DNA from: Naegleria gruberi
Lineage: Eukaryota
Assembly (NCBI GenBank): GCA_000004985.1
Contig: GG738845.1
DNA length: 64,000 nt
Strand: one strand, 5' to 3'
Notes under the pieces: model-generated
Seen by the model: only the letters and a program-made list of their open reading frames with translations
What the model was told of the DNA's origin: nothing
The model's database searches: none
Translations under genes and position numbers: made by a program
Shown here: positions 1 to 64,000 of the stretch, in pieces
Numbering within the stretch: position 1 is the first letter of the stretch
Layout: every line of letters starts with the position of its first letter

Positions 1-2266
1 GAAGTCTTCCTATTTGTCTCTTCTTCTTTTCCAAATCTCTCTTTACTTGTTCTTCTTTACCAAAACCAGCCCAAGATCCCCAACCTGGTTTAAATGTTGT
101 TGACAAGTCTGGCATATCAATTTCTTCGTCAATAGCTCTATCTTTTTCCTCTGCAAATTGTAATTCTAAATCATCCCCAGCAAAAGCTTCTTGCTTCACC
201 TTCTTCTCAAATTCCATTTGTTCTCTATTCTTTTTACTGGTGCTAACTACTGCCTCACTTTCTTCTTGTTCATTATTATTTGAAGAATCAATGCCAATCT
301 TGGTATCATCAGTGTCAATAAGAATCTTGGTAGCAATGTCCTTATTCAATTTCTTCTTTTTCTTATTCACAGTATCTGTAATATCATCACTATCTCTGCT
401 CTTTGTTTTTCCTGCTTTGTTGAGCCATGGATTTTCCTTTACAGATGTCCTTTTTCTCTTCATGGAAATACTTGTTGTTGCTACTTCCTCACTGTTTTGG
501 AGTGGTGTTTGCCCAAAAGTCTTGCTTTCAATTTTAGTTGTGTTCAGTACTGTTGTTTGAGGAACATTATTGGATGCTACGCTTGTTTGATTACTTGATA
601 CCTTGAGAGTGGATTTTGGAATAACAAAAGAATTCTTTTCAAATTTAGATTCAATAGAGTTATCCTCTTCACCAGAACTGGAATCATTTTCTTGTTTTTT
701 AGACCCTTTTGAAGTTTTTGAGAATTGCATTCTTCCAGAAGCCTCTTCACTATCAGTTACATTTTTTCCTAAATGAATTTCTACATCTCTTTCCATTTGA
801 TTAACAAGATCCATTTGCTCTAACTTCTTTTTATCCTCTGCTTTCTTCATAAACTTCATGCCAAATAAACCCTTGGCTTCTTTGTTTTCTTCTCCAGCAA
901 TGGTTTGTCTCATCATTTCAAAGGGATTAGATTCTCTTTCTTTTTTGAAAATTTCTTCAATAACTTCTTCCTCTTCGTCACTTTGATTTTCCTCTTTTTT
1001 CGTCTGTTTTTTGATAAGTTCTGTATGAATTTGAAGTTGATCAGCAACAGACTGTCTGAGGTCATCATTGTGAGACTGATGTTTCATGGCATGTCTAACC
1101 CATTTGGATGTATTCTTGTGTCTCATAGTCAATCTTTCAGTAATCATTTCTCTTTCTCGTTTCATTATTTTTTGTTTGAGTTCTTCTTCGTCCATGTTTT
1201 TCATTTCCTCTTCTTCTATTAATTCCTTTTGTTTTTCCTTTTGCTTTTTAAGAATTCTTCTATAAGTCTTACTCTTTATGTTTTTTAGCCATTTATTCTT
1301 TCTGGCCAACTTTTCCATTTCTCTTCTCTTATTCAAAACTTCCTTATGTCTTGCCATAAGTGCTTCTTTATCCATGTTTGATAGTTGTTTTTTAGTGGCT
1401 TCAAACGATTTCAACATTTCCACTTCGTTTGTGTCATCAAATACGCCACTACCTTTTATACCTTTTTCTAAAATCTTTTCTTTTTCTGTCTTGTCTCTAA
1501 GATGCTTGTAAATTATTGGCACATGTCTTGCATTTTCCACATTCTCAACAACAGTATGCCATTTTTCCATTCCTTCATCTACAATGTCAAAAGCTGCTCT
1601 TCTTTCTTCTCCTTGAATTTCTGTATCCTCAAGTGCATAGAATAATCCAGCTCCTTTTTTGAATTGCTTGTCAATTTTCTTCAATTCTTCAATGTTTTGT
1701 AACTCTTTTTGAGTTTTGTCTGCACTAACTCTTGTGTCATCGGAGTGTTTAGTAGTGGCAGAAATCAAATCAGAAAGCTGAATATCTTCGTCTTCACTTT
1801 CGTCATCATGAATGTGTGTAGCTTTCTTTATAAGTTTTTGTACATTTAATGAATCATTCTCGTCTTCATCCGATGAAGATTCTTCATCACTTGACATTTG
1901 TACTTGATTTCCAGAAAGTAGTGACTTCATTGTTTCTTCCTCTTCTCCATCGTTTGGAAAAAAGCCAGATACTTTTTGCTTCTTTGCTAACGATTTAGAA
2001 AGAGCATTATATTCATTTTCATCCTCATCCGATGAAGAAGTATCAAACTCGGAATACTTTTCAAATAACTATTAATGTTTTAAATTAAATAAACATACAT
2101 GTTTTCTAGATTCATTTCTATCTAAAACACTTTCGTTTGGTATTTCTTCCTCTGATTCCTCGTTATATTCAACTTCGTCAATCATTTCCTTGTCAGAATC
2201 ACTAGAATACTCTTGCTCTTCCTCTCTGATTTGTTCAATAAGTTTTTGCTGTTGTTTGTTCTTCAT
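1..2266 (-). CDS. UTP14: UTP14-like U3 snoRNP / small-subunit processome protein. Partial: C-terminus lies beyond window position 1. Probable 30-nt intron at 2069..2098.
   Basis: Reverse-complement translation of 1..2068 is an uninterrupted K/E-rich ORF. It contains the conserved UTP14 motifs LTMRHKNTSKW (about nt 1075-1110), GLFGMKFM (about nt 850-880) and PGWGSWAG (about nt 65-90). Not in the ORF track because it has no in-window stop. The plus-strand F/L/S-rich ORFs at 240..1511 are its antisense. Likely ATG at 2264-2266 (MKNKQQQKL). In-frame TAA TAG at 2069-2074 are removed by a GTATGT..TAATAG 30-nt intron. Confidence 0.7.
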
Positions 2267-2520
2267 TTTTTTTGTACCAACCCTATCAAACAATCCTTTG
2301 ATGAGAAATATTAACAGTTTTATTATTTGCAATTTTTGTTCGCCAACTACTAGTTAAGTAAATCATTGAATACATAATAATTAGTATGTATTTCTAATGC
2401 TGTTTTATTTACATTATTTATCATGAATGCTCACAACATTTAATTCAACGATACGTCATCAACACTTTAAAAAAACAACAGGACACGTCGTTTTTGCTAT
2501 CAAAGCATTGCAACACAATA

Positions 2521-4171
2521 TGGGAAATGTACTCTCTATGATTGGGTTTCAAAATAAAACTCATAATTTTCAAGAGGAATTACAACGATATGATAAAGAG
2601 ATTCGATATTATCATACTAGACAACGTAAATTTAATGTTAGAGCAAACTCTTTTCCGAACCGAATTTCCCAATTAATCATATTTATTGGAGTATTAGTTT
2701 GTACATCAGTGTACATGCTAATACCTCCTCCAGTTGCGTATTATGCAATTGTTGGGATTGGATTTTTATTTATAATAACGTAAGTAATTTCATCTTGTGT
2801 TGATAGAGTGATTGTTGGATATAAATCATGTGAATATTTAGAACTTGGATAATCAAGAAAGTGCTAGTAAGATACTATGATAATACTGTTTCATCGTATA
2901 ACTATGACATTGAGCAATTACTTTTAAAACAAAAGGAAATACTTGAAGATTTGAAACAACAAAACGATTACTATGCCACCCATGACCTTATCCAAAAATA
3001 TGAGAGAGCAATTCAAGTATTACAGAGACATGTAACAAGAAAAAGGAAAAAGTTGCAAATCTTTAAAAATTTGAAAAAGAGAAAGGATTTTAAATCATTG
3101 GAAGAGGAGTACGAGGATGATATGGAAACAACTGAAATTTTACTTTCTAATTATCCTTATTTTTCATATGAAGTATATAGAAAATATGCCACTAGGAACA
3201 CACTGCTTGATTCAGAAAATTCTAGTCAACCCGAACAAGACAAAACAGAAAAAACAATGACAACAATTACAACTCAAACAGATTCATCGCTGGGAATAGA
3301 AACACACTCACAACAACTGCAAACCCAGCAAATACTAGAGCAAAGTATGAACAAACTCTATTCTATGGTTTCTGCCATAAACGAGAACCAAAAACGAGTT
3401 CAAAAAATTCAATCTCTTCAAACTGTAGCAGAAAATGCTAGCCCTTTATTCAAATCTCATTCATTCCGTATTCCAAAAGAAAAAACTTCTGTTTCAGTAG
3501 GAACAATAGAGGAAGACAGCGATACTAGAAAGCGAGCAAACAGTCTTTCTTCTCAAGAAAAAGCTGAAAGCAACCAAGAAACTAATCAAGGTACTGAAGA
3601 AAGGCTGGAAGTTTCAAAGATATCTGAACTAGATGATCAATTGCTTAAGTTAAAACAGAGAGAACAACTGTTAAAAGAGAGAGAGGCCAAATTAATATTT
3701 AGAGAGTTGAATTTTGAAAAACAACTAAATGCCCTGGCTTTACAAAAACAAAATGCTATCTCTCCAAACGCTTTATACTCACCAGAGTTGACTGGTAAAT
3801 ATAGAATAAGTATCGATAAGAATAATAATGGCTTTGTTGAAAACTCAAAGACATGTAAACCTAACTGGTTTGACAGGTTGATGGACAGAGTGGTTGGTCA
3901 ATCACCAGAAAATTGTTATGCCCTTATATGCTCTAGGTGTTGTTCTCACAACGGATTAATGATGATGGATGATGCAGAAAACCATTCTGGATATAAGTGT
4001 TGGAACTGTAATTATCTCAATATCAAATCATCTTCTGTTTCAGATAGTGCAAGTGTAGTATCAGAAGTGACTGATGTACTATATATGGAAGAACATGATG
4101 AGGAAACCAACGAAACCAATGAAAATGAAGAAAAACAAGAAGCTGAAGAAAATACAGAGGTAGAGGATTAA
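2521..4171 (+). CDS. LNPK: Lunapark (ER junction protein) homolog. Two exons, 2521..2779 and 2842..4171, with a 62-nt GTAAGT...TTTAG intron.
   Basis: N-terminal MGNVLSM (Met-Gly myristoylation-type start, as in Lunapark). Hydrophobic hairpin segments. Coiled-coil region. C-terminal zinc finger CYALICSRCCSHNGL...YKCWNCNYLN, matching the Lunapark signature YALICxxCxxHNG...C..C.FLN. The two ORFs (2427..2783 and 2861..4171) join in frame across a canonical intron. Confidence 0.8.
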
Positions 4172-4174
4172 ACT

Positions 4175-7100
4175 TTATTTCTTCTTTTTGAGTTTTTGTA
4201 CAAGTTCATCTTTTCTTTTCCTCTTCTTATCATCATTTGCAGTTTCTGTACTTCTTTGCATTCCCTTTTCCTTTTGAATAATGAGTGTTTTCTGTTTGGA
4301 GGTTTTGGCATCTACTTCTTGATTATTGACAATATGATATGGGAAATCAGCTCCCAATTTCATGATTCCTGGCTCAACAACTTCCACACAAAGCTTCCTT
4401 CTGTAATTTTTAGATGTTTTAACATAAATACGAATATTAACATGTTCGAACACAGTGAGGGTAATTGTTGGTTTGTTTTGATCTTCAAAAACTAAAGAGT
4501 CTGTTTCCTCGTTAAAAGTAATATTTGAGTATTGTACATTGTCTTTTGTGAGGAAAATAACATGCTCAAAACCAAATCTTGGAATAAAAACAACGATACC
4601 ATTACTTTTCATTTGTGTAATGTAGGCTCTCTCACTTGTGATTGGATTGGAATTAAAATACACATTGGTGTACAATTCTACAGATGACCTTTGAGCATAT
4701 TGAGACATTCTATTTCTCTTATTCAAATCATTCATTAATCTTCTAGAGTATTCACGGTCAGTAACCTTTTCTGTGAGAGGATAATAACCAATGGCAGCCC
4801 CCAATAATCTGTGAACAATTACGTCAGCATATCTACGAATTGGCGATGTAAAATGTGTATAGATTGGCACAGCTAAACCATAATGCCAATATTCTTCTTG
4901 ACTGCAATCACCTGAGATAAAGTAAACAGCTTGCTCCATACATCGAGTTACCATAATACGAACTAGGGTATCCATATATTTATCCTTAATTAGTCCAGAA
5001 CTTCTAATATTACTCAAGGTTTCATTCAATATTTTGGATGATGAAATATCTAAATTGATGCCATGCCTTTTCAACATTTCCAAAAGAGGCTCAAATTTTT
5101 TAGGGTTAACAGGAGGGTGACGACGAAGACAAGCAACCATAGGGAATTCTTTAGTTATCTTCTTTGCCACAGCAATATTGGCCAACAACATGAACTCTTC
5201 TACCATAGAGTTGGTTTCTCTAAGTTGGTATAGTTCTACGTCTGTTGGGTTGGAGGATTCAGCCTCCATACTGAATTTTACAGCTGGAGAAGCAAGAGTT
5301 AATGAGCCAGCTTCGTTTCTTTTCTTCTTCAAAATTTTAGATATTTGCATTAACAACCTCAAGTCAGTTGCTAATTCATCATCTCTTTCCTTGTCATCAA
5401 TAACCTTCTGAGCTTCTTCATAAGTCATGGATTTTCTGGAACGAATTAATGATTTGGTATAGTCTACGCTCTTAATATCCCCCTCTGGAGAAAATTTCCA
5501 AATAACAGAAAAGGCCAACCGATCAACATGTTGTCTGAGGGAACACAAGTTGTTCGTTAATAAACTAGGTAACATTTCGATTCTTCTATCTACAAGATAA
5601 ACAGTGGTTCCTCTCTTAGCTGCTTCAATATCAATTGCTGTTCCTTCCTTAACAAAATTTGTAACATCAGCAATATGAACTCCAATTTCAATAGAGCCAT
5701 CAGGTAGTTGTATGGCATGTAGAGCATCATCAATATCAGTACAACCAGGAGGATCAACACTGACAATATTGAGATGTCTTAAATCTCTTCTACGTTCCAT
5801 ATCTTTCTCTGTAGGTTGCCAATCTTTTGGAGGTAGACAATCAATAATGGATTGAGAAAATTTATAGTGAGGTACGTCATGCTCAAGCAGAATTACTTCA
5901 GATTCAGTGTCGGTATTGTAAATTTCACCAATGGTACTAATATAGTGCCCATCAGGATATTTGGAATTTACACTCCATCCATCTATCATTACACATATCC
6001 TCTTATTCATCAACTCTTTGCACTGTCTTGAAACTATTCTTATTTTTGGGATGCATCTATCAACAGGGACAAATAACACCTTATTAAGACCCTCTTCAGA
6101 ATCGGTATCCTCGTCTAAACTTCCACAATATGATCTCCAATTTCGTTTAATAATTCCAACTACTTTTCCAGTTGGAATTAATCTTTCAGAATTCACAAAT
6201 CTAGAATAGAATGATGATGTAAGTGATTTTTCACTAGAGTCGCTCTCTGATGTACCTGTTAGAGGATGATTGTTTTCCAAATCAATATCATTATCATCCA
6301 TAATAGTTATTGAAGAGGGTCTTGACCATTCAGATTTTGGTAATATTTCTACAGCAACAATATCACCATGAATGGATCTATTCATGTGTTTAAAGTTCTT
6401 AATAAGTACTGTGTTAAATACTTCAGTTGAAAGAATTGGATTTTCACTTGTTTCAGTAGTAGCATCAGAATTACCAATAATTGCTCCTAATTCTTCTTCT
6501 GCAGATTTTGTATCCGAAACACCCTTCAACTCGTTTTTTCCCTTTAAATCGACTACAAGTTCTTGCATTGACCTAAGAGAAACAAAAGCTTCATTGATAT
6601 TATTCCTATTGACGGTAATTCTACCTTGATGTAATTTTTTTGTTTTGATTCTTCTTAAAAGTGTGTTCATAGGAAGGTGATCCTCAAACAACTTGTTTTG
6701 GCAATTTCCTTCTTCATCCACCATTTCATCAGAATCCTTTATCTCATCAGTGTAATTTAATAAATCTAACAATTCCTCAGGGTAATTACTCTCACTAACA
6801 CATTCCCTAACATAATCATGAATTGTTTTTGCAGTAATTTCCATTTCTCGTGCTTTTCTCAAATTTTCCTTGTCATTTGTTAATAAATAAATTGGTTTAC
6901 TTTCTGCAAGCTTTCTCATGTACCATAAAGCTGTAACTCTAATAGCTTTATCATTTCTGTCATTCATAGACTCCGAAATTTGTCTCTCACCAACATATGT
7001 TTCTCTGTGATGCTCATTAGAAAATACATAAAAATGTTTTCCTGATTTATCCTCAATTAATGTACGTATTCTTTTGTAAATATTATAGTTTTGATTTCTA

Positions 7101-7336
7101 ACTTCATTCAGTACAGTTTGAAGAATAATAGCATTTGTAATTGATGGATGTTCCAATATTGTTATCTGATGAAGAACAACATTTGTATCAGGAATGATAA
7201 AACAACTAGCATCTTCTTGAAGAGAAGAACCAACACCTGTACCAATGTCATCACGGAGATAATGTTCTCTAACAACTTTAACAACGTTACCCTTCCTCGT
7301 TTGCTTTATGAATGATGTGCTACTGCGGAGAGACAT
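4175..7336 (-). CDS. DIS3: DIS3/RRP44-type exosome exoribonuclease (N-terminal PIN region, CSD, RNB domain)
   Basis: 1053-aa ORF. N-terminus VVREHYLRDDIG plus a PIN-like acidic core. RNB catalytic motifs (VDPPGCTDIDDALH, VYLVDRRIEMLP). C-terminal S1-like region. Confidence 0.85.
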   Translation of the reverse strand: MSLRSSTSFIKQTRKGNVVKVVREHYLRDDIGTGVGSSLQEDASCFIIPDTNVVLHQITILEHPSITNAIILQTVLNEVRNQNYNIYKRIRTLIEDKSGKHFYVFSNEHHRETYVGERQISESMNDRNDKAIRVTALWYMRKLAESKPIYLLTNDKENLRKAREMEITAKTIHDYVRECVSESNYPEELLDLLNYTDEIKDSDEMVDEEGNCQNKLFEDHLPMNTLLRRIKTKKLHQGRITVNRNNINEAFVSLRSMQELVVDLKGKNELKGVSDTKSAEEELGAIIGNSDATTETSENPILSTEVFNTVLIKNFKHMNRSIHGDIVAVEILPKSEWSRPSSITIMDDNDIDLENNHPLTGTSESDSSEKSLTSSFYSRFVNSERLIPTGKVVGIIKRNWRSYCGSLDEDTDSEEGLNKVLFVPVDRCIPKIRIVSRQCKELMNKRICVMIDGWSVNSKYPDGHYISTIGEIYNTDTESEVILLEHDVPHYKFSQSIIDCLPPKDWQPTEKDMERRRDLRHLNIVSVDPPGCTDIDDALHAIQLPDGSIEIGVHIADVTNFVKEGTAIDIEAAKRGTTVYLVDRRIEMLPSLLTNNLCSLRQHVDRLAFSVIWKFSPEGDIKSVDYTKSLIRSRKSMTYEEAQKVIDDKERDDELATDLRLLMQISKILKKKRNEAGSLTLASPAVKFSMEAESSNPTDVELYQLRETNSMVEEFMLLANIAVAKKITKEFPMVACLRRHPPVNPKKFEPLLEMLKRHGINLDISSSKILNETLSNIRSSGLIKDKYMDTLVRIMVTRCMEQAVYFISGDCSQEEYWHYGLAVPIYTHFTSPIRRYADVIVHRLLGAAIGYYPLTEKVTDREYSRRLMNDLNKRNRMSQYAQRSSVELYTNVYFNSNPITSERAYITQMKSNGIVVFIPRFGFEHVIFLTKDNVQYSNITFNEETDSLVFEDQNKPTITLTVFEHVNIRIYVKTSKNYRRKLCVEVVEPGIMKLGADFPYHIVNNQEVDAKTSKQKTLIIQKEKGMQRSTETANDDKKRKRKDELVQKLKKKK

Positions 7337-7463
7337 TTTTTAGCTACAAAAAATTGAGTCATCTTCAAATTCTTCGTGCATTAGCCTTTATGCTCACATT
7401 ATTATTTAGTTGTCTGGTTAATTATTTAATAATTTTGCTAAAGATCTAAATTGTATTCGCAAG

Positions 7464-8000
7464 ATGGAGAAGAACACTTCTTGGTTAAAAAATCAAATTG
7501 AAAGGAAAGAGGAAGAGATTACTAATCTGCACGAAATACTGGCCAAATTGTATTCAGAAGAGAAAGACAAGACAATTGTGGATGTGGAAAAATCATGGTT
7601 TAACAAAACTAAACAATCTTTCACAGAAAAATTGTCGGAAAGATTTAGATATGAAAAGTATAATATGTCTGTTGATTGGAGATTAAAGATTAAATTGCAA
7701 GAGGTGTGTCCTTTGGAGTATTATTATGACAGACTGTTATTATGTACCAACAGGGAAGTCTTTAACTTATTGGATATTAATCATGGATGCAAAGAAGAAA
7801 TGGAAATGGTAAAAGAGTGTTCAGTGAAAAGAGAACGATTCACACAAGAGTTAAAAAAAAGAGAACGTTTACAACAAGAGGAAATGAAATCTAACATTTT
7901 CTTTCCAGCCTCTGGAATAACAGAAAGACATTACAAAACACATTTGGAAAAATCAAAAAAGGAATTTGATAAAATGATGCAAAACTTCAATAAAGAATAG
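7464..8000 (+). CDS. Hypothetical small coiled-coil / Cys-containing protein (178 aa)
   Basis: Clean ORF with an ATG start in a short divergent promoter shared with DIS3. Two Cys pairs (CPLEYYYDRLLLC, CKEEMEMVKEC). No family recognised. Confidence 0.45.
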   Translation: MEKNTSWLKNQIERKEEEITNLHEILAKLYSEEKDKTIVDVEKSWFNKTKQSFTEKLSERFRYEKYNMSVDWRLKIKLQEVCPLEYYYDRLLLCTNREVFNLLDINHGCKEEMEMVKECSVKRERFTQELKKRERLQQEEMKSNIFFPASGITERHYKTHLEKSKKEFDKMMQNFNKE

Positions 8001-8051
8001 GGTCAATTTTTACAAAATTGTATATACAGTAAAATTACAATGATATTAATA

Positions 8052-9074
8052 CTAGTTAGTACTGAAGTATGCATGTTTGAGACACTCAGTAGCACTTGGT
8101 CTTTTTGTTGGATCGTATTCTAACATTCTATATAGTAGATCAACACCATGAGAATCAAGCTTTTTGTGGAGAATATCAGAAGAAAATTGTTCTTTTGAAA
8201 TTCTTCCTTGTGAAGGAATTGATATTTTCTTTGCAATCTTATTCATCATGATATCATAGTTTGGAAGTTGTTTTAAATCAGGCCATTCATTACTGATTGG
8301 CAATCCTGTTTTTGAAATAATACTAGCTAGTTGAGATAATTCGTCTTTACCAGTGAATAATGGTTTTCCAGTTACCATCTCTGCAAAAATACAACCTAAA
8401 CTCCAAATATCCACACCAAAACCATATGATTGACTTCCTAAAAGAATATCAATAGATCTATACCATAAAGTAACAACTTCATGAGAAAGTTTTCTTACTG
8501 GTATTCCAAAAGATCTAGCCAATCCAAAATCTCCAAGTTTAAGCTCTATATTTCCTGTTTCAGGATTTGTTGATTGTCTACTTGAAGAATTTGAAGAGAA
8601 TGCATTTACAAGAATATTTTGTGGTTTTAAATCTCTATGAAGAACACTCTGCATGTGGCAATATTCTATACCCTTCAACATTTGTCTCATAAAATTTTTA
8701 ACTTGTCTGGATGGCAGTCCTTTTCCATCTCCAGCAACATTATTTATATACGCTTTTAAGTCACCATAGTTACAATATTCGAAAACTAGTGTTAACTGAT
8801 CCATGGAATGAACTAAATCAACGAGTCTTACAACATTAGGGTGTTTCAATTCTTTTAAAATGGCAATTTCTCTAATGGCTGTACAAGGAACCCCTTCATT
8901 TAATTGGTCAAGTTTGATACACTTCAATGCTACCAGTTGTTTGTTTGGTCCCATAGATTTATATACCTCACCATAAGTTCCTTCTCCGAGAGGTTCTATT
9001 TTTGCATAATTAAATGATTGAAATTGTGAAGTACTATCATCAATTGATGATGTATCCGATTGGTCCATATTCAT
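8052..9074 (-). CDS. Cyclin-dependent kinase (cdc2-related; PCTAIRE-like variant of the PSTAIRE helix)
   Basis: GEGTYGEVYK glycine loop, VALKCIK, GVPCTAIREIAILKEL, HRDLKPQNIL, DFGLAR and the WYRSIDILLG activation segment, with a short insert before DFG. Confidence 0.85.
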   Translation of the reverse strand: MNMDQSDTSSIDDSTSQFQSFNYAKIEPLGEGTYGEVYKSMGPNKQLVALKCIKLDQLNEGVPCTAIREIAILKELKHPNVVRLVDLVHSMDQLTLVFEYCNYGDLKAYINNVAGDGKGLPSRQVKNFMRQMLKGIEYCHMQSVLHRDLKPQNILVNAFSSNSSSRQSTNPETGNIELKLGDFGLARSFGIPVRKLSHEVVTLWYRSIDILLGSQSYGFGVDIWSLGCIFAEMVTGKPLFTGKDELSQLASIISKTGLPISNEWPDLKQLPNYDIMMNKIAKKISIPSQGRISKEQFSSDILHKKLDSHGVDLLYRMLEYDPTKRPSATECLKHAYFSTN

Positions 9075-9314
9075 TATTGTGATAATTTAAAGCTGTGATC
9101 TTGGTGCTGTTAATGATATTTCAAACAACAGACTTTTTTTTAAATTAAATAATTAAAAATGGACGAAAATAGTTTTGATTAATATCACCCATCCATACAA
9201 AAGTGCTACAAAATTTGCTTTTGAAAAAAGTCTTATTTAATATCTACTCCAACGTTGGATACATCTTAAATTAACATTCCCGCCAACACATTGGCCTCGT
9301 TAAACTGTTTATAC

Positions 9315-9326
9315 TTGCCGCCAAAT
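9315..9326. promoter_or_regulatory. E2F-like GC motif (TTGCCGCCAAAT) in the divergent CDK/IFT57 promoter
   Basis: One of five occurrences of TTT(T)GG(G)CG(G/C)CAAA-like elements, which are the only GC-rich words in otherwise A/T intergenic DNA. This copy is 45 bp upstream of the IFT57 ATG. Confidence 0.3.
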
Positions 9327-9369
9327 AATTTACTGTTTTCCAACCAACTACAACTTTAAGAAAAAAAAA

Positions 9370-10725
9370 ATGAGCAACGAAGAAGATATTATGATAAATG
9401 GTGATGATGGAGATATTCAACAAGATGACTCCAACTCTTTACCTAACTCTGCTGGCATGTTAGAAAATTCAAAACCATCAGGAAGAAAGGAATCGTACAG
9501 TCCTTATGTATATATGGAAAAAATTATTGATAAGTTAAAGTTACTAAACTATGAAAGAAGAAAAGACTTATTTCCAAGTCACGCTTATGGAGGTTTACCA
9601 AGATATTATTTTGCTCATCATGATAAAGATCATCCTCATGAGCAATTCCATACTTTTATTGCTGTTACCACATGGCTGATCTCGGATGTGCTAAAGTTGG
9701 ATGATTATGAAAGACCAGACTTTCAGTTAGATGATCCAAATACAACGACACAAAATTTAGCATTTTATTTAAAAAAAATGGGTATTCCAATGGATTTTCC
9801 TCCAACCAAGTTGAGACAGGCTTGGGGAGAACCAGTATGTTATGTAATTGATCAATTATTGAATCGCGCTCTAAAAGAATCAAAGGTCAAGTTAAAGGCC
9901 CCTGAAATTCCTGAAGAAATTAAGTTTCGTGATGATGATGAAATTCCAGAAGAATCAGAAGATATTGAGGATAATGAGGATATGCAACATGATAATGATA
10001 GCGAGAATGAGGATGAAATGTATTATACAGTTGGATCCAAAAATGATACAGGATCTAAAGATCAGGAAAAGCATTTAGAAATGATTGAGGGATACCATAA
10101 TGCTCAAGAATGGAGGTTAGAAACCGAAAGATTGTCATCCCAGCTTGTGGTTAGACTCAATGTTGATCACAAAGATTGGAGGACACACGTAGAGTCTATG
10201 GAGGAACAAAATGTTTCAATAAGAGACTTGACTCCCTCATCGACTTCTCAATTGGAAAAAATAGCTGAGGATATTGAAAAGATAAACTCAAGAATCCAGA
10301 AAAGAGAAAAAATGTTAAGTGATGATTCTTCTATTGGAAACCTTTTGGCTAATTATTCAAAAAATCAACAAGAATTAGACGAAATAACTAAAAAGTATAA
10401 GGAGTTGGAAGAAACCATTTCAGTGCTCAGTGGTGATTTAGGAAAGATAAATCAAGATCTGAGTGATATAAAGGTAAATGCTGAGGATTTAACCAAGAAG
10501 ATGGCTGATACAACTCCACTCCGAGAAATCAAAGAAGCTTTGGTAAAGATACGAAATGATATCAAGCAAATGGATATGAGAGCTGGAGTGTTACAGAATC
10601 AAGTCCTTCAAGCAAAAATGAAAACATCCAGGGTATTGAGTGCTAAGGGAAAGAAAGGTGGTATCAGTTTATCTCATCACATGTCTTCAGGCTTTGAATT
10701 CGATCCATTTATGCAATACGTATAA
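9370..10725 (+). CDS. IFT57: Intraflagellar transport protein 57 (IFT57/HIPPI)-like
   Basis: N-terminal region with DKLKLLNYE ... DFPPTKLRQAWGEPVCYVIDQLLNRAL, resembling the conserved IFT57 N-domain. Followed by a long C-terminal coiled coil. About 450 aa, like IFT57. Confidence 0.55.
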   Translation: MSNEEDIMINGDDGDIQQDDSNSLPNSAGMLENSKPSGRKESYSPYVYMEKIIDKLKLLNYERRKDLFPSHAYGGLPRYYFAHHDKDHPHEQFHTFIAVTTWLISDVLKLDDYERPDFQLDDPNTTTQNLAFYLKKMGIPMDFPPTKLRQAWGEPVCYVIDQLLNRALKESKVKLKAPEIPEEIKFRDDDEIPEESEDIEDNEDMQHDNDSENEDEMYYTVGSKNDTGSKDQEKHLEMIEGYHNAQEWRLETERLSSQLVVRLNVDHKDWRTHVESMEEQNVSIRDLTPSSTSQLEKIAEDIEKINSRIQKREKMLSDDSSIGNLLANYSKNQQELDEITKKYKELEETISVLSGDLGKINQDLSDIKVNAEDLTKKMADTTPLREIKEALVKIRNDIKQMDMRAGVLQNQVLQAKMKTSRVLSAKGKKGGISLSHHMSSGFEFDPFMQYV

Positions 10726-10755
10726 ATAAACTTTGTATTTTTCTAAAAAGAAAAA

Positions 10756-13700
10756 ATGAGAAGGTCAGCTTTTGCTTCAGCGTCCAGAACAAATGATTTT
10801 GATAATATTAAGAATTTTGAAGAGTAAGTGTTGTATTTGAATTTTATCGGAAAGAAGAACAGCTAGTTTTATGAATGAAGTTGACTCTGATGATGATTCT
10901 CCGAAAAAAGCTGTTACTAAACCATCCTTATCCAACAGCATACCTGCAAAGCAGCATAATTTTAAAGGAAATACAACATCAACCCTAAAAACAAATAATG
11001 CCTCACACAACTTACCCAGTCATCTATTTGTAAGTCTAAACGATTTTATCATTTGGATTTGAAATTAGGAAAGAATTCAATTAAATCAGTGGCGAGTGAT
11101 TACAATGAATTCACCTCTAAGGAGCTAATGTCAAAAAGTGGATCTGATACTCATGAATTTGATAAATATAAACCCTCTATGGGATTTGGCAACCAAAATT
11201 CCACTGGAGGGTACAATACATTGAAAAGTACATTAAAGTCAACCACAATTTCCTCAATTCCAGGTATGTATTATAACAATTTTATATTCATTTTGTACAA
11301 AAAGAAGCCGAAGAGGCAGATACAACTACTTCTGAAGAAGCCCGAGTATATAAAAGATTGGATGATCTTGGGTATGATGATAGTGATTTAGAAATTGAAG
11401 GTCACAGTTCTGAATTATCTACATCTCAAGAAGAGTATCCAGTAATTACAACAGGCAAAAACTTTAACTCCGAACAAGCTATTAAAACAGCTCCTCAACC
11501 ATTGTACAGATCTATAGCAACTAATAGAGATATTGATTTAAAAACTAATGTAAATACTAAAGCTATTTCGGAAACCAAATCAATTAATTGTCAAACGAGT
11601 GGAGATTTTATGAAAGATTTTCAAGATAAGGAGAATTTGATAAAAGTGTTGAAGAAGGAATTGGAGATTAAGGATCAACAAATATTATCACTAAGAACTG
11701 AAATGGAAGTTGAGCAGAGAAAGAAGTGGAATGTCGCTGATGAGTCAACACAAACGATTAGTAATACGACCGAAAAGTCATCTCAAGTGAATATTGAGGA
11801 TGGAGAGAAGGAACACCTTCAAATCACTATTCAAAAATTCAAACATAGAATACAGGAGCTAGAAGCAGACATTATTGAAAGACAGGATGAGGTCGATCAA
11901 CTTAACAACAAGATCAAGAACTTAAAAGCCGACATTTTAAATGCACAACATGATGAATCGAGTAATGTAATATTACAAAAGCAAATCAACAAGCTATCCA
12001 AACAATTATTTGAATTACAAACAGAAAATACAATGTTAAATGAAGAGTTAAGGAAACATGAGGAAATAATGAATTATACACAAAGTGATATAGACCATTC
12101 CAGTTTACAACAAACTACAAAGACAGCAGATATGGAATTTGAAAATCTGAAAAAACAGCACGAAACTAACGACAAATTCTTAAAAGAATATCAAAAGCAA
12201 AATGAGAAACTAACAAGGGAGAATAAGGAATTAGGTTCTGAACTTAAAAACGTAAGAGGGGAATTGGACGATTTGAAAAGAAAACGAGCATTAAATGAAA
12301 AAGAAAAGGATGAAATTCATACCCTCCACAGAAAAATAAGAGAACTTGAGGAAATTATTCATTCGGAAAGAGTAGAGTTCGATAGAAAGGAAGAATATCT
12401 TAAAAATCAAATTCAAAAAGTCAAACACAGTAAGGAGGAGTTAGAAGTGAATTTGAAAAAATTAGATCCTCAAAAACTTGAGGAACAACGAATGTTCATC
12501 TTGAGTTTCGAAGAAAAATCAAAAATACTTGAACAACAACACAATGAAAAAATGATGGAATTATGTAGGAGACTTAAGATACAACAAGATCTTCAGGACC
12601 AATATGACCAACAAACAACAACAATACAACAACAGGAGAGGTTAATTAATAATTTGAAACACAAAATTAGAGAAATTGAAACAAGTTTATTTGATACTGA
12701 ATCAAGGATTAGAGAGAAAGAGAGAGAAAATAGAGAATTAAGATCAGAAAACTCAGATTTGTGGAGAGAGAAGAAAGATATTTCAAAAACTAGGGATAAA
12801 ATTTTGGAGCTAGAACAAGAAATTCGAATAAGGGATGAAAAAATCAATGCCTTCCCTAGAGATATCGAGAAGCAAAAGATAGAATATGAGAACAATATTC
12901 AAGAAGCTGAGATTAGAGTAAAAAAACTGGAATTTATGAAAGATAAAGAACATGAGAGTAAAATGAAAGAAATCAAGGAATATTATTTGAAAAAACAGAA
13001 AGAACTGAATGATACTGTTAAGGAATTATCTAGAGGAAAATCATTAATTTCAAACAAGAAAAAATCCAAAAATATCGCACAAGACTCTGATAATGATTTT
13101 CTTAAGGATGAATTGTTTGCAAAACAAGCAACTATTGAAGAATTAATGAAAAAGATTACGGAAATAGAATCAAGAAATGAAGGAAAGGAATTATCAAACA
13201 ATGAAACCTCAGTAATAAGGGAAGGTAATATTAATGAAGAGAGTGAACTAATAGGTGAACTAAGAATAGTTAGACTAGAAAAAGAAGAGTTGCTGAGAAA
13301 GTTAGAATTGTCAGAGATGAACAAAGTGTTCATAAAAGAAAATGCCATGGAACAAGTGAAGGCAGCCTACAGTGAATTGAATACTACAAGAGAAAAGTAT
13401 AGAAATGAAATACAGAACCTCGAGGAGAGACATAACCAAGAAATGAAATGTCAAGAATCACATTTTTTGCAAGAGATTGAAGATTACAAAAATATCATTG
13501 ATAATTCTGCTACTAAACAAACCCACACTTTACAGTTAATTAATGAAAATTCAGGAGAGAATTCCAGAATCTTAATGCTAAAGCAATTAATTTCACGAAT
13601 TGAAAATTTGGAAAGCAAACACAAAATCAAAGAGATGGAACTGGAAAGAGAGCTCAACGAGACAAGATATAGATATGAACTGAAAATTACATCAATGAAA

Positions 13701-13823
13701 CAACATCTTGATTTGACAGTCCAACAAAAAAACCAACAAGTACTTCAGTTAAAAACTTCCCTTGATAATTTAGTACAAGCATTCCAAAAGCTAAAGATAG
13801 CCCAAAGAGAAAATTTATTTTAA
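10756..13823 (+). CDS. Large coiled-coil protein, multi-exon. Proposed exons: 10756..10823, 10867..11029, about 11069/11074..11263, 11305..13823. Identity unknown.
   Basis: Small ORFs 10871..11062 and 11053..11391 and the large ORF 11358..13823 link through GTAAGT/GTATGT...AG introns of 41-44 nt. Intron 1 is 10824..10866; intron 3 is 11264..11304. The frame across intron 2 does not close with the obvious GTAAGT(11030)/TTAG(11068) pair (see findings). The body is a continuous heptad-rich E/K/Q coiled coil. Confidence 0.5.
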
Positions 13824-13841
13824 AGTAAAAAAAATTGCATA

Positions 13842-16800
13842 ATGATCAAAAATGACATTTATTCATCATCGGAATCTGATGACTCTGTAATGTTGAGCAG
13901 TGATGACAGTGACGAGGAAAATACATTGAAAAACGCTTTAAATTCTGCAAGAGAATTATCTAATATTAAACCTAATTTTGGCTATTCTTTCGACAATATA
14001 TCAACTTTTATACCAAACTTTGAAAACGGTATTAACAACAACCACCAAATTTACAACATTTCCCAAGCTATTGACTCTTCTGATACTACTAATTTGAATA
14101 TTTCCGATAGACTACTACATTTGAAGGAAGGGCTAAATTTTAATGAAAAGTATAAGCAATTACTGCAAAGCGAGATTGAAAAAATAGAGGAAGCACAAAG
14201 AAATGTAGGAACCATTCAGAGGGACATCAGAAAAGAGTTAATACAACGACAGAAAGGTCCTCCAATGTCACTTTATCCATCCCGAAAGAATCTTTCTCAA
14301 AATAATGGGAAAATATCAAAAAAGTTGGCTTGTGAATTTTTTGTAAACCTGGCTCAATCAAAGTTAAAAGCCTCAGGTAGTTCTGCTATTATTGTTGATG
14401 AGTACAATACTAGGATACTACAATCGGCTGCTATTGCATCGAAAGGAGCAGAAAAACCTAAAAAATCGAAAAAACAACAAAAAAAGAAAAAAAGAAACAC
14501 AGAGGATGAGGAATATATTAGTGACTCTGAATTCCAGTCTGATGATGATGGATATGATGAAGAAGTTGATAATGAAATAGATACAATAGAGGAGATGGCT
14601 GAAAATACAGTAATTATTCAGGGACCAGCTCCAAACTCTGATACACTCACTAGACAAGAATTTCTCAAACTTGTTCCACTTGTGTTTGATACTAAAAAGT
14701 GGTCTAACAATGAAATTAAAAATATTAGATATGCTGTCAGATTGCAACATCAAGAAATGGAGTGTAAGAGAGTTTTTGAAACATGTAAAGGAGATAGTAA
14801 CCTTTTAAAAAAAGAATTTGAGAAGGTTAAAAACATGTCAGGTGAGGAGTTAGAAAATATAGAGAGCTCGAAAATTGATTGGGAAAAAGTAGCAAAATTT
14901 TATGTAAAAACTAGGAAACCTGAAGAATGCAGGAAATTTTGGGAAATTGAACTGGCAAAAGATATTAAAAAAGATAACTGGTCTAAAGAAGAAGATATTA
15001 ATTTATTATATGTTGCAGACGATTCAAAGGGCCATGATTGGTCGAAAATATCCAACAAGCTTTATGAAACTCAACCTTTAAAAAGAAGACCTATTCATTG
15101 TTTCAGAAGGTACCAACGAAGTTTAAATACAAATATGATGAGAAGTAAATGGACTGAAGAAGAAGACAGGAAACTTATGGAGGCAGTAAAGTCATTTGGT
15201 GAAAAGAATTGGCAACAGATAGCCAATCAATTAGAAGAAAGGACAGGACAGCAGTGTCTGCACCGTTGGATGAAAACACTCAATCCTGCAATTAAAAGAG
15301 GAAGATGGACAGTTGAAGAGGATAAGCGGCTTTTAATGGCAGTTAATGCATACCCTTCCAACAATTGGGTTCTTGTTAATAGACACACACCTGGAAGAAC
15401 AGACGTGCAATGTAGAGAGCGGTGGTGTAACATTCTAAATCCAGTCCTGAATGTTGGACCCTGGACGAAAGAAGAAGATGAAAGTCTCAAGCGTGCCATT
15501 AAAGATCTAGGAGCTGGTAACTGGTCTAAAATTGCTGAGGTAATGCATCCCAGAACTGATAATCAGTGCTGGAGACGTTGGAGGTTGATAAGCTCAGAAG
15601 AAGTATCAGATTATAGAAAGAAGATTTACAAGAGGGAAAAGGCTCTCGTAAAAAACTTTGTTGGCAGAGAAAAGGAAAGACCTGATATAACTGCAGATGA
15701 TCTTCAAATAACTCATCCAGAAAGCGACAATAACTTGATCCAACTATCTATTTCAGAATTTGTAGAAAAAGATAGATCTCTGATTTTCTCTCAAAACTCA
15801 TTACTTTCAAGTACTATTTGTGTAGAATCAATGCAATCATTGCATCAATCACTCACCATCCCAAAACTAAAGAGTGTTCTTGAAATAGAATGGCAAAGAA
15901 TGGACCAAATACGTTTTCTTTTGGAGAAAACACCTTACTTTATTGGAGTGCCACTATCAAACATTTTGAAAAGAGTTATGAGCTTGATGTTTTCTCTCAA
16001 GGGTACACTCACTATCAAGCACATTTATATTCCAGAACTACCTAAAAAAGAAATTAGAATACAGACCTTTAAAAGCATGGTGGTTCCAATAGAAAGACCA
16101 GTTTTCTCTTTCCCTTGCATTGTACCAACCACTCTTTCTCCTTCTCTTCCATCAGTTACCGCAACTAGTGTATCCCTTAATGCTTTAGCAACTCTTCAAG
16201 ATGTACTATACAATAGAGGTAGCCCAAAAATGGCTACCACTACAGCAAAGGTGATAGATATCCAATCTAGTTCAGAGAAACTATCAACTTTCCAAATACC
16301 TGCTTTTCAGCCAACAACCAAAGACTGGGTTTATGAACCGCCAACTCTTGTTCACAATAACGCTTCTATTTTACATTCACCAGAGTTTAAAACTCTATCT
16401 AGTGTGTTTAATTCATTATTCCAAAAGCCTATGCAACAAACGATTGGTAAATTGGCAGAGAGATTACCTCATTTATTGAGACGAGTTCCTCATGCTGATA
16501 TTTTGAATAAGTCTATGGAAGAATCACAGACCAATTACCAACACATATGTCAAAATTCAAAAGATCCATTTATTATACAACAATCAAAATGGGAAACAGA
16601 AAAAACTCTCAGTGATCCACCTACATTTTCCACCGTTTTTTCATTATATCACCATTTACCAACTGATGATTTGTTTAATAGAAACGAAGCAAGCACTCTT
16701 CCCCAAGCTCCTTTGATTCTGGTTAAGCCCAAAGGTGTGAGAGGCAGACCAAAAGGATCAAAAAACAAAAAGACACTCGAACTCGAGAGACAGAGAAGGG

Positions 16801-17111
16801 AAGCAGATACACAGAGCACCTTGTCAGCTGGTGGTAGCACTGCCGAATCACAAGTAGTCCAACAAACCAACAGTGCGATCACAAACACTACCACGGCAGA
16901 GGTCTCACAAAAGAGAGGAAGAGGAAGACCAAAGGGATCCAAAAACAAACCTAAAACCCTTGAACAACTTACAGAACAAAAGAAGAAACAGTTGAACAAG
17001 CCAGTTGTAAGGAAGGTATCCAAAAATCAAACTGGTTCCTCTAAAAAACGAAAAACTGGGCAAACCACGGATCTTACTCTTGACAGAACAACAGCAGAGG
17101 AAGAGCAATAA
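13842..17111 (+). CDS. Myb-repeat protein, SNAPC4 (snRNA-activating protein complex subunit 4)-like, with two C-terminal AT-hooks
   Basis: At least four tandem Myb/SANT repeats with regularly spaced Trp (KWTEEEDRKLMEAV...W..I; RGRWTVEEDKRLL..W; GPWTKEEDESLKRA..W..I, etc.). This is the SNAPC4 arrangement. C-terminus has KPKGVRGRPKGSKNKK and KRGRGRPKGSKNKPK AT-hook motifs. Confidence 0.7.
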   Translation: MIKNDIYSSSESDDSVMLSSDDSDEENTLKNALNSARELSNIKPNFGYSFDNISTFIPNFENGINNNHQIYNISQAIDSSDTTNLNISDRLLHLKEGLNFNEKYKQLLQSEIEKIEEAQRNVGTIQRDIRKELIQRQKGPPMSLYPSRKNLSQNNGKISKKLACEFFVNLAQSKLKASGSSAIIVDEYNTRILQSAAIASKGAEKPKKSKKQQKKKKRNTEDEEYISDSEFQSDDDGYDEEVDNEIDTIEEMAENTVIIQGPAPNSDTLTRQEFLKLVPLVFDTKKWSNNEIKNIRYAVRLQHQEMECKRVFETCKGDSNLLKKEFEKVKNMSGEELENIESSKIDWEKVAKFYVKTRKPEECRKFWEIELAKDIKKDNWSKEEDINLLYVADDSKGHDWSKISNKLYETQPLKRRPIHCFRRYQRSLNTNMMRSKWTEEEDRKLMEAVKSFGEKNWQQIANQLEERTGQQCLHRWMKTLNPAIKRGRWTVEEDKRLLMAVNAYPSNNWVLVNRHTPGRTDVQCRERWCNILNPVLNVGPWTKEEDESLKRAIKDLGAGNWSKIAEVMHPRTDNQCWRRWRLISSEEVSDYRKKIYKREKALVKNFVGREKERPDITADDLQITHPESDNNLIQLSISEFVEKDRSLIFSQNSLLSSTICVESMQSLHQSLTIPKLKSVLEIEWQRMDQIRFLLEKTPYFIGVPLSNILKRVMSLMFSLKGTLTIKHIYIPELPKKEIRIQTFKSMVVPIERPVFSFPCIVPTTLSPSLPSVTATSVSLNALATLQDVLYNRGSPKMATTTAKVIDIQSSSEKLSTFQIPAFQPTTKDWVYEPPTLVHNNASILHSPEFKTLSSVFNSLFQKPMQQTIGKLAERLPHLLRRVPHADILNKSMEESQTNYQHICQNSKDPFIIQQSKWETEKTLSDPPTFSTVFSLYHHLPTDDLFNRNEASTLPQAPLILVKPKGVRGRPKGSKNKKTLELERQRREADTQSTLSAGGSTAESQVVQQTNSAITNTTTAEVSQKRGRGRPKGSKNKPKTLEQLTEQKKKQLNKPVVRKVSKNQTGSSKKRKTGQTTDLTLDRTTAEEEQ

Positions 17112-17226
17112 GTTAACCCTTATTCAGTAGGATAAGAGAATATATCTTTGTTCCTCAATTCGACCTTTTTACTCAGTCTCTAGTTAGCCACTTTTGCAGT
17201 TTAGAAATTTTTGCAATGGCTTAATA

Positions 17227-17238
17227 ATTTGGCGGTAA
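17227..17238. promoter_or_regulatory. E2F-like GC motif (ATTTGGCGGTAA) upstream of syntaxin
   Basis: About 100 bp upstream of the ATG at 17341. Confidence 0.25.
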
Positions 17239-17340
17239 TCTTCCTCCAATTACAGCAAAAAAAATACACTATCACCTTGAGTTTATCACTCACTGTTAAA
17301 AACGTCATCATACCTTGTAAAATAGTAATAATTAAAAAAC

Positions 17341-18318
17341 ATGAGCAATTGGCTAGAGGCTAGACAAGGCCACGTTTCCCATTCCGGAATAGGAGAACAA
17401 AAAAGGGCACAGCCATCGCCAATAGCAAGTAATTCTCAACAAGTAAACTTTGTTTCAAATCTTAGTACCAGCGGAAGTAGTGGAGGCACTCCATCTGTTG
17501 TTCCAATTTTTAACATTCAGAAAGAAGTCGAAGATTTAAGTAATAAGATTTACTCTTTTATGTACACTGTGGGAAGGATAGAATCTCACACAAAAGAGTT
17601 GGAGAAAAAAGATTCAGATTCAGTTAAAAACAAATTAAAGGCACACAGGGAGAAGGCGAAAAAGGAACTACGATGGTTGCTGCAAAAGTTTGAAGAAATT
17701 TCTTGTAAAGCACCCAATCTCAAGGACTCAACTACTGAAAAAGTGTTTGAAAAGATAACGAAACAATTCAAGGATCAATTTGAGAGATTTCAAAATGTAT
17801 CAAAGCATTCGATAGAGGTTGAAAAGAAACACCTAATTAAGGTACACAGCAGATCGCGCCAAACTGAAAATTCTGCTCTTGTGGACGATACTGAGAATAA
17901 TGACACAGATGGGGAATATGAAGATCATAAATACGGAGTTGGAAAATACGAACAAGAGCAACAAGATTTATTCGAACAACGTTTAATTTTGACAGAGTTT
18001 GATCACAGTATGATTCAGACAGAAAAGGCGATCGCTGAAGAGAGATTGAATGAGCTCAAACAATTAGAAGTAGATATGAACGATATTTATTCATGTTATG
18101 TTGATTTAAGTTCAATGATTAAACAGCAAGGTGAAACAATGGACACAGTCGAGTCCAACATTTTAAAATCAAATATAATGGTGGAGGAGGGAGTGGAATA
18201 TATAGAAACATCCAGAAAGAAATTGTCTTATCGTTTAGTGATTCAATTATTATTGATTGCTGGATTTACTATTATTGTGATATTGGGAGTTGTATTGGGA
18301 GTGATATACATTATTTAA
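17341..18318 (+). CDS. Syntaxin (Qa-SNARE) with C-terminal transmembrane anchor
   Basis: SNARE heptad region ...DLSSMIKQQGETMDTVESNI... with the central Gln. C-terminal TM segment LVIQLLLIAGFTIIVILGVVLGVIYII immediately before the stop. Confidence 0.8.
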   Translation: MSNWLEARQGHVSHSGIGEQKRAQPSPIASNSQQVNFVSNLSTSGSSGGTPSVVPIFNIQKEVEDLSNKIYSFMYTVGRIESHTKELEKKDSDSVKNKLKAHREKAKKELRWLLQKFEEISCKAPNLKDSTTEKVFEKITKQFKDQFERFQNVSKHSIEVEKKHLIKVHSRSRQTENSALVDDTENNDTDGEYEDHKYGVGKYEQEQQDLFEQRLILTEFDHSMIQTEKAIAEERLNELKQLEVDMNDIYSCYVDLSSMIKQQGETMDTVESNILKSNIMVEEGVEYIETSRKKLSYRLVIQLLLIAGFTIIVILGVVLGVIYII

Positions 18319-19986
18319 CTGTAAAATAAATGAACTAGCTCTGATAAGGTTAGCCAATTATGCAAATCTCTTTCGGAAATGCTTGTATCAGAAACTCTGT
18401 TTCTTACAAATGTTTGAGTAGCAAGTTGATTAACATCTTGAGTCAATTTGATATCCTTGTAATTGTTCCTTGCTATTTGGCTAATATAAGATTGGAATAA
18501 TAGGGACTGACTATCATTAATTGCAGGAATTTCTAAAGATTTTTCAGGCAATAATTTAACCAAATAATTTACATCTCTGTGGAATAGACTTTTACCTTTG
18601 GAAATTATTACAACTGGAATGTCAACATTCATTATAAGTGGATGATATGAATAATCATAGTCAACTTTTTGTGAAGAAATAAGAGTTGATAGATGGGAAA
18701 TATTTCTCATAGCTCCTTCAAGTAAATTTCCTTCCCGAAGAGAGTTTTCGTCAATAATGAGATGTGTGCCTGATGGTAATTGTAAAAGGCCTGATTTTAA
18801 CTTATCCATTTGATAATCCTTAACAGGGGCTAGTCTGGTATGTTCAAGATTACTGCTTGTCATTTCAAAGAGGTACGAAGAGGGAAGAAGGGTGTGAAGA
18901 ATTTCATCCATCTTTTTAGCAGTATCCTTGTCACAGTTATAGATATTCAGAATGAATTTTCCAAGTGTTACCCCATAATTATGAGAACGACTTTACAATG
19001 CCATTATTATTTAAATTAATTGTGTTAACTTACACTCTGCTAATAAGATTGTACAATAAAAGTTCTGCAACCAGACAATCACCTCCAAAAGCTAAAGTTA
19101 AATATTCCAATAACTGATTTCTGACAATATCCCATGAATACTCCGAATTAGTAATTGTTACAACATCAAACACAGATTTGTATTTTTTAAAGAACAAGAC
19201 ATGTAATCGTGGGACAAGAGTTGCTTCGGGTCTAAAATTGCAAAATTCCTCCTCTTCATCTGTACACATTTTGTTAGGTGACTCAAATGTTAAAATTCCT
19301 ACAAAATCTACAAGTTCAGTATTTTTGAATCCAAAGTCTTCTCCATATAGTTTAATAAGACAAGCGAGACCATCTTCTCCTTTGATGGGGAAGTCCAACA
19401 TCTCATCTCTATCAGAAACAACAGATCTCTTATCAGAAGTAGAAATATTTTCATGAAGTTGTCTTTTTTTCTTTGTTTCCAATTCCAGCTCATCTGACAT
19501 GTCATCTGATTCACCTTCTGAATCTTCATCATTTCTTTTCCTTTTTGTGTTTTGTACTGTTGATTTTTTGAGTGTTGATTTGTTCACTTCTTCGTTTTTG
19601 TTGGTGTTATTAGGGTAGAATGAAGTTCGTGACCACTTTGCCTCCCCTGGTATCGGAATGCAATAGAATAATTCTCTTTCAATCATCACATTGTCGTTGA
19701 AAAAATTATTGTCATCATACCCTGCTTCTCTATACAAATAATTTGCTGTTACTAATTCAGTATTATGTACATCTTGTATGATGCCTCTATATTTGACCAG
19801 AGTATTTGGGGTTGACATTGGATTTAAAGAAGGAATAATTTTAAACATTTCGTCAGATCCGAAATGTTCTTCGTAGCATTTGGACATTTGTAAATGAACA
19901 TCGATTGGATTGGCAAGATTTTTACTTTTAATCAGCTCTTCCAATATTTGAAAGGGGTTTTCTATCATTAGATTGGTTGCATTCAT
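18315..19986 (-). CDS. MCMBP: MCM-binding protein (MCMBP) homolog. Two exons, 19036..19986 and 18315..18926, with a 109-nt intron.
   Basis: FYCIPIPGEAKW, GLACLIKLYGEDFGFKNTELVDFVGILT, LVPRLHVLF, KLKSGLLQLPSGTHLIIDEN and QKVDYDYSYH match conserved MCMBP blocks. ORFs 19030..19986 and 18315..18911 join in frame via GTGTAAGT...GACAAG. The stop codon overlaps the syntaxin stop on the other strand. Confidence 0.75.
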
Positions 19987-20015
19987 TTTTTTTATTTAAT
20001 TATTAAATAATTCAA

Positions 20016-20627
20016 TTACAGCATTTCCTCTACTAACGACTTTAGAACATCTGCATGACATGGCCGTTCATACCTCTCACAAAAACACCCAATTTTCTTT
20101 CCTTTCAGTTCATGTAAAGAATTTTTCAAGTTTGGTTGAGAAAGAATGTAATCTCTGTACTTTTCTAAGGATTCTTTCTTGGGTAGTTTTTCGAAAGGGT
20201 TTGCCCATTTGGACTCGTTTAATTGCCACCCACTATGAAAACATCTTGAGCCAACATAAACATCACAATTTTGTATCGTTTCACCTTTCTTTTTTCTTAT
20301 TCTAACAACTTGTGTTTGAGTGTCAATAATTTCAATATCTAATTGGTTTCTTGTTTTCGGTTTCTTTTTCTTGGGAGAAATAACGCACGGGATGAGTCTA
20401 CCGGTTGTTTGACTCTTAATAAACAGGTTTCCATTTAGTTTTTTCATTGGAATATTTACATTACTATTGTACAGTTCTTGGTTGCTTTCCATAACATCTG
20501 AAAAATATCGTTTCCTTTTTTGATCATTTATTTCCGGTTCATCCATTAGGCTGTTCTCTGTTGTTTGGGTTTCTTCTGAAAATGTAAGAACAAAAATGCC
20601 TGCCTTCTTCTCCTGGGAGGTTAACAT
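20016..20627 (-). CDS. DUF4326-family domain protein (C-terminal domain) with an N-terminal basic extension
   Basis: C-terminal 90 aa read DVYVGSR...W...KWANPF...YRDYI...LHELKGKKIGCFCERYERPCHADVL. This matches the DUF4326 pattern as I recall it (GnPF ... L.GK.L.C.C.P..CHGDVL); the match is recalled from memory and should be confirmed by an HMM search against PF14216. Confidence 0.5.
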   Translation of the reverse strand: MLTSQEKKAGIFVLTFSEETQTTENSLMDEPEINDQKRKRYFSDVMESNQELYNSNVNIPMKKLNGNLFIKSQTTGRLIPCVISPKKKKPKTRNQLDIEIIDTQTQVVRIRKKKGETIQNCDVYVGSRCFHSGWQLNESKWANPFEKLPKKESLEKYRDYILSQPNLKNSLHELKGKKIGCFCERYERPCHADVLKSLVEEML

Positions 20628-20962
20628 TTTTTTTTATTGTTAGTTCTTGCCCACACTGGAATTGGTTGGCATCAAAAATATTAACTATTTTTTTTAAAAA
20701 AATGAAACCATAACCACAAAACATCAAATCAAACAACCAACAACCAACAGCTAGAAAAATGTATACATAGTATCGAACGAAAGATCAAAAACACAGCTCA
20801 CGTCCACAAAGGATCGTTACTAATTCTGTCATGATACCCTCGCCAGTGTGAGCTCATACACCACATGTTGACTAAAGAAACAGCATTCAGACCCTCAAGT
20901 CAAGTGACTGTGCCGAAGTCATCATACAATACTTTTTTCTTTTAATTATTTAATTTAATTCT

Positions 20963-23665
20963 TTATTCATTCCACACACATTTTTCATAATTAAAAGAAA
21001 AATCTTCTGAACACTCCACTTCTACCATGTATGACTTCGAAACAATCTCTACTTTTTCCAATAATGAAATAATATCATTCATCTTGTCGGATCGAATTAT
21101 CGACTCCTCTGTAAAGTAGTCTCCAATTTGTTGCAAAGAGGAAAGCCTTTTGAACCATTCAGCTAATTTTCTCTTATTGAATGCGTTAACGACAAACAAA
21201 ACAAATTTAACATCATTTGGCTCTGTGAGCTTGATTTTGGCACTAGAAACTAGATCATTAATACCATGATAAATGTCCTTGATTTCTCCTTGTGTTTTTT
21301 CTGCCTTTTCAACGTAGAACTTGATAAAATCCCAAAAGTAATACCTTCCAAAGAATTTAAAAGCTCTAAAACCAACTTCAAATATTGCAAGAAGTGATCT
21401 AGATAATTTTCTTTTAACAATTTTCTCCATGTCCTCAGATAACTCTATCTTACATTTAATTTCAGCCAAAATAGATTTCAAGTTTTCAATTGGTGGTGCA
21501 TTTGGAAAGTCAATTAAAAGGTTATCTGCAATTAATTGTTGTATCTCCTCACTTGTTTCAAACAGGTCAATATTTTTGATTTTGAATTTAGATTGTTTTT
21601 TAGAGAGGAATATCAAATCTTCCTTGGTATTAGGTTGATAAAGGATGGATGAAGGGGCAAAGAATTCTTTGAGAAATTCTGTGGATGTGAAAAAGGATTC
21701 CCAAAAGTCCTTACTGAAAAAACCATTTACATTTAAATAGTACACATAAAGAATAGACAGAGAAAAATATTCCTTATCTAAACTTGTTGATAATTTCAAA
21801 TCTGAAAAGGATTTTTTAAATCCTCTCAACTTTTTGACAAGCTTTTTCAATTTGGTTTGAGTACTAATTTCAGATTCCTTCTTAATAGAGTTCATAAGAA
21901 AATCTACAAATTTTGGAATAATAATATTGTAGAGGAAGGTTGGTGTGTTGTGCCCAATACTACATTGGTCAGACAGGATTAGAGAGTATTGTCTAGCTAT
22001 TTCTATTACGTATTGGTCGTTATAGTTTAAAATTACCTTATTTTCTTCATCTAACTTTAACTCTCCTTTGGCTAGTTTTTTGTATAAAGTAGATAAGGTA
22101 TTGTCTATCATCTCAATTGCTGGAGGTGTTTGTGTTTTGTTTGCTTTGCTTGGAAGTACTGCTTTTTTCTTTTCTTTGTTTTCATCTATTTGCTTGCCCT
22201 CTTCTTTCCTCTCGTCTTGATAATTTTCATTTTTTCCTTGATCACTTACATTCTCAATTTGAAAATTACTTTCCACTTTATCTAATATAATCTTAGATTT
22301 TCCTGCTTCATTATTGGATTGATTATTAAAGACAACTTTTTGTTCTAACTCTGAAATAGATTTTTCTGAAATCTTGATATGGGTTTCCTTTTCTGAAATA
22401 GTTTTTTGAAATTTTGTTTCTTGATCGAGAAGTTCAATAAGTTTCTGTTTAAGTTCATTTTCTTTTTTGGATAATTCTGATAATGATTTTTCAATAATTG
22501 TCTTTTCAAGTTCATGGGATTCAATTTGTTGTTCTTTTTCTTGTTTTTCTTTCTCATAACTCTTGACACTATTTTCTTTTTCTAATATATACTCTTCAAG
22601 CTTAGCTATTTGATTACTAATGTCAACAAGGTTCCTGTCTAGCTCTAAACTTGTTATTTCTAAAATCTTGACATTTCTTCCCTTTTCTAATATTGATTTT
22701 TCCAAAATCAGAACTTGACCTTCTTTTTCTACTATGCAACCTTCAAGTTTTGATTCCTGTTTATCAAGTTCAATAATTTTTTTTTCGATATCAGAAATTG
22801 TATTTTCTAACGTCTTAATATTATTTTCCTTTTTTAAAATTGATTTCTCATATTTCTTAATATTATTTGTCTTCTCTACAATGGATACTTCAAGATTTTT
22901 TTCTTGAGTAACAAGTTCTGAGAGTTTTTTGTCAAGCTCTGTAATTGTCATTTCTAAATTTTCTATAGTATTTTCCTTCTCTACAATAGAAGACTCTTGA
23001 AAATGTTGCGTTTCAACAAGAGAGTTTTTAGCTTGGTTATTAAGGTCAACAACTTTTTGTTCTAACTTTGAAATAGATTTTCTGATATTGGTTTCCTTTT
23101 TTGAAATAGTTTCTTGAAGTTTTGTTTCTTGATTGAGTAGTTCAATAAGCTTCTGTTCAAGTTCTGTAATTATCATTTCTAAATTTTTGATGATATTTTC
23201 CCTCTCTATAATAGAAGACTCTTTGAAATGTTGTGTTTCAACAAGCTCATTTTCTTTTTTGGATAATTCTGATAATGATCTTTCAATAATTGTCTTTTCA
23301 AGTTCAAGTTTTCCAATTTTTTGTTCTTTTTCTTTTTTTTCAATTTCTAGTTTGTAAACATTATCATGGAGTTCTTTGGTTTTGCTATCCAAATCTGCCT
23401 TTTCTTCCATTGATTTAGTATATTCAGATTGTTGATTCATTAATTGTACTTCAAGATCTGCAATTATTTCACACATTGCAACTTTTCTTGATGAAAAATC
23501 TGCAAAATCGTGCTGCAATCTTTCTTTCTGCAAACTGGTCTCTTTCACAATGTCTTCCACTTCCTTATTCATTGAAGAAATATTTTCAACATTTTGTGTT
23601 TCCTTTTCCAAATTTTCTTTTAACAATAACATTTGATTTTGCAAAGAGGATTTTTGCTCTTCCAA
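20963..23665 (-). CDS. Giant coiled-coil protein, C-terminal segment: about 540 aa of coiled-coil repeats plus a roughly 360-aa non-coiled C-terminal domain
   Basis: 900-aa ORF. The upstream ORF (23620..27393) overlaps it by 46 nt in a different frame, and coding-like sequence is continuous across the junction. Probably the same gene as the next three entries. Confidence 0.6.
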   Translation of the reverse strand: MEEQKSSLQNQMLLLKENLEKETQNVENISSMNKEVEDIVKETSLQKERLQHDFADFSSRKVAMCEIIADLEVQLMNQQSEYTKSMEEKADLDSKTKELHDNVYKLEIEKKEKEQKIGKLELEKTIIERSLSELSKKENELVETQHFKESSIIERENIIKNLEMIITELEQKLIELLNQETKLQETISKKETNIRKSISKLEQKVVDLNNQAKNSLVETQHFQESSIVEKENTIENLEMTITELDKKLSELVTQEKNLEVSIVEKTNNIKKYEKSILKKENNIKTLENTISDIEKKIIELDKQESKLEGCIVEKEGQVLILEKSILEKGRNVKILEITSLELDRNLVDISNQIAKLEEYILEKENSVKSYEKEKQEKEQQIESHELEKTIIEKSLSELSKKENELKQKLIELLDQETKFQKTISEKETHIKISEKSISELEQKVVFNNQSNNEAGKSKIILDKVESNFQIENVSDQGKNENYQDERKEEGKQIDENKEKKKAVLPSKANKTQTPPAIEMIDNTLSTLYKKLAKGELKLDEENKVILNYNDQYVIEIARQYSLILSDQCSIGHNTPTFLYNIIIPKFVDFLMNSIKKESEISTQTKLKKLVKKLRGFKKSFSDLKLSTSLDKEYFSLSILYVYYLNVNGFFSKDFWESFFTSTEFLKEFFAPSSILYQPNTKEDLIFLSKKQSKFKIKNIDLFETSEEIQQLIADNLLIDFPNAPPIENLKSILAEIKCKIELSEDMEKIVKRKLSRSLLAIFEVGFRAFKFFGRYYFWDFIKFYVEKAEKTQGEIKDIYHGINDLVSSAKIKLTEPNDVKFVLFVVNAFNKRKLAEWFKRLSSLQQIGDYFTEESIIRSDKMNDIISLLEKVEIVSKSYMVEVECSEDFSFNYEKCVWNE
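22330..23340. repeat. Intragenic DNA repeats (about 85-97% identical blocks of 60-140 nt) encoding repeated 50-aa coiled-coil units
   Basis: 22332..22470 is near-identical to 23049..23165. 22461..22525 is near-identical to 23249..23305. 22931..23020 is near-identical to 23163..23248. Protein repeats: ...SLSELSKKENEL..., ETQHF(K/Q)ESSI(I/V)E(R/K)EN(I/T)I(K/E)NLEM(I/T)ITEL.... Confidence 0.8.
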
Positions 23666-26600
23666 ATTAATAGCTTTGAATCATACTCGGAAATATCTTT
23701 TCTCAATTTTTCAACAACTTTTGTGTCTTCTTCTACTTGTAGTGTTGACTGAATGATATTATCTTGCAAATTATTGGCTGTAAATCTTAATTCATGCAGT
23801 TCGTGTTGCTTTTTCGAAATTGAAATTTCGTTATCCTTAATTTCTGTTTCCAATTTGAAAATTTCATTCTCTAACCCCTTTATCTTTTCCAAACATGTAA
23901 TTTCATTATTTTGTAGAATTTGCTTTTTGTGTTCTAGTTTTTTCTCAGTATCTCTTCCACTATTACATCTTTCTTTTAATACCCTTAGTGTTTCCTCATA
24001 TTTGAGAATAGATTCGTTTAATGATCTTTCTTCTTCTTCTTCTAACTTTTTTAGCATTTCCAATTTTTCAAGAGTTTTCAACTTGGAGTTGTCTTTTAAT
24101 GTTTCTAAAATATCTGTTTTTTCTGAATTGTGCTTATCTATCAACATTATTTCTTCCTCTAATCTCATTAATTGATCCTTGAGTTGTTTCTCTTCCTCTT
24201 CCTTAACTTCCTTCTTCTTGACTGCATCTTTTAACTTTATGCCTAGTTCTTCTATTAGTACCTTCAACGCTTCTAAATGTACTTCTTCAGTTTTAATACA
24301 TATTTCAAACTCCTTAACTTTAGATCTGATGGAATGTGTGTTATCTAACAATATTTTATGCTTCTCTTCTTCTTCTTCAAGCTCTTCTTCAATTTTTTGG
24401 GCATCGAATGTGTACTTGTCAAAAAGTAGTTGTTTTTCGTCTAGCAACAACATTGAATTTTGAATTCCATTGCTCAAATTCTGAATATTGTTTTCAACTA
24501 TTTCTAGTGCACTCTTAAGTTGGTTTTCCTTGTTGTTTCTTTCTGCAATTATCATGTTGAGATTCTCCAATTTCTCTTTTTTGGTTTCTTCAAGGGACTG
24601 AATAGTCTTTTCGGCCTCTTCGATACTGTTGGTTATTCTTTCCAGTTCTGATTCAATACCTTTTCTTTTAGTAATTATTACATCAAGACTACTCAATTTA
24701 ATGCCAATTTTAGATTGGAAACAATTAAAAGATTCCTCTTCAAAAGAAATTGAATTCTCAATTTCTGAAATTTTCCTTTCAATTTCCTTTTTTTGTTCTT
24801 CCTTTAATACTAATTCTCTGGTCTTTGAATCGTGCTGAACTCTGATTTCCTCCATTTTACTCTCTATTTCTTCTTGGTTCTTTTTAAATTTTTCTTCTAC
24901 CATATTTCTATAGAGAATCTTATCATGTAATATTAATTCTTGTTCCTCTAACTTTTCTCTAAATATACAAATATCCTCCTTTTGTAATTCTATTCTGTCT
25001 TCTATTTGAGATATAGATTCGCTCAATTTATGTTCTTCATCAGCTAACTTTGGTCCTAATTCAACTAGATTTTTGTAATTCTCTTCTAGAGATTTAATGT
25101 ATAATTCCATTTCTTTGTTTTGGTTTTCTTTTTCATAGACATTCTCTTTAAGCTTTTCTGTAAGCTGAGTAATTTCAAGATTAGTTTGAAGAGAATTGGC
25201 TAATTGCTTTTCTACTTCTTCTAATTTTTGTTGAAATATGATTTGCTCTTTTTCAGCGGTTTGTAAAAGTGTTTCTTTTGATTTCAAAAACCCATCATTT
25301 GCCTTTTTTTTCATTTCTATTTCTTCGACTTTGAGTTTTTCAAGATCATGCTCATAAGTTTTTCTTGCTTTTAGAATGCAACATTCAACACGTGTCTGTT
25401 CTTGTTCTAATGAAAGTTGCAACTCATTCTCAACCCTATTTTTTTCAATTTCAAGGGATTTTACTTTTTCTGATTTTATATCCCTTATCTTGGATTCAAG
25501 TGCTGCTACTTGATCAGATATAATTTGCTCATTTGATTTCAAAAAAATTTCCAAATTTTCTCGTTTTTCGTTGATTGTAAGGATCAAACAATTAAGATGA
25601 TCAATATGGTTTTTAACTTCTACCATTGGCAAGTATTCGTAGAATTTTTGGAAAGCTTGTTCCTCAAATGTCTTGGAATCCAACTGTTGAGAAACTATTT
25701 GTTTCAATTCATCACGCATTTCACTTTGTGTTTTCAAGAACACTTCTGCCTCAGTGCAAATCTTTGAAAATATTGGTATTTTCTTGGCTTTTTCAATTAA
25801 TAACCCCAATATTTCATCAGGATTTTTTTGCTCCATTTGAAGCAAAATCTGATTGGAAATATTACTTTCTAAAAATATAGATGTCTTTCTTTGTACCAGT
25901 TTGTCCATCGAGGATAAAATTTCCGCATCTTGCTCAAGCTCTGACAATTTACACAAAATATCATCAATAGACGAGACACTTATTTCATCGTTATTAAGAA
26001 TATTCTCAGTGTAATTTAGTAGATCGTTTCTTTTTTTGAGTTTCTCCAACTTATTAGTTAAAAATATTTTTTCTTTCTCCATAAAATTTCCTTCCAATGT
26101 ATTAATAATCTCCTCAATTTGGGTAATATTATTAGAGGAAATATAATCTTTCATATTTTTTCTGATAAGATTAATTTTTTGAAATAAATCATTTGATTTC
26201 TTTTGTAAAAGCACAAAATTGGTATTTTCATTCCCTTCCTGACAAATGCTACTAACTTTTTCATTCCATAAACGTAATAAGCATTCATTACCCAACTTCA
26301 TGATAACCTCAAATTCCTCCATGAGACGTTTTTCATTATACTCTTTCCATTGATTGGTTATTTCGATAATATCTTTTTTTGATAGGAAATTTGTAAATTT
26401 TGATATATACTCTTCCAATCTCTTGCTTACATGAATACTTTCGAATTGATCCAAAATCTTATTTTTTGAAGTTTGGTTTTGTATAATGAGGTAATCCACT
26501 TCATCCAATAATTTGTTGTCAAAAAACTCTGTACAATCTTTGCACTGTTGGAATAAAGTTATTATATTTGAGAAATCTCTCTCAATTAATCTACATTCAA

Positions 26601-27393
26601 GATCTATAAAATGTTGGATTTCCAACTCTGCTTTTTTAGCTTTCTCTAATAATTGTAAATTTTTTAAATCAGTACTATTCTCAATTATATTAACAACTTC
26701 ATGAATCCTATTAAGATTTTTTTGTTTTAAAGCGCTATTATACTCTTCTAATAACTCTTCTTCTCTATCTAATTGTGATAACACAGAAATAGCCCTATTT
26801 AAATGTTCGGGAAGAGAATTTGTAAAACGTTTGCCTATGGATATGGCTTTTTCCAAGTTGGTTTTTTCCCTGGCCACAATAGCATTTTCAAGCAGAACCC
26901 TGCTTTCTTGAATAGAACCTAGAATGCTATTCATTTGGTCGATTGAAGAAATGAAACTTGACTTTAGGTGATCCTCTTTTTCAATAGTTTTTAAACAAGC
27001 TTTCAGCTTGCCCTCCTCTCTTTCCGCAATGGCTTCATCCACTAAAAGTTCCATCTTTTGGATGTCATATCTTTCCCACAATTTCCATTGACTGTTGACA
27101 AAGCTTTCACTAAAATTTGCAGAAATACTAGACAATACTGCACTAAATTCTTCCTTTCCAAGTGATAAATTAATTGGAAGTAACGAATTTTGTGTTTGAT
27201 GTAATTGGCATACTCGGCTCCAAATTTCCGAAATTTCTGCGTCTTTAAAATCGTTTCTAATTTCTTTCTGAACAATTTGGAAATTTGATAAATCTCTTGT
27301 TTTTAACATTGTTTCTAGCTTGTATTTGATGTCTAACTCCTCCACGGAAACGGAGAGCAGAGAATCAAGCAGTAGTTTCGCTTCATTTCTCAA
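23620..27393 (-). CDS. Giant coiled-coil protein, central segment (1257 aa of E/K/L-rich heptads)
   Basis: Long ORF adjoining the gap at its 5' side and frame-shifted relative to 20963..23665 at its 3' side. Confidence 0.6.
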   Translation of the reverse strand: MRNEAKLLLDSLLSVSVEELDIKYKLETMLKTRDLSNFQIVQKEIRNDFKDAEISEIWSRVCQLHQTQNSLLPINLSLGKEEFSAVLSSISANFSESFVNSQWKLWERYDIQKMELLVDEAIAEREEGKLKACLKTIEKEDHLKSSFISSIDQMNSILGSIQESRVLLENAIVAREKTNLEKAISIGKRFTNSLPEHLNRAISVLSQLDREEELLEEYNSALKQKNLNRIHEVVNIIENSTDLKNLQLLEKAKKAELEIQHFIDLECRLIERDFSNIITLFQQCKDCTEFFDNKLLDEVDYLIIQNQTSKNKILDQFESIHVSKRLEEYISKFTNFLSKKDIIEITNQWKEYNEKRLMEEFEVIMKLGNECLLRLWNEKVSSICQEGNENTNFVLLQKKSNDLFQKINLIRKNMKDYISSNNITQIEEIINTLEGNFMEKEKIFLTNKLEKLKKRNDLLNYTENILNNDEISVSSIDDILCKLSELEQDAEILSSMDKLVQRKTSIFLESNISNQILLQMEQKNPDEILGLLIEKAKKIPIFSKICTEAEVFLKTQSEMRDELKQIVSQQLDSKTFEEQAFQKFYEYLPMVEVKNHIDHLNCLILTINEKRENLEIFLKSNEQIISDQVAALESKIRDIKSEKVKSLEIEKNRVENELQLSLEQEQTRVECCILKARKTYEHDLEKLKVEEIEMKKKANDGFLKSKETLLQTAEKEQIIFQQKLEEVEKQLANSLQTNLEITQLTEKLKENVYEKENQNKEMELYIKSLEENYKNLVELGPKLADEEHKLSESISQIEDRIELQKEDICIFREKLEEQELILHDKILYRNMVEEKFKKNQEEIESKMEEIRVQHDSKTRELVLKEEQKKEIERKISEIENSISFEEESFNCFQSKIGIKLSSLDVIITKRKGIESELERITNSIEEAEKTIQSLEETKKEKLENLNMIIAERNNKENQLKSALEIVENNIQNLSNGIQNSMLLLDEKQLLFDKYTFDAQKIEEELEEEEEKHKILLDNTHSIRSKVKEFEICIKTEEVHLEALKVLIEELGIKLKDAVKKKEVKEEEEKQLKDQLMRLEEEIMLIDKHNSEKTDILETLKDNSKLKTLEKLEMLKKLEEEEERSLNESILKYEETLRVLKERCNSGRDTEKKLEHKKQILQNNEITCLEKIKGLENEIFKLETEIKDNEISISKKQHELHELRFTANNLQDNIIQSTLQVEEDTKVVEKLRKDISEYDSKLLIWKSKNPLCKIKCYC

Positions 27394-27431
27394 ATTCTGC
27401 CATTTTTCTGTTTCTGATTTTATTCCATCTG

Positions 27432-27811
27432 NNNNNNNNNNNNNNNNNNNNNNNNNNNNNNNNNNNNNNNNNNNNNNNNNNNNNNNNNNNNNNNNNNNNN
27501 NNNNNNNNNNNNNNNNNNNNNNNNNNNNNNNNNNNNNNNNNNNNNNNNNNNNNNNNNNNNNNNNNNNNNNNNNNNNNNNNNNNNNNNNNNNNNNNNNNNN
27601 NNNNNNNNNNNNNNNNNNNNNNNNNNNNNNNNNNNNNNNNNNNNNNNNNNNNNNNNNNNNNNNNNNNNNNNNNNNNNNNNNNNNNNNNNNNNNNNNNNNN
27701 NNNNNNNNNNNNNNNNNNNNNNNNNNNNNNNNNNNNNNNNNNNNNNNNNNNNNNNNNNNNNNNNNNNNNNNNNNNNNNNNNNNNNNNNNNNNNNNNNNNN
27801 NNNNNNNNNNN
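27432..27811. other. Assembly gap (380 N)
   Basis: Uninterrupted run of n inside the giant coiled-coil gene. ORF-track entries containing X (27320..27844 plus, 27420..28712 minus) are artefacts of it. Confidence 0.99.
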
Positions 27812-28712
27812 TCTTTATACCAGACTCTAGAAGTATTTGTGTGAATTTTTGTTGTTTTTCTGCAGAAAACGTTTCAGACTTTTCTATAATATTTTTGATT
27901 CGTTGTACCACTTCCTTCTTTCTTCTTTCCTTCTCTTCTACCATGTTTTGATCGGTATCATTAAGAGAGAGAAATGTAAGAGCGTCTTTTAGAATATCTG
28001 AAGCAATAATCCTTTCGATTTCATTCAAAAAAGAGTTAACAGCTGCTTTCACTTGATTAAGGTCTTGTTTTTGAAGAGCTATTGACAGCTCCTTCCGTTT
28101 TTCCAAGGCTCCAGAAAATGATGAAAGACAGGTATGGGTTTGTTTGAGTAATCTAACCATATTAGTAGGAACCTGACTGTAAAATATTTCTAAATCTTGC
28201 TGATTACCTTTTTCCAGGGATTTTACAAAAGAATTTATCATTTCTATGATCCTTTTTGTTTCATCCACCAATCTTTGAGTTTTGTTTACCTTGTGGGATG
28301 TTTCTTTTCCAAACTGGGTCGAGAATATTGTTAGGTTCTTGGAGTAGTTATTATCAAAACTTTCTACTTTTAATCTTAATTTCTCATCTCCAAAATTCAC
28401 AACTTCCAGGATATGACCATCAATGTTATTGTACAATTCATTAAGAAAGGTAGTTGCTTCCTTCTCAATATTGTCCATACTTTGAATGAAGTTTAGTTTT
28501 TCCTGAAATAATTTTGTTGCATTTTCTACAGCATTTCTCAATGACTGATCTTTAAAATCAAATATATTTTGCTTTAAACCTGCCCTATAGACAGTTAAAA
28601 GATGGTGGATCTCTTCTAATTTTTCGTTTTTGATAGAAACTTCAAGGCTTTGCAAAAACTCATCTCTCTTTCTTCCTTTCCATCTCCTTAACAGAAATGA
28701 GTTAATGATCAA
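27812..28712 (-). CDS. Giant coiled-coil protein, segment upstream of the assembly gap
   Basis: ORF 27420..28712 in the track is bridged by X residues across the N-run. Only 27812..28712 (plus 27420..27431) is real sequence. Its 5' end joins ORF 28724..29239 through a candidate 41-nt GTAGGT...TTAAG intron. Confidence 0.5.
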
Positions 28713-28723
28713 TATAACTTTAC

Positions 28724-29239
28724 CTACATTTTATCATTTCCTGTAGAAAATTCAATAGAATTTAAAAAAGAATCCAAGTTTTTTTGCAAATTAACAATAC
28801 TACCACTAACTTTCTCTTGAAATCTTGAATATTGAGCTTGCATAGATTTCATTTCGTCCTCTATGGAGTCAATTTTAGTCCTTATTACTTCTATTCCTTG
28901 TGAAAAATCATCTTGATCCAATAAAACAAAATTTTCCTTCACATTCTTATCACCAGTGCTTTTTTCTCTTGGGTTTGAAGGTGATTTAAGATGGTCATCT
29001 CTTTCCGAAGGACTTTCAAATCTTGGTTGGTATCTAATCAAGCTTGGGCTTTTCGTTGGACTTTCCAAACGTAAAGTGTTGTTACTACTATTATACAAAG
29101 ATGTGTTTTCAAGAGAAGTTTCCTTCCTCACTGGTGATTTTAAAGTTGGCGAAGCATATCTTTTGAATATTTCACTGGGAGTAGAAAAAGTTGCTCCAAA
29201 TGTCTTTGAGTGCGATGATGGTGTTCTCCTCTCACTCAT
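28724..29239 (-). CDS. Giant coiled-coil protein, probable first exon (S/P-rich N-terminus, MSERRTPSS...)
   Basis: ATG-initiated ORF. The in-frame TAG at its end is followed directly by GTAAAG. A GTAGGT donor 2 nt earlier plus the acceptor TTAAG at 28692 joins in frame to ...RWKGRKRDEFLQ. Confidence 0.45.
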   Translation of the reverse strand: MSERRTPSSHSKTFGATFSTPSEIFKRYASPTLKSPVRKETSLENTSLYNSSNNTLRLESPTKSPSLIRYQPRFESPSERDDHLKSPSNPREKSTGDKNVKENFVLLDQDDFSQGIEVIRTKIDSIEDEMKSMQAQYSRFQEKVSGSIVNLQKNLDSFLNSIEFSTGNDKM

Positions 29240-29312
29240 TGTTGTGACAAATATTTTTGATGATAAGAATGTGGGCAGTGCTTAGAACCCTCCAACTAAC
29301 TTGTAGTCAAAA

Positions 29313-29324
29313 ATGCGCCAAAAC
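29313..29324. promoter_or_regulatory. E2F-like GC motif (GCGCCAAAA; reverse complement TTTTGGCGC) upstream of the CH-domain gene
   Basis: 20 bp upstream of the ATG at 29343. Exact match to the TTTTGGCGC half of the E2F consensus. Confidence 0.3.
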
Positions 29325-29342
29325 AACATTTAAAAAAATGCA

Positions 29343-30947
29343 ATGATGCCTCAAGTCGATAGAAACCCACAAACTACTCAACCCCTACGAAGGTTGGTTT
29401 TTATTCCTGAATCTATGAAAGAAATGTTTGGAAAACGGAAGATATCAATTTCATCTAATAGACATGAATTAAATGAACAAAAAAAACCAAACTTCAATTC
29501 CGATATAATAGTACCTCAAAGAGACCCAATAACTACAGGCCCTTTGAAATCTCTCCATATCACATACAATTCAAAAATACTTTCTAGAGATTATAAGGAA
29601 GGCGAAACGGTCCATATCCAAGATTGTCACAAAAACAAAGATTTACAAAAAGAAAAAAAGCTTTCACATACTACAACCAAACAACAAACAGAAGCTCTTC
29701 AAAATAGTATCAAAGAAATAGAACCCACACGAAATAGAAACCAAACTTCATCTAGAAGGGAGAACAGTTTGTACACAGCAGAAAAAATGAAAGATTTGGA
29801 ACAATCAACATTATTTTGGCTAAGAAGTTTGGGAATGTTACCCATTCATAAACCTATTCCAGTAACGTTAGAAGAAATTGAAGAAGAAATCAGAAATGGC
29901 ACATTGTTATGCAATTTAGTAGAATTTATTATTGGAGAACCAATTTTAGGAGTAAATAGAAATCCTAAAATTGAAACATCATCAAAATCCAATATTTCAA
30001 AGGCATTCGATCCCCTAAGAAATAAGAAGTGGATGCACCAGAAAAACCTAATAGAAGAGGATATTTTAATTGGAAACAAAAACACTATTCTAGCTCTATT
30101 TGAAGATATTCGAAGATACTACGATGGAATTCCTCAGAGAACTTCAAAAACCAAGTCTCCTTATCTTGGGAATTACTCCCCCATTGGTCTAGGTGTACCT
30201 CATTACACTTTCCAGAATATTCCACCAGTTCCTAATGATTTACCCATTCAACAGAGCACAAAACAATCCCTTATCCAACAAATGATGAGTTCAAACTTTT
30301 ATGATTGTGAAAAAATCCCATTTACAACAGCTTCTCCGACAGAGCTTAAACCAACTACACCAACTCCTACAAGGGGCTCAGCAATAGAACAAAGAGTATG
30401 TCCAGAACCATTCTTCCCATCGTCACAACTAAAATCTGTATTCCTTCCCTCGCCCTCAGACATTATTCAAACTTTGGAGCTAATGAATAAGGACTCGAAG
30501 ACCAAACAGACTAATACCCCAATTCAACAAGACTTTGAAGACTGTGATCTAGTGAGAAACGAATTCAAAGAAAACCAATTTATAGAAGAATCAAAAAAAA
30601 AGAAACATATTCTTTCGTGGATTGAAAAAGGGCTAGGTATCAAAGTAGATATGGACACATTCTTTTTTGAATTAATGAATGGAACTAAACTTGCCGAAAT
30701 AGTTGCTAGGTGTGAGATGTCTCACGAACTGAGGGGAGTTGAAAAAAATCCAAAAAAACCAGCTCACAAAATTAACAATGTAAATAGAGCTCTTTCAGTA
30801 CTAAGGGAGCACAAAGATATGACAAATTGTAAATTTATTTGGTCAACTAATGATATTGTAAATGGTAACGTATCTGTAATATTGGGACTTTTATCTGATT
30901 TATTTTCATGTTATTGCAGGAGTAAATCTAGATACTTTGAAGAATAA
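29343..30947 (+). CDS. Protein with N- and C-terminal calponin-homology (CH)-like domains
   Basis: N-terminal block FWLRSLGMLPIHKP...EEIRNGTLLCNLVEFIIGE. C-terminal block LSWIEKGLGIKVDMD..ELMNGTKLAEIV ... NVNRALSVLRE ... IVNGNVSVILGLLSDLF. Both fit CH-domain patterns. Confidence 0.55.
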   Translation: MMPQVDRNPQTTQPLRRLVFIPESMKEMFGKRKISISSNRHELNEQKKPNFNSDIIVPQRDPITTGPLKSLHITYNSKILSRDYKEGETVHIQDCHKNKDLQKEKKLSHTTTKQQTEALQNSIKEIEPTRNRNQTSSRRENSLYTAEKMKDLEQSTLFWLRSLGMLPIHKPIPVTLEEIEEEIRNGTLLCNLVEFIIGEPILGVNRNPKIETSSKSNISKAFDPLRNKKWMHQKNLIEEDILIGNKNTILALFEDIRRYYDGIPQRTSKTKSPYLGNYSPIGLGVPHYTFQNIPPVPNDLPIQQSTKQSLIQQMMSSNFYDCEKIPFTTASPTELKPTTPTPTRGSAIEQRVCPEPFFPSSQLKSVFLPSPSDIIQTLELMNKDSKTKQTNTPIQQDFEDCDLVRNEFKENQFIEESKKKKHILSWIEKGLGIKVDMDTFFFELMNGTKLAEIVARCEMSHELRGVEKNPKKPAHKINNVNRALSVLREHKDMTNCKFIWSTNDIVNGNVSVILGLLSDLFSCYCRSKSRYFEE

Positions 30948-31020
30948 TAAACCATCTAGGACTTCAATTTAAATGCTCAACAAAAAAAATTATTTACTTC
31001 AACAAAAATTTTAAAACAAA

Positions 31021-33684
31021 ATGTCTCACAAGAGAAAGCGATTACAGCTAAATGATGATGACCTTATAGAAGGAAGAGCACTCTATAGTAGTAGTGATGA
31101 GGATTCCGATAATGAAGATTTTAATGACATTCCTCAACAGTATGACAGCGATAATGAGAGGGAATATAAAAAGAATGTACACAGACTTGCTGCTGATGAA
31201 GACGAAGAATCAACAAACGAGCAAGCAATTCCAAGTAGTACCAAGAAATTCTCTTTTGATGTTAGAGGTTCCGATCTTGGAAAACGTCTTACAAGAAAGA
31301 TTAACCAAAATCCAAAAATTAACAAGGCTATTAAATCTAAATCAATTTTTAATGATGAAGAGGAACAAGAAGTTAGTGATGAAGAAGAGGAAGAGCAAGG
31401 AGAAAATAACATCCTTTTAAGAGCAATGAGAAATGATTCCGATGAAGAAGAAAATGGACAAGTTTCAGCATTCGACGTACCTCCTTCTGCGTATGGCAAC
31501 TTGGATGAAGAGGATGAAGAACTTGATGAAGAGGATGGAGAGCTTGAAAGAGGTAACGAAGATGATGACGTAGATGAAATGAATGATGATGAAGAAATAC
31601 CAGATGATGATGACGTAGATGAAATGAATGGTGATGAAGAAGATGGAGAAATTTCAGAAAATAATGATGAAGAAGAAGAGCTTGGTAGACATGATATTAT
31701 TAAAACACTTGGCAAAGCTAGTAACTCAATAGACAAAAAGGAAAACAATATTATAGATGAAAAAGATGAGGACAATTACGACACATCATTCTTCTCTGAG
31801 GCACCTGCTGATATTGAAGTTTCCAAATCATTTAATGATATGAATTTGTCACGCCCACTCTTAAAAGCCATCTATGAAAAGGGATATGAACATCCAACAC
31901 CAATCCAGTCCAGATGTATTCCTCTTTTGTTAAAAGGTAGAGATATTTGTGCTAGTGCAATGACAGGTTCTGGTAAAACAGCAGCTTTCATCTTGCCAAC
32001 ATTGGAAAGATTATTGTACAGAGATAGATCAAGAAAGGAAACTCTTGTAGTTGCATTGCTTCCTACAAGAGAATTGGCAGCTCAGTGTTACGAAGATTGC
32101 AGCCATTTTTTACAATATACAGATATTAGATGTTGCTTAATTACGGGAGGAAACCTTAAAATCCAAAAACAAATTCAAGTTTTGCAATCAAAGCCAGAAA
32201 TTATTATTGCAACACCGGGAAGAGTTGTGGATCACTTACTCAACTCTCCAAACTTCCGTCTTGATGAAGTTGAAGTACTAATCTTGGATGAAGCTGACAG
32301 ATTACTGGAATTAGGTTTTGAACCTCAAATCAAAACAATCTTGGATCACATTCCAACAGCAAGACAAACAATGTTATTCTCAGCAACAATGACAGATGAC
32401 ATTGAACAATTAGTGAAACTCTCATTAAAGAATCCAATCAGAGTTTCTTGCGATTCAAGAACAGGTGTTGCAAGTGGATTGACTCAAGAGTTTATCAAAC
32501 TTGCTGATGATGAAAATATTATCATGAAGCAAGCTATATTACTTTCCTTGTGTACAAGATCTTTCCCAAGTGAAGTAATAATATTTTGTAACACAAAATC
32601 TATGGTAAGAAAACTGAAAATGTTATTATTTTTGAAAGGACTAAAAGTGTCTGAACTTAGCTCATCTCTTACACAAGCTGTTAGATTGAAGGAATTATAT
32701 AAATTTGCCAGCCATGAAACAGACTTTTTAGTGTGTACAGATGTTGCCTCTAGAGGTTTGGATATTAAAGGCGTAAAGACAGTTATCAATTTTGATATGC
32801 CTCTAAATTTGAAAACCTATATTCACAGAGTAGGTCGTACAGCTCGTGCTGGTGCATCAGGTGTTGCTGTTTCAATGAGTAGTGAAAGTAGCATTGCTAT
32901 CTTGAGAAAAATTGTTCGCCACTCAAAGAAAAAGGGACAATCAGTACAACAAAGAGTAATACCGACAGAATCTATAGAATTTTGGACAGATAAAATTGAA
33001 GAAATGAAACCACAACTCAAAGAATTAGAACAGCAATTAAGAATGGAAGAAGAAATGCAACAGGCTGAAATGTTAGCTGCCAAGAATGAAAATATCGAAG
33101 AGTTTAGAGAGGATATTATGAGTAGACCTAGAAAGGAATGGATCATGTCTAAGGCTCAGAGAGAAGAATTGAATGAAAAGGCAAAAGCCCAAATGGTTGA
33201 ACAAGATGAACCAACAAAGAAGAAACGTAAATTAGATCCTGAGGAATATGAAAACGAAGAAGAAATGTTAGCTAAACAACCTGCTGTTGAATATATGGAT
33301 TATCTGGAAAAGAAACCTGTTGATAAAAAGAAGAAAAAGAAGGAATCTTTTAAGAGGGAAATGAAGGAAATGGGCATCAAGAACTGGGATTCATATGTAA
33401 GAAAATCTGGAAAGCAAGCAAAACTCATCCACAAACTTAAGCGTAATCATATTGAGTCTGATTTGATCCATAAGGATAAAAAGGAAAAAATCATGCAACA
33501 AAAAGAAAAGAGAAAGGCAAAACTTGCCTTTAAGGAAAAGAAAAAAGCAAAGGTTGAACGAATCAAGCAACAAAGAGGAGCCCAAGACAAAAAATCAGAG
33601 AAAAGAGCTGCTGATGCTTTCAAAAAGACTAAGAAACAATCTCACTCAGGTTTCAAGAGCTCTAAGAAATATAAGAGAAGATAA
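31021..33684 (+). CDS. Nucleolar DEAD-box RNA helicase, DDX27/Drs1-like
   Basis: Q motif (F..MNLSRPLLKAI...PTPIQ). AMTGSGKTAAF. PTRELAAQ. TPGR. DEAD in LILDEADRLLELGF. SAT. ARGLDI. HRVGRTARAG. Acidic N-terminal region and K-rich C-terminal region typical of Drs1/DDX27. Confidence 0.8.
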   Translation: MSHKRKRLQLNDDDLIEGRALYSSSDEDSDNEDFNDIPQQYDSDNEREYKKNVHRLAADEDEESTNEQAIPSSTKKFSFDVRGSDLGKRLTRKINQNPKINKAIKSKSIFNDEEEQEVSDEEEEEQGENNILLRAMRNDSDEEENGQVSAFDVPPSAYGNLDEEDEELDEEDGELERGNEDDDVDEMNDDEEIPDDDDVDEMNGDEEDGEISENNDEEEELGRHDIIKTLGKASNSIDKKENNIIDEKDEDNYDTSFFSEAPADIEVSKSFNDMNLSRPLLKAIYEKGYEHPTPIQSRCIPLLLKGRDICASAMTGSGKTAAFILPTLERLLYRDRSRKETLVVALLPTRELAAQCYEDCSHFLQYTDIRCCLITGGNLKIQKQIQVLQSKPEIIIATPGRVVDHLLNSPNFRLDEVEVLILDEADRLLELGFEPQIKTILDHIPTARQTMLFSATMTDDIEQLVKLSLKNPIRVSCDSRTGVASGLTQEFIKLADDENIIMKQAILLSLCTRSFPSEVIIFCNTKSMVRKLKMLLFLKGLKVSELSSSLTQAVRLKELYKFASHETDFLVCTDVASRGLDIKGVKTVINFDMPLNLKTYIHRVGRTARAGASGVAVSMSSESSIAILRKIVRHSKKKGQSVQQRVIPTESIEFWTDKIEEMKPQLKELEQQLRMEEEMQQAEMLAAKNENIEEFREDIMSRPRKEWIMSKAQREELNEKAKAQMVEQDEPTKKKRKLDPEEYENEEEMLAKQPAVEYMDYLEKKPVDKKKKKKESFKREMKEMGIKNWDSYVRKSGKQAKLIHKLKRNHIESDLIHKDKKEKIMQQKEKRKAKLAFKEKKKAKVERIKQQRGAQDKKSEKRAADAFKKTKKQSHSGFKSSKKYKRR
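31549..31665 (+). repeat. In-frame tandem duplication (about 51 nt x 2) encoding DDDVDEMN(D/G)DEE acidic repeats within the helicase N-terminus
   Basis: gatgatgacgtagatgaaatgaatgatgatgaagaa ... gatgatgatgacgtagatgaaatgaatggtgatgaagaa. Confidence 0.75.
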
Positions 33685-33708
33685 TACCCATTTTTTAAAG
33701 TAAAAATT

Positions 33709-35884
33709 TTAGTTACTAAGGGGTCTTATCAAATTGAGCAATGTTTTCACAGAATTAATTGTGAGTATGTTACAATCCTGTACTCGTGTTAGAAGACTGT
33801 TATCTTGAAACCTCTCTTGCATGGCTAGAATTAAATTGTAGTGAGTTTGGTATTTTTCAACTGTTGCCAAGTTTACACTCTCACTTTCATTTACTTGCAT
33901 TGGTTGAGTATTCGAGATGTAACCACATTTTTCTTTTTGATATTTCAAAAAATCCCATGCATTCTCTTGATTAAAGTTTTTGCTCTTTACATATTCATCA
34001 ACTATTGATAAAGTAGCCACCTCAACGTCACTAATAATCTTTGGTCTAGATTCTGTCAAAGTATTCTGAATTCTAAATAAACCAAAGTCTCTCTTTACAG
34101 ATGGATGGAAATTCCATTTTGTACCAGAAATTGCAACCATCAAACAAACATGGGCCATCCCCTCATAAGCATGTTTTTCCATGTTTTGACTTTTTTCTGA
34201 CTCTTTTTCTTCTTCGAACTTGAAAATTAAATTAATTCCAATTTTTGAAAGATTTGATAATAATTTTGAAGGATTAACCCATGTTTTTGTTATTTCTGCC
34301 AAAGAATCACTAAATGGAGAAAGGAGCTTACATTTATCCTTATTGATAAGGATAGTAATTTCCTCTATTGACTTAAACCCACTGTCTTGGTAATAATGTC
34401 TTGGACTAATTTTCAAAACAACAGCATCTCTCCCAAGAGAAGGAATAGGGAACAGTGTCCAATTTTCGAATGGCTTATCAAGATGTTTGTTCTTAATTGT
34501 TGTTAGAAATACATAATTTTTAAAACTTACATATACAACAGCTAGAGGACAGGTCAAATGGCTTGTTAAAAACCCTATTGTCTTTGACTCCAAGTCATAA
34601 AAAGTGTTTGCAATACCATCTGTTGACCAAATCTTTTCCTTTTCGTTCCACCATGCAATTGTTGGTTTATCTGACCTGAGCATGATGTTAGGAAGTGGAA
34701 TAACAACCTTGGCTGGTGGTCCCTCCACTTCTTGGTTTTCATTGTTGGTAATGGAATAAGCCTTTCGTTTGACATGGGTAGATAACTCTGTTATTTGTCT
34801 TATTTTCCATTCTTCGCAAGTGTTCACAATTGGTGGGATATGCACTATATCGATGGAAAAAACTCCTCCAATTACAATAAAGTTTTGAGGATGTGAAGAA
34901 GTAGAAGAATAAATGTCTTCCTTCAAGTACATTGCTCTAATTGCTATTTCTTGATATCCCATTCCTTTAATAGCCAATTCTACAATAACATTTAATTCGG
35001 GATATTCCACAAAACGAGTACTATTGGTAAAATGAATGTTATTGAGATATTAAAAAAATTACGTACAGATTTTTGGAAATATTGGTCCAAATGCCATACT
35101 TGATAAAAGGATGTACCTTTTGGTATTGGTCATTCTCAGAGGAAAGATACTTATCAAAATATTGCATAATATGAGCAGTAGCGTCATCCATTGTTTGAAC
35201 TATACAATTTGAAAGATAGTTCAAGTATTTTGTACAATGGGTTTCAAGATCTTTCTTGCTTTGTGCAATTGATTCGACTAATAAATATTCTATTTCATTC
35301 ATAACTTTACACCCTTCAACTACCATTGCAAAATCCTCGTTAATATTTCGTATTTCTTTTTTCAAAGCAAGCTCATTTAGATCACGCCATGAAGAAATAA
35401 AATTATTCATATCAACATCGTCATCAAGCTTTGGAAGATTTTCACAATTCACAAATTTGTTCCATTCGTCCTCTTCTTTAGCAACTATCATGAGAGTATG
35501 AAGCTTCTCTTTAAAGGAAGGGATAACTTCACTATCAAAAGATCCCTTTTCCTCATCCAATCTTTTTTTTTCCTCCTCTGCCTTCTTCCTTCTTTCCTCA
35601 TTAATTTTTCTCTCCTCTTCTTCCTTTCTTTTTCTTTCTTCTTCTTCCTCTTTCCTTATCCTTTCTTCCTCTTCTTTTCTTTGTTTTTCCTCTTCCTCCT
35701 TTTTCTTTTGTTCAAGTACTTTTTTTTGTTTAGCTGTTAGCTTTTCGCCTTTTTCTCCTTTTTCAGCCTTAGTTGATTTAGAGGATGATGGCTTGGACGG
35801 AGCCGATTGGTTTTTGGTTGGAGAGGCAGTTGTACTACTTTGTGTTTTTGCGCTTGTTGGTGGTTTAGGCGTGTTTCCTGGCAT
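33709..35884 (-). CDS. E/K-repeat protein, possibly axonemal inner-arm dynein IC97/CASC1 (DNAI7)-like. Two exons, 35067..35884 and 33709..35020, with a 46-nt intron.
   Basis: ORFs 35039..35884 and 33709..35010 join in frame through GTACGT...CCAATAG (35021..35066). N-terminus has KEEEE(K/R)xRKEEEER repeats. The CASC1/IC97 assignment is tentative and rests only on architecture. Confidence 0.55.
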
Positions 35885-35899
35885 TTTTTTGATTTAACT

Positions 35900-35914
35900 T
35901 TTTGCCGCCCAAAA
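35900..35914. promoter_or_regulatory. E2F-like quasi-palindromic GC motif (TTTTGCCGCCCAAAA) upstream of the minus-strand IC97-like gene
   Basis: 16 bp upstream of the start codon at 35884. Confidence 0.3.
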
Positions 35915-36011
35915 CTACAGCCCCTCCACTAAATTTTTGTAATTGTGTATTTATAATTCATTTGACATGTTTTGCATTGCTGTCTGACACCATCAACTAA
36001 TTACATTAAAT

Positions 36012-37985
36012 TTATTTTTGAGGTTTTCGATTGTCTTTTGTTTTTAGACCGGCCCTCTTTTTTGCTTGCTCGTTGAAAATATCCTCATACACAGGGATAG
36101 TATCCAAGGAATAGGATTCTGCTCTTACACTGATTTTGTTCGAGTAACTATTTCTATAAGATGAAACATCTTCGTCCTTTTCAACCTCAAACCCTTCATA
36201 AACATCGTTAAGGAATTCTTCCAACTCCTCGTTTGGTTCATCAAGAGTGTGTAATTTACGTTGCTGAACTTGGGCCAAAATATCCATTTCCACATCATTA
36301 CTCTCGGTTCTGGCAAGAAACATTGGTTCTTGTTGCTTCTTTTTCTTCAATCCTTTTACGATATTGCCACAATAAACTTCCTTGGCTTTGTATGTTAAGT
36401 GACTGCTAGTGTCTTCTTCTTCCAATTGTTGATTTGATGAGAAAGGATGAGACGGCTTTCCCCTGTCACTTGATGCTGTCATTGGTCTGCCCCCTACTGA
36501 GCTTGTTGTTGTTGGTCTTATCATAGATGAAGTTGTTGGTCTCATTTGAGATGTGGATGGTCTGAGACCAATTCTACTCTTTGACATGCTCCTAAATATG
36601 GAGGAAGAAGATGTGGAAGGTCTCCTAAAGAAGGAAGCAGATTGTGGTCTGCCTCCATCTAATCTTGGAGTTGATGTTGTTATATTTCGTATCATGTTAT
36701 TATCTGCAGGGTTATAAAGACGATTGCTAATTGTCAGAATTAAGGGGTTATCATTAAGGGTTTCATCCAAGGACTCCATTCTTGTAAATTTGATAGATTT
36801 TTTCAGCATTTCAAATTCATTTTCTAATTCCTCTAAAGAAGGGGTTTGCCCATCTTTTTTAATAGGACTAATACCTCTGTCGTCCATTTCATCCTCAATC
36901 AATGGTGAATCATCTAAATACTCCAATGTTTGGAGAGTACTCTTAACCATAGACCTATATCCAATCATTTTAACAACCAGTGGGTTACCTGATAAAGTTA
37001 AACTTGTTAGATGCTTGCAATCAGAAAGATAAATTAACTGTAACTCATCTTCAATATTATTTCCTTCCAAATCCAATACTTCCAATTCTTCCATTCCCGA
37101 TAGATCGGAAATGTCTTCAATGTCATTATAAGAAAGATATAATTCCTTCAATCGAGAGAATGTTGATATTCCATCCAATTCCCCAATGCCACATCTCGAT
37201 AACCATAAAATTCTTACAAACTTTAAACTTGTTCCAAGATCTCTTATGGAGGGAATTGTGCTTCCATTTAGTTTTAACTCTTCTAAATTGGGCAATTTGG
37301 AGCCAACATCACCAAGTGAATTTTTGGTTGTATTTACAATAATTTCGAGATGTTTTACATTGTTAAGGTTATCCTCGCCAGTTGCTGCCTTGAGCTTTGA
37401 CTCTGATAAGTACTCCTCCAGAGCTAGAAGATTAGGGTCAATTTCTTCAGAAGGTAACTCATTCAAATCAAAGGAAACAATAGATTTGACAAGACCAAGA
37501 GGAAGACTTGTACTAGGTATTGGTTTTAAATCATCGACTTCTGAGGTTCCTCTATACTCCACCCTCGCCTCTGTTTGTTTCCTTATGAACTCATCATCTT
37601 CATCGTCACCGTCGTTACTTAAAAGTGATGACACACTTTCTTCGGAAGGAGTTTCTATACTTTCATTGTCATCATACTTTTCATTGTCCTCTTTCTTTTT
37701 GATTTTTTTGCTATTCTTTGGGTTGCCCAAAACACTAACCATCTTTTTGTTTTCGATTGAGCCAGAACGTTTTGGCAAAATTGGATTTAGAGGCTCCACA
37801 ACTTTTTGTCTGACTGGTTTGCTTTGTAAGTCATCCTGAAGAGTTGTTCCCATATGTTTTAAAAGTCTATTTCTCGTAAAAGATGAAGCTGATTTTGTTT
37901 GTTCCACAGAAAAATCAGAATGAATAACTTTACTGCCTCCTTCAAACTCCTTCCGATAGGAAGACTCTAAAGATTTGTTCAACAT
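36012..37985 (-). CDS. Leucine-rich-repeat protein (SDS22-like LRRs in the middle, S/T/R-rich C-terminus)
   Basis: LxxLxxLxLxxNxI repeats: LEELKLNGSTIPSIRDL, LKELYLSYNDIEDISDL, LEVLDLEGNNIED, LTSLTLSGNPL. Confidence 0.6.
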   Translation of the reverse strand: MLNKSLESSYRKEFEGGSKVIHSDFSVEQTKSASSFTRNRLLKHMGTTLQDDLQSKPVRQKVVEPLNPILPKRSGSIENKKMVSVLGNPKNSKKIKKKEDNEKYDDNESIETPSEESVSSLLSNDGDDEDDEFIRKQTEARVEYRGTSEVDDLKPIPSTSLPLGLVKSIVSFDLNELPSEEIDPNLLALEEYLSESKLKAATGEDNLNNVKHLEIIVNTTKNSLGDVGSKLPNLEELKLNGSTIPSIRDLGTSLKFVRILWLSRCGIGELDGISTFSRLKELYLSYNDIEDISDLSGMEELEVLDLEGNNIEDELQLIYLSDCKHLTSLTLSGNPLVVKMIGYRSMVKSTLQTLEYLDDSPLIEDEMDDRGISPIKKDGQTPSLEELENEFEMLKKSIKFTRMESLDETLNDNPLILTISNRLYNPADNNMIRNITTSTPRLDGGRPQSASFFRRPSTSSSSIFRSMSKSRIGLRPSTSQMRPTTSSMIRPTTTSSVGGRPMTASSDRGKPSHPFSSNQQLEEEDTSSHLTYKAKEVYCGNIVKGLKKKKQQEPMFLARTESNDVEMDILAQVQQRKLHTLDEPNEELEEFLNDVYEGFEVEKDEDVSSYRNSYSNKISVRAESYSLDTIPVYEDIFNEQAKKRAGLKTKDNRKPQK

Positions 37986-38238
37986 CCAATTTAATTTGAT
38001 TTTTAAAAATGCTGAAGATTAAGATGTGTTGATGTTGTACTGGGTTAGGAGATTGCTGATGTGAGTTGTATGGTCAATTTTTTTTGTTTTTAAAAAAAAG
38101 TACAAGAAAAGGCGGGAAGAAATACTATGAACCTGATTTGTACAATCTAAAAAATATTTAATATTTAAAATTAAAATTATTATTTTTAATTAACGTTACA
38201 ATTTAATTAACAAATCCTACGCTCCTATTTAAACAAAA

Positions 38239-38994
38239 TTATTCATCCTTATCGGAGGTTGGAGTCATTGTTTTTTGTTGTTCTTGGACTTGTTGTTGGA
38301 GCTTCTTCTTGACATCAGTTGGAAGACCCTTCTTCTTCTTGGAAGACTTCTTAGCAGAACCACCCTTAGCAAGGTTAGCAACTTCCATCAATTCCTTTCC
38401 TTCATTCAAATACCAGAAATAAGCATATTGAGCAGTGAAAATCAACAACCACAACATGTATGGAGTATTGATATAACCTGCAAATTTCAAAATACTATTG
38501 AATTGACTTGTAGTGAACATGGAAACACCAATCAAGGTGATAAGGTTCAACAAGGCCAAACTCAAATCTTGAACCCACCATAAAGAAACTGAAAAGAGAA
38601 CATTAACAACCAAGTGCAAAGCATAAACAGTCAAAGCTCTGTTCCAAGTTTGTCCACCGTGAACATATGACAACCAAGAACCAATAGCCAATGGAATATA
38701 CAAAGCAATCCAAATATTGAAAATAAGAGATTCTGAGAAATAGTATTTTCCTTTTTCCAAATCCTTATACCACTTTGACTTGATGCCCTTGTTTCTGGCA
38801 AACCAAAAGATTCCAGCAGCGACGGCAACAGCAGCTAAACTCAAAACAAGTGCAAAGAAGTTTTCAGAAATAGCTTCAGGAGTAATATACCATTGATCTG
38901 GTTGGAAGAGGTATTCCCATGATACATCAGGTTGTTGGGTGAGCAAATCTTCTGGGATTGTTGGATCGAAACTGGAAAAGTCTTCAGCCTCCAT
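38239..38994 (-). CDS. TspO/MBR (translocator protein) family membrane protein with a K-rich C-terminal tail
   Basis: Five hydrophobic segments, rich in Trp/Tyr. Motifs IWIALYIPLAIGSWL, LVVNVLFSVSLWW and PYMLWLLIFTAQYAYFWYLN align with TspO conserved blocks (W..LY..M..A.WLVW; N..WS.LFF; LLPYL.WV.FA..LN). Confidence 0.55.
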   Translation of the reverse strand: MEAEDFSSFDPTIPEDLLTQQPDVSWEYLFQPDQWYITPEAISENFFALVLSLAAVAVAAGIFWFARNKGIKSKWYKDLEKGKYYFSESLIFNIWIALYIPLAIGSWLSYVHGGQTWNRALTVYALHLVVNVLFSVSLWWVQDLSLALLNLITLIGVSMFTTSQFNSILKFAGYINTPYMLWLLIFTAQYAYFWYLNEGKELMEVANLAKGGSAKKSSKKKKGLPTDVKKKLQQQVQEQQKTMTPTSDKDE

Positions 38995-39200
38995 TTTATA
39001 TGATAAATATGATGATGATTTTTTTTTAAAATTTTAAATAAAATTGTTGGGGTTGTGTGCAAGAAGAGAGCGTGTTGAGATGATGACTCACGCAGGAAAG
39101 AGCAAGCCAGCACAGGTTTACAAATTCGCATTTTTGACAACGCATTAAAACAAGTGGCCAGTTAACCAAAGATTAACAAACATTTAAAAGAATATCAGAT

Positions 39201-41498
39201 TTATTTTGTACCTCTGTAGAACGTGTTTAACTCATCTTGAATCCTTTCTCTGTCCATATCCATTTGTTGAAGTAATACCTGAAGTCTCTGTATTTCATGT
39301 TTCAAATTTTTTTCTCTTTGTCTCAGTCTTGTTTGGGTTTCACTTTCTGTTAACAGTTGTTGTTCTTTCTCCTCTATCTTCCTTCTCATTTGTTTGAATT
39401 CTTGTTCCATATCAAATATTTTCTTCTCTAAGTCAGGGCTTCTCTTTTGTTGTTCCATTGTTAGAGATTTTGAAAGTTGATTATTCTTTGAAAGAGTATC
39501 ATTTAGTTGAAGTTTTAAATGTTCATTTTCTGCTTGGAGTATTCCTGTTTGCCTTCTCATGTTGGAATTCATATCTTGTAAATCAATAACTACATGTTGT
39601 GCAGTGGAAAGGTTTTTCAACATCTTCTCCTTCTCCTTATCAAATTCAACAAGAGCAATGGATTTTGAGTGAAGTTGGTCTGATAATTGGTCAATTTGTT
39701 GTTGGGATGATTTCAGTTTCATTATGAGGTGCTGATTTTCGTCATCTAAGTTTTTGGCTCTTGATGAAAGGTGTGCCAGCTCATTTGTTTTAAGTTCTAA
39801 CCTTGTTCTTGAATCTCCTAATTCTCTACTTAGCTCTTCAAATTTGTCTTTCAATGCGAGGTGATCCCTATTCAGAGATTTGTAATTGAACATTATGTCT
39901 TCAAACTCTCTATCCTTAATTTTTAATCTGTGCTCCATATCAATACAAACAGAAAACTTTTCCTCGAGTTTTTGTTTCATCTTGTCCATTTCTTCCACAG
40001 TTTTGTTTAGTTGTGTATGTAAAAATTGATTTTCTCCAGTTATTTGCTTTAAATCTTCTCCTGCATGCTCAATTTCCTTCGATTTGAATTCAAAGTCGTT
40101 CTTGAGTTTTGTGTACTCTTTTTGTATTATTTCCAGTTGCTCCTTTTGATTGGTAAGTAATCGGTCCTTTTCTTTTAGTTGCTGTAATTGTTGTTGAATT
40201 CCAAGTTCGATTTGATTCGATTTAGTTTTGATTTCCAAAAGTTCCTTGCCCAGCTCTGAATTCTTTTTTTCCAAAAAGGAAAGCCTTTCATCTTTTTCGT
40301 CTAATTCTGTACTCATAGCATCCTTGTTAGAGTCAATCTCCTTAATAATATTTCTTAGATTGTTTAAATGATTATCTTGGTCAAGTATTGTTTTTTCAAG
40401 ATTTGAAATCTTCACTTTGAACTCTTGTTCATTTACCAATTTTTCATGACTTCTATTATTCAACTTTTCAATTTCTTGTTGTAAAACTTCTATTCTTGAA
40501 CTTAAATGTTTGGATAAAGTTGTTAATTTGGAAACATCTCCTTCTTTTTGATATAAAATCTGTTGAGATTGATTAAGTTTATCCTTAAGGGATTGAACTA
40601 TTTCTTCATGTTGGCGGTTATGTTTGTTGAGATCAATAAATGATCTCTTAGTTTCACCCAAGTCGCGCATCAATTCATTCCTTTCTTTGGTAATAATAGT
40701 TAATTGTTGTTTCATATCCTTGTTTTCCTTTTGTAATTGTTCAAATCTCTCATGCTCTGCAGAAATATCACGAGCGGTATCTAATTGTTGCTGTAAAAAT
40801 TCGATTTGTTCTGTAAGGTTTTGTATTGTATTAACACTATTAGAATATTCCCTTTCAGATTTGATTACATCAACGGTTTTACCTCCTCTTTCGTTAACTA
40901 ATTTTGTTAATCTGTCTATTTCTCTTAAAAGTCTGTCATTTTCTTGTGTTAAAACATCTATTTTGGATTCTTTTAAATGGGATACAGTTTTTTTCAGTGT
41001 TTCGTTTTCATTTCTTAATTGATCATTTTGTATTTCTGTCATTTTCATTACATCCAACATTTGAGTTTTAAGACTGGATTGAAAAGGTTGGATTTCCAAT
41101 TGTTTAAGGTATTCGGAAAAAGAAGATTCAATCCTTTCTCTTCGATAGGCAGAGTCGGTTTCCTTGTTTGATGTTCCTGAATGGGAGAACCAAACATTTG
41201 TTTTTGACATATAATTTTCAAGTCTCTCTTTTACCTCCTCAACAGAATGTTCCATCTCCTGATTTCTTAATTCTAATTGTTGATTTGTATATAATAAAGA
41301 TTGATTTTGTTGAGAAAGCAACCGTATTTGATCAACATATTGAAGTGATTGTTGTTTGAAAGTATCCTCTCTTTTAATCATCATTTGATGAAGCTCATTG
41401 TTTTCTCGGGTGAGCCTCTTCTTATCCTCCATTAGAAGTTTGTATTCATCCATTTTTTTGTTGTTGGTGGCGCCATTTGTAATTGTGATTTTGTACAA
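39201..41498 (-). CDS. Coiled-coil protein (765 aa), unknown family
   Basis: Continuous heptad-rich ORF. Alternative start at MDEYKLL (41453). Confidence 0.6.
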   Translation of the reverse strand: MYKITITNGATNNKKMDEYKLLMEDKKRLTRENNELHQMMIKREDTFKQQSLQYVDQIRLLSQQNQSLLYTNQQLELRNQEMEHSVEEVKERLENYMSKTNVWFSHSGTSNKETDSAYRRERIESSFSEYLKQLEIQPFQSSLKTQMLDVMKMTEIQNDQLRNENETLKKTVSHLKESKIDVLTQENDRLLREIDRLTKLVNERGGKTVDVIKSEREYSNSVNTIQNLTEQIEFLQQQLDTARDISAEHERFEQLQKENKDMKQQLTIITKERNELMRDLGETKRSFIDLNKHNRQHEEIVQSLKDKLNQSQQILYQKEGDVSKLTTLSKHLSSRIEVLQQEIEKLNNRSHEKLVNEQEFKVKISNLEKTILDQDNHLNNLRNIIKEIDSNKDAMSTELDEKDERLSFLEKKNSELGKELLEIKTKSNQIELGIQQQLQQLKEKDRLLTNQKEQLEIIQKEYTKLKNDFEFKSKEIEHAGEDLKQITGENQFLHTQLNKTVEEMDKMKQKLEEKFSVCIDMEHRLKIKDREFEDIMFNYKSLNRDHLALKDKFEELSRELGDSRTRLELKTNELAHLSSRAKNLDDENQHLIMKLKSSQQQIDQLSDQLHSKSIALVEFDKEKEKMLKNLSTAQHVVIDLQDMNSNMRRQTGILQAENEHLKLQLNDTLSKNNQLSKSLTMEQQKRSPDLEKKIFDMEQEFKQMRRKIEEKEQQLLTESETQTRLRQREKNLKHEIQRLQVLLQQMDMDRERIQDELNTFYRGTK

Positions 41499-41510
41499 AA
41501 CATTTAATAA

Positions 41511-41524
41511 TTGGGCGGCAAAAG
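41511..41524. promoter_or_regulatory. E2F-like GC motif (TTGGGCGGCAAAAG) upstream of the minus-strand coiled-coil gene
   Basis: 13 bp upstream of the start codon at 41498. Nearly identical to the 35900 copy in the opposite orientation. Confidence 0.3.
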
Positions 41525-41654
41525 TTTTACAAATGATTTTTAGATTGTTTATTGAGAAGCAGAATTAGGTGAAGAGCTAATTTGTCAATTAATTCATTCA
41601 TTACTGACAGTATGGGAGTTTCAAGGAAAAATTACAGAGTTGTTGTAGGGTAAG

Positions 41655-42147
41655 TTATTCAAGCTTATCCAAAAGTTGTAAACGGCTCAAAATAACTGGC
41701 TTGGCAGTTTCTTGTATTTCTCCTGCCATGTACATTTCATCAAGGATCATATATACCTGTTGTAATAATTGAAGAATTATATTTTGATGATCATCTGTTT
41801 AGTTAAATAAAAAAGCTTACCTTGTGGAAGTTAAAAACTAAATCCAATTCGCAAACATTTCCAAAGAATTGATCCAAAACTTCTACAAAAAGATGAACAG
41901 ATTCAAGACAAGCAAGATCATTATCATTAACATCAACTCCCATACTAAAGTATAATCCGGCATATCTACGATAAACAACTTTGTATTTACGGAATTCAAC
42001 CATGTTGGTAAATTTTTGGTCTCTTGATGTGATTAAACGATGTACTTCGATTTTTATCTTTTCCTTTTCATCATCCTCGAAGGCTTCATACCATTTGGAG
42101 AGACGAGTTTTACCAGCACGGTTTTGAAGAAGAATAAAGTGGATCAT
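41655..42147 (-). CDS. AP2S1: AP-2 adaptor complex sigma subunit. Two exons, 41821..42147 and 41655..41756, with a 64-nt intron.
   Basis: [20 protein letters not shown]...[28 protein letters not shown]...[14 protein letters not shown], then after the GTAAGC...ACAACAG intron [17 protein letters not shown]...LLDKLE. Near-identical in pattern to AP2S1. Confidence 0.85.
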
Positions 42148-42246
42148 CTTTCTCGTATTTTTTGTGATTGATTTTTTAAAAAAAATAAAATTAATTTTTA
42201 ATTATTATTTTTGACAAACAACGACAAATAGCCAGATTTATTATTA

Positions 42247-44787
42247 TTAGAGTTCGTCTTTCTTTTCAGTTTCTTCTTGATTCACTTCTTCTGGTTGAGT
42301 TTCACTTTGAGGAGGTATGACAGTTTCATTCTTTTCTATTGTTGTTTCTGGTTTTGGTACAGGTTTTTTGGCCAAAATTAATGTACGTTCAGAAACCTTA
42401 CCACATTCTTTTTTAATTTCAGCTGCTAAAACTGTTGGAGCTTCAAAAAGGGGGAGCTTGTCTTGTTTGGAAATAGTATCACTTAAATACTTTTCTTTTT
42501 CTGTTATCAAATCTAAAAGTTCTTGTCTCTCTTCGTCAGTAATATGCTTTTGGTTATCTTTCATGTACTTAACAGCTTGATTGGTTACATTAAAAATATT
42601 TTTACAAAAACCAACAACTTCCTTTCTGGCTCTATGCTCCCTGTGTCTATCGTGGATTGGATTTGTAAAATCAGTAATAGTTCTGAGTTTTGTATTGTAA
42701 GTATCAACAACAGATTGATCCACAGTTCCTTCATCATAATTATCACTCAACCATACCTCCAATTCATCTAAAGCTTTGTTGATATTATTCTGTTCTGTAA
42801 CTGTAAAATATGGTTTAAATTCAGGATTGTCAAGAATCTTGTCTCTTGTACCATATAATGTTGCTTCTAATGTATTTCTGGCTGCAGAGATTTTTCTTTT
42901 TAAGGATTCATATTTTTCAACATTGTTAATCTTTTCTCTGGATGCTTTTAATTGTTCTGGAGTTAATTGTTTAACAAGAGATACCTCTGTCATTTTGAAA
43001 TCTAAATCAACTTTGGTAGTTTTAGTATCTTTTTTGTAGGTTGGTTCAGGTTTAGTTTCATTTGAACCATCCTTGATTGTATCGTTGGTTTCGACTCTAA
43101 CAGTAACTGTTTCTTCAAGAATAGCATTAACAGAATCTAATTCAACAAGGCCATATCTATTGAGTTTGAAAGTAGCCTTTACCTTTTTTTTCTTACCACG
43201 TTCATCCTCAAAAGTCCAATTAGACATTGTCTTTGTTACACCATTAATTTGATAAGTAGAAATAATAGAGTTTTCAGTAGTGTAAGATTTTGGAATGGAG
43301 TTTGGAGAATATTTCAATGTGATAGAAAAATCTTCCGTTCTTGGTACAGTAATTGTTTTCTTGGAATCAATTTCATCATTTGAATTAAATAAATTAATAT
43401 CCTTATCACTTCCAGATAGAGCAAAATTAATTTGATATGGAGTAATATCAACAAGTTTAAATGTTTTGACATGGAATGATGGAGAATTTGAAGCTCCAAA
43501 GAAACTTGCACCCATAGCAATTGCTTCATCTGCATTAAGACTATAACTCAAACTTAATTTGTTTGCAAATTTGGATAATCTTTCTTGAATTGCTGGAATT
43601 CTAGATGAACCTCCAGACATTTCAAAATAATCAATATCATCCATTGTTAAGTTGGCAGTTATAAGAGCTTCCTTGATTGGATCAACTAGTCTTAAAAGTA
43701 AACTCTCACTCAACTTTTCAAAATCTTCACGAGTAACTTTCATAGAGAGATCTCTGTCGTTATAAAGGCTTTCAATAGACAAGTGTGCTTCATTATTAGC
43801 GCTCAAGATATGTTTAAGTCTTTGAGCCTCTTCAACAAGTCTGGTTGCTGGTCTTTTTTCAACCCTTGGATCTTGCTTATACTTTTCTATGAATTTTTCA
43901 GCAAAATAGTTGGCCAAAACATTATCAAAATATGCTCCACCTAACTTTTCATCTGAAGCAACACCTAAAACCTTAATATTACCAAGACTATTCTTTTCCT
44001 TATTTTGAGAATATTCAACAACACTTACAGTTGTTGAAATGGATCCAATATCATAAAATAAAGTAATCATTCTTGGTTTTGTTAGCTCTTTGATGGTTTT
44101 AGTATTCTTAATACCATATTGTAAAGCAGTGGCAGCATGATCATGAATCAAAGCCAATACCTTAACGTTGGCAATAGATGCTGCGTCTAAAATGGCTTGT
44201 CTTTGTGAAATTGTAAAGAAATGTGGAATAGAAATTACAGTGTCAACAACTGGAGAACCTTTGCTGATATCATCCGCTAATTGTTTAATGTAGAGAAGAA
44301 TCATTGATAAAAGTTCCTCTGGACTATAAGAAACACTATTAGAAAATTTGACATCAATTGTTCCTCTTTCTTCATTCTTAACGAGTGATACTGGTACTTT
44401 CAATTCATTATAGCGTGTTAAAGTTTCATTCATTTCCAAATTATAATTCTTTCCCAATAGGAAATTCATGAAACGTAACATTTTTTCAGGGAAACGGGCT
44501 ACCATAGTATATGCAGCCTCTCCTACATATCTATCTTCATCTCTAAAACCGATAATATTTGAAGTTTTACGTTTAGATTGTTCATTTAGTACCAAATCGA
44601 TTGGAGAGCCTGATTTAGCAATGCCAATCTTCAACCACCTGGAACCAAGATCAATACCAATCAAAGGTCCTTGTTGGGAAGATGATATGAATAAACAAAC
44701 AATTAAAATCACAACCAAAATGGAATGGGTAATTATTTTGGATTTGTTGATACCTCCTCTTTGAGGTGGTAAAGAGTATCCGATCAT
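42247..44787 (-). CDS. HYOU1: ER-lumenal Hsp70-superfamily chaperone of the GRP170/HYOU1 (Lhs1) type
   Basis: N-terminal hydrophobic signal-like segment. Hsp70 ATPase motifs (IGIDLGSRWLKIGIA; DLGGGT-like region). Long divergent substrate-binding and C-terminal extension typical of Hsp110/GRP170. C-terminal KDEL retrieval signal (...EETEKKDEL). Confidence 0.8.
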   Translation of the reverse strand: MIGYSLPPQRGGINKSKIITHSILVVILIVCLFISSSQQGPLIGIDLGSRWLKIGIAKSGSPIDLVLNEQSKRKTSNIIGFRDEDRYVGEAAYTMVARFPEKMLRFMNFLLGKNYNLEMNETLTRYNELKVPVSLVKNEERGTIDVKFSNSVSYSPEELLSMILLYIKQLADDISKGSPVVDTVISIPHFFTISQRQAILDAASIANVKVLALIHDHAATALQYGIKNTKTIKELTKPRMITLFYDIGSISTTVSVVEYSQNKEKNSLGNIKVLGVASDEKLGGAYFDNVLANYFAEKFIEKYKQDPRVEKRPATRLVEEAQRLKHILSANNEAHLSIESLYNDRDLSMKVTREDFEKLSESLLLRLVDPIKEALITANLTMDDIDYFEMSGGSSRIPAIQERLSKFANKLSLSYSLNADEAIAMGASFFGASNSPSFHVKTFKLVDITPYQINFALSGSDKDINLFNSNDEIDSKKTITVPRTEDFSITLKYSPNSIPKSYTTENSIISTYQINGVTKTMSNWTFEDERGKKKKVKATFKLNRYGLVELDSVNAILEETVTVRVETNDTIKDGSNETKPEPTYKKDTKTTKVDLDFKMTEVSLVKQLTPEQLKASREKINNVEKYESLKRKISAARNTLEATLYGTRDKILDNPEFKPYFTVTEQNNINKALDELEVWLSDNYDEGTVDQSVVDTYNTKLRTITDFTNPIHDRHREHRARKEVVGFCKNIFNVTNQAVKYMKDNQKHITDEERQELLDLITEKEKYLSDTISKQDKLPLFEAPTVLAAEIKKECGKVSERTLILAKKPVPKPETTIEKNETVIPPQSETQPEEVNQEETEKKDEL

Positions 44788-45118
44788 TCTTTTTTTGAAA
44801 ATTACTATTGTCTAAAACTTTGAGTTTGTAATCGTTTCGGTGTTTGTATTGGTTCTTGTTGTATTTTTTTGATTTTTTGTTTTAAATTATCGGAAGGATT
44901 CCTTTGAGTGCTAATAAAACACGTGTTCGGGAAGACGTATTGTGTGGACTGGATTTTGTTTAGATTTTTTCATATTATGCTAGTCATTGCTACTAGCTAA
45001 CAACATTATAATTGTTGTTTTTAAATTTTAAATTGGACGAATTTATTATCTTACTAGTACAATATCAATACAAGTAATTTTCTTCTTATTACCTCCCAAA
45101 GTCACAAACAATTAAAAA

Positions 45119-48100
45119 ATGCTGACAACCATAGAACATCAGTACGAGGCACAAATTTCCAAACTCAACTCGTCAATGAGTTCGGGGGTTGTTGGCAGTA
45201 TCAAAAAGAGTCATAGTGGACTTCCTATCCAAAATATCAGATGGTTATCAACTATGAATCTATTGAACAAACCATCTGTTCTAGTATCAAATAATGTGAT
45301 TTCATCCAATGCTGTTGGTGGGATAACAAATGTAAATTTACAATCATCGTCACTATCTAGTGGAGTATCATCAGCACATTCTAATTTATTATCGGCTCAA
45401 CTTATTTCTGATCCGTTATTTCTGTATAGTAATGTTAATAGTAATCAATCAAATTCTCCTTCATCTATTTATTCTAAACAAGATGTAATCTTGGAACAAT
45501 TATATACTAGTAATACTTCACCAACAACATCTAGAAGTGACAAACAAGAAAAGAGCAAAACATTTACCAAACAATTTTCCTTTGATATGCATATAGCAGA
45601 AATGGGAGGTAAAAGTGCCTCTACTTCCAATTCAATATTTAGTAACCAAAACGTAAAGAATATTCTGGTTGACCCACAATTAGAAGAGTTACTAAACCGT
45701 TATAGATCACAAATTACTTGTATTAACACTTCTGATAATGGAAAGTTTGTCGTTTTTGCTATTAAAACCAATGAAACATCCTCTAATAATAGTAATTCTA
45801 CACCAGTAGTCTCAAAACCTAATATTTTAATCATTATTTACTCTAGAAGCCAACAAATTCAAAATATGGTTAATAATTTAAACAAAACTAATCAAAATTC
45901 CCAACCATCCATGTCTCAAAAGATAAAAACATATTTTAATGGATCTAGTAATTTAGATTCGTCAGACTCCAAAAAAACAAAGAAAGGTAATCTTGGCCAT
46001 TTATTAGGACAAATTAAAGTAGTTCAACCTCCTCGTGGTATGCAAGAAATGGACGGATTGAGTTGGAGAAAAAAATTAAAAAGTGTTGAAACACTAAATA
46101 GAAACATAAATGAAAGAAATATTTCAAAGGGAAACATGGGAGATAGTAACGATTTTATTAAGGGAAGCAGTCATACTAACCAACCAAGTAATACTATTAA
46201 TATTTCTCAACTTCCTCCTGTTTCTGTCAAACAAATTTTTATTTCTAATGATGGTTATAATGTTGTTTGTGTAACAGAAAATAATGATATTTGGTTATAT
46301 GATTGTTTCCCATCAAGTAGATCAAATATTGCTAATCTATTTAAATATGAAAATTCAATGTTTAGGATTAATAATAGTGGGAATCTAAATAATTCTACCA
46401 ATATGTCATCAAGATCGAGATCAGCATCTTCTCCACAATTTGGAAATGTTGCATCATCTTTTGGAAGTACAAATACTGATAGTAAACGAATGAGTGACTC
46501 TAGAAATACCATTAATGCCACCTTACTTCCTTCCAGTAATATAGATAGTATGCTTGAAGAGGAGACTTTTCACAGATATTTAATGAAAACAAATAATCAG
46601 GGATTATTTGCAATAGATGATTTTGGTCTTCACTACCAACCAAGAAATTCTGTTGTTGGTAATGAATTACTACCTACACCCAGAGAGCCCATTGTTACAG
46701 TTTCAGGCATGAATATTCACTCTTCTAGTTCATCATCAATTGGTAACTATCTTCAGTATTCAATTGAAGAATGGACTATTTTACCATCACATTTAGATGG
46801 AGTAGACAATGTAAATTACAGGTCTAAAGAAGGGACAGATCAAAAACAAGTTCTACTCCCAAATGAAGATATTCATTTTGACATCAAATTTTGCCACAGC
46901 CCTATCCATGGAAGATTTTGCCAGATTAGCTCGGCTATTGTAAGCAAAATGTTTGTGAAATATGAAATTTACAAAAAAATGCAATCAATGTTCCAAGCTA
47001 ATATTGAATCACCTGAAAAGAAAAAAGTTAATGCAAGTTTGGGAGTTATTAATAGTAACAATGCTTCTATTATGAAACATGAGGGTTTTTCTCCTTTAGA
47101 AAATCTTCCTTCCAGTTCATCCCTTTTAAAAGAGCAAGGTTTAGTTATAAAGGATAAAAATAAGAATAGCGATGATGAAGATATTGGTCCAAACATAAAA
47201 GCAAGACGAAGCCCTTCAGTATTTAGACATATGGCATCAGCAAATATTTCTACATCAGCAGATATCAGTGATTCAGATTCAGATTCTTCAGATACTCCAA
47301 CATTGTCCAGACAAAACTCTCTTGTTTCCCTTGCTAACAGCGTTAAAATACCAAAACTTAAACTTAATTTTGGAAGTAGTGAAAAGAAAACAAATGATAG
47401 AGTATCTGTCAAAAGAGAAATGGCTTTTGAAACTGTAAGAAACGATAATCAACTCTCAAAAAAGTCTAGTAATAAGAATATAGGAAGAATGTCCATGATT
47501 CTATCAAGATCAGGCCTTGCTTCTGCATTTGATACATCCTCTTCTGGAATATCTACACCAAGATTAACAAGTAGAGTTGGTACATTTTCTGGTGCATCAG
47601 CAGATCAGGTTATTCCAACTCTTTTTGATGATTTTAATAATTTACCAACATCATTTCAATCAAAAGATTTGGAAACACCAAATATTCTCTCTAGATGTTT
47701 ATTGATATCGAATTGTACTGTATTCCTTTCAAAAAGAAAGTTTATCAAGTCTGCAAATAGTTTTAACACTAATCCTATTCCAACACCAAGATTCCCAATA
47801 ATTGACCACTGTCCATTTCATTTAAGCATTGATAGGACCTATACTGTTCTTGATAAGGTTTTAGATGAAGAGGATGTCTCAATGACAAAAGTATTTCATG
47901 GAGCTGCTAAACAAAAATCAATACCTGAATGTATTGTAAAATGGGATAACGAAACGTCTATGTTATGCGTTGTAGCAAACAGTTTTGATCATAGTTCGTT
48001 ATTTGAATCAAAAGTATTTTTTTATTCACCAATTAGAAGAAAATCTGTTTGTGTAGTGTATGGCACAAAGTCATTAGAGTGTTTACCAATGAGTAGAACT

Positions 48101-51100
48101 TCAAGAAATCCAACAGAGCTTGTTTCATTTTCAGTCCAAGACATGTGTTGGTCAAATAATAGTTTATTCATAATATTAGTTGATGCTAGAGGAAATATGT
48201 CTATGATTAGTAGACTTAATGAGTTTATGCTTATGAAGGATAAGCAATTATTACAACAAAGTGCAATCTCTAATTTTGTACCATTTTACAAAAATCATAG
48301 TGAAAGTAGAGATTTAGAAACTACAAAATTTTCTGTTAAATCTCACCCGTACCAAGGACAATTTATTGTTTCTGATGGATTTAAGGTAAAACTATTTAAT
48401 TTTGTTTCAGAAAGAGATGAAATTGATTTAACGACCATTCTTTCTTCTTATCACGGTTCTTGTTATGGTATTGAACAATATATTTTCCATGCGACCTATG
48501 ACAAAAAATCAAGAGTTGATACCGCTTTGGATATTTGGAGATTATGTGTCTCTCATCCTCAACTTTCCAGATTCCAAAAGCAAAATCATAATTATTTAGA
48601 GTTTGTAATCAAAAAGATGAGTGAGTATATACTCAACCATGGAGATTCCTTCTCCAAAAAAATAACCTCATTCTTTGAAATTCTTCAAGACAGCTTGGAT
48701 TGGAGTATTAATGGCGTTCAAAATCCAAGTTTTTTGCTTCCATATCTTATCAAACTTACAGAGATGGTTTTCAGAAAGTTTTTAAAAAAGGAAAAAAAGC
48801 AAAACCTTCAAAGATTAGCTAACTTTTTGGAAGAAACAGAGGCCAAATGTAATGAGCTTGTTCATTATTGTCAATCTTGTTTTGTTTGGGATACAAATAC
48901 TTTGGGCGATTCAGAAGCTGACTCTATTCGTCAATCTCCTATCATACTATTTGATTGTTGGGTAGAGCTTGGACAAAGTATTCAAACCGCTCTAAATAGA
49001 ATGAAAAATAAGCCTAATACTTCTGATATAAAGGCAACAGTGTTAAAGATTATTTCATCTGAAAAGAAGGCTAAGAGTGAGGCTGGAATGATTGAGAGTA
49101 GCAGTTCTGACGAAAGTGATCAAGAGATTAGAAAAAAACCTGCTAATAATATTATTTATGATAGCGATGAAAGTGATACATCAACAGAATATTTAGGTGA
49201 TGATATTGAAGATTTCTCTGATACTGCCAAAGTAATTTCTTCTGATGAAGAAAATGAAGATCTTGAAAATACCTTGAAAAAACTTTTAGAGCTGGTGATT
49301 AAAAAGTTGAAAAATCGTACAGCTTACTTGAGCAACAAAACTTCTGTTAATGGAACATTCCTAGAAAGATATTCGACTACATTGAATCCAAAAAGCAAAA
49401 GTATTTTCAGATTCACTAATCAAGATGTAAAATATTTACTGACTGGTAACAACCAATACATGTTAGGAAATTACAAAAAGGCTATCAAATACTATATGAA
49501 AATACATGAATCAAATGAAGCCCAATCACCTACCACATCAGCTACAATTCCATCAACAGCTCTTTCTTATTACACAAAATCTACAGTACTTTTTTTAGCA
49601 AATTTATTCATGTATGATATTACAGAAATATTTAGAGTTTTAAATGATCAAATGCATACAGGTATCGTTGATTTAGTTAGAAGCTCTGGAGTTCTTCTTG
49701 AACATCATAAAAATAATATTAGTAAGGGTTTGGGATCTGGTGTCCTTAGATCAACAGCCAATATGAATGTTATTAATGCAGTAATTACTTTACTAACTGC
49801 TCTATATGAAAAGAAAAATGTTTACATATTGTCACCTGTTTTTTATCAAATAATTGTTGATAAAAATACTGGTAATGATAATAAGAATATTTCTATAGAT
49901 TTAGTAATTGTAAAAGATATTACTTCCAAGCAAACAACAAATAGTATTGCCTACTATTATATTCCTCTAGATATGTCAACTTTTAAAACAAATTTTGAAA
50001 ATGAAATGAAAAAAAGATCAGTCAATGGAAAATCCATTGTAAATCAGTTATTGCTTGAAACTGGTAGAATACATGAGGCTATACGTTTTTGTTTGAGATT
50101 TGATTATAAGAAAGCTTACACCATCTTTCTAGTGACAAATGGAATGCTTGGAAGTAAAGAAACAACAGATACGTCTAACAATAGTGGTAACAATTCTGCA
50201 AAACCTGTACCAACCAAAAAATCATCCACACCAGGTCAAAAGAAAAATCAATACGATATTCAACAAATTGTACATATTTACAAAGAACTTTTGTACGAAT
50301 ATCTAGATAAGGAAGATAGCAAAGAGGTAAACACTATTCTAAGCACTACTGATTTTTTCATTCCAAAACAAAGTGATGAATTGAGAGTTGGTGCCATTGA
50401 AACATACCTCAGAAAATTGCAACTAATGTTAAAAGAAACATGTTCCTTGCTATTTTTAAGTAAGGAAGATTTTACTTCTGTTGTTACAACAAACGATAAT
50501 GATACGAGAAGGAGAAATAGATCTTCTGTTCTTTCTAAAGAAAAAAAGCTAACTAGGAAATTGGAAGATTTACTTGATAGAGAGTTTATGAAAAGTGAAT
50601 CATATTTTCTTTCGAACTTGTGTCAGTTCATAACTTCCCAAAAACCATCGAAGCCTACACGAAAACAAAGAGAATATTATCTTTCCTTATTGGATGCTAT
50701 TAGATCAGGTAATTTATTACCACACATTACCTTCAGAGAATATAGACTGAAATATTTGAGAAGAATTAATGAAGATGTTGTTGCCTATGATGAATCAGAT
50801 GGAATCCCTTTTTCCACACCAGTAACGACCAACATAAGAGGCGATAATATTAGTAATCTTCCCCTTATTACTGTAATCGAAAAAGAATGTGAAAAAAGCG
50901 TTAGATTTTTATTGATGGATCAATTGATTATCTTTTCAAACATTCCAAACCTTTCATTTATTGAATTACTAAAGTATTACCAAAACGACTTTTGTAAGAT
51001 GAATGGATTTTCTAAAGGTTTATCATCACAAGAGAAACAAAACCAATTGAGTCTCTATATCAAACCATTTAGATTTTTGTGTAGATTTTTATGGTATTGT

Positions 51101-52591
51101 CATATTACTGAGGAGATGACTTCCATAACTTCAAATAATAGGACAAATCCGTTTAAATTACTTTATAATCACTCTAAAAAATTGGAAACAGAGTCTGATA
51201 TTTCTGATTTAACTGATACCCTTGTGTATACTTGTGAATTGTTTGCCTTTTTGCTTGACTTTAGAGAATTTTTTACTAGATCATTTTTAGAATCTACTGT
51301 ATTAACAATTTTAACTGTGGCCATCAATATTTCACACAACACTAAAGATGAGGATGATATGAAATCTCCTAGAAGAGAAACAGATACTTCTCAACTACCT
51401 CACACAGAAATTCAAAACGATACAACAAAGAAAGGAAAGAGAAATATGATAGCAGAAACTGTTTGTAGAATATTAGCTAAGCACATGCATGATTCCCAAC
51501 AAGTAGTTCCTCATCTTGGAAAGAGATATGTACAACTTTCAAAAGCCCTAGATGAGAATATTTTAGAATCTAAAATCAACGAGTTTGAGGCTTTTAGACA
51601 ATACAAATCAGAAAATACCCAAGTAACAGATCAAGATAATGGTTCTTCAATTTTATGGACCTGTGAAATTGAAGAGTCATACTGGACCTTTTTACAAGTA
51701 TTTTTCAATGACGTTTTGAGTAACGCTGGATCGAATGCTAAGGATTTAATGACTAATATAACAGCAGCTATTTCTCAAGGAGAAAATTCAACTAGTTCTC
51801 TAATTGTAGACTCTCTTAACACTTTGAAACATTCCTTGGCAAAGATTAAAAACACCAAAACTACCAGTGGAACTTCAATCAAACCATCAACAACAGATGC
51901 TGACTCTAACAGATCACAAGAGCAAAGAGATATCACAAGACAACTTTCAGCTAAAGAATTGATCAATGACTTTAACAATATGGTTTCACAAAACAATAAT
52001 GGTGATTTAAGTGGAAGAAAGATTATTCCAAACAGAAGAACTAAGTCAGTCATTAGTACTAATACCACCATTAAGTATGAAGATAAAGTTGAAGAAACTG
52101 ATGACACTTACAATCTCCAAACTACTGAAAAAAGAAACGATTACGAAAATTCAAATGAAAAATATCCAACAACCAAGAAGAAAACTCAAACTCTGGATGA
52201 TCCTGCTTTGGGTTTAATTATTGACAGTATTTCAAATCCACAACAGCAAGTTCCTCCACTAAATATAAACAAGGAGGACGAGAAGAAAAAGCCATTCTCA
52301 ATCAAGAACTTTTTCAAATCAAAAGAGAGTCCAAGAAGTAGTTCCACAATTTCCTCTTCAAATGGCAACAAATTGAAAGATCTTACATCTCCAAGAGCAA
52401 ACACAATTTCTTCCACACCACCAACACATAAAAAACGAGCAAATAAGACAGTAATGGATGATGGAAATATTATTGGAGAAACTATTTGTGGGGATAGTCC
52501 AGCATCACACGAAATTGCAATCGAACACGATATTGATTCACCAGAAAGTGATGGTGAACAGACAAAATCCTACACAACAATCCACATCTAA
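45119..52591 (+). CDS. Very large uncharacterized protein (2490 aa). N-terminal S/N/T-rich low-complexity region, possible beta-strand-rich region in the middle, helical C-terminal half.
   Basis: Single uninterrupted ORF with ATG start. No family recognised by eye. Confidence 0.6.
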   Translation: MLTTIEHQYEAQISKLNSSMSSGVVGSIKKSHSGLPIQNIRWLSTMNLLNKPSVLVSNNVISSNAVGGITNVNLQSSSLSSGVSSAHSNLLSAQLISDPLFLYSNVNSNQSNSPSSIYSKQDVILEQLYTSNTSPTTSRSDKQEKSKTFTKQFSFDMHIAEMGGKSASTSNSIFSNQNVKNILVDPQLEELLNRYRSQITCINTSDNGKFVVFAIKTNETSSNNSNSTPVVSKPNILIIIYSRSQQIQNMVNNLNKTNQNSQPSMSQKIKTYFNGSSNLDSSDSKKTKKGNLGHLLGQIKVVQPPRGMQEMDGLSWRKKLKSVETLNRNINERNISKGNMGDSNDFIKGSSHTNQPSNTINISQLPPVSVKQIFISNDGYNVVCVTENNDIWLYDCFPSSRSNIANLFKYENSMFRINNSGNLNNSTNMSSRSRSASSPQFGNVASSFGSTNTDSKRMSDSRNTINATLLPSSNIDSMLEEETFHRYLMKTNNQGLFAIDDFGLHYQPRNSVVGNELLPTPREPIVTVSGMNIHSSSSSSIGNYLQYSIEEWTILPSHLDGVDNVNYRSKEGTDQKQVLLPNEDIHFDIKFCHSPIHGRFCQISSAIVSKMFVKYEIYKKMQSMFQANIESPEKKKVNASLGVINSNNASIMKHEGFSPLENLPSSSSLLKEQGLVIKDKNKNSDDEDIGPNIKARRSPSVFRHMASANISTSADISDSDSDSSDTPTLSRQNSLVSLANSVKIPKLKLNFGSSEKKTNDRVSVKREMAFETVRNDNQLSKKSSNKNIGRMSMILSRSGLASAFDTSSSGISTPRLTSRVGTFSGASADQVIPTLFDDFNNLPTSFQSKDLETPNILSRCLLISNCTVFLSKRKFIKSANSFNTNPIPTPRFPIIDHCPFHLSIDRTYTVLDKVLDEEDVSMTKVFHGAAKQKSIPECIVKWDNETSMLCVVANSFDHSSLFESKVFFYSPIRRKSVCVVYGTKSLECLPMSRTSRNPTELVSFSVQDMCWSNNSLFIILVDARGNMSMISRLNEFMLMKDKQLLQQSAISNFVPFYKNHSESRDLETTKFSVKSHPYQGQFIVSDGFKVKLFNFVSERDEIDLTTILSSYHGSCYGIEQYIFHATYDKKSRVDTALDIWRLCVSHPQLSRFQKQNHNYLEFVIKKMSEYILNHGDSFSKKITSFFEILQDSLDWSINGVQNPSFLLPYLIKLTEMVFRKFLKKEKKQNLQRLANFLEETEAKCNELVHYCQSCFVWDTNTLGDSEADSIRQSPIILFDCWVELGQSIQTALNRMKNKPNTSDIKATVLKIISSEKKAKSEAGMIESSSSDESDQEIRKKPANNIIYDSDESDTSTEYLGDDIEDFSDTAKVISSDEENEDLENTLKKLLELVIKKLKNRTAYLSNKTSVNGTFLERYSTTLNPKSKSIFRFTNQDVKYLLTGNNQYMLGNYKKAIKYYMKIHESNEAQSPTTSATIPSTALSYYTKSTVLFLANLFMYDITEIFRVLNDQMHTGIVDLVRSSGVLLEHHKNNISKGLGSGVLRSTANMNVINAVITLLTALYEKKNVYILSPVFYQIIVDKNTGNDNKNISIDLVIVKDITSKQTTNSIAYYYIPLDMSTFKTNFENEMKKRSVNGKSIVNQLLLETGRIHEAIRFCLRFDYKKAYTIFLVTNGMLGSKETTDTSNNSGNNSAKPVPTKKSSTPGQKKNQYDIQQIVHIYKELLYEYLDKEDSKEVNTILSTTDFFIPKQSDELRVGAIETYLRKLQLMLKETCSLLFLSKEDFTSVVTTNDNDTRRRNRSSVLSKEKKLTRKLEDLLDREFMKSESYFLSNLCQFITSQKPSKPTRKQREYYLSLLDAIRSGNLLPHITFREYRLKYLRRINEDVVAYDESDGIPFSTPVTTNIRGDNISNLPLITVIEKECEKSVRFLLMDQLIIFSNIPNLSFIELLKYYQNDFCKMNGFSKGLSSQEKQNQLSLYIKPFRFLCRFLWYCHITEEMTSITSNNRTNPFKLLYNHSKKLETESDISDLTDTLVYTCELFAFLLDFREFFTRSFLESTVLTILTVAINISHNTKDEDDMKSPRRETDTSQLPHTEIQNDTTKKGKRNMIAETVCRILAKHMHDSQQVVPHLGKRYVQLSKALDENILESKINEFEAFRQYKSENTQVTDQDNGSSILWTCEIEESYWTFLQVFFNDVLSNAGSNAKDLMTNITAAISQGENSTSSLIVDSLNTLKHSLAKIKNTKTTSGTSIKPSTTDADSNRSQEQRDITRQLSAKELINDFNNMVSQNNNGDLSGRKIIPNRRTKSVISTNTTIKYEDKVEETDDTYNLQTTEKRNDYENSNEKYPTTKKKTQTLDDPALGLIIDSISNPQQQVPPLNINKEDEKKKPFSIKNFFKSKESPRSSSTISSSNGNKLKDLTSPRANTISSTPPTHKKRANKTVMDDGNIIGETICGDSPASHEIAIEHDIDSPESDGEQTKSYTTIHI

Positions 52592-52633
52592 CAAGATTTT
52601 TTAATAAAAATTCATAAAAAATCTTTCAAAAAA

Positions 52634-54577
52634 ATGTTTGGCTCATCAGCGACGGGTAGAACATCATCTATGCAAGATGATCAACAAGAATCAAAATCAA
52701 CAACAAACGCTAACATTACAAATCTTGAAGGTGTCAAGGAAAAAGATTTGGAGGATTATAAACAAATATTAAATATTTTACTTGGAGCAGGATATTTCCG
52801 TGTTCGTATTGCATCATTAACACCTTTTGACAAAATTTTGGGAGGATTATGTTGGTGTATTAGTAATTCCTACAATGCTGATGCGGATGTAGAAATGTTA
52901 AGTTATGAAGAGGAAGCAAACATTGGTAAAAAAATTAAATTGGCAGAAAAAGTTGTTCTTGCTCTTAGAAGAATGGGTTGTACAACAGAATTAAATCCTG
53001 TACAAATTCAAGGTTTGGATTGTCCTTTCATCTTACAGGTATTTTCATGGCTTGTTAAAAAAGTTCATGAATCAAGAGAGGAAAACAAAGAAAGAATTCA
53101 AAGGTTTAGCGAACTTCAATTTTCTAGAAAGTTTGAATTACCACAAGATACTCAATCCATGCAACAATATACTCAAGCTGTACCATACTTGGAAAGTATT
53201 AAAGGATTTTATCATCCAAAGAGAAAGTTCAAACATCAACAAAGAAAACAAATCAAAAATGAATGGGGTCATGTGCAGACTGTACTTTTAGAATATGGGG
53301 TAGAATTTAAAAAAATTGAGAGATCCCAACAAGAGAAAGAAGATAAATCAAAACTAGAGAGACAATTAAGAGCCCAAAAAACAAAAGCAAATGAGCCATC
53401 AGGTAATTTGGTTGAGGATTTGGATGAAGAAACAAAGGAAAAGAAAATTCAAGAACTTAAAAAACTTGTGGAGCAAAACGAAAACTTTTACAATAATATT
53501 TCAGCTTCTGGTGCTTCTACTTTGATTAGTTTGGGTGCTCATGATATTATGAAATTAAAGGAAGAATACGATGAAAAGACCAAAGACTTTATGGATCAAC
53601 AAGAAAACTTACAAACTGATCAAACTTTACACAAAAGAAATGTTGCCCAATTAACCAAGAAAATAGAAAACCAAAAAGCGTAAGTGTATTAATAGCTTTA
53701 ACATTAAATTAATGGAAATAGTATTTACTTGAAAGCAAAGGAAGAATATAACAATGTAAAGATTGAATATGACAAGGTTGCTGAAAACTACTCAAAATTC
53801 AAAGAATATAACGAACAAATTCAAGAAAAGATCAATCAACTCAAATCTACTGTTGAAACCAGAGATGTGGATCAAACAGTCATTAAGAAATTGGAAAATT
53901 TAATTGCAACCAACGAAAGCTACAAAAAGCAAGAAACTGAATTTAAAACAGAGTGTCAACAAAAATTGAAGGAATTGAAGGAATCAATTGCAACTTTGGA
54001 ACAAGTTGTTACTGATCCAAATGATCCAATTGTTCAACTACAACAATCATATGTTAATGATATGGAAAAGATGAAAAAGATCAAAAAGTTAGCAGCCAAA
54101 AGAAACAGAGAACTTGCAATTATTCAATCTAAAATTGATGAAATCCCTTCAAGAACAGAATTATCTCAATATGAAAGAAGATTTACTGAATTGTTTACTC
54201 AGATCTCATCAAAACTCGATGAAACAAAGAAGTATTTTGTATCGTATAACACATTATCATCAACTTGCTCATTTATGGAACAAGAATTATCTTTGCTCAA
54301 TGCTATTGCTGATTTCTTCCAAAAATCAGTACAGTCCCAAGATAAGAAATATAAAACTTGGATGGTAACAACAATAAGTGACAGAGTTGAAAAGGTAAGA
54401 CAGACCAAAGAACAAGTCAACCAAAAATTAAAAGAAACTGAAAAGAAAAGAGACGATTTGCAAAATAAGTACAATGAATTGGTTTCCAAACAAAGAAATT
54501 ACTTTAGAGCTGTCAAGGAGTTCCAACATGAGATGTTAAAGAATGAAGAATTGAATAAGAGATTAAAACAACAATAA
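52634..54577 (+). CDS. CCDC93: CCDC93 (Commander/CCC complex subunit) homolog. Two exons, 52634..53679 and 53722..54577, with a 42-nt intron.
   Basis: N-terminal block ILNILLGAGYFRVRIASLTPFDKILGGLCWCI...IGKKIKLAEKVVLALRRMGCTTELNPVQIQGLDCPFILQVFSWLVKKV matches the CCDC93 N-terminal NN-CH domain (ILELLVAAGYFRARI..LSPFDKV.GG..WCI...QKIALSEKIV..L.RM.C...L.PHQIQG.D...I.PV.QWLVK). C-terminal coiled coil. Total about 634 aa, as in CCDC93. Confidence 0.8.
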
Positions 54578-54632
54578 ACAATTGTTTCCCGCCAAAACCA
54601 CTACAATCCTACCAAAAATAAATACAAAAAAA

Positions 54633-56000
54633 ATGAGTTCAGCATCTGTTACCAGCCCTCGTTCGAATTCACCAGGCAACAACAATATTACAGATAATCA
54701 AGATGATGAACTAACAAAGGATATAAAGGAACATCAACTTCAAACACAATCCTCAAAAGTTGAGATAAAACGACAAGTATCTGACATTGAATCTGAGAAG
54801 GAAAAGAAAAATTGGTTAATTCATGTACTGTACACTAGGCAAGATATTGAAGAATGTTTAAATACAATAGAAGAACAAATCAGAGCTTGTGAAGGAAAAT
54901 GCGAATATGCTATTTATGTTAAAGGATTGATTAAGAGACAACAAGGTGATATTACACAATCACTTCAATTATTTCAACAAGCTTGTATTTTGAACCCGAT
55001 GAATCCTCAAAATATAAAACAAGTAGGAAAGAGCTTGTTCCTTATGGGAAAATTCAAGGAAGCTATTGAAATTTATGATGAAGCCAAAAGAATTTCTCCA
55101 CAAGATTGGGAGATTTGGCATAATAAGGGTTTATGTCATGCAAATCTTGGAGATTTTGAGAAGGCTGAAGAATGTTATCAAAGATCAAATTCGATACAAC
55201 GACATGATATAACTTTTATAGAATTGGGAAAAATATTCACAATACAAGAAAGATACGAAGAAGCAATTGATATTTACTTGGAAGCATTAGACTTTTCTCC
55301 AGAAAATCCTGAACTTTTGAGCACTGTTGGTCTTCTCTATTTGAGAGTTGGTGATAATCTTAAAGCATTTGATTATCTCGGAAACTCACTCTCTCACGAT
55401 CCAACCAATCCTAAAACTATTTTGGCAACAGGCAGCATCATACAAGACCATGGAGAAATGGAAGTGGCCTTAAGTAAATACAGAATTGCTGCAAAAAAGA
55501 ATCCAAATTCTGCCCAACTTTGGAATAATATTGGCATGTGCTTTTTTGGCAAACAAGATTATGTAACTTCCATCGCTTGTTTGAAAAGAGCTTTGTATTT
55601 GGCACCATTTGAGTGGATCATTTCTTACAACTTGGGTCTTGTTCACCTCAACACTAGACAATATGCCTCTGCTTTCCATTACTTCTCAACCTCGATTAAT
55701 TTGAACCCAAATTTCGCAAGTACATACATGTATTTGGGAATAACATTGAACAGACTGGACGATTTTGAAAATGCATGCTCTGCTTATGAAAAAGCAATTG
55801 AAATGGAAGGAGATTATCTATTCGAACTGAACTATGCCATCACATTGTACAACCACCAAAATTTCGAACAATCAAGAGCCCATTTCGTTGAATTTGAAAG
55901 ACTTTTTCACGAGGCACACACAGGAGAGGATGCAGAAGAATGTGATGATGAATTTATTATGGAAGCAAGAAAAAAGTTATCGTCATTGCTTTCATCCTAA
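54633..56000 (+). CDS. BBS4: Bardet-Biedl syndrome 4 protein (BBSome TPR subunit) homolog
   Basis: Colinear matches to BBS4: KNWLIHVLYTRQD, CEYAIYVKGLI, HDITFIELGKI, SPENPELLSTVGLLYL, DPTNPKTILATGSI, LWNNIGMCFFGKQDY, CLKRALYLAPFEW, YNLGLVHLNTRQYASAFHY, LNYAITLYN. The true ATG (MSSASV) is at 54633; the track's 54582 start is a non-ATG artefact. Confidence 0.85.
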   Translation: MSSASVTSPRSNSPGNNNITDNQDDELTKDIKEHQLQTQSSKVEIKRQVSDIESEKEKKNWLIHVLYTRQDIEECLNTIEEQIRACEGKCEYAIYVKGLIKRQQGDITQSLQLFQQACILNPMNPQNIKQVGKSLFLMGKFKEAIEIYDEAKRISPQDWEIWHNKGLCHANLGDFEKAEECYQRSNSIQRHDITFIELGKIFTIQERYEEAIDIYLEALDFSPENPELLSTVGLLYLRVGDNLKAFDYLGNSLSHDPTNPKTILATGSIIQDHGEMEVALSKYRIAAKKNPNSAQLWNNIGMCFFGKQDYVTSIACLKRALYLAPFEWIISYNLGLVHLNTRQYASAFHYFSTSINLNPNFASTYMYLGITLNRLDDFENACSAYEKAIEMEGDYLFELNYAITLYNHQNFEQSRAHFVEFERLFHEAHTGEDAEECDDEFIMEARKKLSSLLSS

Positions 56001-56429
56001 AGCAAGGGTAAAAATAAAAAAAATGGCCAATATTGATGAAATTGTGGTGTGTGCAGACACTCTTTTTGATTAGTAGGTAATTTAGTCAATAATTATTAAG
56101 AAAATTTTGCAAGTGAATGTGTGATTGATTTCGGAAATGATTGCGAATCTGCTTTAAACGTTTATAATACAGTGATTGTGGATGAAGAATTGTCATCAAA
56201 TGTGACAAGAAATATCGAACTTGTAAATAATGAAGGAACTCATTCTGTTAAATTGTATGTTAACAAATCATCATGATTTCTTAATATTATTTAGAAATTT
56301 CAAGAGTGACTCAGCCAGAACTCTCCGATCATCAGTGAAAGGAACTTTGGATACCATTCACCTCTCCATAGAAACCTTGTCATATTTTAACTAGTAGTTG
56401 AACAAGAATAAATATCAGCTTCAAAAAAA

Positions 56430-57518
56430 ATGTCTTCAGCAAACACGTTGAGCAATACAAAAGAATTGTTACCCAATACTGAATGTTCTGAGCACAATTC
56501 CGAACACTTAGAAAATAAGAGAAAGAATGAATGTGACCAAGAAGATGACGAACAACAAGAAGTTAAAAAGAGAAAATATCCACAGTGTGAAGTTTGTTCC
56601 TGTATTGAATCCAAATACACATGTCCTGGTTGCAGTTTGAGATATTGTTGTTTAGATTGTTTTAAAAACCATAAAACTTCATCTGGATGTTCTGGAAAGA
56701 GAGATGCAACCAAGTTTGTTGATTTAAAGGATTTTTCAGAGCAATCATTACGTAGTGACTATAACTTTTTGGAGAATCTTGACTCACAAACTATTCACTG
56801 GTCAAGAATGAGAGCTCAAGAGAAAATTGACTCACATTCCTATCAATATCATCATCCAAGAGTGAGAGAGTTACAATATAAAGCAATACAGAAAGGGATT
56901 CGAATGGAATTAATGCCCCAAGGAATGTCACGAAGAGAAAGTAACACATCCTATTTCAATAAGAAGACAGACAAGATTTTTTGGAGACTGGAATTTATAT
57001 TTGATCAAGAAATGGACAATATTACAAACAAACCTTCTCAAACAATCGAAAACCATGTTTCTGAGGATGTAAAAATCTTAGACATTATCCAAAAATACTT
57101 TGATAAGGATGTGAATGGTAGTGCAAAAACAAGAGATAAGATGCAGAAATATGCTTCACATTACGAAAAAGCAGAATGTAAGAGTGCACTATTCAAATTC
57201 TTAATTCAAGTTGAGGGCACAAGTGAAAGAATGTTTTACAATGTGAATGTGTCTCTACCTTTACGGGATGCTCTTAAGGATATGGTTATTATTGAATATC
57301 CAATTATTCATGTCATACTTTCAGAATCTGAAGAGTATAGAATAATTTCGGAAGAGGAAATAAAAGAAATGAACAAAAAGAGAGACGATAAACTCAAAGA
57401 AAAGAAGGAAAAAAGGCAAGCATTCATCGAAAAAAAGAACAAATATGAAGAGAGAATGGCAGAAAAACAAGAGAGAGAACAACAGAAAAGAAGAAATAAC
57501 CCTCAAAGAAAAAAGTAA
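56430..57518 (+). CDS. zf-HIT protein, box C/D snoRNP assembly factor BCD1/ZNHIT6-like
   Basis: CEVCSCIESKYTCPGCSLRYCCLDCFKNHK zf-HIT near the N-terminus, followed by a BCD1-like region and a K/E-rich tail. Confidence 0.65.
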   Translation: MSSANTLSNTKELLPNTECSEHNSEHLENKRKNECDQEDDEQQEVKKRKYPQCEVCSCIESKYTCPGCSLRYCCLDCFKNHKTSSGCSGKRDATKFVDLKDFSEQSLRSDYNFLENLDSQTIHWSRMRAQEKIDSHSYQYHHPRVRELQYKAIQKGIRMELMPQGMSRRESNTSYFNKKTDKIFWRLEFIFDQEMDNITNKPSQTIENHVSEDVKILDIIQKYFDKDVNGSAKTRDKMQKYASHYEKAECKSALFKFLIQVEGTSERMFYNVNVSLPLRDALKDMVIIEYPIIHVILSESEEYRIISEEEIKEMNKKRDDKLKEKKEKRQAFIEKKNKYEERMAEKQEREQQKRRNNPQRKK

Positions 57519-57522
57519 ACAT

Positions 57523-58809
57523 TTATTTCTTTTTCTTTGGCTTTTTCTTTCCACTTGTGTCACTCTTCTTAACCAAATCTTTGACCAATTTCTTGGCACT
57601 CTTCTTTTCCTTCTTAGCTTTCAATTTTTCTTGTTTTTCCTTATTGAGTTCGAGCAATTCCTTATCATATTTCTTCTTTGGAGTTAATTCTAAGAGTTCA
57701 ATATCGTAAAACAGTGTAGCATTTGGAGGTACCTTGTCAATTACACCCTTTTCACCAAAACCCTTTTCAGGAGGTATTACTAATTCTCTTTTACCACATA
57801 CAGTCATTCCTTCAACACCAATATTGATACCCTTGATAACCTTTTTAGTTCCTAATCTGAAACTGAATGGATTTTTTCTTGTTGATCTATCGAATGTTTT
57901 TACCTTGTCTGGATCAAGTCTACCTTTGTAATAGAGTGTCACCTTGTCACCAATTTGTGCTTTTCTTCCATGACCAACAAAAACATTGGTAATTTCCACA
58001 CTCTTTCTTGTGAAAGTCTTTGGTTCAGTATGATCTTCAGCTAATCTTTCTTCTTCTTCCTTGTCAGCTTTGATTTCCTCTTGTTGCTTTTCGAATTTTT
58101 CCACTTTGGATTTTTCCCATGGTGCTAAATCTTCCTTATATTTGGTTTTCTTGAGCTTTTCAACAATTTCCTTGAAATAGTTTCTCTTTAGTCTAAAGTA
58201 TGCTTTTGCCTTGTCCTCAAAGGTTGCCTCAGGTGAAAACATAATGATTCCATGTAAATCAACACCTAAACATTTTTCCTTATTCAAGTATGGTCTTCCT
58301 TTCAATTCAAATGTAAGATTACTAATTTCTTCAGCAGAAAACATATGTTGCAATACAAATTCACTTCTTGTTGGATAAGAAAGTGTTGCCAAGACAAACT
58401 TTCTTCTTTTGTCATCATCTTGAATACACACCTGTAAGACACACCCTGGTTGTTTTTCTTTGTCCAACGATGCTTCTTCGTCTTCATGAGCCATGATTGA
58501 CTTTAATTTTTTCTTAGCCTCTTCCAATTCTTTAACTTTAGAAGGGAGAGCAATAGAATAATTATTGTCAATTTGTAAAGAACATGAAGAAATAGCCAAA
58601 GAGCAATTATTAACCTGTCCAAGAGAAAATGGTTCTTCGGTAGTGACTCTGATTCTCCATTGAAGTCTATCTTGGCTTTCTAGAAATTCTTTAATATCCT
58701 GAGATGGATGTTGCATAAAAGCTTCCTCCTTGATTTTGTTCTCCTGTTCGTATTTTGTCTTTTTTGGCTTCGGATCATTCGAAGAAGCGCTTGAAGCTGA
58801 TCGTTTCAT
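57523..58809 (-). CDS. FKBP-type peptidyl-prolyl isomerase with long N-terminal domain and K-rich tail (nuclear FKBP type)
   Basis: FKBP domain GDKVTLYYKGRL.DGK.FDRS...PFSFRLG...IKG...GVEGM.VG.KR.L.IPP..GFG. Confidence 0.7.
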   Translation of the reverse strand: MKRSASSASSNDPKPKKTKYEQENKIKEEAFMQHPSQDIKEFLESQDRLQWRIRVTTEEPFSLGQVNNCSLAISSCSLQIDNNYSIALPSKVKELEEAKKKLKSIMAHEDEEASLDKEKQPGCVLQVCIQDDDKRRKFVLATLSYPTRSEFVLQHMFSAEEISNLTFELKGRPYLNKEKCLGVDLHGIIMFSPEATFEDKAKAYFRLKRNYFKEIVEKLKKTKYKEDLAPWEKSKVEKFEKQQEEIKADKEEEERLAEDHTEPKTFTRKSVEITNVFVGHGRKAQIGDKVTLYYKGRLDPDKVKTFDRSTRKNPFSFRLGTKKVIKGINIGVEGMTVCGKRELVIPPEKGFGEKGVIDKVPPNATLFYDIELLELTPKKKYDKELLELNKEKQEKLKAKKEKKSAKKLVKDLVKKSDTSGKKKPKKKK

Positions 58810-59030
58810 TTTTTATTTGAACAAAGTGCAATATTTTTGTGTTGCAAGATTTGTTTCCTACATCAACAACAATTACCAGCAATTATTTAATTTTATTAAT
58901 AAATTATTGTTTTAATTATAATTATTATTTGTTATATCAAAGAACCAAGTTGAAAATAAATTTGGGATAACGGTGGCAAACCACAACCCTTAAAAAAAAT
59001 TCAATACATCATCAAATTATCCAACGATAA

Positions 59031-60839
59031 ATGAATCTAACTAAGGAAACTAAAAAACTAGTTTGGAAACAACAAATAGAAGCTAGGGGAAGTACTTGGA
59101 AAGTAAAGTGTGTTTCACTTTCGGAAAATGACTTATTAGTACTTGGTTCTGACACTGATGAACAGAGCTCACATTTATTTATTTGTGATTTGAAAAGTTT
59201 GGAGTGGTCAACAGCCCCTCTCTTCGGGGATGGTCCTAGCAATTCTGATTTTCATTTCCCAATAATATCTGAGGAAAATGAAGGCTTGTTTGTTTTTTGG
59301 ATCATGAGAGAAAAGGGATTACCTGCACTTCTTGTTGCTGATTATGAAAATGAAGGACTGACTCTTTCCAAAGGAGAACAAGTATTGTTATTTGATAGTG
59401 ATACAATGGATGACGATATGATATTGTGCATGAACAGGAAGGATAGGGTAATAGTGGCACCAAAAACACTGTTTGCAGTAGAAGAAGAAAATTCATTTTT
59501 TGAATTTTTTGAAAGATCAGAAATAGTAATTAGTTTTTTAAACTTTGCAAATGGAATGCAATGGTCAAGGATTCTAGTTGACAATGACCAGGCACCAAGG
59601 GCTAGAAGAGATTTCACCTGTACCAAGATAGATCAAAAGATTTACTTTTTTGGAGGAATTTCAGATAGTGGAATCATTCACAATGATATGTACATATTAG
59701 ATTTGAGTAGGTACTTCTTTTTTAATCTTCATCAGACATTTATCATTCAAATAGTTGATTTGAAGTGGTCTAAATGTACCTTTAAATCTGAAGATGATAA
59801 GCCAACAGCTAGATATGGTCATTCTGCAACTGTTCTAGATAGCGAATATATTCTGATATTTGGAGGAAGTGGATATGAAACAAAATTTAATGACCTGTAT
59901 CTATTTAATATTTTTAGTAAGGAATGGAGTTTGTTGGAAATTGATGAATGCCCCTTAGCGAGAAGTCATCACTCTTTTGTGAGATTGAATGAATTTATTG
60001 TTTTATTTGGAGGAGAGGGTGAAGAATCAATACTGAATGACCTATTCATTTTGGATATTGAGGAGAGTAGATGGGAGAAAATAGAAAACGATTTTAATCC
60101 ATCCCCCAGATTTAAGCATTTTTGTGGTTTGTTTTCTTCACAGGACTCTCTTGTATTTTTTGGAGGAGAGAATGGTTCAGAAAATTTATTCGATATCTAC
60201 ACACTGCATGCAGAAGATGATAATGAAGTGGAATTGATTTATTCTTCACCTAAATTGGAAATAGAAGACGAGTTTCGTCTCGAAATAAGTTCTGAAGAAA
60301 ATGACTCAACACAAGTAGAAAACGATGTTAATTGGTCAACTAACCAACCAGAGGAATACGAATTGAATAGTTACGCATTTATTGAAGAATCTGCTGAAGA
60401 AGAAGACAGAATGGACGAAATTGTATTTGAGGAAAATTCATCAACAACATCCGTTGTGGAGCAACCACAACAGTATGATCAAATGACACAAACCTCTGTT
60501 GATAGAGAAGAAGAAATTTTTGACTTTTCACACGACTTTCAAACTCACAATGAAGGTAATGACCTGGTTATTGAATTTGATACTCATGAATTTGTCGTTG
60601 AGGACGAATGCTTTCTTGAACCCACTAGCTCTCAATTGACTGAGGAAAAGGATATGTTGGAAGTAATATTTAGAAGCATATCTCTTGGAAACCCTACTAT
60701 TTCACTATTTACATTGCTAAAAATATGTAGAAACTGCAGAATAACAGAAAATTGGCTGTGTTATGATTCAATCCTTGAAACCGTCTCAAATATCTTACAA
60801 AAGAGTAAGTTATTACAATATATAATTACTACCTGTTAA
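59031..60839 (+). CDS. Kelch-repeat beta-propeller protein with acidic C-terminal region. Possible in-frame 48-nt intron at 59707..59754.
   Basis: Repeated PxARxxHS/F ... IY.FGG ... NDLY.LDL ..W blades: PRARRDFTCTKIDQKIYFFGG, PTARYGHSATVL..ILIFGG, PLARSHHSFVRL..IVLFGG, PSPRFKHFCG...LVFFGG. Confidence 0.65.
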   Translation: MNLTKETKKLVWKQQIEARGSTWKVKCVSLSENDLLVLGSDTDEQSSHLFICDLKSLEWSTAPLFGDGPSNSDFHFPIISEENEGLFVFWIMREKGLPALLVADYENEGLTLSKGEQVLLFDSDTMDDDMILCMNRKDRVIVAPKTLFAVEEENSFFEFFERSEIVISFLNFANGMQWSRILVDNDQAPRARRDFTCTKIDQKIYFFGGISDSGIIHNDMYILDLSRYFFFNLHQTFIIQIVDLKWSKCTFKSEDDKPTARYGHSATVLDSEYILIFGGSGYETKFNDLYLFNIFSKEWSLLEIDECPLARSHHSFVRLNEFIVLFGGEGEESILNDLFILDIEESRWEKIENDFNPSPRFKHFCGLFSSQDSLVFFGGENGSENLFDIYTLHAEDDNEVELIYSSPKLEIEDEFRLEISSEENDSTQVENDVNWSTNQPEEYELNSYAFIEESAEEEDRMDEIVFEENSSTTSVVEQPQQYDQMTQTSVDREEEIFDFSHDFQTHNEGNDLVIEFDTHEFVVEDECFLEPTSSQLTEEKDMLEVIFRSISLGNPTISLFTLLKICRNCRITENWLCYDSILETVSNILQKSKLLQYIITTC

Positions 60840-60873
60840 AATAGCTTTAAATGGAGAGGAACAAATTGATTGC

Positions 60874-62476
60874 TTGGAATTCAGGAAAATAACAGCAGAG
60901 CTCTCGCAAAAGAGAAGTAAGAAACTCCAAGACACAACATTCAGCCACATGCAACTAATTGAAACTCTGTTAAAGCCTTACTACAAAACAGTTAGTAATC
61001 CAGATGATATGTTAATAGAGATTTTGTCTCCAACAATTCTCAACTTATTCACTTCTAAAAAAGAGCAGCTTCAAGAGGTGAGTAACAAAGCTTATATATC
61101 AAACTTATTTAACATTCAAAGTTGTTTTCTGTGTATTCATGTCTTAATTCAAATTCTCATTTTCCAGATACAAAGGAAGTTATGAAATCAAATAGTACAA
61201 TATCTCTAGCAGAATTTCTTTCTTTTGCAGAAACATTTGACATTACTCCCCACAAAATATCAAGAGTCCCCCTTCAAAAAACAATATTCTATAATAGTCT
61301 ACCTCCTGAAGGAAGTGAATCATTCAAAGAGAGCAAATCAAAAGGTTTAAACTATCCTCAGTTTCTAGAGTCGTTATGCAGGTTAGCAATACATATTTAC
61401 TCTCAACATCCTTTCTCTAACCTAGTCAAGACGAGTAAAGATAAAGTAGATATCTTTTTTAAACATATGGGATTTAAGGACATCTCAAAGTTCAAAGAGT
61501 TTTTAAAAAAAGCTGGTATTGGTGGTATTTCATTTAGCCCTAGCAAGAAAATAGCAACCAAAATTGCAAAACCTTCCAATTTAACAAACAGTGGAGGATC
61601 CACAAAACAAAAACCTGACCAAATTATGGAAACCAAACAAATTATTACCGATGAAATAAGAAGACAATATGTCGAAATGATCCAAAACAAATATCTTCTC
61701 AAAGAAGAGCTAGAGAATGTTTTTATGTATTACTGCTCTTTCGGAAATAGGATGAATCTAGATTTAATGAGCTCCTCCAAGTTCAAAATGTTCATTAGAG
61801 ATACTAATATATATAACTATGGTTTCAAGCAAGAGGAAGCAGATTTAATTTTCGTAAAAATATTATCAAGTACAAAGAAGAAATCTAACTTATCCCAAAA
61901 GTTGACATTTCCTCAATTTGTAGACTGTGTAAAAGAGATTGCCTCAAAACTTCGTAAGGATATAACTCCCTCTAAAGCATTTGCACAATTTTTACTTATT
62001 GATGTTTTACCAAAGGTCCATAGGTTAGAGAATCAAAAATATTTAGGCAATGATGAAAAGTTAAACGTTTTACTTGACAAGTTTAGAAACAATCTGCAAA
62101 AGGTTTGTAAAATACCCATTAATTCATGTTAACCTGCAAACAGCTGTTTTTATTTTATTGCAACTTGGATACTGGAGTGACTCTAAAAGAAACCATGTCC
62201 AGTAATAATTTATTCAAACTTTGTTTGGATTTTGAGATAATTCCTCTTGTATCAAAAAAAGATATTTACAAAGTTTTCAGATCACACACAAATACCGAAT
62301 TAGTTTATCACAAGTTTGAAAATTGTTTAATAGAAATTGTACATTCAGCATATGATAAGCATCCTTATAACTCTAAATACCCTTCACAAGCTGAAAAACT
62401 TGGAGCTCTTTTTCAAAAAATGGAGCTTGGAGATTGGAATATGACAAGGAAACGTTTGGAAACACAACAAGAATAA
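60874..62476 (+). CDS. Multi-repeat p25-alpha/TPPP-domain protein. Exons ?..61077, 61176..62102, 62144..62476; 5' end uncertain.
   Basis: Three ORFs link by introns GTGAGT...ACAAAG (61078..61175, 98 nt) and GTTTGT...AAACAG (62103..62143, 41 nt). There are several p25-alpha-like modules (F.K/F..F...K.I.f.eF...L..LA). The first ATG in frame is MQLIETLL at about 60949. No ATG precedes the in-frame TTG used by the track. Confidence 0.5.
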
Positions 62477-62898
62477 AACTGTCTTTTTTTTTATGTCTCT
62501 TATCGCTGTGAGAGCAACAACTATTAAAATCAATAATAAGGCAGTTCCTCCTTTTGTTGGAAGGGAAACGGAACAGTCAAAGGTTGAAAATGGAGGAAAT
62601 ATTGTCCCAAGTAGCATTCAGTTCCTGTTTTTCATGACTGCTTTTAGTGTTCCAACTCTGAGATGATTTTTTTAGATCTCTAAAGTTCAAGGTTTCGAAA
62701 TCACAACAAGAATAAATAATTGGCCAGAAATTGCCTTAGAGTAAAAAGTTTATAAATGCTACGTGCCATGTAAAAGAGAGACATAATAATTGTAACAAGA
62801 AATAGGCTGCCACCGCACGCTTTCGTGCTTCGCAAGGTTTTGAATAAAATACGTTTCATCAAGATTAAAAAAAATATATTTATTTACCTACATAAACA

Positions 62899-63149
62899 AT
62901 GCAAGTTAGGTCAAGAAAATCGGGAGGTGTTAAACAACAAAAACTTACTGTATCAGGTTCTGATCACGGCACGATCTTGAAGACTTACTTTGGTGATGAT
63001 GATGCTCCAGGTATTAAAGTGTAAGTGGTTTACATTCTATAAATGTTTAATAATCATTTAATAGTTCCCCAACAACCGTTCTTGTTGGTAGCTTGGTTTT
63101 TATCTTCTCTGTAATTGTTCTTCACTTCTGGGGTAGATTCTTTGGATAA
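62899..63149 (+). CDS. SEC61B: Sec61 beta subunit (Sbh1). Two exons, 62899..63020 and 63065..63149, with a 44-nt GTAAGT...TAATAG intron.
   Basis: MQVRSRKSGG...ILKTYFGDDDAPGIKV | SPTTVLVGSLVFIFSVIVLHFWGRFFG. The conserved ...SPGLKV.P..VL..SL.FI.SV..LH.WG tail-anchor is obtained only after splicing. Absent from the ORF track (too short). Confidence 0.8.
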
Positions 63150-63351
63150 ATCATCAACTGAATTTACATTGTACTACTTCCATCAATTTCCTTTCTCCCA
63201 TTAATCACTAATAAACAAACTACATTATCATTGATGTATAGGATGAAGTAATATTATTTTGTAAAATAATAGTATTATTCTCTATTAATCAAAATTTAAT
63301 TGTTATTAATTCACCACTGATTAAAAAAAGAGGTAATTTTAAATTTAAAAA

Positions 63352-64000
63352 ATGGACAAAGTGTTAGAGGCCTCAACTTTGGAGATCGCATTGGAGGGAT
63401 TCAGAGGTTGCTCGTTCGAGAAATTAGTAAAACTCTTACAAGAATATCACGAGTATGATATAAAAGAAGACGAAGATATGCAAATATGTTTGTGGAGTTA
63501 TTTACTTAGAAATAGTAAACTTTCTTTCTTTAAAATAGTTCCGAACAATGGCGACTCTTCAACAACCAACAATACTCCACCACCTAAGCAGAAATCAAAC
63601 AAAAAAGCCCCACAAAAGAATGACTATCAATACACAACCGAAGGTTTCCAAGAGTATGCAGAGACTAGAAACAATTTCGATTCTCGTTTCTCCTCTAAAC
63701 GGTTGTTGGTTGATAACCTTTCTGAATTGGGTACACTACCAACATCAGATATTTGTATTGTTGCACAATTCGAATATAGAAAATTTGCTTTAGGTTTAGA
63801 TATTAGATCCGATGTTGAAATAAGTGAAATACAGTATTGCATGTTGGAAGAAGTTGGCCGGTCAAGATATAGTGGAAGGTTCCAAAATGATTTGACAAAA
63901 TACTTATGTATTGATTCAAGGTCAACTTTATATCACTTAAAACGGTTATACGGATTAAATTTACTTTTGAAAAAGTCTTCATATGATCCACGTTCTAAAA
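63352..64000 (+). CDS. GTF3C1: TFIIIC B-block-binding subunit (TFIIIC220/GTF3C1) N-terminus; partial, continues past the window end
   Basis: MDKVLEASTLEIALEGFRGCSFEKLVKLL... matches MDALESLLDEVALEGLDGL.L..LW.RL. IQYCMLEEVGRSRYSGRFQNDLTKYL.IDSRSTLYHLKRL matches [22 protein letters not shown]....KVDAGKLHYHRKIL of GTF3C1. Open to position 64000. Confidence 0.7.
   Translation, partial: MDKVLEASTLEIALEGFRGCSFEKLVKLLQEYHEYDIKEDEDMQICLWSYLLRNSKLSFFKIVPNNGDSSTTNNTPPPKQKSNKKAPQKNDYQYTTEGFQEYAETRNNFDSRFSSKRLLVDNLSELGTLPTSDICIVAQFEYRKFALGLDIRSDVEISEIQYCMLEEVGRSRYSGRFQNDLTKYLCIDSRSTLYHLKRLYGLNLLLKKSSYDPRSK

Follow-up and report, generated by a model that had tools for sequence, protein, structure and literature searches.

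Very short GT-AG introns in a gene-dense nuclear locus of Naegleria gruberi

The closest described system for the present locus is the genome of Naegleria gruberi NEG-M (Fritz-Laylin et al. 2010, Cell 140:631, cited in PMC8296547), which has approximately 33% GC, introns in roughly one third of its genes and a flagellate-capable gene content. The published genome has 1.7 exons per gene, and the mean intron length across the genome has been given as 203 bp in N. gruberi, compared with 126-144 bp in N. fowleri; RNA-seq mapping of N. fowleri was carried out with a 30-bp minimum intron (PMC8296547). In compact short-intron systems of protists and fungi, and in N. fowleri and N. lovaniensis, introns are of the GT-AG type with GTAAGT-like donors, rich in A+T, and have a length mode of 40-50 nt.

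The window, which is the whole stretch of 64 kb (64,000 nucleotides) analyzed here, is gene-dense nuclear DNA of N. gruberi NEG-M. The IFT57 ORF is 100% identical to NAEGRDRAFT_45002 and the Dis3 ORF to RRP44 (XP_002683420.1), and the entries for IFT57, RRP44 and the AP sigma subunit, the third identical protein, are all recorded on one contig of 1,555,553 bp. GC content is 0.27-0.35, comparable to the published 33%. Approximately 29 genes, with approximately 91% of the window coding when first-ATG ORF models are used, include eukaryote-type genes for IFT57, Dis3, MCMBP, CCDC93, IC97/CASC1, AP-2 sigma and Sec61 beta; IFT57, IC97 and p25-alpha accord with the flagellate-capable gene content of the genome. 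An assembly gap of 380 N (27432..27811) lies inside a minus-strand coding region. We consider it almost certain that this piece of nuclear chromosome carries 10 genes cut by 15 ordinary U2-type GT-AG introns of minimal length, and about one third of the genes thus have introns, as in the published genome. Such a gene structure is expected and already known for this organism, and no new biology is involved. The segments would be spliced out of pre-mRNA by the spliceosome ahead of translation; reading frames and unbroken family homology return when the segments are removed.

The 15 introns (counted with Kelch and p25-alpha merged into one of the 10 genes) are 30-64 nt long with a median of 43 nt, and 12 of them fall between 40 and 48 nt. 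They are far shorter than the published N. gruberi mean of 203 bp and resemble the compact systems, while being compatible with 1.7 exons per gene and with the 30-bp minimum intron of the N. fowleri mapping; long introns were not detected in the window. Intron A+T is 76% against 67% across the whole window, and GT and AG ends on the coding strand were found in all 15. The donors are GTAAGT (seven), GTATGT and GTAGGT (two each), and GTACGT, GTGAGT, GTAAGC and GTTTGT (one each), in agreement with an extended 5' splice-site consensus of the GTRNGT type; the acceptors end in YAG or AAG. By eye, and with no statistics applied, motifs like TTAAY or ATAAY can be seen 10-18 nt 5' of the acceptor in many introns. 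Since GTAAGT (23 observed, 25.1 expected) and GTATGT (15 observed, 19.5 expected) are not enriched in the window, the signal lies in their placement exactly at frame breaks and not in their abundance. Comparison of spliced translations with protein families, which the initial annotation had proposed, recovered unbroken homology across 10 junctions (UTP14, MCMBP, CASC1/IC97, AP-2 sigma, CCDC93, Sec61 beta and four of the Kelch + p25-alpha gene); for the other five (Lunapark, three of the gene at 10756, and 28687..28727), the evidence is a restored frame together with splice signals.

The description given in the initial annotation, of eukaryotic nuclear DNA whose GT-AG introns are very short, is borne out: the families that it named (UTP14, LNPK, MCMBP, AP2S1, CCDC93 and SEC61B) were all found by Pfam or PDB matches. 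Its inventory needed revision. Twelve of its 13 introns had GT and AG ends, and 10 of its 13 coordinates were correct, seven by junction homology (UTP14, CASC1/IC97, AP-2 sigma, CCDC93, Kelch, 62103..62143 in the p25 part, and Sec61 beta) and three by frame and splice signals (Lunapark, 10824..10866 and 11264..11304). Those for MCMBP, for p25 (61078..61175) and 28693..28733 were wrong, and 11030..11073 and 60805..60844 had been missed. Its count of at least 13 split genes does not hold, as the listed introns sit in 11 of its genes and the corrected 15 in 10, and its length range of 30-110 nt contracts to 30-64 nt, the two longest proposed introns being mis-set ones.

For the AP-2 sigma gene, removal of a minus-strand intron at 41757..41820 (64 nt, GTAAGC..AACAG) gives a 142-aa product that is 100% identical to the published protein XP_002683429.1, and the Pfam alignment covers residues 1-141 of 142. 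This protein scores 202.6 bits over residues 1-142 against the AP-2 sigma chain 2jkr_I, compared with 151 bits for AP-1, 117.6 for AP-4 and 100.8 for AP-3 sigma chains, and the gene is thus assigned on sequence similarity to the AP-2 type and not to AP-1, AP-3 or AP-4. N. fowleri AP-2 sigma has an intron at the matching position. In CASC1/IC97 (DNAI7), the minus-strand intron 35021..35066 (46 nt, GTACGT..AATAG) is backed by PDB alignment over the junction: residues 261-436 of the spliced protein align to Chlamydomonas IC97 (8glv_AE), through junction residue 273. Matches to PDB chains 8glv_AE, 9e5c_5n and 9y6s_9K have E-values from 4e-35 to 1e-25, and Casc1_N (PF15927) scores 137.7 bits. In CCDC93, with a plus-strand intron at 53680..53721 (42 nt, GTAAGT..AATAG), the CCDC93_CC domain, which is in two separate pieces without splicing, becomes a single stretch (residues 193-627 to HMM 3-427); CCDC93_N scores 124.5 and CCDC93_CC 273.4 bits. 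The Sec61 beta intron (63021..63064, plus strand, 44 nt, GTAAGT..AATAG) is likewise spanned by alignments, since both the Sec61_beta Pfam match (residues 30-64; PF03911, 54.5 bits, cut-off 27) and that to human SEC61B (2wwb_C, residues 8-66) cover junction residue 41, and the latter takes in the transmembrane segment that forms the C-terminal tail anchor.

For two genes, the initial annotation had different models, namely an intron of 109 nt in MCMBP, one of 98 nt in p25, and separate Kelch and p25-alpha genes, and we regard these models as quite improbable. Both long introns, 18927..19035 and 61078..61175, have GT..AG ends and keep the frame. In MCMBP, however, an intron at 18991..19033 (minus strand, 43 nt, GTAAGT..TAAAG) gives 357.8 bits against MCM_bind (PF09739) in one stretch, HMM 5-550 of 577, whereas 18927..19035, with its GTGTAA donor, loses 22 conserved residues and 41.5 bits (316.3 bits) and splits the alignment in two pieces. 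The second gene (59031..62476, plus strand) has five exons and encodes a protein of approximately 1090 aa in which a Kelch beta-propeller precedes p25-alpha-like domain(s). Its second intron, 60805..60844 (40 nt, GTAAGT..AATAG), fuses the Kelch ORF with the ORFs called p25-alpha. The Kelch ORF does end in its own in-frame stop at 60839, but a separate p25 gene would start 35 nt past that stop, on TTG; Kelch and p25 parts lie within one uninterrupted exon in N. lovaniensis (L008, 3001-4713), and each of four independent cluster representatives (P0085, P0087, P0088 and P0089), which align over the junction ILQK|TLNG, has both parts in a single protein.

For the third intron of this gene, 61078..61121 (44 nt, GTGAGT..CAAAG) is preferred on the conserved flanking residues. 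The candidate 61078..61175 was rejected: it cuts 18 conserved residues, LFSVYSCLNSNSHFPDTK, which match IFAIYS, IFDIYS or LFIMYS in relatives and also the N. lovaniensis exon start IFDVFSS, located 3' of a 42-nt intron. The fourth intron, 62103..62143 (41 nt, GTTTGT..AACAG), produces the junction NLQK|LFLFYCN, corresponding to NLQKLFILYCN in relatives, and an intron of 50 nt occupies this position in N. lovaniensis. The p25-alpha match (PF05517) scores 51.8-52.2 bits (cut-off 22.6) over HMM 1-84 of 153; because it stops at HMM 84, the domain is partial or short. A multidomain N. gruberi protein with Kelch and a short, TPPP-like p25alpha, XP_002683090, has been described (Orosz 2012, PMC3498115). 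It has the same Kelch-then-p25-alpha order as the present gene, and may come from the same locus or from a paralogue, both being possible; the 1090-aa model has no verbatim copy in the public protein collection.

Two introns are in frame, and it could be supposed that they are not spliced, the segments being accommodated by stop-codon read-through, a variant code or coding insertions. This supposition, which we judge very improbable, can draw on intron 1 of the Kelch + p25-alpha gene, 59707..59754 (48 nt, GTAGGT..AATAG), which contains no stop codon and is translatable; the automatic N. lovaniensis annotation translates the equivalent segment, and retention of 59707..59754 as a minor isoform is possible. 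Against it, removal raises the Kelch score (PF24681) by 50 bits, from 161.7 to 211.5, together with all other Kelch profile scores, and the orthologue P0085 is without the 16 aa encoded by the segment. A 45-nt in-frame intron is found at this site in the N. lovaniensis homologue. In UTP14, the segment 2069..2098 (minus strand, 30 nt, GTATGT..ATAG) has canonical GTATGT..TAG ends and contains two consecutive stops, TAA TAG. Standard stops leave ORFs as long as 2490 codons open in the window, so that stop-codon reassignment does not appear to have occurred. Splicing of UTP14 is further backed by orthologue alignment, as exon 1 (MKNK..IPNESVLDRNESRKH) and exon 2 both match within one UTP14 protein in each of N. 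lovaniensis, a JGI Naegleria and Willaertia, and the protein scores 198.2 bits against PF04615 (cut-off 30.2). An alternative acceptor at 2057 would give a 42-nt intron, likewise in frame, which a branch-point-like motif suits better by eye, and the choice between 30 and 42 nt is ambiguous.

That errors of sequencing or assembly, or lesions in pseudogenes, produced the frame breaks, with coincidental GT..AG pairs, is hardly credible: the 380-N gap, a frame break at 23620-23665 for which no good short intron accounts, and GTAAGT and GTATGT totals no higher than chance could be taken in its favor, but all 15 breaks have GT..AG ends with consensus-like donors and 12 have lengths of 40-48 nt, homology is continuous after removal, the spliced AP sigma equals the published protein exactly, and N. 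fowleri (AP-2 sigma) and N. lovaniensis (Kelch + p25 homologue) have introns at the corresponding sites that differ in sequence and length.

For the introns placed by frame, splicing also remains the preferred reading. The Lunapark intron (2780..2841, plus strand, 62 nt, GTAAGT..TTTAG) links ORFs 2427..2783 and 2861..4171 in frame, and the product probably starts with MGNVLS at 2520. Two hydrophobic stretches are visible in the sequence, one of which, likely transmembrane, lies across the junction, suggesting a putative N-terminal transmembrane hairpin; Zn_ribbon_10 (PF10058) scores 53.5 bits (cut-off 24.2). The plus-strand gene at 10756 encodes a coiled-coil protein, for which no homologue was found for junction comparison. 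With 10824..10866 (43 nt, GTAAGT..CTAG; tentative, from frame restoration) and 11264..11304 (41 nt, GTATGT..AAAAG), which brings ORFs 11053..11391 and 11358..13823 into one continuous reading frame, the model runs into a stop. Addition of a further tentative intron, 11030..11073 (44 nt, GTAAGT..GAAAG), gives a single open product of 979 aa, and this model depends on the second of two close AGs. In an unnamed minus-strand gene, running from 29239 down to the N gap, frame joining places an intron at 28687..28727 (41 nt, GTAGGT..TTAAG). The previous candidate, 28693..28733, was rejected, having neither GT nor AG ends; the 6-nt shift joins both frames.

The ORF track that accompanied the sequence was made by a bacterial-style finder (table 11) without splicing. 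Such a finder reports one ORF per exon, gives internal exons spurious starts at TTG or GTG, drops exons under the length cut-off, and reads through in-frame introns having no stop; 59707..59754 is invisible to it because it is in frame and stop-free. It is correct, if trivial, that TTG and GTG initiators are printed as M and that UTP14 and Sec61 beta are absent from the track. UTP14 is unlisted because its body runs off the window end, and the exons of Sec61 beta have 41 and 28 codons.

Of the spliced models, only that of AP sigma is found verbatim in the public protein collection; the published models of the other spliced genes therefore differ somewhere or are absent. No N. gruberi RefSeq UTP14 is among the homology-search matches for UTP14, and some public models are thus probably different or missing. 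We tentatively raise the possibility, somewhat against the balance of probability, that UTP14, Sec61 beta, MCMBP, CCDC93, CASC1 and Kelch + p25-alpha are missing or mis-modelled publicly, and that true N. gruberi introns form a tighter class (about 40-48 nt) than the 203-bp mean suggests, including conserved in-frame introns without stops. If so, such in-frame introns would be translated through by predictors and could give retained-intron isoforms. In line with the short introns described here, a 40-nt intron (GTAAGT..TTTAG) occurs in a related Naegleria within the kinase motif HMQ|SVLHRDLKPQN.

The G+C content across the window is 27-35%, and long ORFs fill both strands, their products being typical eukaryotic proteins: Dis3/Rrp44, a CDK-like kinase, IFT57, a Myb protein, a syntaxin-like protein, MCMBP, a RUN-domain protein, a CH-domain protein, a DEAD-box helicase, CASC1/IC97, an LRR protein, TspO, a clathrin-adaptor sigma chain, an Hsp70-family protein, CCDC93, a TPR protein, BCD1, an FKBP, a Kelch protein and a p25-alpha protein. 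Since the IFT57 ORF matches Naegleria gruberi NAEGRDRAFT_45002 with 100% identity, the Dis3 ORF (an unspliced control) exactly matches XP_002683420.1, and the spliced sigma chain also matches a public protein, the window belongs to the NEG-M nuclear genome already published for N. gruberi; the public records of all three are on a 1.56-Mb contig. This genome has 41 Mb, 33% GC and 15,708 genes, which average 1.7 exons each, and its introns have a mean length of 203 bp (PMC8296547). The subject is a known one; a 2010 publication covered both the genome and its introns. A search of the window for tRNA genes and Rfam families found none.

Spliced models were built for every gene, and each junction was tested for continuity of homology. 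After correction the window has 15 introns, spread over 10 of its approximately 29 genes, whereas at least 13 genes had been reported as split in the initial annotation. This gives approximately 0.5 introns per gene in the window, close to the published value of 0.7. The lengths are 30, 40, 41, 41, 41, 42, 43, 43, 44, 44, 44, 46, 48, 62 and 64 nt (median 43), a narrower range than the 30-110 nt first proposed, because the two longest introns of that list were those with mis-set boundaries. The A+T content of the introns is 76%, compared with 67% for the window. GTAAGT and GTATGT are not over-represented across the window; the non-random feature is their presence exactly at frame breaks. Two other GTAAGT sites were rejected as donors, at 9835 in IFT57, because the published protein equals the unspliced ORF, and at 34530 in CASC1, because the residues there align to IC97 homologues.

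Seven junctions were confirmed by homology as first drawn. For AP-2 sigma (41757..41820), the spliced product is exactly XP_002683429.1, the Pfam profile is aligned over 1-141/142, the alignment with the AP-2 sigma chain of 2jkr is full-length (202.6 bits, with AP-1 sigma behind at 151), and the N. fowleri gene has an intron at the identical position. Splicing of CCDC93 (53680..53721) unites its coiled-coil domain (residues 193-627 to positions 3-427 of the Pfam HMM), the junction of Sec61 beta (63021..63064) lies inside both the alignment with human SEC61B and the region matched by Pfam, and the alignment of CASC1/IC97 (35021..35066) with Chlamydomonas IC97 is continuous through residue 273. 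In the case of UTP14 (2069..2098), single UTP14 proteins of N. lovaniensis, Willaertia and a metagenomic Naegleria have homology to exon 1 (..IPNESVLDRNESRKH) as well as to exon 2; P0050, an ORF-style call of the UTP14 gene, begins only past the stops. In length this 30-nt intron stands apart from the others; with an alternative acceptor at 2057, also in frame, it would measure 42 nt, and the spacing between a CATTAAT motif and the AG would be more usual. The orthologue alignment there is too variable to decide. At the in-frame Kelch intron (59707..59754), the spliced form gains 50 bits on PF24681, the orthologue P0085 lacks the 16 residues that this segment would encode, and a 45-nt in-frame intron occupies this site in the N. 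lovaniensis homologue. This stop-free intron may be retained as a minor isoform beside the spliced form. The p25 intron at 62103..62143 gives a junction, NLQK|LFLFYCN, that is matched in relatives, and its position is shared by an intron of N. lovaniensis.

Five of the 15 corrected junctions are supported by frame restoration and splice signals rather than by homology. Among these are Lunapark 2780..2841 and, in the 10756 coiled-coil gene, 10824..10866 and 11264..11304, at each of which the frame is restored and splice signals are present. The spliced Lunapark product has a lunapark zinc ribbon (Pfam) and a hydrophobic stretch crossing the junction. Its ORF begins at an upstream ATG (2427), and a second Met at 2520 starts MGNVLS. 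A start of this kind is the N-myristoylation-type start expected of Lunapark, and because of this fit initiation is probably at 2520. The 10756 gene meets a stop when only the two introns first listed are removed; one additional intron at 11030..11073 (+ strand, GTAAGT donor) yields a single open product of 979 aa.

Three introns had to be redrawn. GT and AG ends were present on the assigned strand in 12 of the 13 segments first listed, the exception being the candidate 28693..28733, which must be shifted by 6 nt to 28687..28727 (- strand, GTAGGT..TTAAG), where it joins the two frames. The MCMBP intron proposed at 18927..19035 has a GTGTAA donor; a consensus GTAAGT lies two bases further in and, paired with an acceptor at 18991, defines an intron of 43 nt (18991..19033, - strand). 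The corrected model gains 22 residues (VRSHNYGVTLGKFILNIYNCDK) and matches MCM_bind as a single piece with 357.8 bits, compared with 316.3 bits over two pieces for the model first proposed; a search of PDB by sequence found no MCMBP relatives. The p25 intron proposed at 61078..61175 cuts out LFSVYSCLNSNSHFPDTK, residues matched in four relatives (IFAIYS / IFDIYS / LFIMYS) and by the N. lovaniensis exon start IFDVFSS, which follows a 42-nt intron; the corrected intron is 61078..61121 (+ strand, 44 nt). Since introns here are short and uniform and both long ones first proposed were wrong, a proposed intron well above approximately 65 nt is suspect in N. gruberi.

An intron of 40 nt at 60805..60844 (+ strand, GTAAGT..AATAG) had been missed, and its removal takes away what had looked like the end of the Kelch ORF, stop included, so that the frame runs on into what had been listed as a separate p25-alpha gene. 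When the p25 exon was queried against 1.84 billion cluster representatives, proteins of 742-2024 aa were aligned across this junction. In the N. lovaniensis homologue, the Kelch and p25 parts are in one uninterrupted exon; because this shows the fusion without any assumption about splicing, it proves at the level of sequence that the two form one predicted gene (59031..62476). PMC3498115 describes an N. gruberi protein with Kelch + p25alpha architecture, XP_002683090, which may or may not be the product of this locus. The deposited N. lovaniensis model P0089 omits a conserved exon at 4714..4934 of the compared locus L008 (PYSW02000007.1; IFDVFSS..ISLDSFIAFNETF..) and translates the 45-nt in-frame intron of its Kelch domain, and this public record is likely an annotation error. 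For annotation, same-strand neighbours a few tens of bases apart may be one gene, and exon-exon joins can be masked by in-frame stop-free introns or by stops inside introns, as with the apparent terminal stop of the Kelch ORF.

Almost certainly, these minimal-length introns would be removed by ordinary spliceosomal GT-AG splicing in a known genome; the original interpretation is supported, and the observation behind it is confirmed in part. Stop read-through or a variant code is unlikely, given that the standard stops leave ORFs of up to 2490 codons open. Sequencing error or pseudogenisation as a general cause of the frame breaks is excluded by three features: the introns have consensus ends, their lengths are tightly distributed, and across species their positions are conserved but their sequences are not.

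The claims on the ORF track are correct but follow from the design of the tool. Internal exons are given "starts" at TTG or GTG that appear as M, the UTP14 body is absent because it touches the window edge (only an 86-aa fragment is listed), Sec61 beta is missed with exons of only 41 and 28 codons, and the in-frame Kelch intron is read straight through. It is trivial that spliced genes come out in pieces in a prokaryotic ORF list, and the biological importance is small. When 18 models, spliced or alternative, were looked up for exact matches together with two unspliced ORFs as controls, only spliced AP sigma and the control Dis3 were found verbatim in the public collection, and no RefSeq N. 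gruberi UTP14 appeared among the UTP14 homologue matches; these results suggest that public annotation differs for several genes of the window.

An assembly gap of 380 N (27432..27811) is within a minus-strand coding region, and the bacterial ORF list has an ORF (27420..28712) that crosses it with the gap read as X residues. At 23620..23665 (- strand), a 1257-aa ORF and a 900-aa RUN-domain ORF share 46 nt, read in different frames, and both are coiled-coil-like at the junction. No short consensus intron closing this break was found; possible causes are an assembly error of 1 nt, a non-consensus intron or a boundary of two genes. The region 29239..20963 might be one giant minus-strand gene with a join hidden by the gap.

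By first-ATG models, genes are very tightly packed (e.g., 13823/13842, 10725/10756, 52591/52634, 18315..18318, 4171/4175 and 57518/57523), with tandem same-strand genes 18-55 nt apart, convergent genes with stops 3-4 nt apart or a 4-nt overlap, and a coding share of about 91% compared with 57.8% published genome-wide. UTRs must overlap neighbours, or some first ATGs are false starts. The uninterrupted 2490-codon ORF at 45119..52591 and the 1257-aa ORF at 23620..27393 have zero Pfam matches. A 203-aa ORF at 20016..20627 (- strand) carries DUF4326 (57.8 bits), a domain known mainly from bacteria and phages, and lateral acquisition is possible.

Metagenomes scanned for Lunapark and UTP14 relatives gave none. 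Around IFT57 and AP-2 sigma, N. fowleri and other Naegleria, among them a JGI Naegleria (compared loci L001, L004 and L006), do not share the gene order of N. gruberi, and the IFT57-kinase pair is retained in different orientation. In the related Naegleria locus L006, the CDK-like kinase gene (8052..9074 in the window) has in its HRDLKPQN region a 40-nt GTAAGT..TTTAG intron (3891..3929), of the same style as those of the window. Since this intron is not present in the N. gruberi or N. fowleri genes, intron presence varies within the genus.

What the first reader, a model, noticed from the sequence alone, without database searches (positions are those of the whole stretch)
20963..29239. Giant coiled-coil gene (about 8.3 kb, over 2700 aa) fragmented by a scaffold gap, a 1-nt frame discontinuity and one probable intron
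Four minus-strand ORFs (28724..29239, 27420..28712, 23620..27393, 20963..23665) are colinear and all coiled-coil. Only three things separate them:
- a candidate 41-nt intron at about 28693..28733
- the 380-N gap
- a frame change within 23620..23680

At the frame change the amino-acid reading ...DISEYDSKLLIWKSKNPL switches to ...AINLEEQKSSLQNQM with no loss of coding character. That points to a single-base indel, either an assembly or homopolymer error or a genuine disabling mutation, rather than two genes.

The protein ends in a roughly 360-aa non-coiled domain (20963..22060) that I cannot assign to a family.
Basis: partly seen in the sequence, partly recalled or inferred. Interest (0 to 1): 0.55.

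Follow-up and report, generated by a model that had tools for sequence, protein, structure and literature searches.

The report
Giant RUN-domain coiled-coil gene, mis-annotated
The four open reading frames are pieces of one roughly 2,700-residue Naegleria gruberi gene for a long coiled-coil protein ending in a RUN (small-GTPase-binding) domain; it is broken only by one real 41-base intron, an assembly gap and a one-base frame slip, so this is a gene-model correction, not a new kind of biology.

Summary
The window is Naegleria gruberi. The four minus-strand ORFs are colinear pieces of one gene, orthologous to the single 2,862-aa N. fowleri protein FDP41_008764 ("RUN domain-containing protein").

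- **Intron:** N. fowleri has an intron at the same codon and phase. An independent Illumina assembly of a 99.65%-identical strain has the identical sequence there.
- **Gap:** the 380-N gap (27432..27811) hides about 77 aa, judged from the ortholog.
- **Frame break:** confined to 23620..23683. It needs one extra base, most likely in the TTT run 23664-23666, alternatively the AAA run 23675-23677. No credible intron or slippery site explains it. I could not tell a sequencing error from a real strain or allele mutation.
- **Coiled coil:** only about 950 aa (22364..25218) shows a strong heptad pattern; the N-terminal ~1,200 aa is helical but not classically coiled.
- **Public annotation:** it appears to hold only two fragments, of 171 aa and 310 aa.

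This is an ordinary finding and a useful annotation fix; its interest is low to moderate.

The parts
28728..29239 (-). Exon 1, with ATG at 29237-29239. Encodes aa 1-170 plus 2 nt of codon 171. The first ~100 aa (28940..29239) are S/T/P-rich and probably disordered.
   Evidence: The ORF read through into the intron is annotated publicly as the 171-aa 'predicted protein' NAEGRDRAFT_61228.
28687..28727 (-). 41-nt spliceosomal intron, GTAGGT...TTAAG, phase 2, carrying an in-frame TAG.
   Evidence: Splicing gives ...GNDKM|RWKGRKRDEF..., which aligns without gaps to N. fowleri ...DSEKS|KWKFKRKEDF.... There N. fowleri has a GTAAGT...CAAG intron of about 130 nt at the same codon and phase. The sequence is identical in the independent assembly L002. 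A 43-nt intron in the neighbouring MCM-BP gene was verified.
27812..28686 (-). Exon 2, the part before the gap: a helical, non-heptad region.
   Evidence: 39% identity to N. fowleri P0019 aa 419-788, E 1e-79. The AF2 model is all-helical but of low confidence, pLDDT 68.
27432..27811 (.). Scaffold gap of 380 N inside exon 2. About 77 aa are missing, judged from the ortholog.
   Evidence: The last residue before the gap aligns to P0019 aa 788, and residue 37 after the gap to P0019 aa 902.
23664..27431 (-). Exon 2 from the gap to the frame break: helical region, then the first half of the coiled-coil rod.
   Evidence: The frame is open from 27429. CD aa 37-681 match P0019 aa 902-1569, E 2e-12. 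Heptad signal is strong from about 25218 downwards.
23620..23683 (-). Zone where both frames are open, so one base is missing relative to a continuous reading. The best site is the TTT run 23664-23666 (...DSKLLI|LEEQKSS...); the alternative is the AAA run 23675-23677 (...DSK|AINLEEQ...).
   Evidence: Codon log-odds favour the TTT run by about 8:1.
20963..23663 (-). Exon 2 after the frame break, ending in the stop codon at 20963-20965.
   Evidence: CD aa 1753-2153 match P0019 aa 2435-2858, 41% identity, E 4e-91.
22364..25218 (-). Coiled-coil rod of about 950 aa with strong heptad periodicity. The frame break lies in its middle. It contains internal duplications: 22375-22549 versus 23083-23341 at about 90% DNA identity.
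21560..22126 (-). Helical N-terminal extension of the terminal domain, about 190 aa. Among the homologues retrieved it is shared by Naegleria, Percolomonas, Acrasis and two metagenome proteins of unknown organism. It has no specific PDB match.
   Evidence: Alignment A1. The AF2 model has pLDDT 89.7 and pTM 0.88 as one compact unit with the RUN domain. Fold searches match only the RUN half.
20987..21559 (-). RUN domain. The Pfam core is 21047..21430.

Best explanation
The region 20963..29239 (minus strand) is one Naegleria gruberi gene of two exons. It encodes a protein of roughly 2,700 aa (2,617 aa readable, plus about 77-126 aa hidden in the gap).

The protein's layout, N to C:
- an S/T/P-rich tail of about 100 aa;
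- a helical, weakly heptad region of about 1,200 aa;
- a dimer-type coiled-coil rod of about 950 aa, which would span about 140 nm if continuous;
- a short linker;
- a C-terminal module of about 190 aa of lineage-specific helices packed against a RUN domain.

It is the ortholog of N. fowleri FDP41_008764 (2,862 aa).

The three interruptions are of three different kinds. One is a real 41-nt intron at a conserved position. One is an assembly gap. One is a missing base in a short homopolymer inside the rod. I judge that missing base somewhat more likely (about 55:40) to be an error of the reference sequence than a real strain- or allele-specific lesion.

Inferred mechanism, not shown: the RUN module docks onto a GTP-bound Rab-, Rap- or Arl-type GTPase on a membrane. 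The rod holds the N-terminal region far away, so the protein acts as a long tether or adaptor between a membrane compartment and another partner, such as the cytoskeleton, a motor or a second membrane.
For: - **Organism and public models.** The last 310 aa are 100% identical to N. gruberi NAEGRDRAFT_77707. ORF A is NAEGRDRAFT_61228.
- **Ortholog.** An exhaustive HMMER search with the terminal 387 aa finds N. fowleri proteins of 2,213 aa and (through the cluster) 2,862 aa, matching end to end at their C-termini.
- **Colinearity.** Three BLASTP blocks align in order: AB 103-462 to Nf 419-788 (E 1e-79); CD 37-681 to Nf 902-1569 (E 2e-12); CD 1753-2153 to Nf 2435-2858 (E 4e-91).
- **Intron.** Same codon and phase in N. 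fowleri. The sequence, including the in-frame TAG, is identical in an independent Illumina assembly of a 99.65%-identical strain. Introns of 41-46 nt are normal here.
- **Frame break.** It is confined to 64 nt. The -1 frame is coiled-coil-like from 23665 onward, while frame C degenerates into W, P and C codons. None of 56 frame-restoring GT-AG candidates has a donor like the GTAAGT, GTACGT and GTAGGT donors seen here.
- **Downstream part still constrained.** A 900-codon open frame persists. Between the two strains, the only indel in it is an in-frame 9-nt deletion, while the non-coding indels are 1 and 2 nt.
- **RUN domain.**
- **Same architecture elsewhere.** Long proteins with only a C-terminal RUN occur in Percolomonas (1,932 aa) and in a metagenome protein (2,471 aa).
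Against: - There are no reads or transcripts, so continuity across the frame break and the gap is not shown directly for N. gruberi.
- The rod itself does not align significantly to the N. fowleri rod. The ortholog therefore supports continuity by flanking colinearity only.
- The reference is a Sanger assembly, according to the genome paper as I recall it. One-base errors in 3-nt homopolymers are uncommon in such assemblies, which keeps a real mutation plausible.
- Same-strand genes in this window can lie only 20-45 nt apart, so close packing alone does not exclude two genes.
- The tether or GTPase-effector function is inferred from solved RUN-GTPase complexes of distant homologues (14-17% identity). 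No GTPase partner is known.
Confidence: 0.85

Rival explanations
1. The one-base frame break is real. It would be a recent frameshift in the laboratory strain NEG-M, or on one haplotype of a heterozygous genome. In that case this copy of the gene is truncated after about 1,800 aa and loses its RUN domain: a young pseudogene or null allele.
For: The break sits in clean sequence 3.7 kb from the gap. I assume a low Sanger indel error rate here; this rests on general knowledge. Strain-level divergence of 0.35-0.6%, including indels, exists in this species, so allele-specific lesions are plausible. The downstream frame being fully intact fits a very recent event as well as it fits an error.
Against: The gene is conserved across Naegleria with the RUN module at 41-43% identity. 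The downstream 900 codons carry no further lesion, and their only inter-strain indel is in frame. One-base homopolymer frame errors are demonstrably present in this same gene in the N. fowleri and N. lovaniensis assemblies, although I believe those are long-read assemblies.
Confidence: 0.35
2. These are two functional genes produced by fission. An N-terminal protein of about 1,800 aa would end at TAA 23620, and an independent 889-aa coiled-coil-RUN protein would start at ATG 23630-23632.
For: An ATG lies 11 codons into the downstream ORF as listed. Same-strand spacers in this genome can be tiny. The downstream frame looks constrained.
Against: The two reading frames overlap, leaving no spacer. 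The downstream frame already reads as coiled coil for 11-16 codons before that ATG. The N. fowleri ortholog is one protein.
Confidence: 0.05
3. The frame change is bridged biologically, either by an unconventional short intron or by programmed -1 ribosomal frameshifting.
For: The required shift is -1, and the A-site codon AAG could re-pair with AAA at T TCA AAG. Frame-restoring GT-AG pairs of 59-80 nt exist.
Against: T TCA AAG is not an X XXY YYZ slippery heptamer. The candidate donors (GTTGAA, GTTGTT, GTAGAA) differ from the GTAAGT, GTACGT and GTAGGT donors seen in this window. The candidate 'introns' are purine-rich, are open in frame C, and read as good coiled coil.
Confidence: 0.03

Closest known systems
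Naegleria fowleri FDP41_008764 (XP_044557626.1, UniProt A0A6A5BDJ7, 'RUN domain-containing protein', 2,862 aa) and the N. lovaniensis fragment C9374_010824
   Same: Colinear similarity in the N-terminal helical region (39%), the middle region (23%) and the C-terminal module (41-43%). The intron is at the same codon and phase. Both have a long rod between these regions and a RUN domain at the extreme C-terminus.
   Different: The N. fowleri S/T/P-rich N-terminus is about 320 aa longer. Its rod is about 200 aa shorter and lacks the N. gruberi internal duplications. It has an extra intron after FQDK that N. gruberi lacks. Neither protein has any experimental characterisation that I could find.
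RUSC1 (NESCA) and RUSC2 (Iporin) RUN domains (PDB 4giw; 6if2, the complex with Rab35)
   Different: Identity is only 14-17%. RUSC proteins carry an SH3 domain after the RUN domain, which is absent here. They have no giant coiled coil. The 190-aa helical extension is not found in them.
FYCO1 and the RUFY family (RUN + long coiled coil + FYVE)
   Different: The domain order is reversed, because their RUN domain is N-terminal. Pfam detects no FYVE, LIR or GOLD region here.
Golgins and other long coiled-coil tethers (for example GRIP-domain golgins)
   Same: The logic is the same: a very long rod with a small C-terminal GTPase-binding module that anchors it to a membrane.
   Different: There is no GRIP, GRAB or transmembrane anchor; the anchor here is a RUN domain. 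No golgin family is hit in Pfam.

Membership tests
RUN domain superfamily (Pfam PF02759) | Sequence match to the family profile above the curated gathering score | tested here: met
   36.0 bits against a cut-off of 22, E 8.9e-9, at aa 746-873 of the 900-aa ORF. The orthologues and homologues P0019, P0004, P0007 and P0012 also pass.
RUN domain superfamily (Pfam PF02759) | All-helical RUN fold | tested here: met
RUN domain superfamily (Pfam PF02759) | Binding of a GTP-bound Rab, Rap or Arl GTPase | not testable with these tools
   Inferred only from solved complexes of distant homologues (6if2, 3cwz, 8jc5, 8jca, listed).
Orthologue of N. fowleri FDP41_008764 | Colinear similarity over N-terminal, middle and C-terminal regions | tested here: met
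   Three ordered BLASTP blocks with E 1e-79, 2e-12 and 4e-91. This was the best non-self hit of an exhaustive search.
Orthologue of N. fowleri FDP41_008764 | Shared intron position | tested here: met
   A phase-2 intron in the aligned codon (DKM|RW versus EKS|KW).
Orthologue of N. fowleri FDP41_008764 | Conserved gene neighbourhood | tested here: not met
   N. fowleri neighbours are TRAM/LAG1, hemerythrin and MFS genes. N. gruberi neighbours are DUF4326, MCM-BP, a CH-domain gene and a DEAD-box helicase. This is not decisive at this evolutionary distance.
RUSC1/RUSC2 family | SH3 domain C-terminal to the RUN domain | tested here: not met
   The protein ends about 7 aa after the RUN fold, and Pfam finds no SH3 domain.
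FYCO1 / RUFY family | N-terminal RUN domain and C-terminal FYVE domain | tested here: not met
   The RUN domain is at the extreme C-terminus, and there is no FYVE hit in any of the four parts.
Golgins (GRIP/GRAB) | C-terminal GRIP or GRAB domain | tested here: not met
   No such Pfam hit; the terminal module is a RUN domain.
Coiled-coil rod protein | Sustained heptad periodicity of hydrophobic residues with few P/G | tested here: met
   In a home-made heptad scan, 37-81% of windows (mostly 50-80%) exceed the 95th percentile of shuffles for aa ~1300-2250, with 0-3 P+G per 100 aa. The signal is weak elsewhere. No standard predictor (COILS or MARCOIL) was available.

The most novel reading that the evidence does not exclude
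The giant proteins with a C-terminal 'helical extension + RUN' module could form a distinct, uncharacterised class of very long GTPase-anchored tethers. So far they are seen in Naegleria, Percolomonas, Acrasis and uncultured relatives. In N. gruberi NEG-M the gene may be genuinely split by a frameshift into an N-terminal piece and a separately expressed RUN piece, which would be a natural 'cut' of a tether.
Probability: 0.1. Interest if true: 0.4.

Novelty: new member of a known kind. Interest (0 to 1): 0.25.

Why it matters
The value is mainly for annotation. The public N. gruberi gene set appears to represent this 8.3-kb gene only by a 171-aa and a 310-aa fragment, so about 80% of one of the organism's largest proteins is missing from proteome-based comparisons. 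I infer the absence of anything between them from their adjacent accession numbers.

The corrected model gives a full-length member of a long-tether family with a C-terminal RUN domain, found in Heterolobosea and a few other protists. That is of some interest for membrane-traffic evolution, and for N. fowleri cell biology, where the ortholog is equally uncharacterised.

The case also shows that this gene is broken by one-base indels in three separate Naegleria assemblies. That is a caution for automated gene calling on long, AT-rich, repetitive coiled-coil genes.

Tried and rejected
1. **Word-indexed protein searches.** Searches with the 1,257-aa ORF and with the whole 2,617-aa reconstruction returned nothing. 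The second search should have found the known 310-aa self-hit, so the candidate filter is saturated by coiled-coil words. These negatives are uninformative, and I withdrew my early inference.
2. **Exact look-ups of window proteins in the contig index.** Most failed because the N. gruberi reference is not in that index.
3. **JGI metagenome scans.** Scans for the junction and for the gap flank gave 0 hits.
4. **The independent strain (ERZ929261).** Its contigs cover 27999-29998 and 18582-22822, but not the frame break or the gap. I could not retrieve the neighbouring contigs because look-up is by exact protein only.
5. **An intron at the frame break.** I listed 56 frame-restoring GT-AG pairs; none had a credible donor.
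6. **Programmed -1 frameshifting.** There is no canonical slippery heptamer.
7. **AF2 of the exon-2 N-terminal helical region.** With only two sequences it gave pLDDT 68, too weak for a fold search.
8. **The afdb50 fold library** was unavailable.
9. **Literature.** Nothing was found on this protein or on project PRJEB11402.
Full report
**What is in the sequence.**
The window has a single N run, 27432..27811, of 380 N. ORF A stops at a TAG (28724-28726), and ORF B's frame opens just downstream.

At the other end, ORF C reads ...KLRKDISEYDSKLLIWKSKNPLCKIKCYC and stops at 23620-23622. The -1 frame opens after a TGA at 23681-23683 and reads FKAINLEEQKSSLQNQMLLLKENLEKE... for 900 codons. ORF C's frame is open right up to the gap edge. 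The window averages about 32% G+C and this region 25-30%. By my estimate about 8% of random codons there would be stops, so open frames of this length are not chance.

**Organism and public annotation.**
The last 310 aa are 100% identical to Naegleria gruberi NAEGRDRAFT_77707 (EFC50679.1, UniProt D2UXS6, 'RUN domain-containing protein'). ORF A as a whole is the 171-aa 'predicted protein' NAEGRDRAFT_61228 (EFC50680.1, D2UXS7).

These two have consecutive GenBank and UniProt accessions. The DEAD-box helicase two genes further on is D2UXS9, so UniProt numbering follows genomic order. I therefore infer, without seeing the record, that nothing is annotated between the two fragments. That would leave about 7 kb of coding sequence unrepresented.

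Two word-indexed searches that returned nothing are not evidence for this. The second one missed a known self-hit, which shows the filter is saturated by coiled-coil words.

**One gene: the ortholog.**
An exhaustive HMMER search with the terminal 387 aa found the following:
- an N. fowleri protein of 2,213 aa, matching over all 387 residues at its C-terminus (E 7e-73, 43% identity);
- an N. lovaniensis fragment;
- Percolomonas, Acrasis and metagenome proteins.

The N. fowleri cluster also holds the 2,862-aa model FDP41_008764.

I built a reconstruction from exon 1 spliced to exon 2, the gap, and one base added at the frame break. It aligns colinearly to FDP41_008764 in three blocks:

| N. gruberi reconstruction | N. 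fowleri | Identity | E-value |
|---|---|---|---|
| AB aa 103-462 | aa 419-788 | 39% | 1e-79 |
| CD aa 37-681 | aa 902-1569 | 23% | 2e-12 |
| CD aa 1753-2153 | aa 2435-2858 | 41% | 4e-91 |

The rod between the last two blocks does not align significantly. Continuity across the frame break therefore rests on flanking colinearity, not on residue-level alignment.

**The intron.**
The intron is GTAGGT...TTAAG, 41 nt, at 28687..28727. Splicing gives GNDKM|RWKGRKRDEF. This aligns without gaps to N. fowleri DSEKS|KWKFKRKEDF, and the N. fowleri gene has a GTAAGT...CAAG intron in the same codon at the same phase.

An independent Illumina metagenome assembly (ERZ929261, run ERR1078381) contains a strain 99.65% identical over 27999-29998. 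Its sequence is identical through the intron, including the in-frame TAG, so the stop is not a sequencing error.

Tiny introns are normal here. The neighbouring MCM-BP gene has a 43-nt GTAAGT...AAAG intron at 18991..19033. Removing it turns a half-length Pfam match into one continuous match to PF09739 (E 1e-106). A 46-nt intron is visible near 35050.

**The gap.**
The last residue before the gap aligns to N. fowleri aa 788, and residue 37 after the gap to aa 902. About 77 aa (roughly 230 nt) are therefore missing, compatible with the 380-N placeholder. The full protein should be about 2,690-2,740 aa.

**The frame break.**
The switch must lie between 23683 and 23620 and requires one extra base, a -1 relation. 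I trained codon log-odds on the rod itself. Frame C stays favoured through ATT (23665-23667) and collapses at TGG. The -1 frame becomes favoured from TTG (23663-23665).

The best repair is therefore one more T in the TTT run 23664-23666, giving ...DSKLLILEEQKSS.... It is favoured about 8:1 over one more A in the AAA run 23675-23677, which gives ...DSKAINLEEQ....

Of 56 frame-restoring GT-AG pairs, none has a donor like the GTAAGT, GTACGT or GTAGGT donors seen locally, and the short candidates are purine-rich coding-like sequence. T TCA AAG is not a canonical slippery heptamer.

The part downstream of the break still looks constrained. It keeps 900 open codons. Comparison with the second strain over 18582-22822 shows 9 substitutions and 4 indels. 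The two coding indels are 9 nt (22243-22251, in this gene's linker) and 3 nt (in MCM-BP). The two non-coding indels are 1 and 2 nt.

I could not decide between a reference error and a real recent or allele-specific mutation, because the second strain's contigs do not reach the break.

The same gene carries one-base homopolymer frame breaks in two other assemblies:
- In the N. fowleri assembly the break is hidden in a pseudo-intron, and another N. fowleri model reads straight through it.
- In N. lovaniensis the gene is split into 1,001-aa and 659-aa models.

This shows how easily this long AT-rich gene is broken. I believe those are long-read assemblies, whereas I recall N. gruberi being a Sanger assembly. 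My estimate is about 55% error, 35-40% real lesion and 5-8% other explanations.

**The protein.**
A heptad-periodicity scan against shuffles shows a strong coiled-coil signal only for aa ~1300-2250 (22364..25218), about 950 aa with the frame break in the middle. Residues 100-1300 are helical and charged with weak heptad signal. Residues 1-100 are 40% S/T/P. An AF2 model of part of the helical region is all-helical but of low confidence.

The rod contains internal duplications: 22375-22549 versus 23083-23341 at about 90% identity.

The terminal 387 aa fold as one compact helical unit (pLDDT 89.7, pTM 0.88). Its C-terminal half is a RUN domain:
- Pfam PF02759, E 8.9e-9, above the gathering score;
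- profile hits to Iporin/RUSC2, PLEKHM1, RUSC1, PLEKHM2, RUFY3, FYCO1 and Rab6IP1;
- a Foldseek top 10 made up entirely of RUN domains;

The N-terminal half of about 190 aa has no specific structural match. In alignment A1 it is shared only with the Naegleria, Percolomonas and Acrasis proteins and two metagenome proteins of unknown organism. Pfam finds no other domain in this protein or in its long homologues. A Rhodelphis homologue combines a myosin head with a C-terminal RUN domain.

**How it probably works (inference).**
Solved RUN domains bind GTP-bound Rab35, Rab6 and Arl8b, as the PDB entry titles show. A C-terminal GTPase-binding module on a rod of about 140 nm follows the logic of golgins and of FYCO1/RUFY adaptors.

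I therefore propose a long dimeric tether or adaptor. Its RUN end would be anchored to a GTPase-marked membrane, and its N-terminal helical region and disordered tail would engage another partner. It is a member of the RUN superfamily. It is not a member of the RUSC family (no SH3), the FYCO1/RUFY family (reversed order, no FYVE) or the golgin family (no GRIP).

**Verdict.**
This is an ordinary gene whose public model is fragmentary. It is a useful annotation fix with modest biological novelty.

Noticed in passing
L001 about 14810-14865 (N. fowleri VFQX01000064.1): The 2,862-aa N. fowleri model changes frame across a pseudo-intron of about 55 nt in the rod. Another N. fowleri model (CAG4714895.1) reads straight through it (LSLELDIQNLSKDCESL). 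This implies a one-base indel in that assembly, masked by the gene caller.
   Followed up: partly
L005 66-5368 (N. lovaniensis PYSW02000045.1): The N. lovaniensis ortholog is cut by the contig end and split into 1,001-aa and 659-aa models. The split is a one-base A-run indel at about 3311-3337 (GAGAAATGAAG). There is another frame change near 3995-4017.
   Followed up: partly
window 18991..19033 (-): This is a 43-nt GTAAGT...AAAG intron in the MCM-binding-protein gene. The spliced 542-aa product gives one continuous PF09739 match. That exact protein is not in the public protein collection, so the public model probably differs.
   Followed up: yes
window 18582-22822 and 27999-29998 (loci L002, L003, L004): An ENA/Logan metagenome run (ERR1078381, PRJEB11402) contains a 99.4-99.65%-identical N. 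gruberi strain. Its reads could settle both the frame break and the gap. No paper mentioning the project was found.
   Followed up: partly
window 22442 and 22454, versus 23083-23341: Both substitutions that distinguish the second strain in repeat copy 22375-22549 change it to the base of its paralogous copy upstream. This suggests gene conversion between the rod's internal repeats, or short-read collapse.
   Followed up: no
window 13821-13844 and 52589-52636 (+): Consecutive same-strand genes are separated by only about 20-45 nt between the stop codon and the next ATG. Intergenic spacers in this genome can be extremely short.
   Followed up: no
window 45116-52588 (+): Another very long open frame (2,491 codons) lies in the same window. 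I did not examine it.
   Followed up: no
window 20016-20627 (-): The 203-aa DUF4326 protein is present exactly in the ENA/Logan assemblies, but no N. gruberi NCBI protein has exactly this sequence, so the gene may be unannotated or modelled differently.
   Followed up: no
N-terminal helical region, e.g. 28000-28650 and 26300-27300 (-): A short motif recurs in both N. gruberi and N. fowleri: L-x2-[AS]-[ILV]-x3-[polar]-x3-[LIV], for example LENAIVAREKTNLEKAI and LSIALQKQDLNQVKAAV. This suggests a helical repeat unit that no Pfam family captures.
   Followed up: partly
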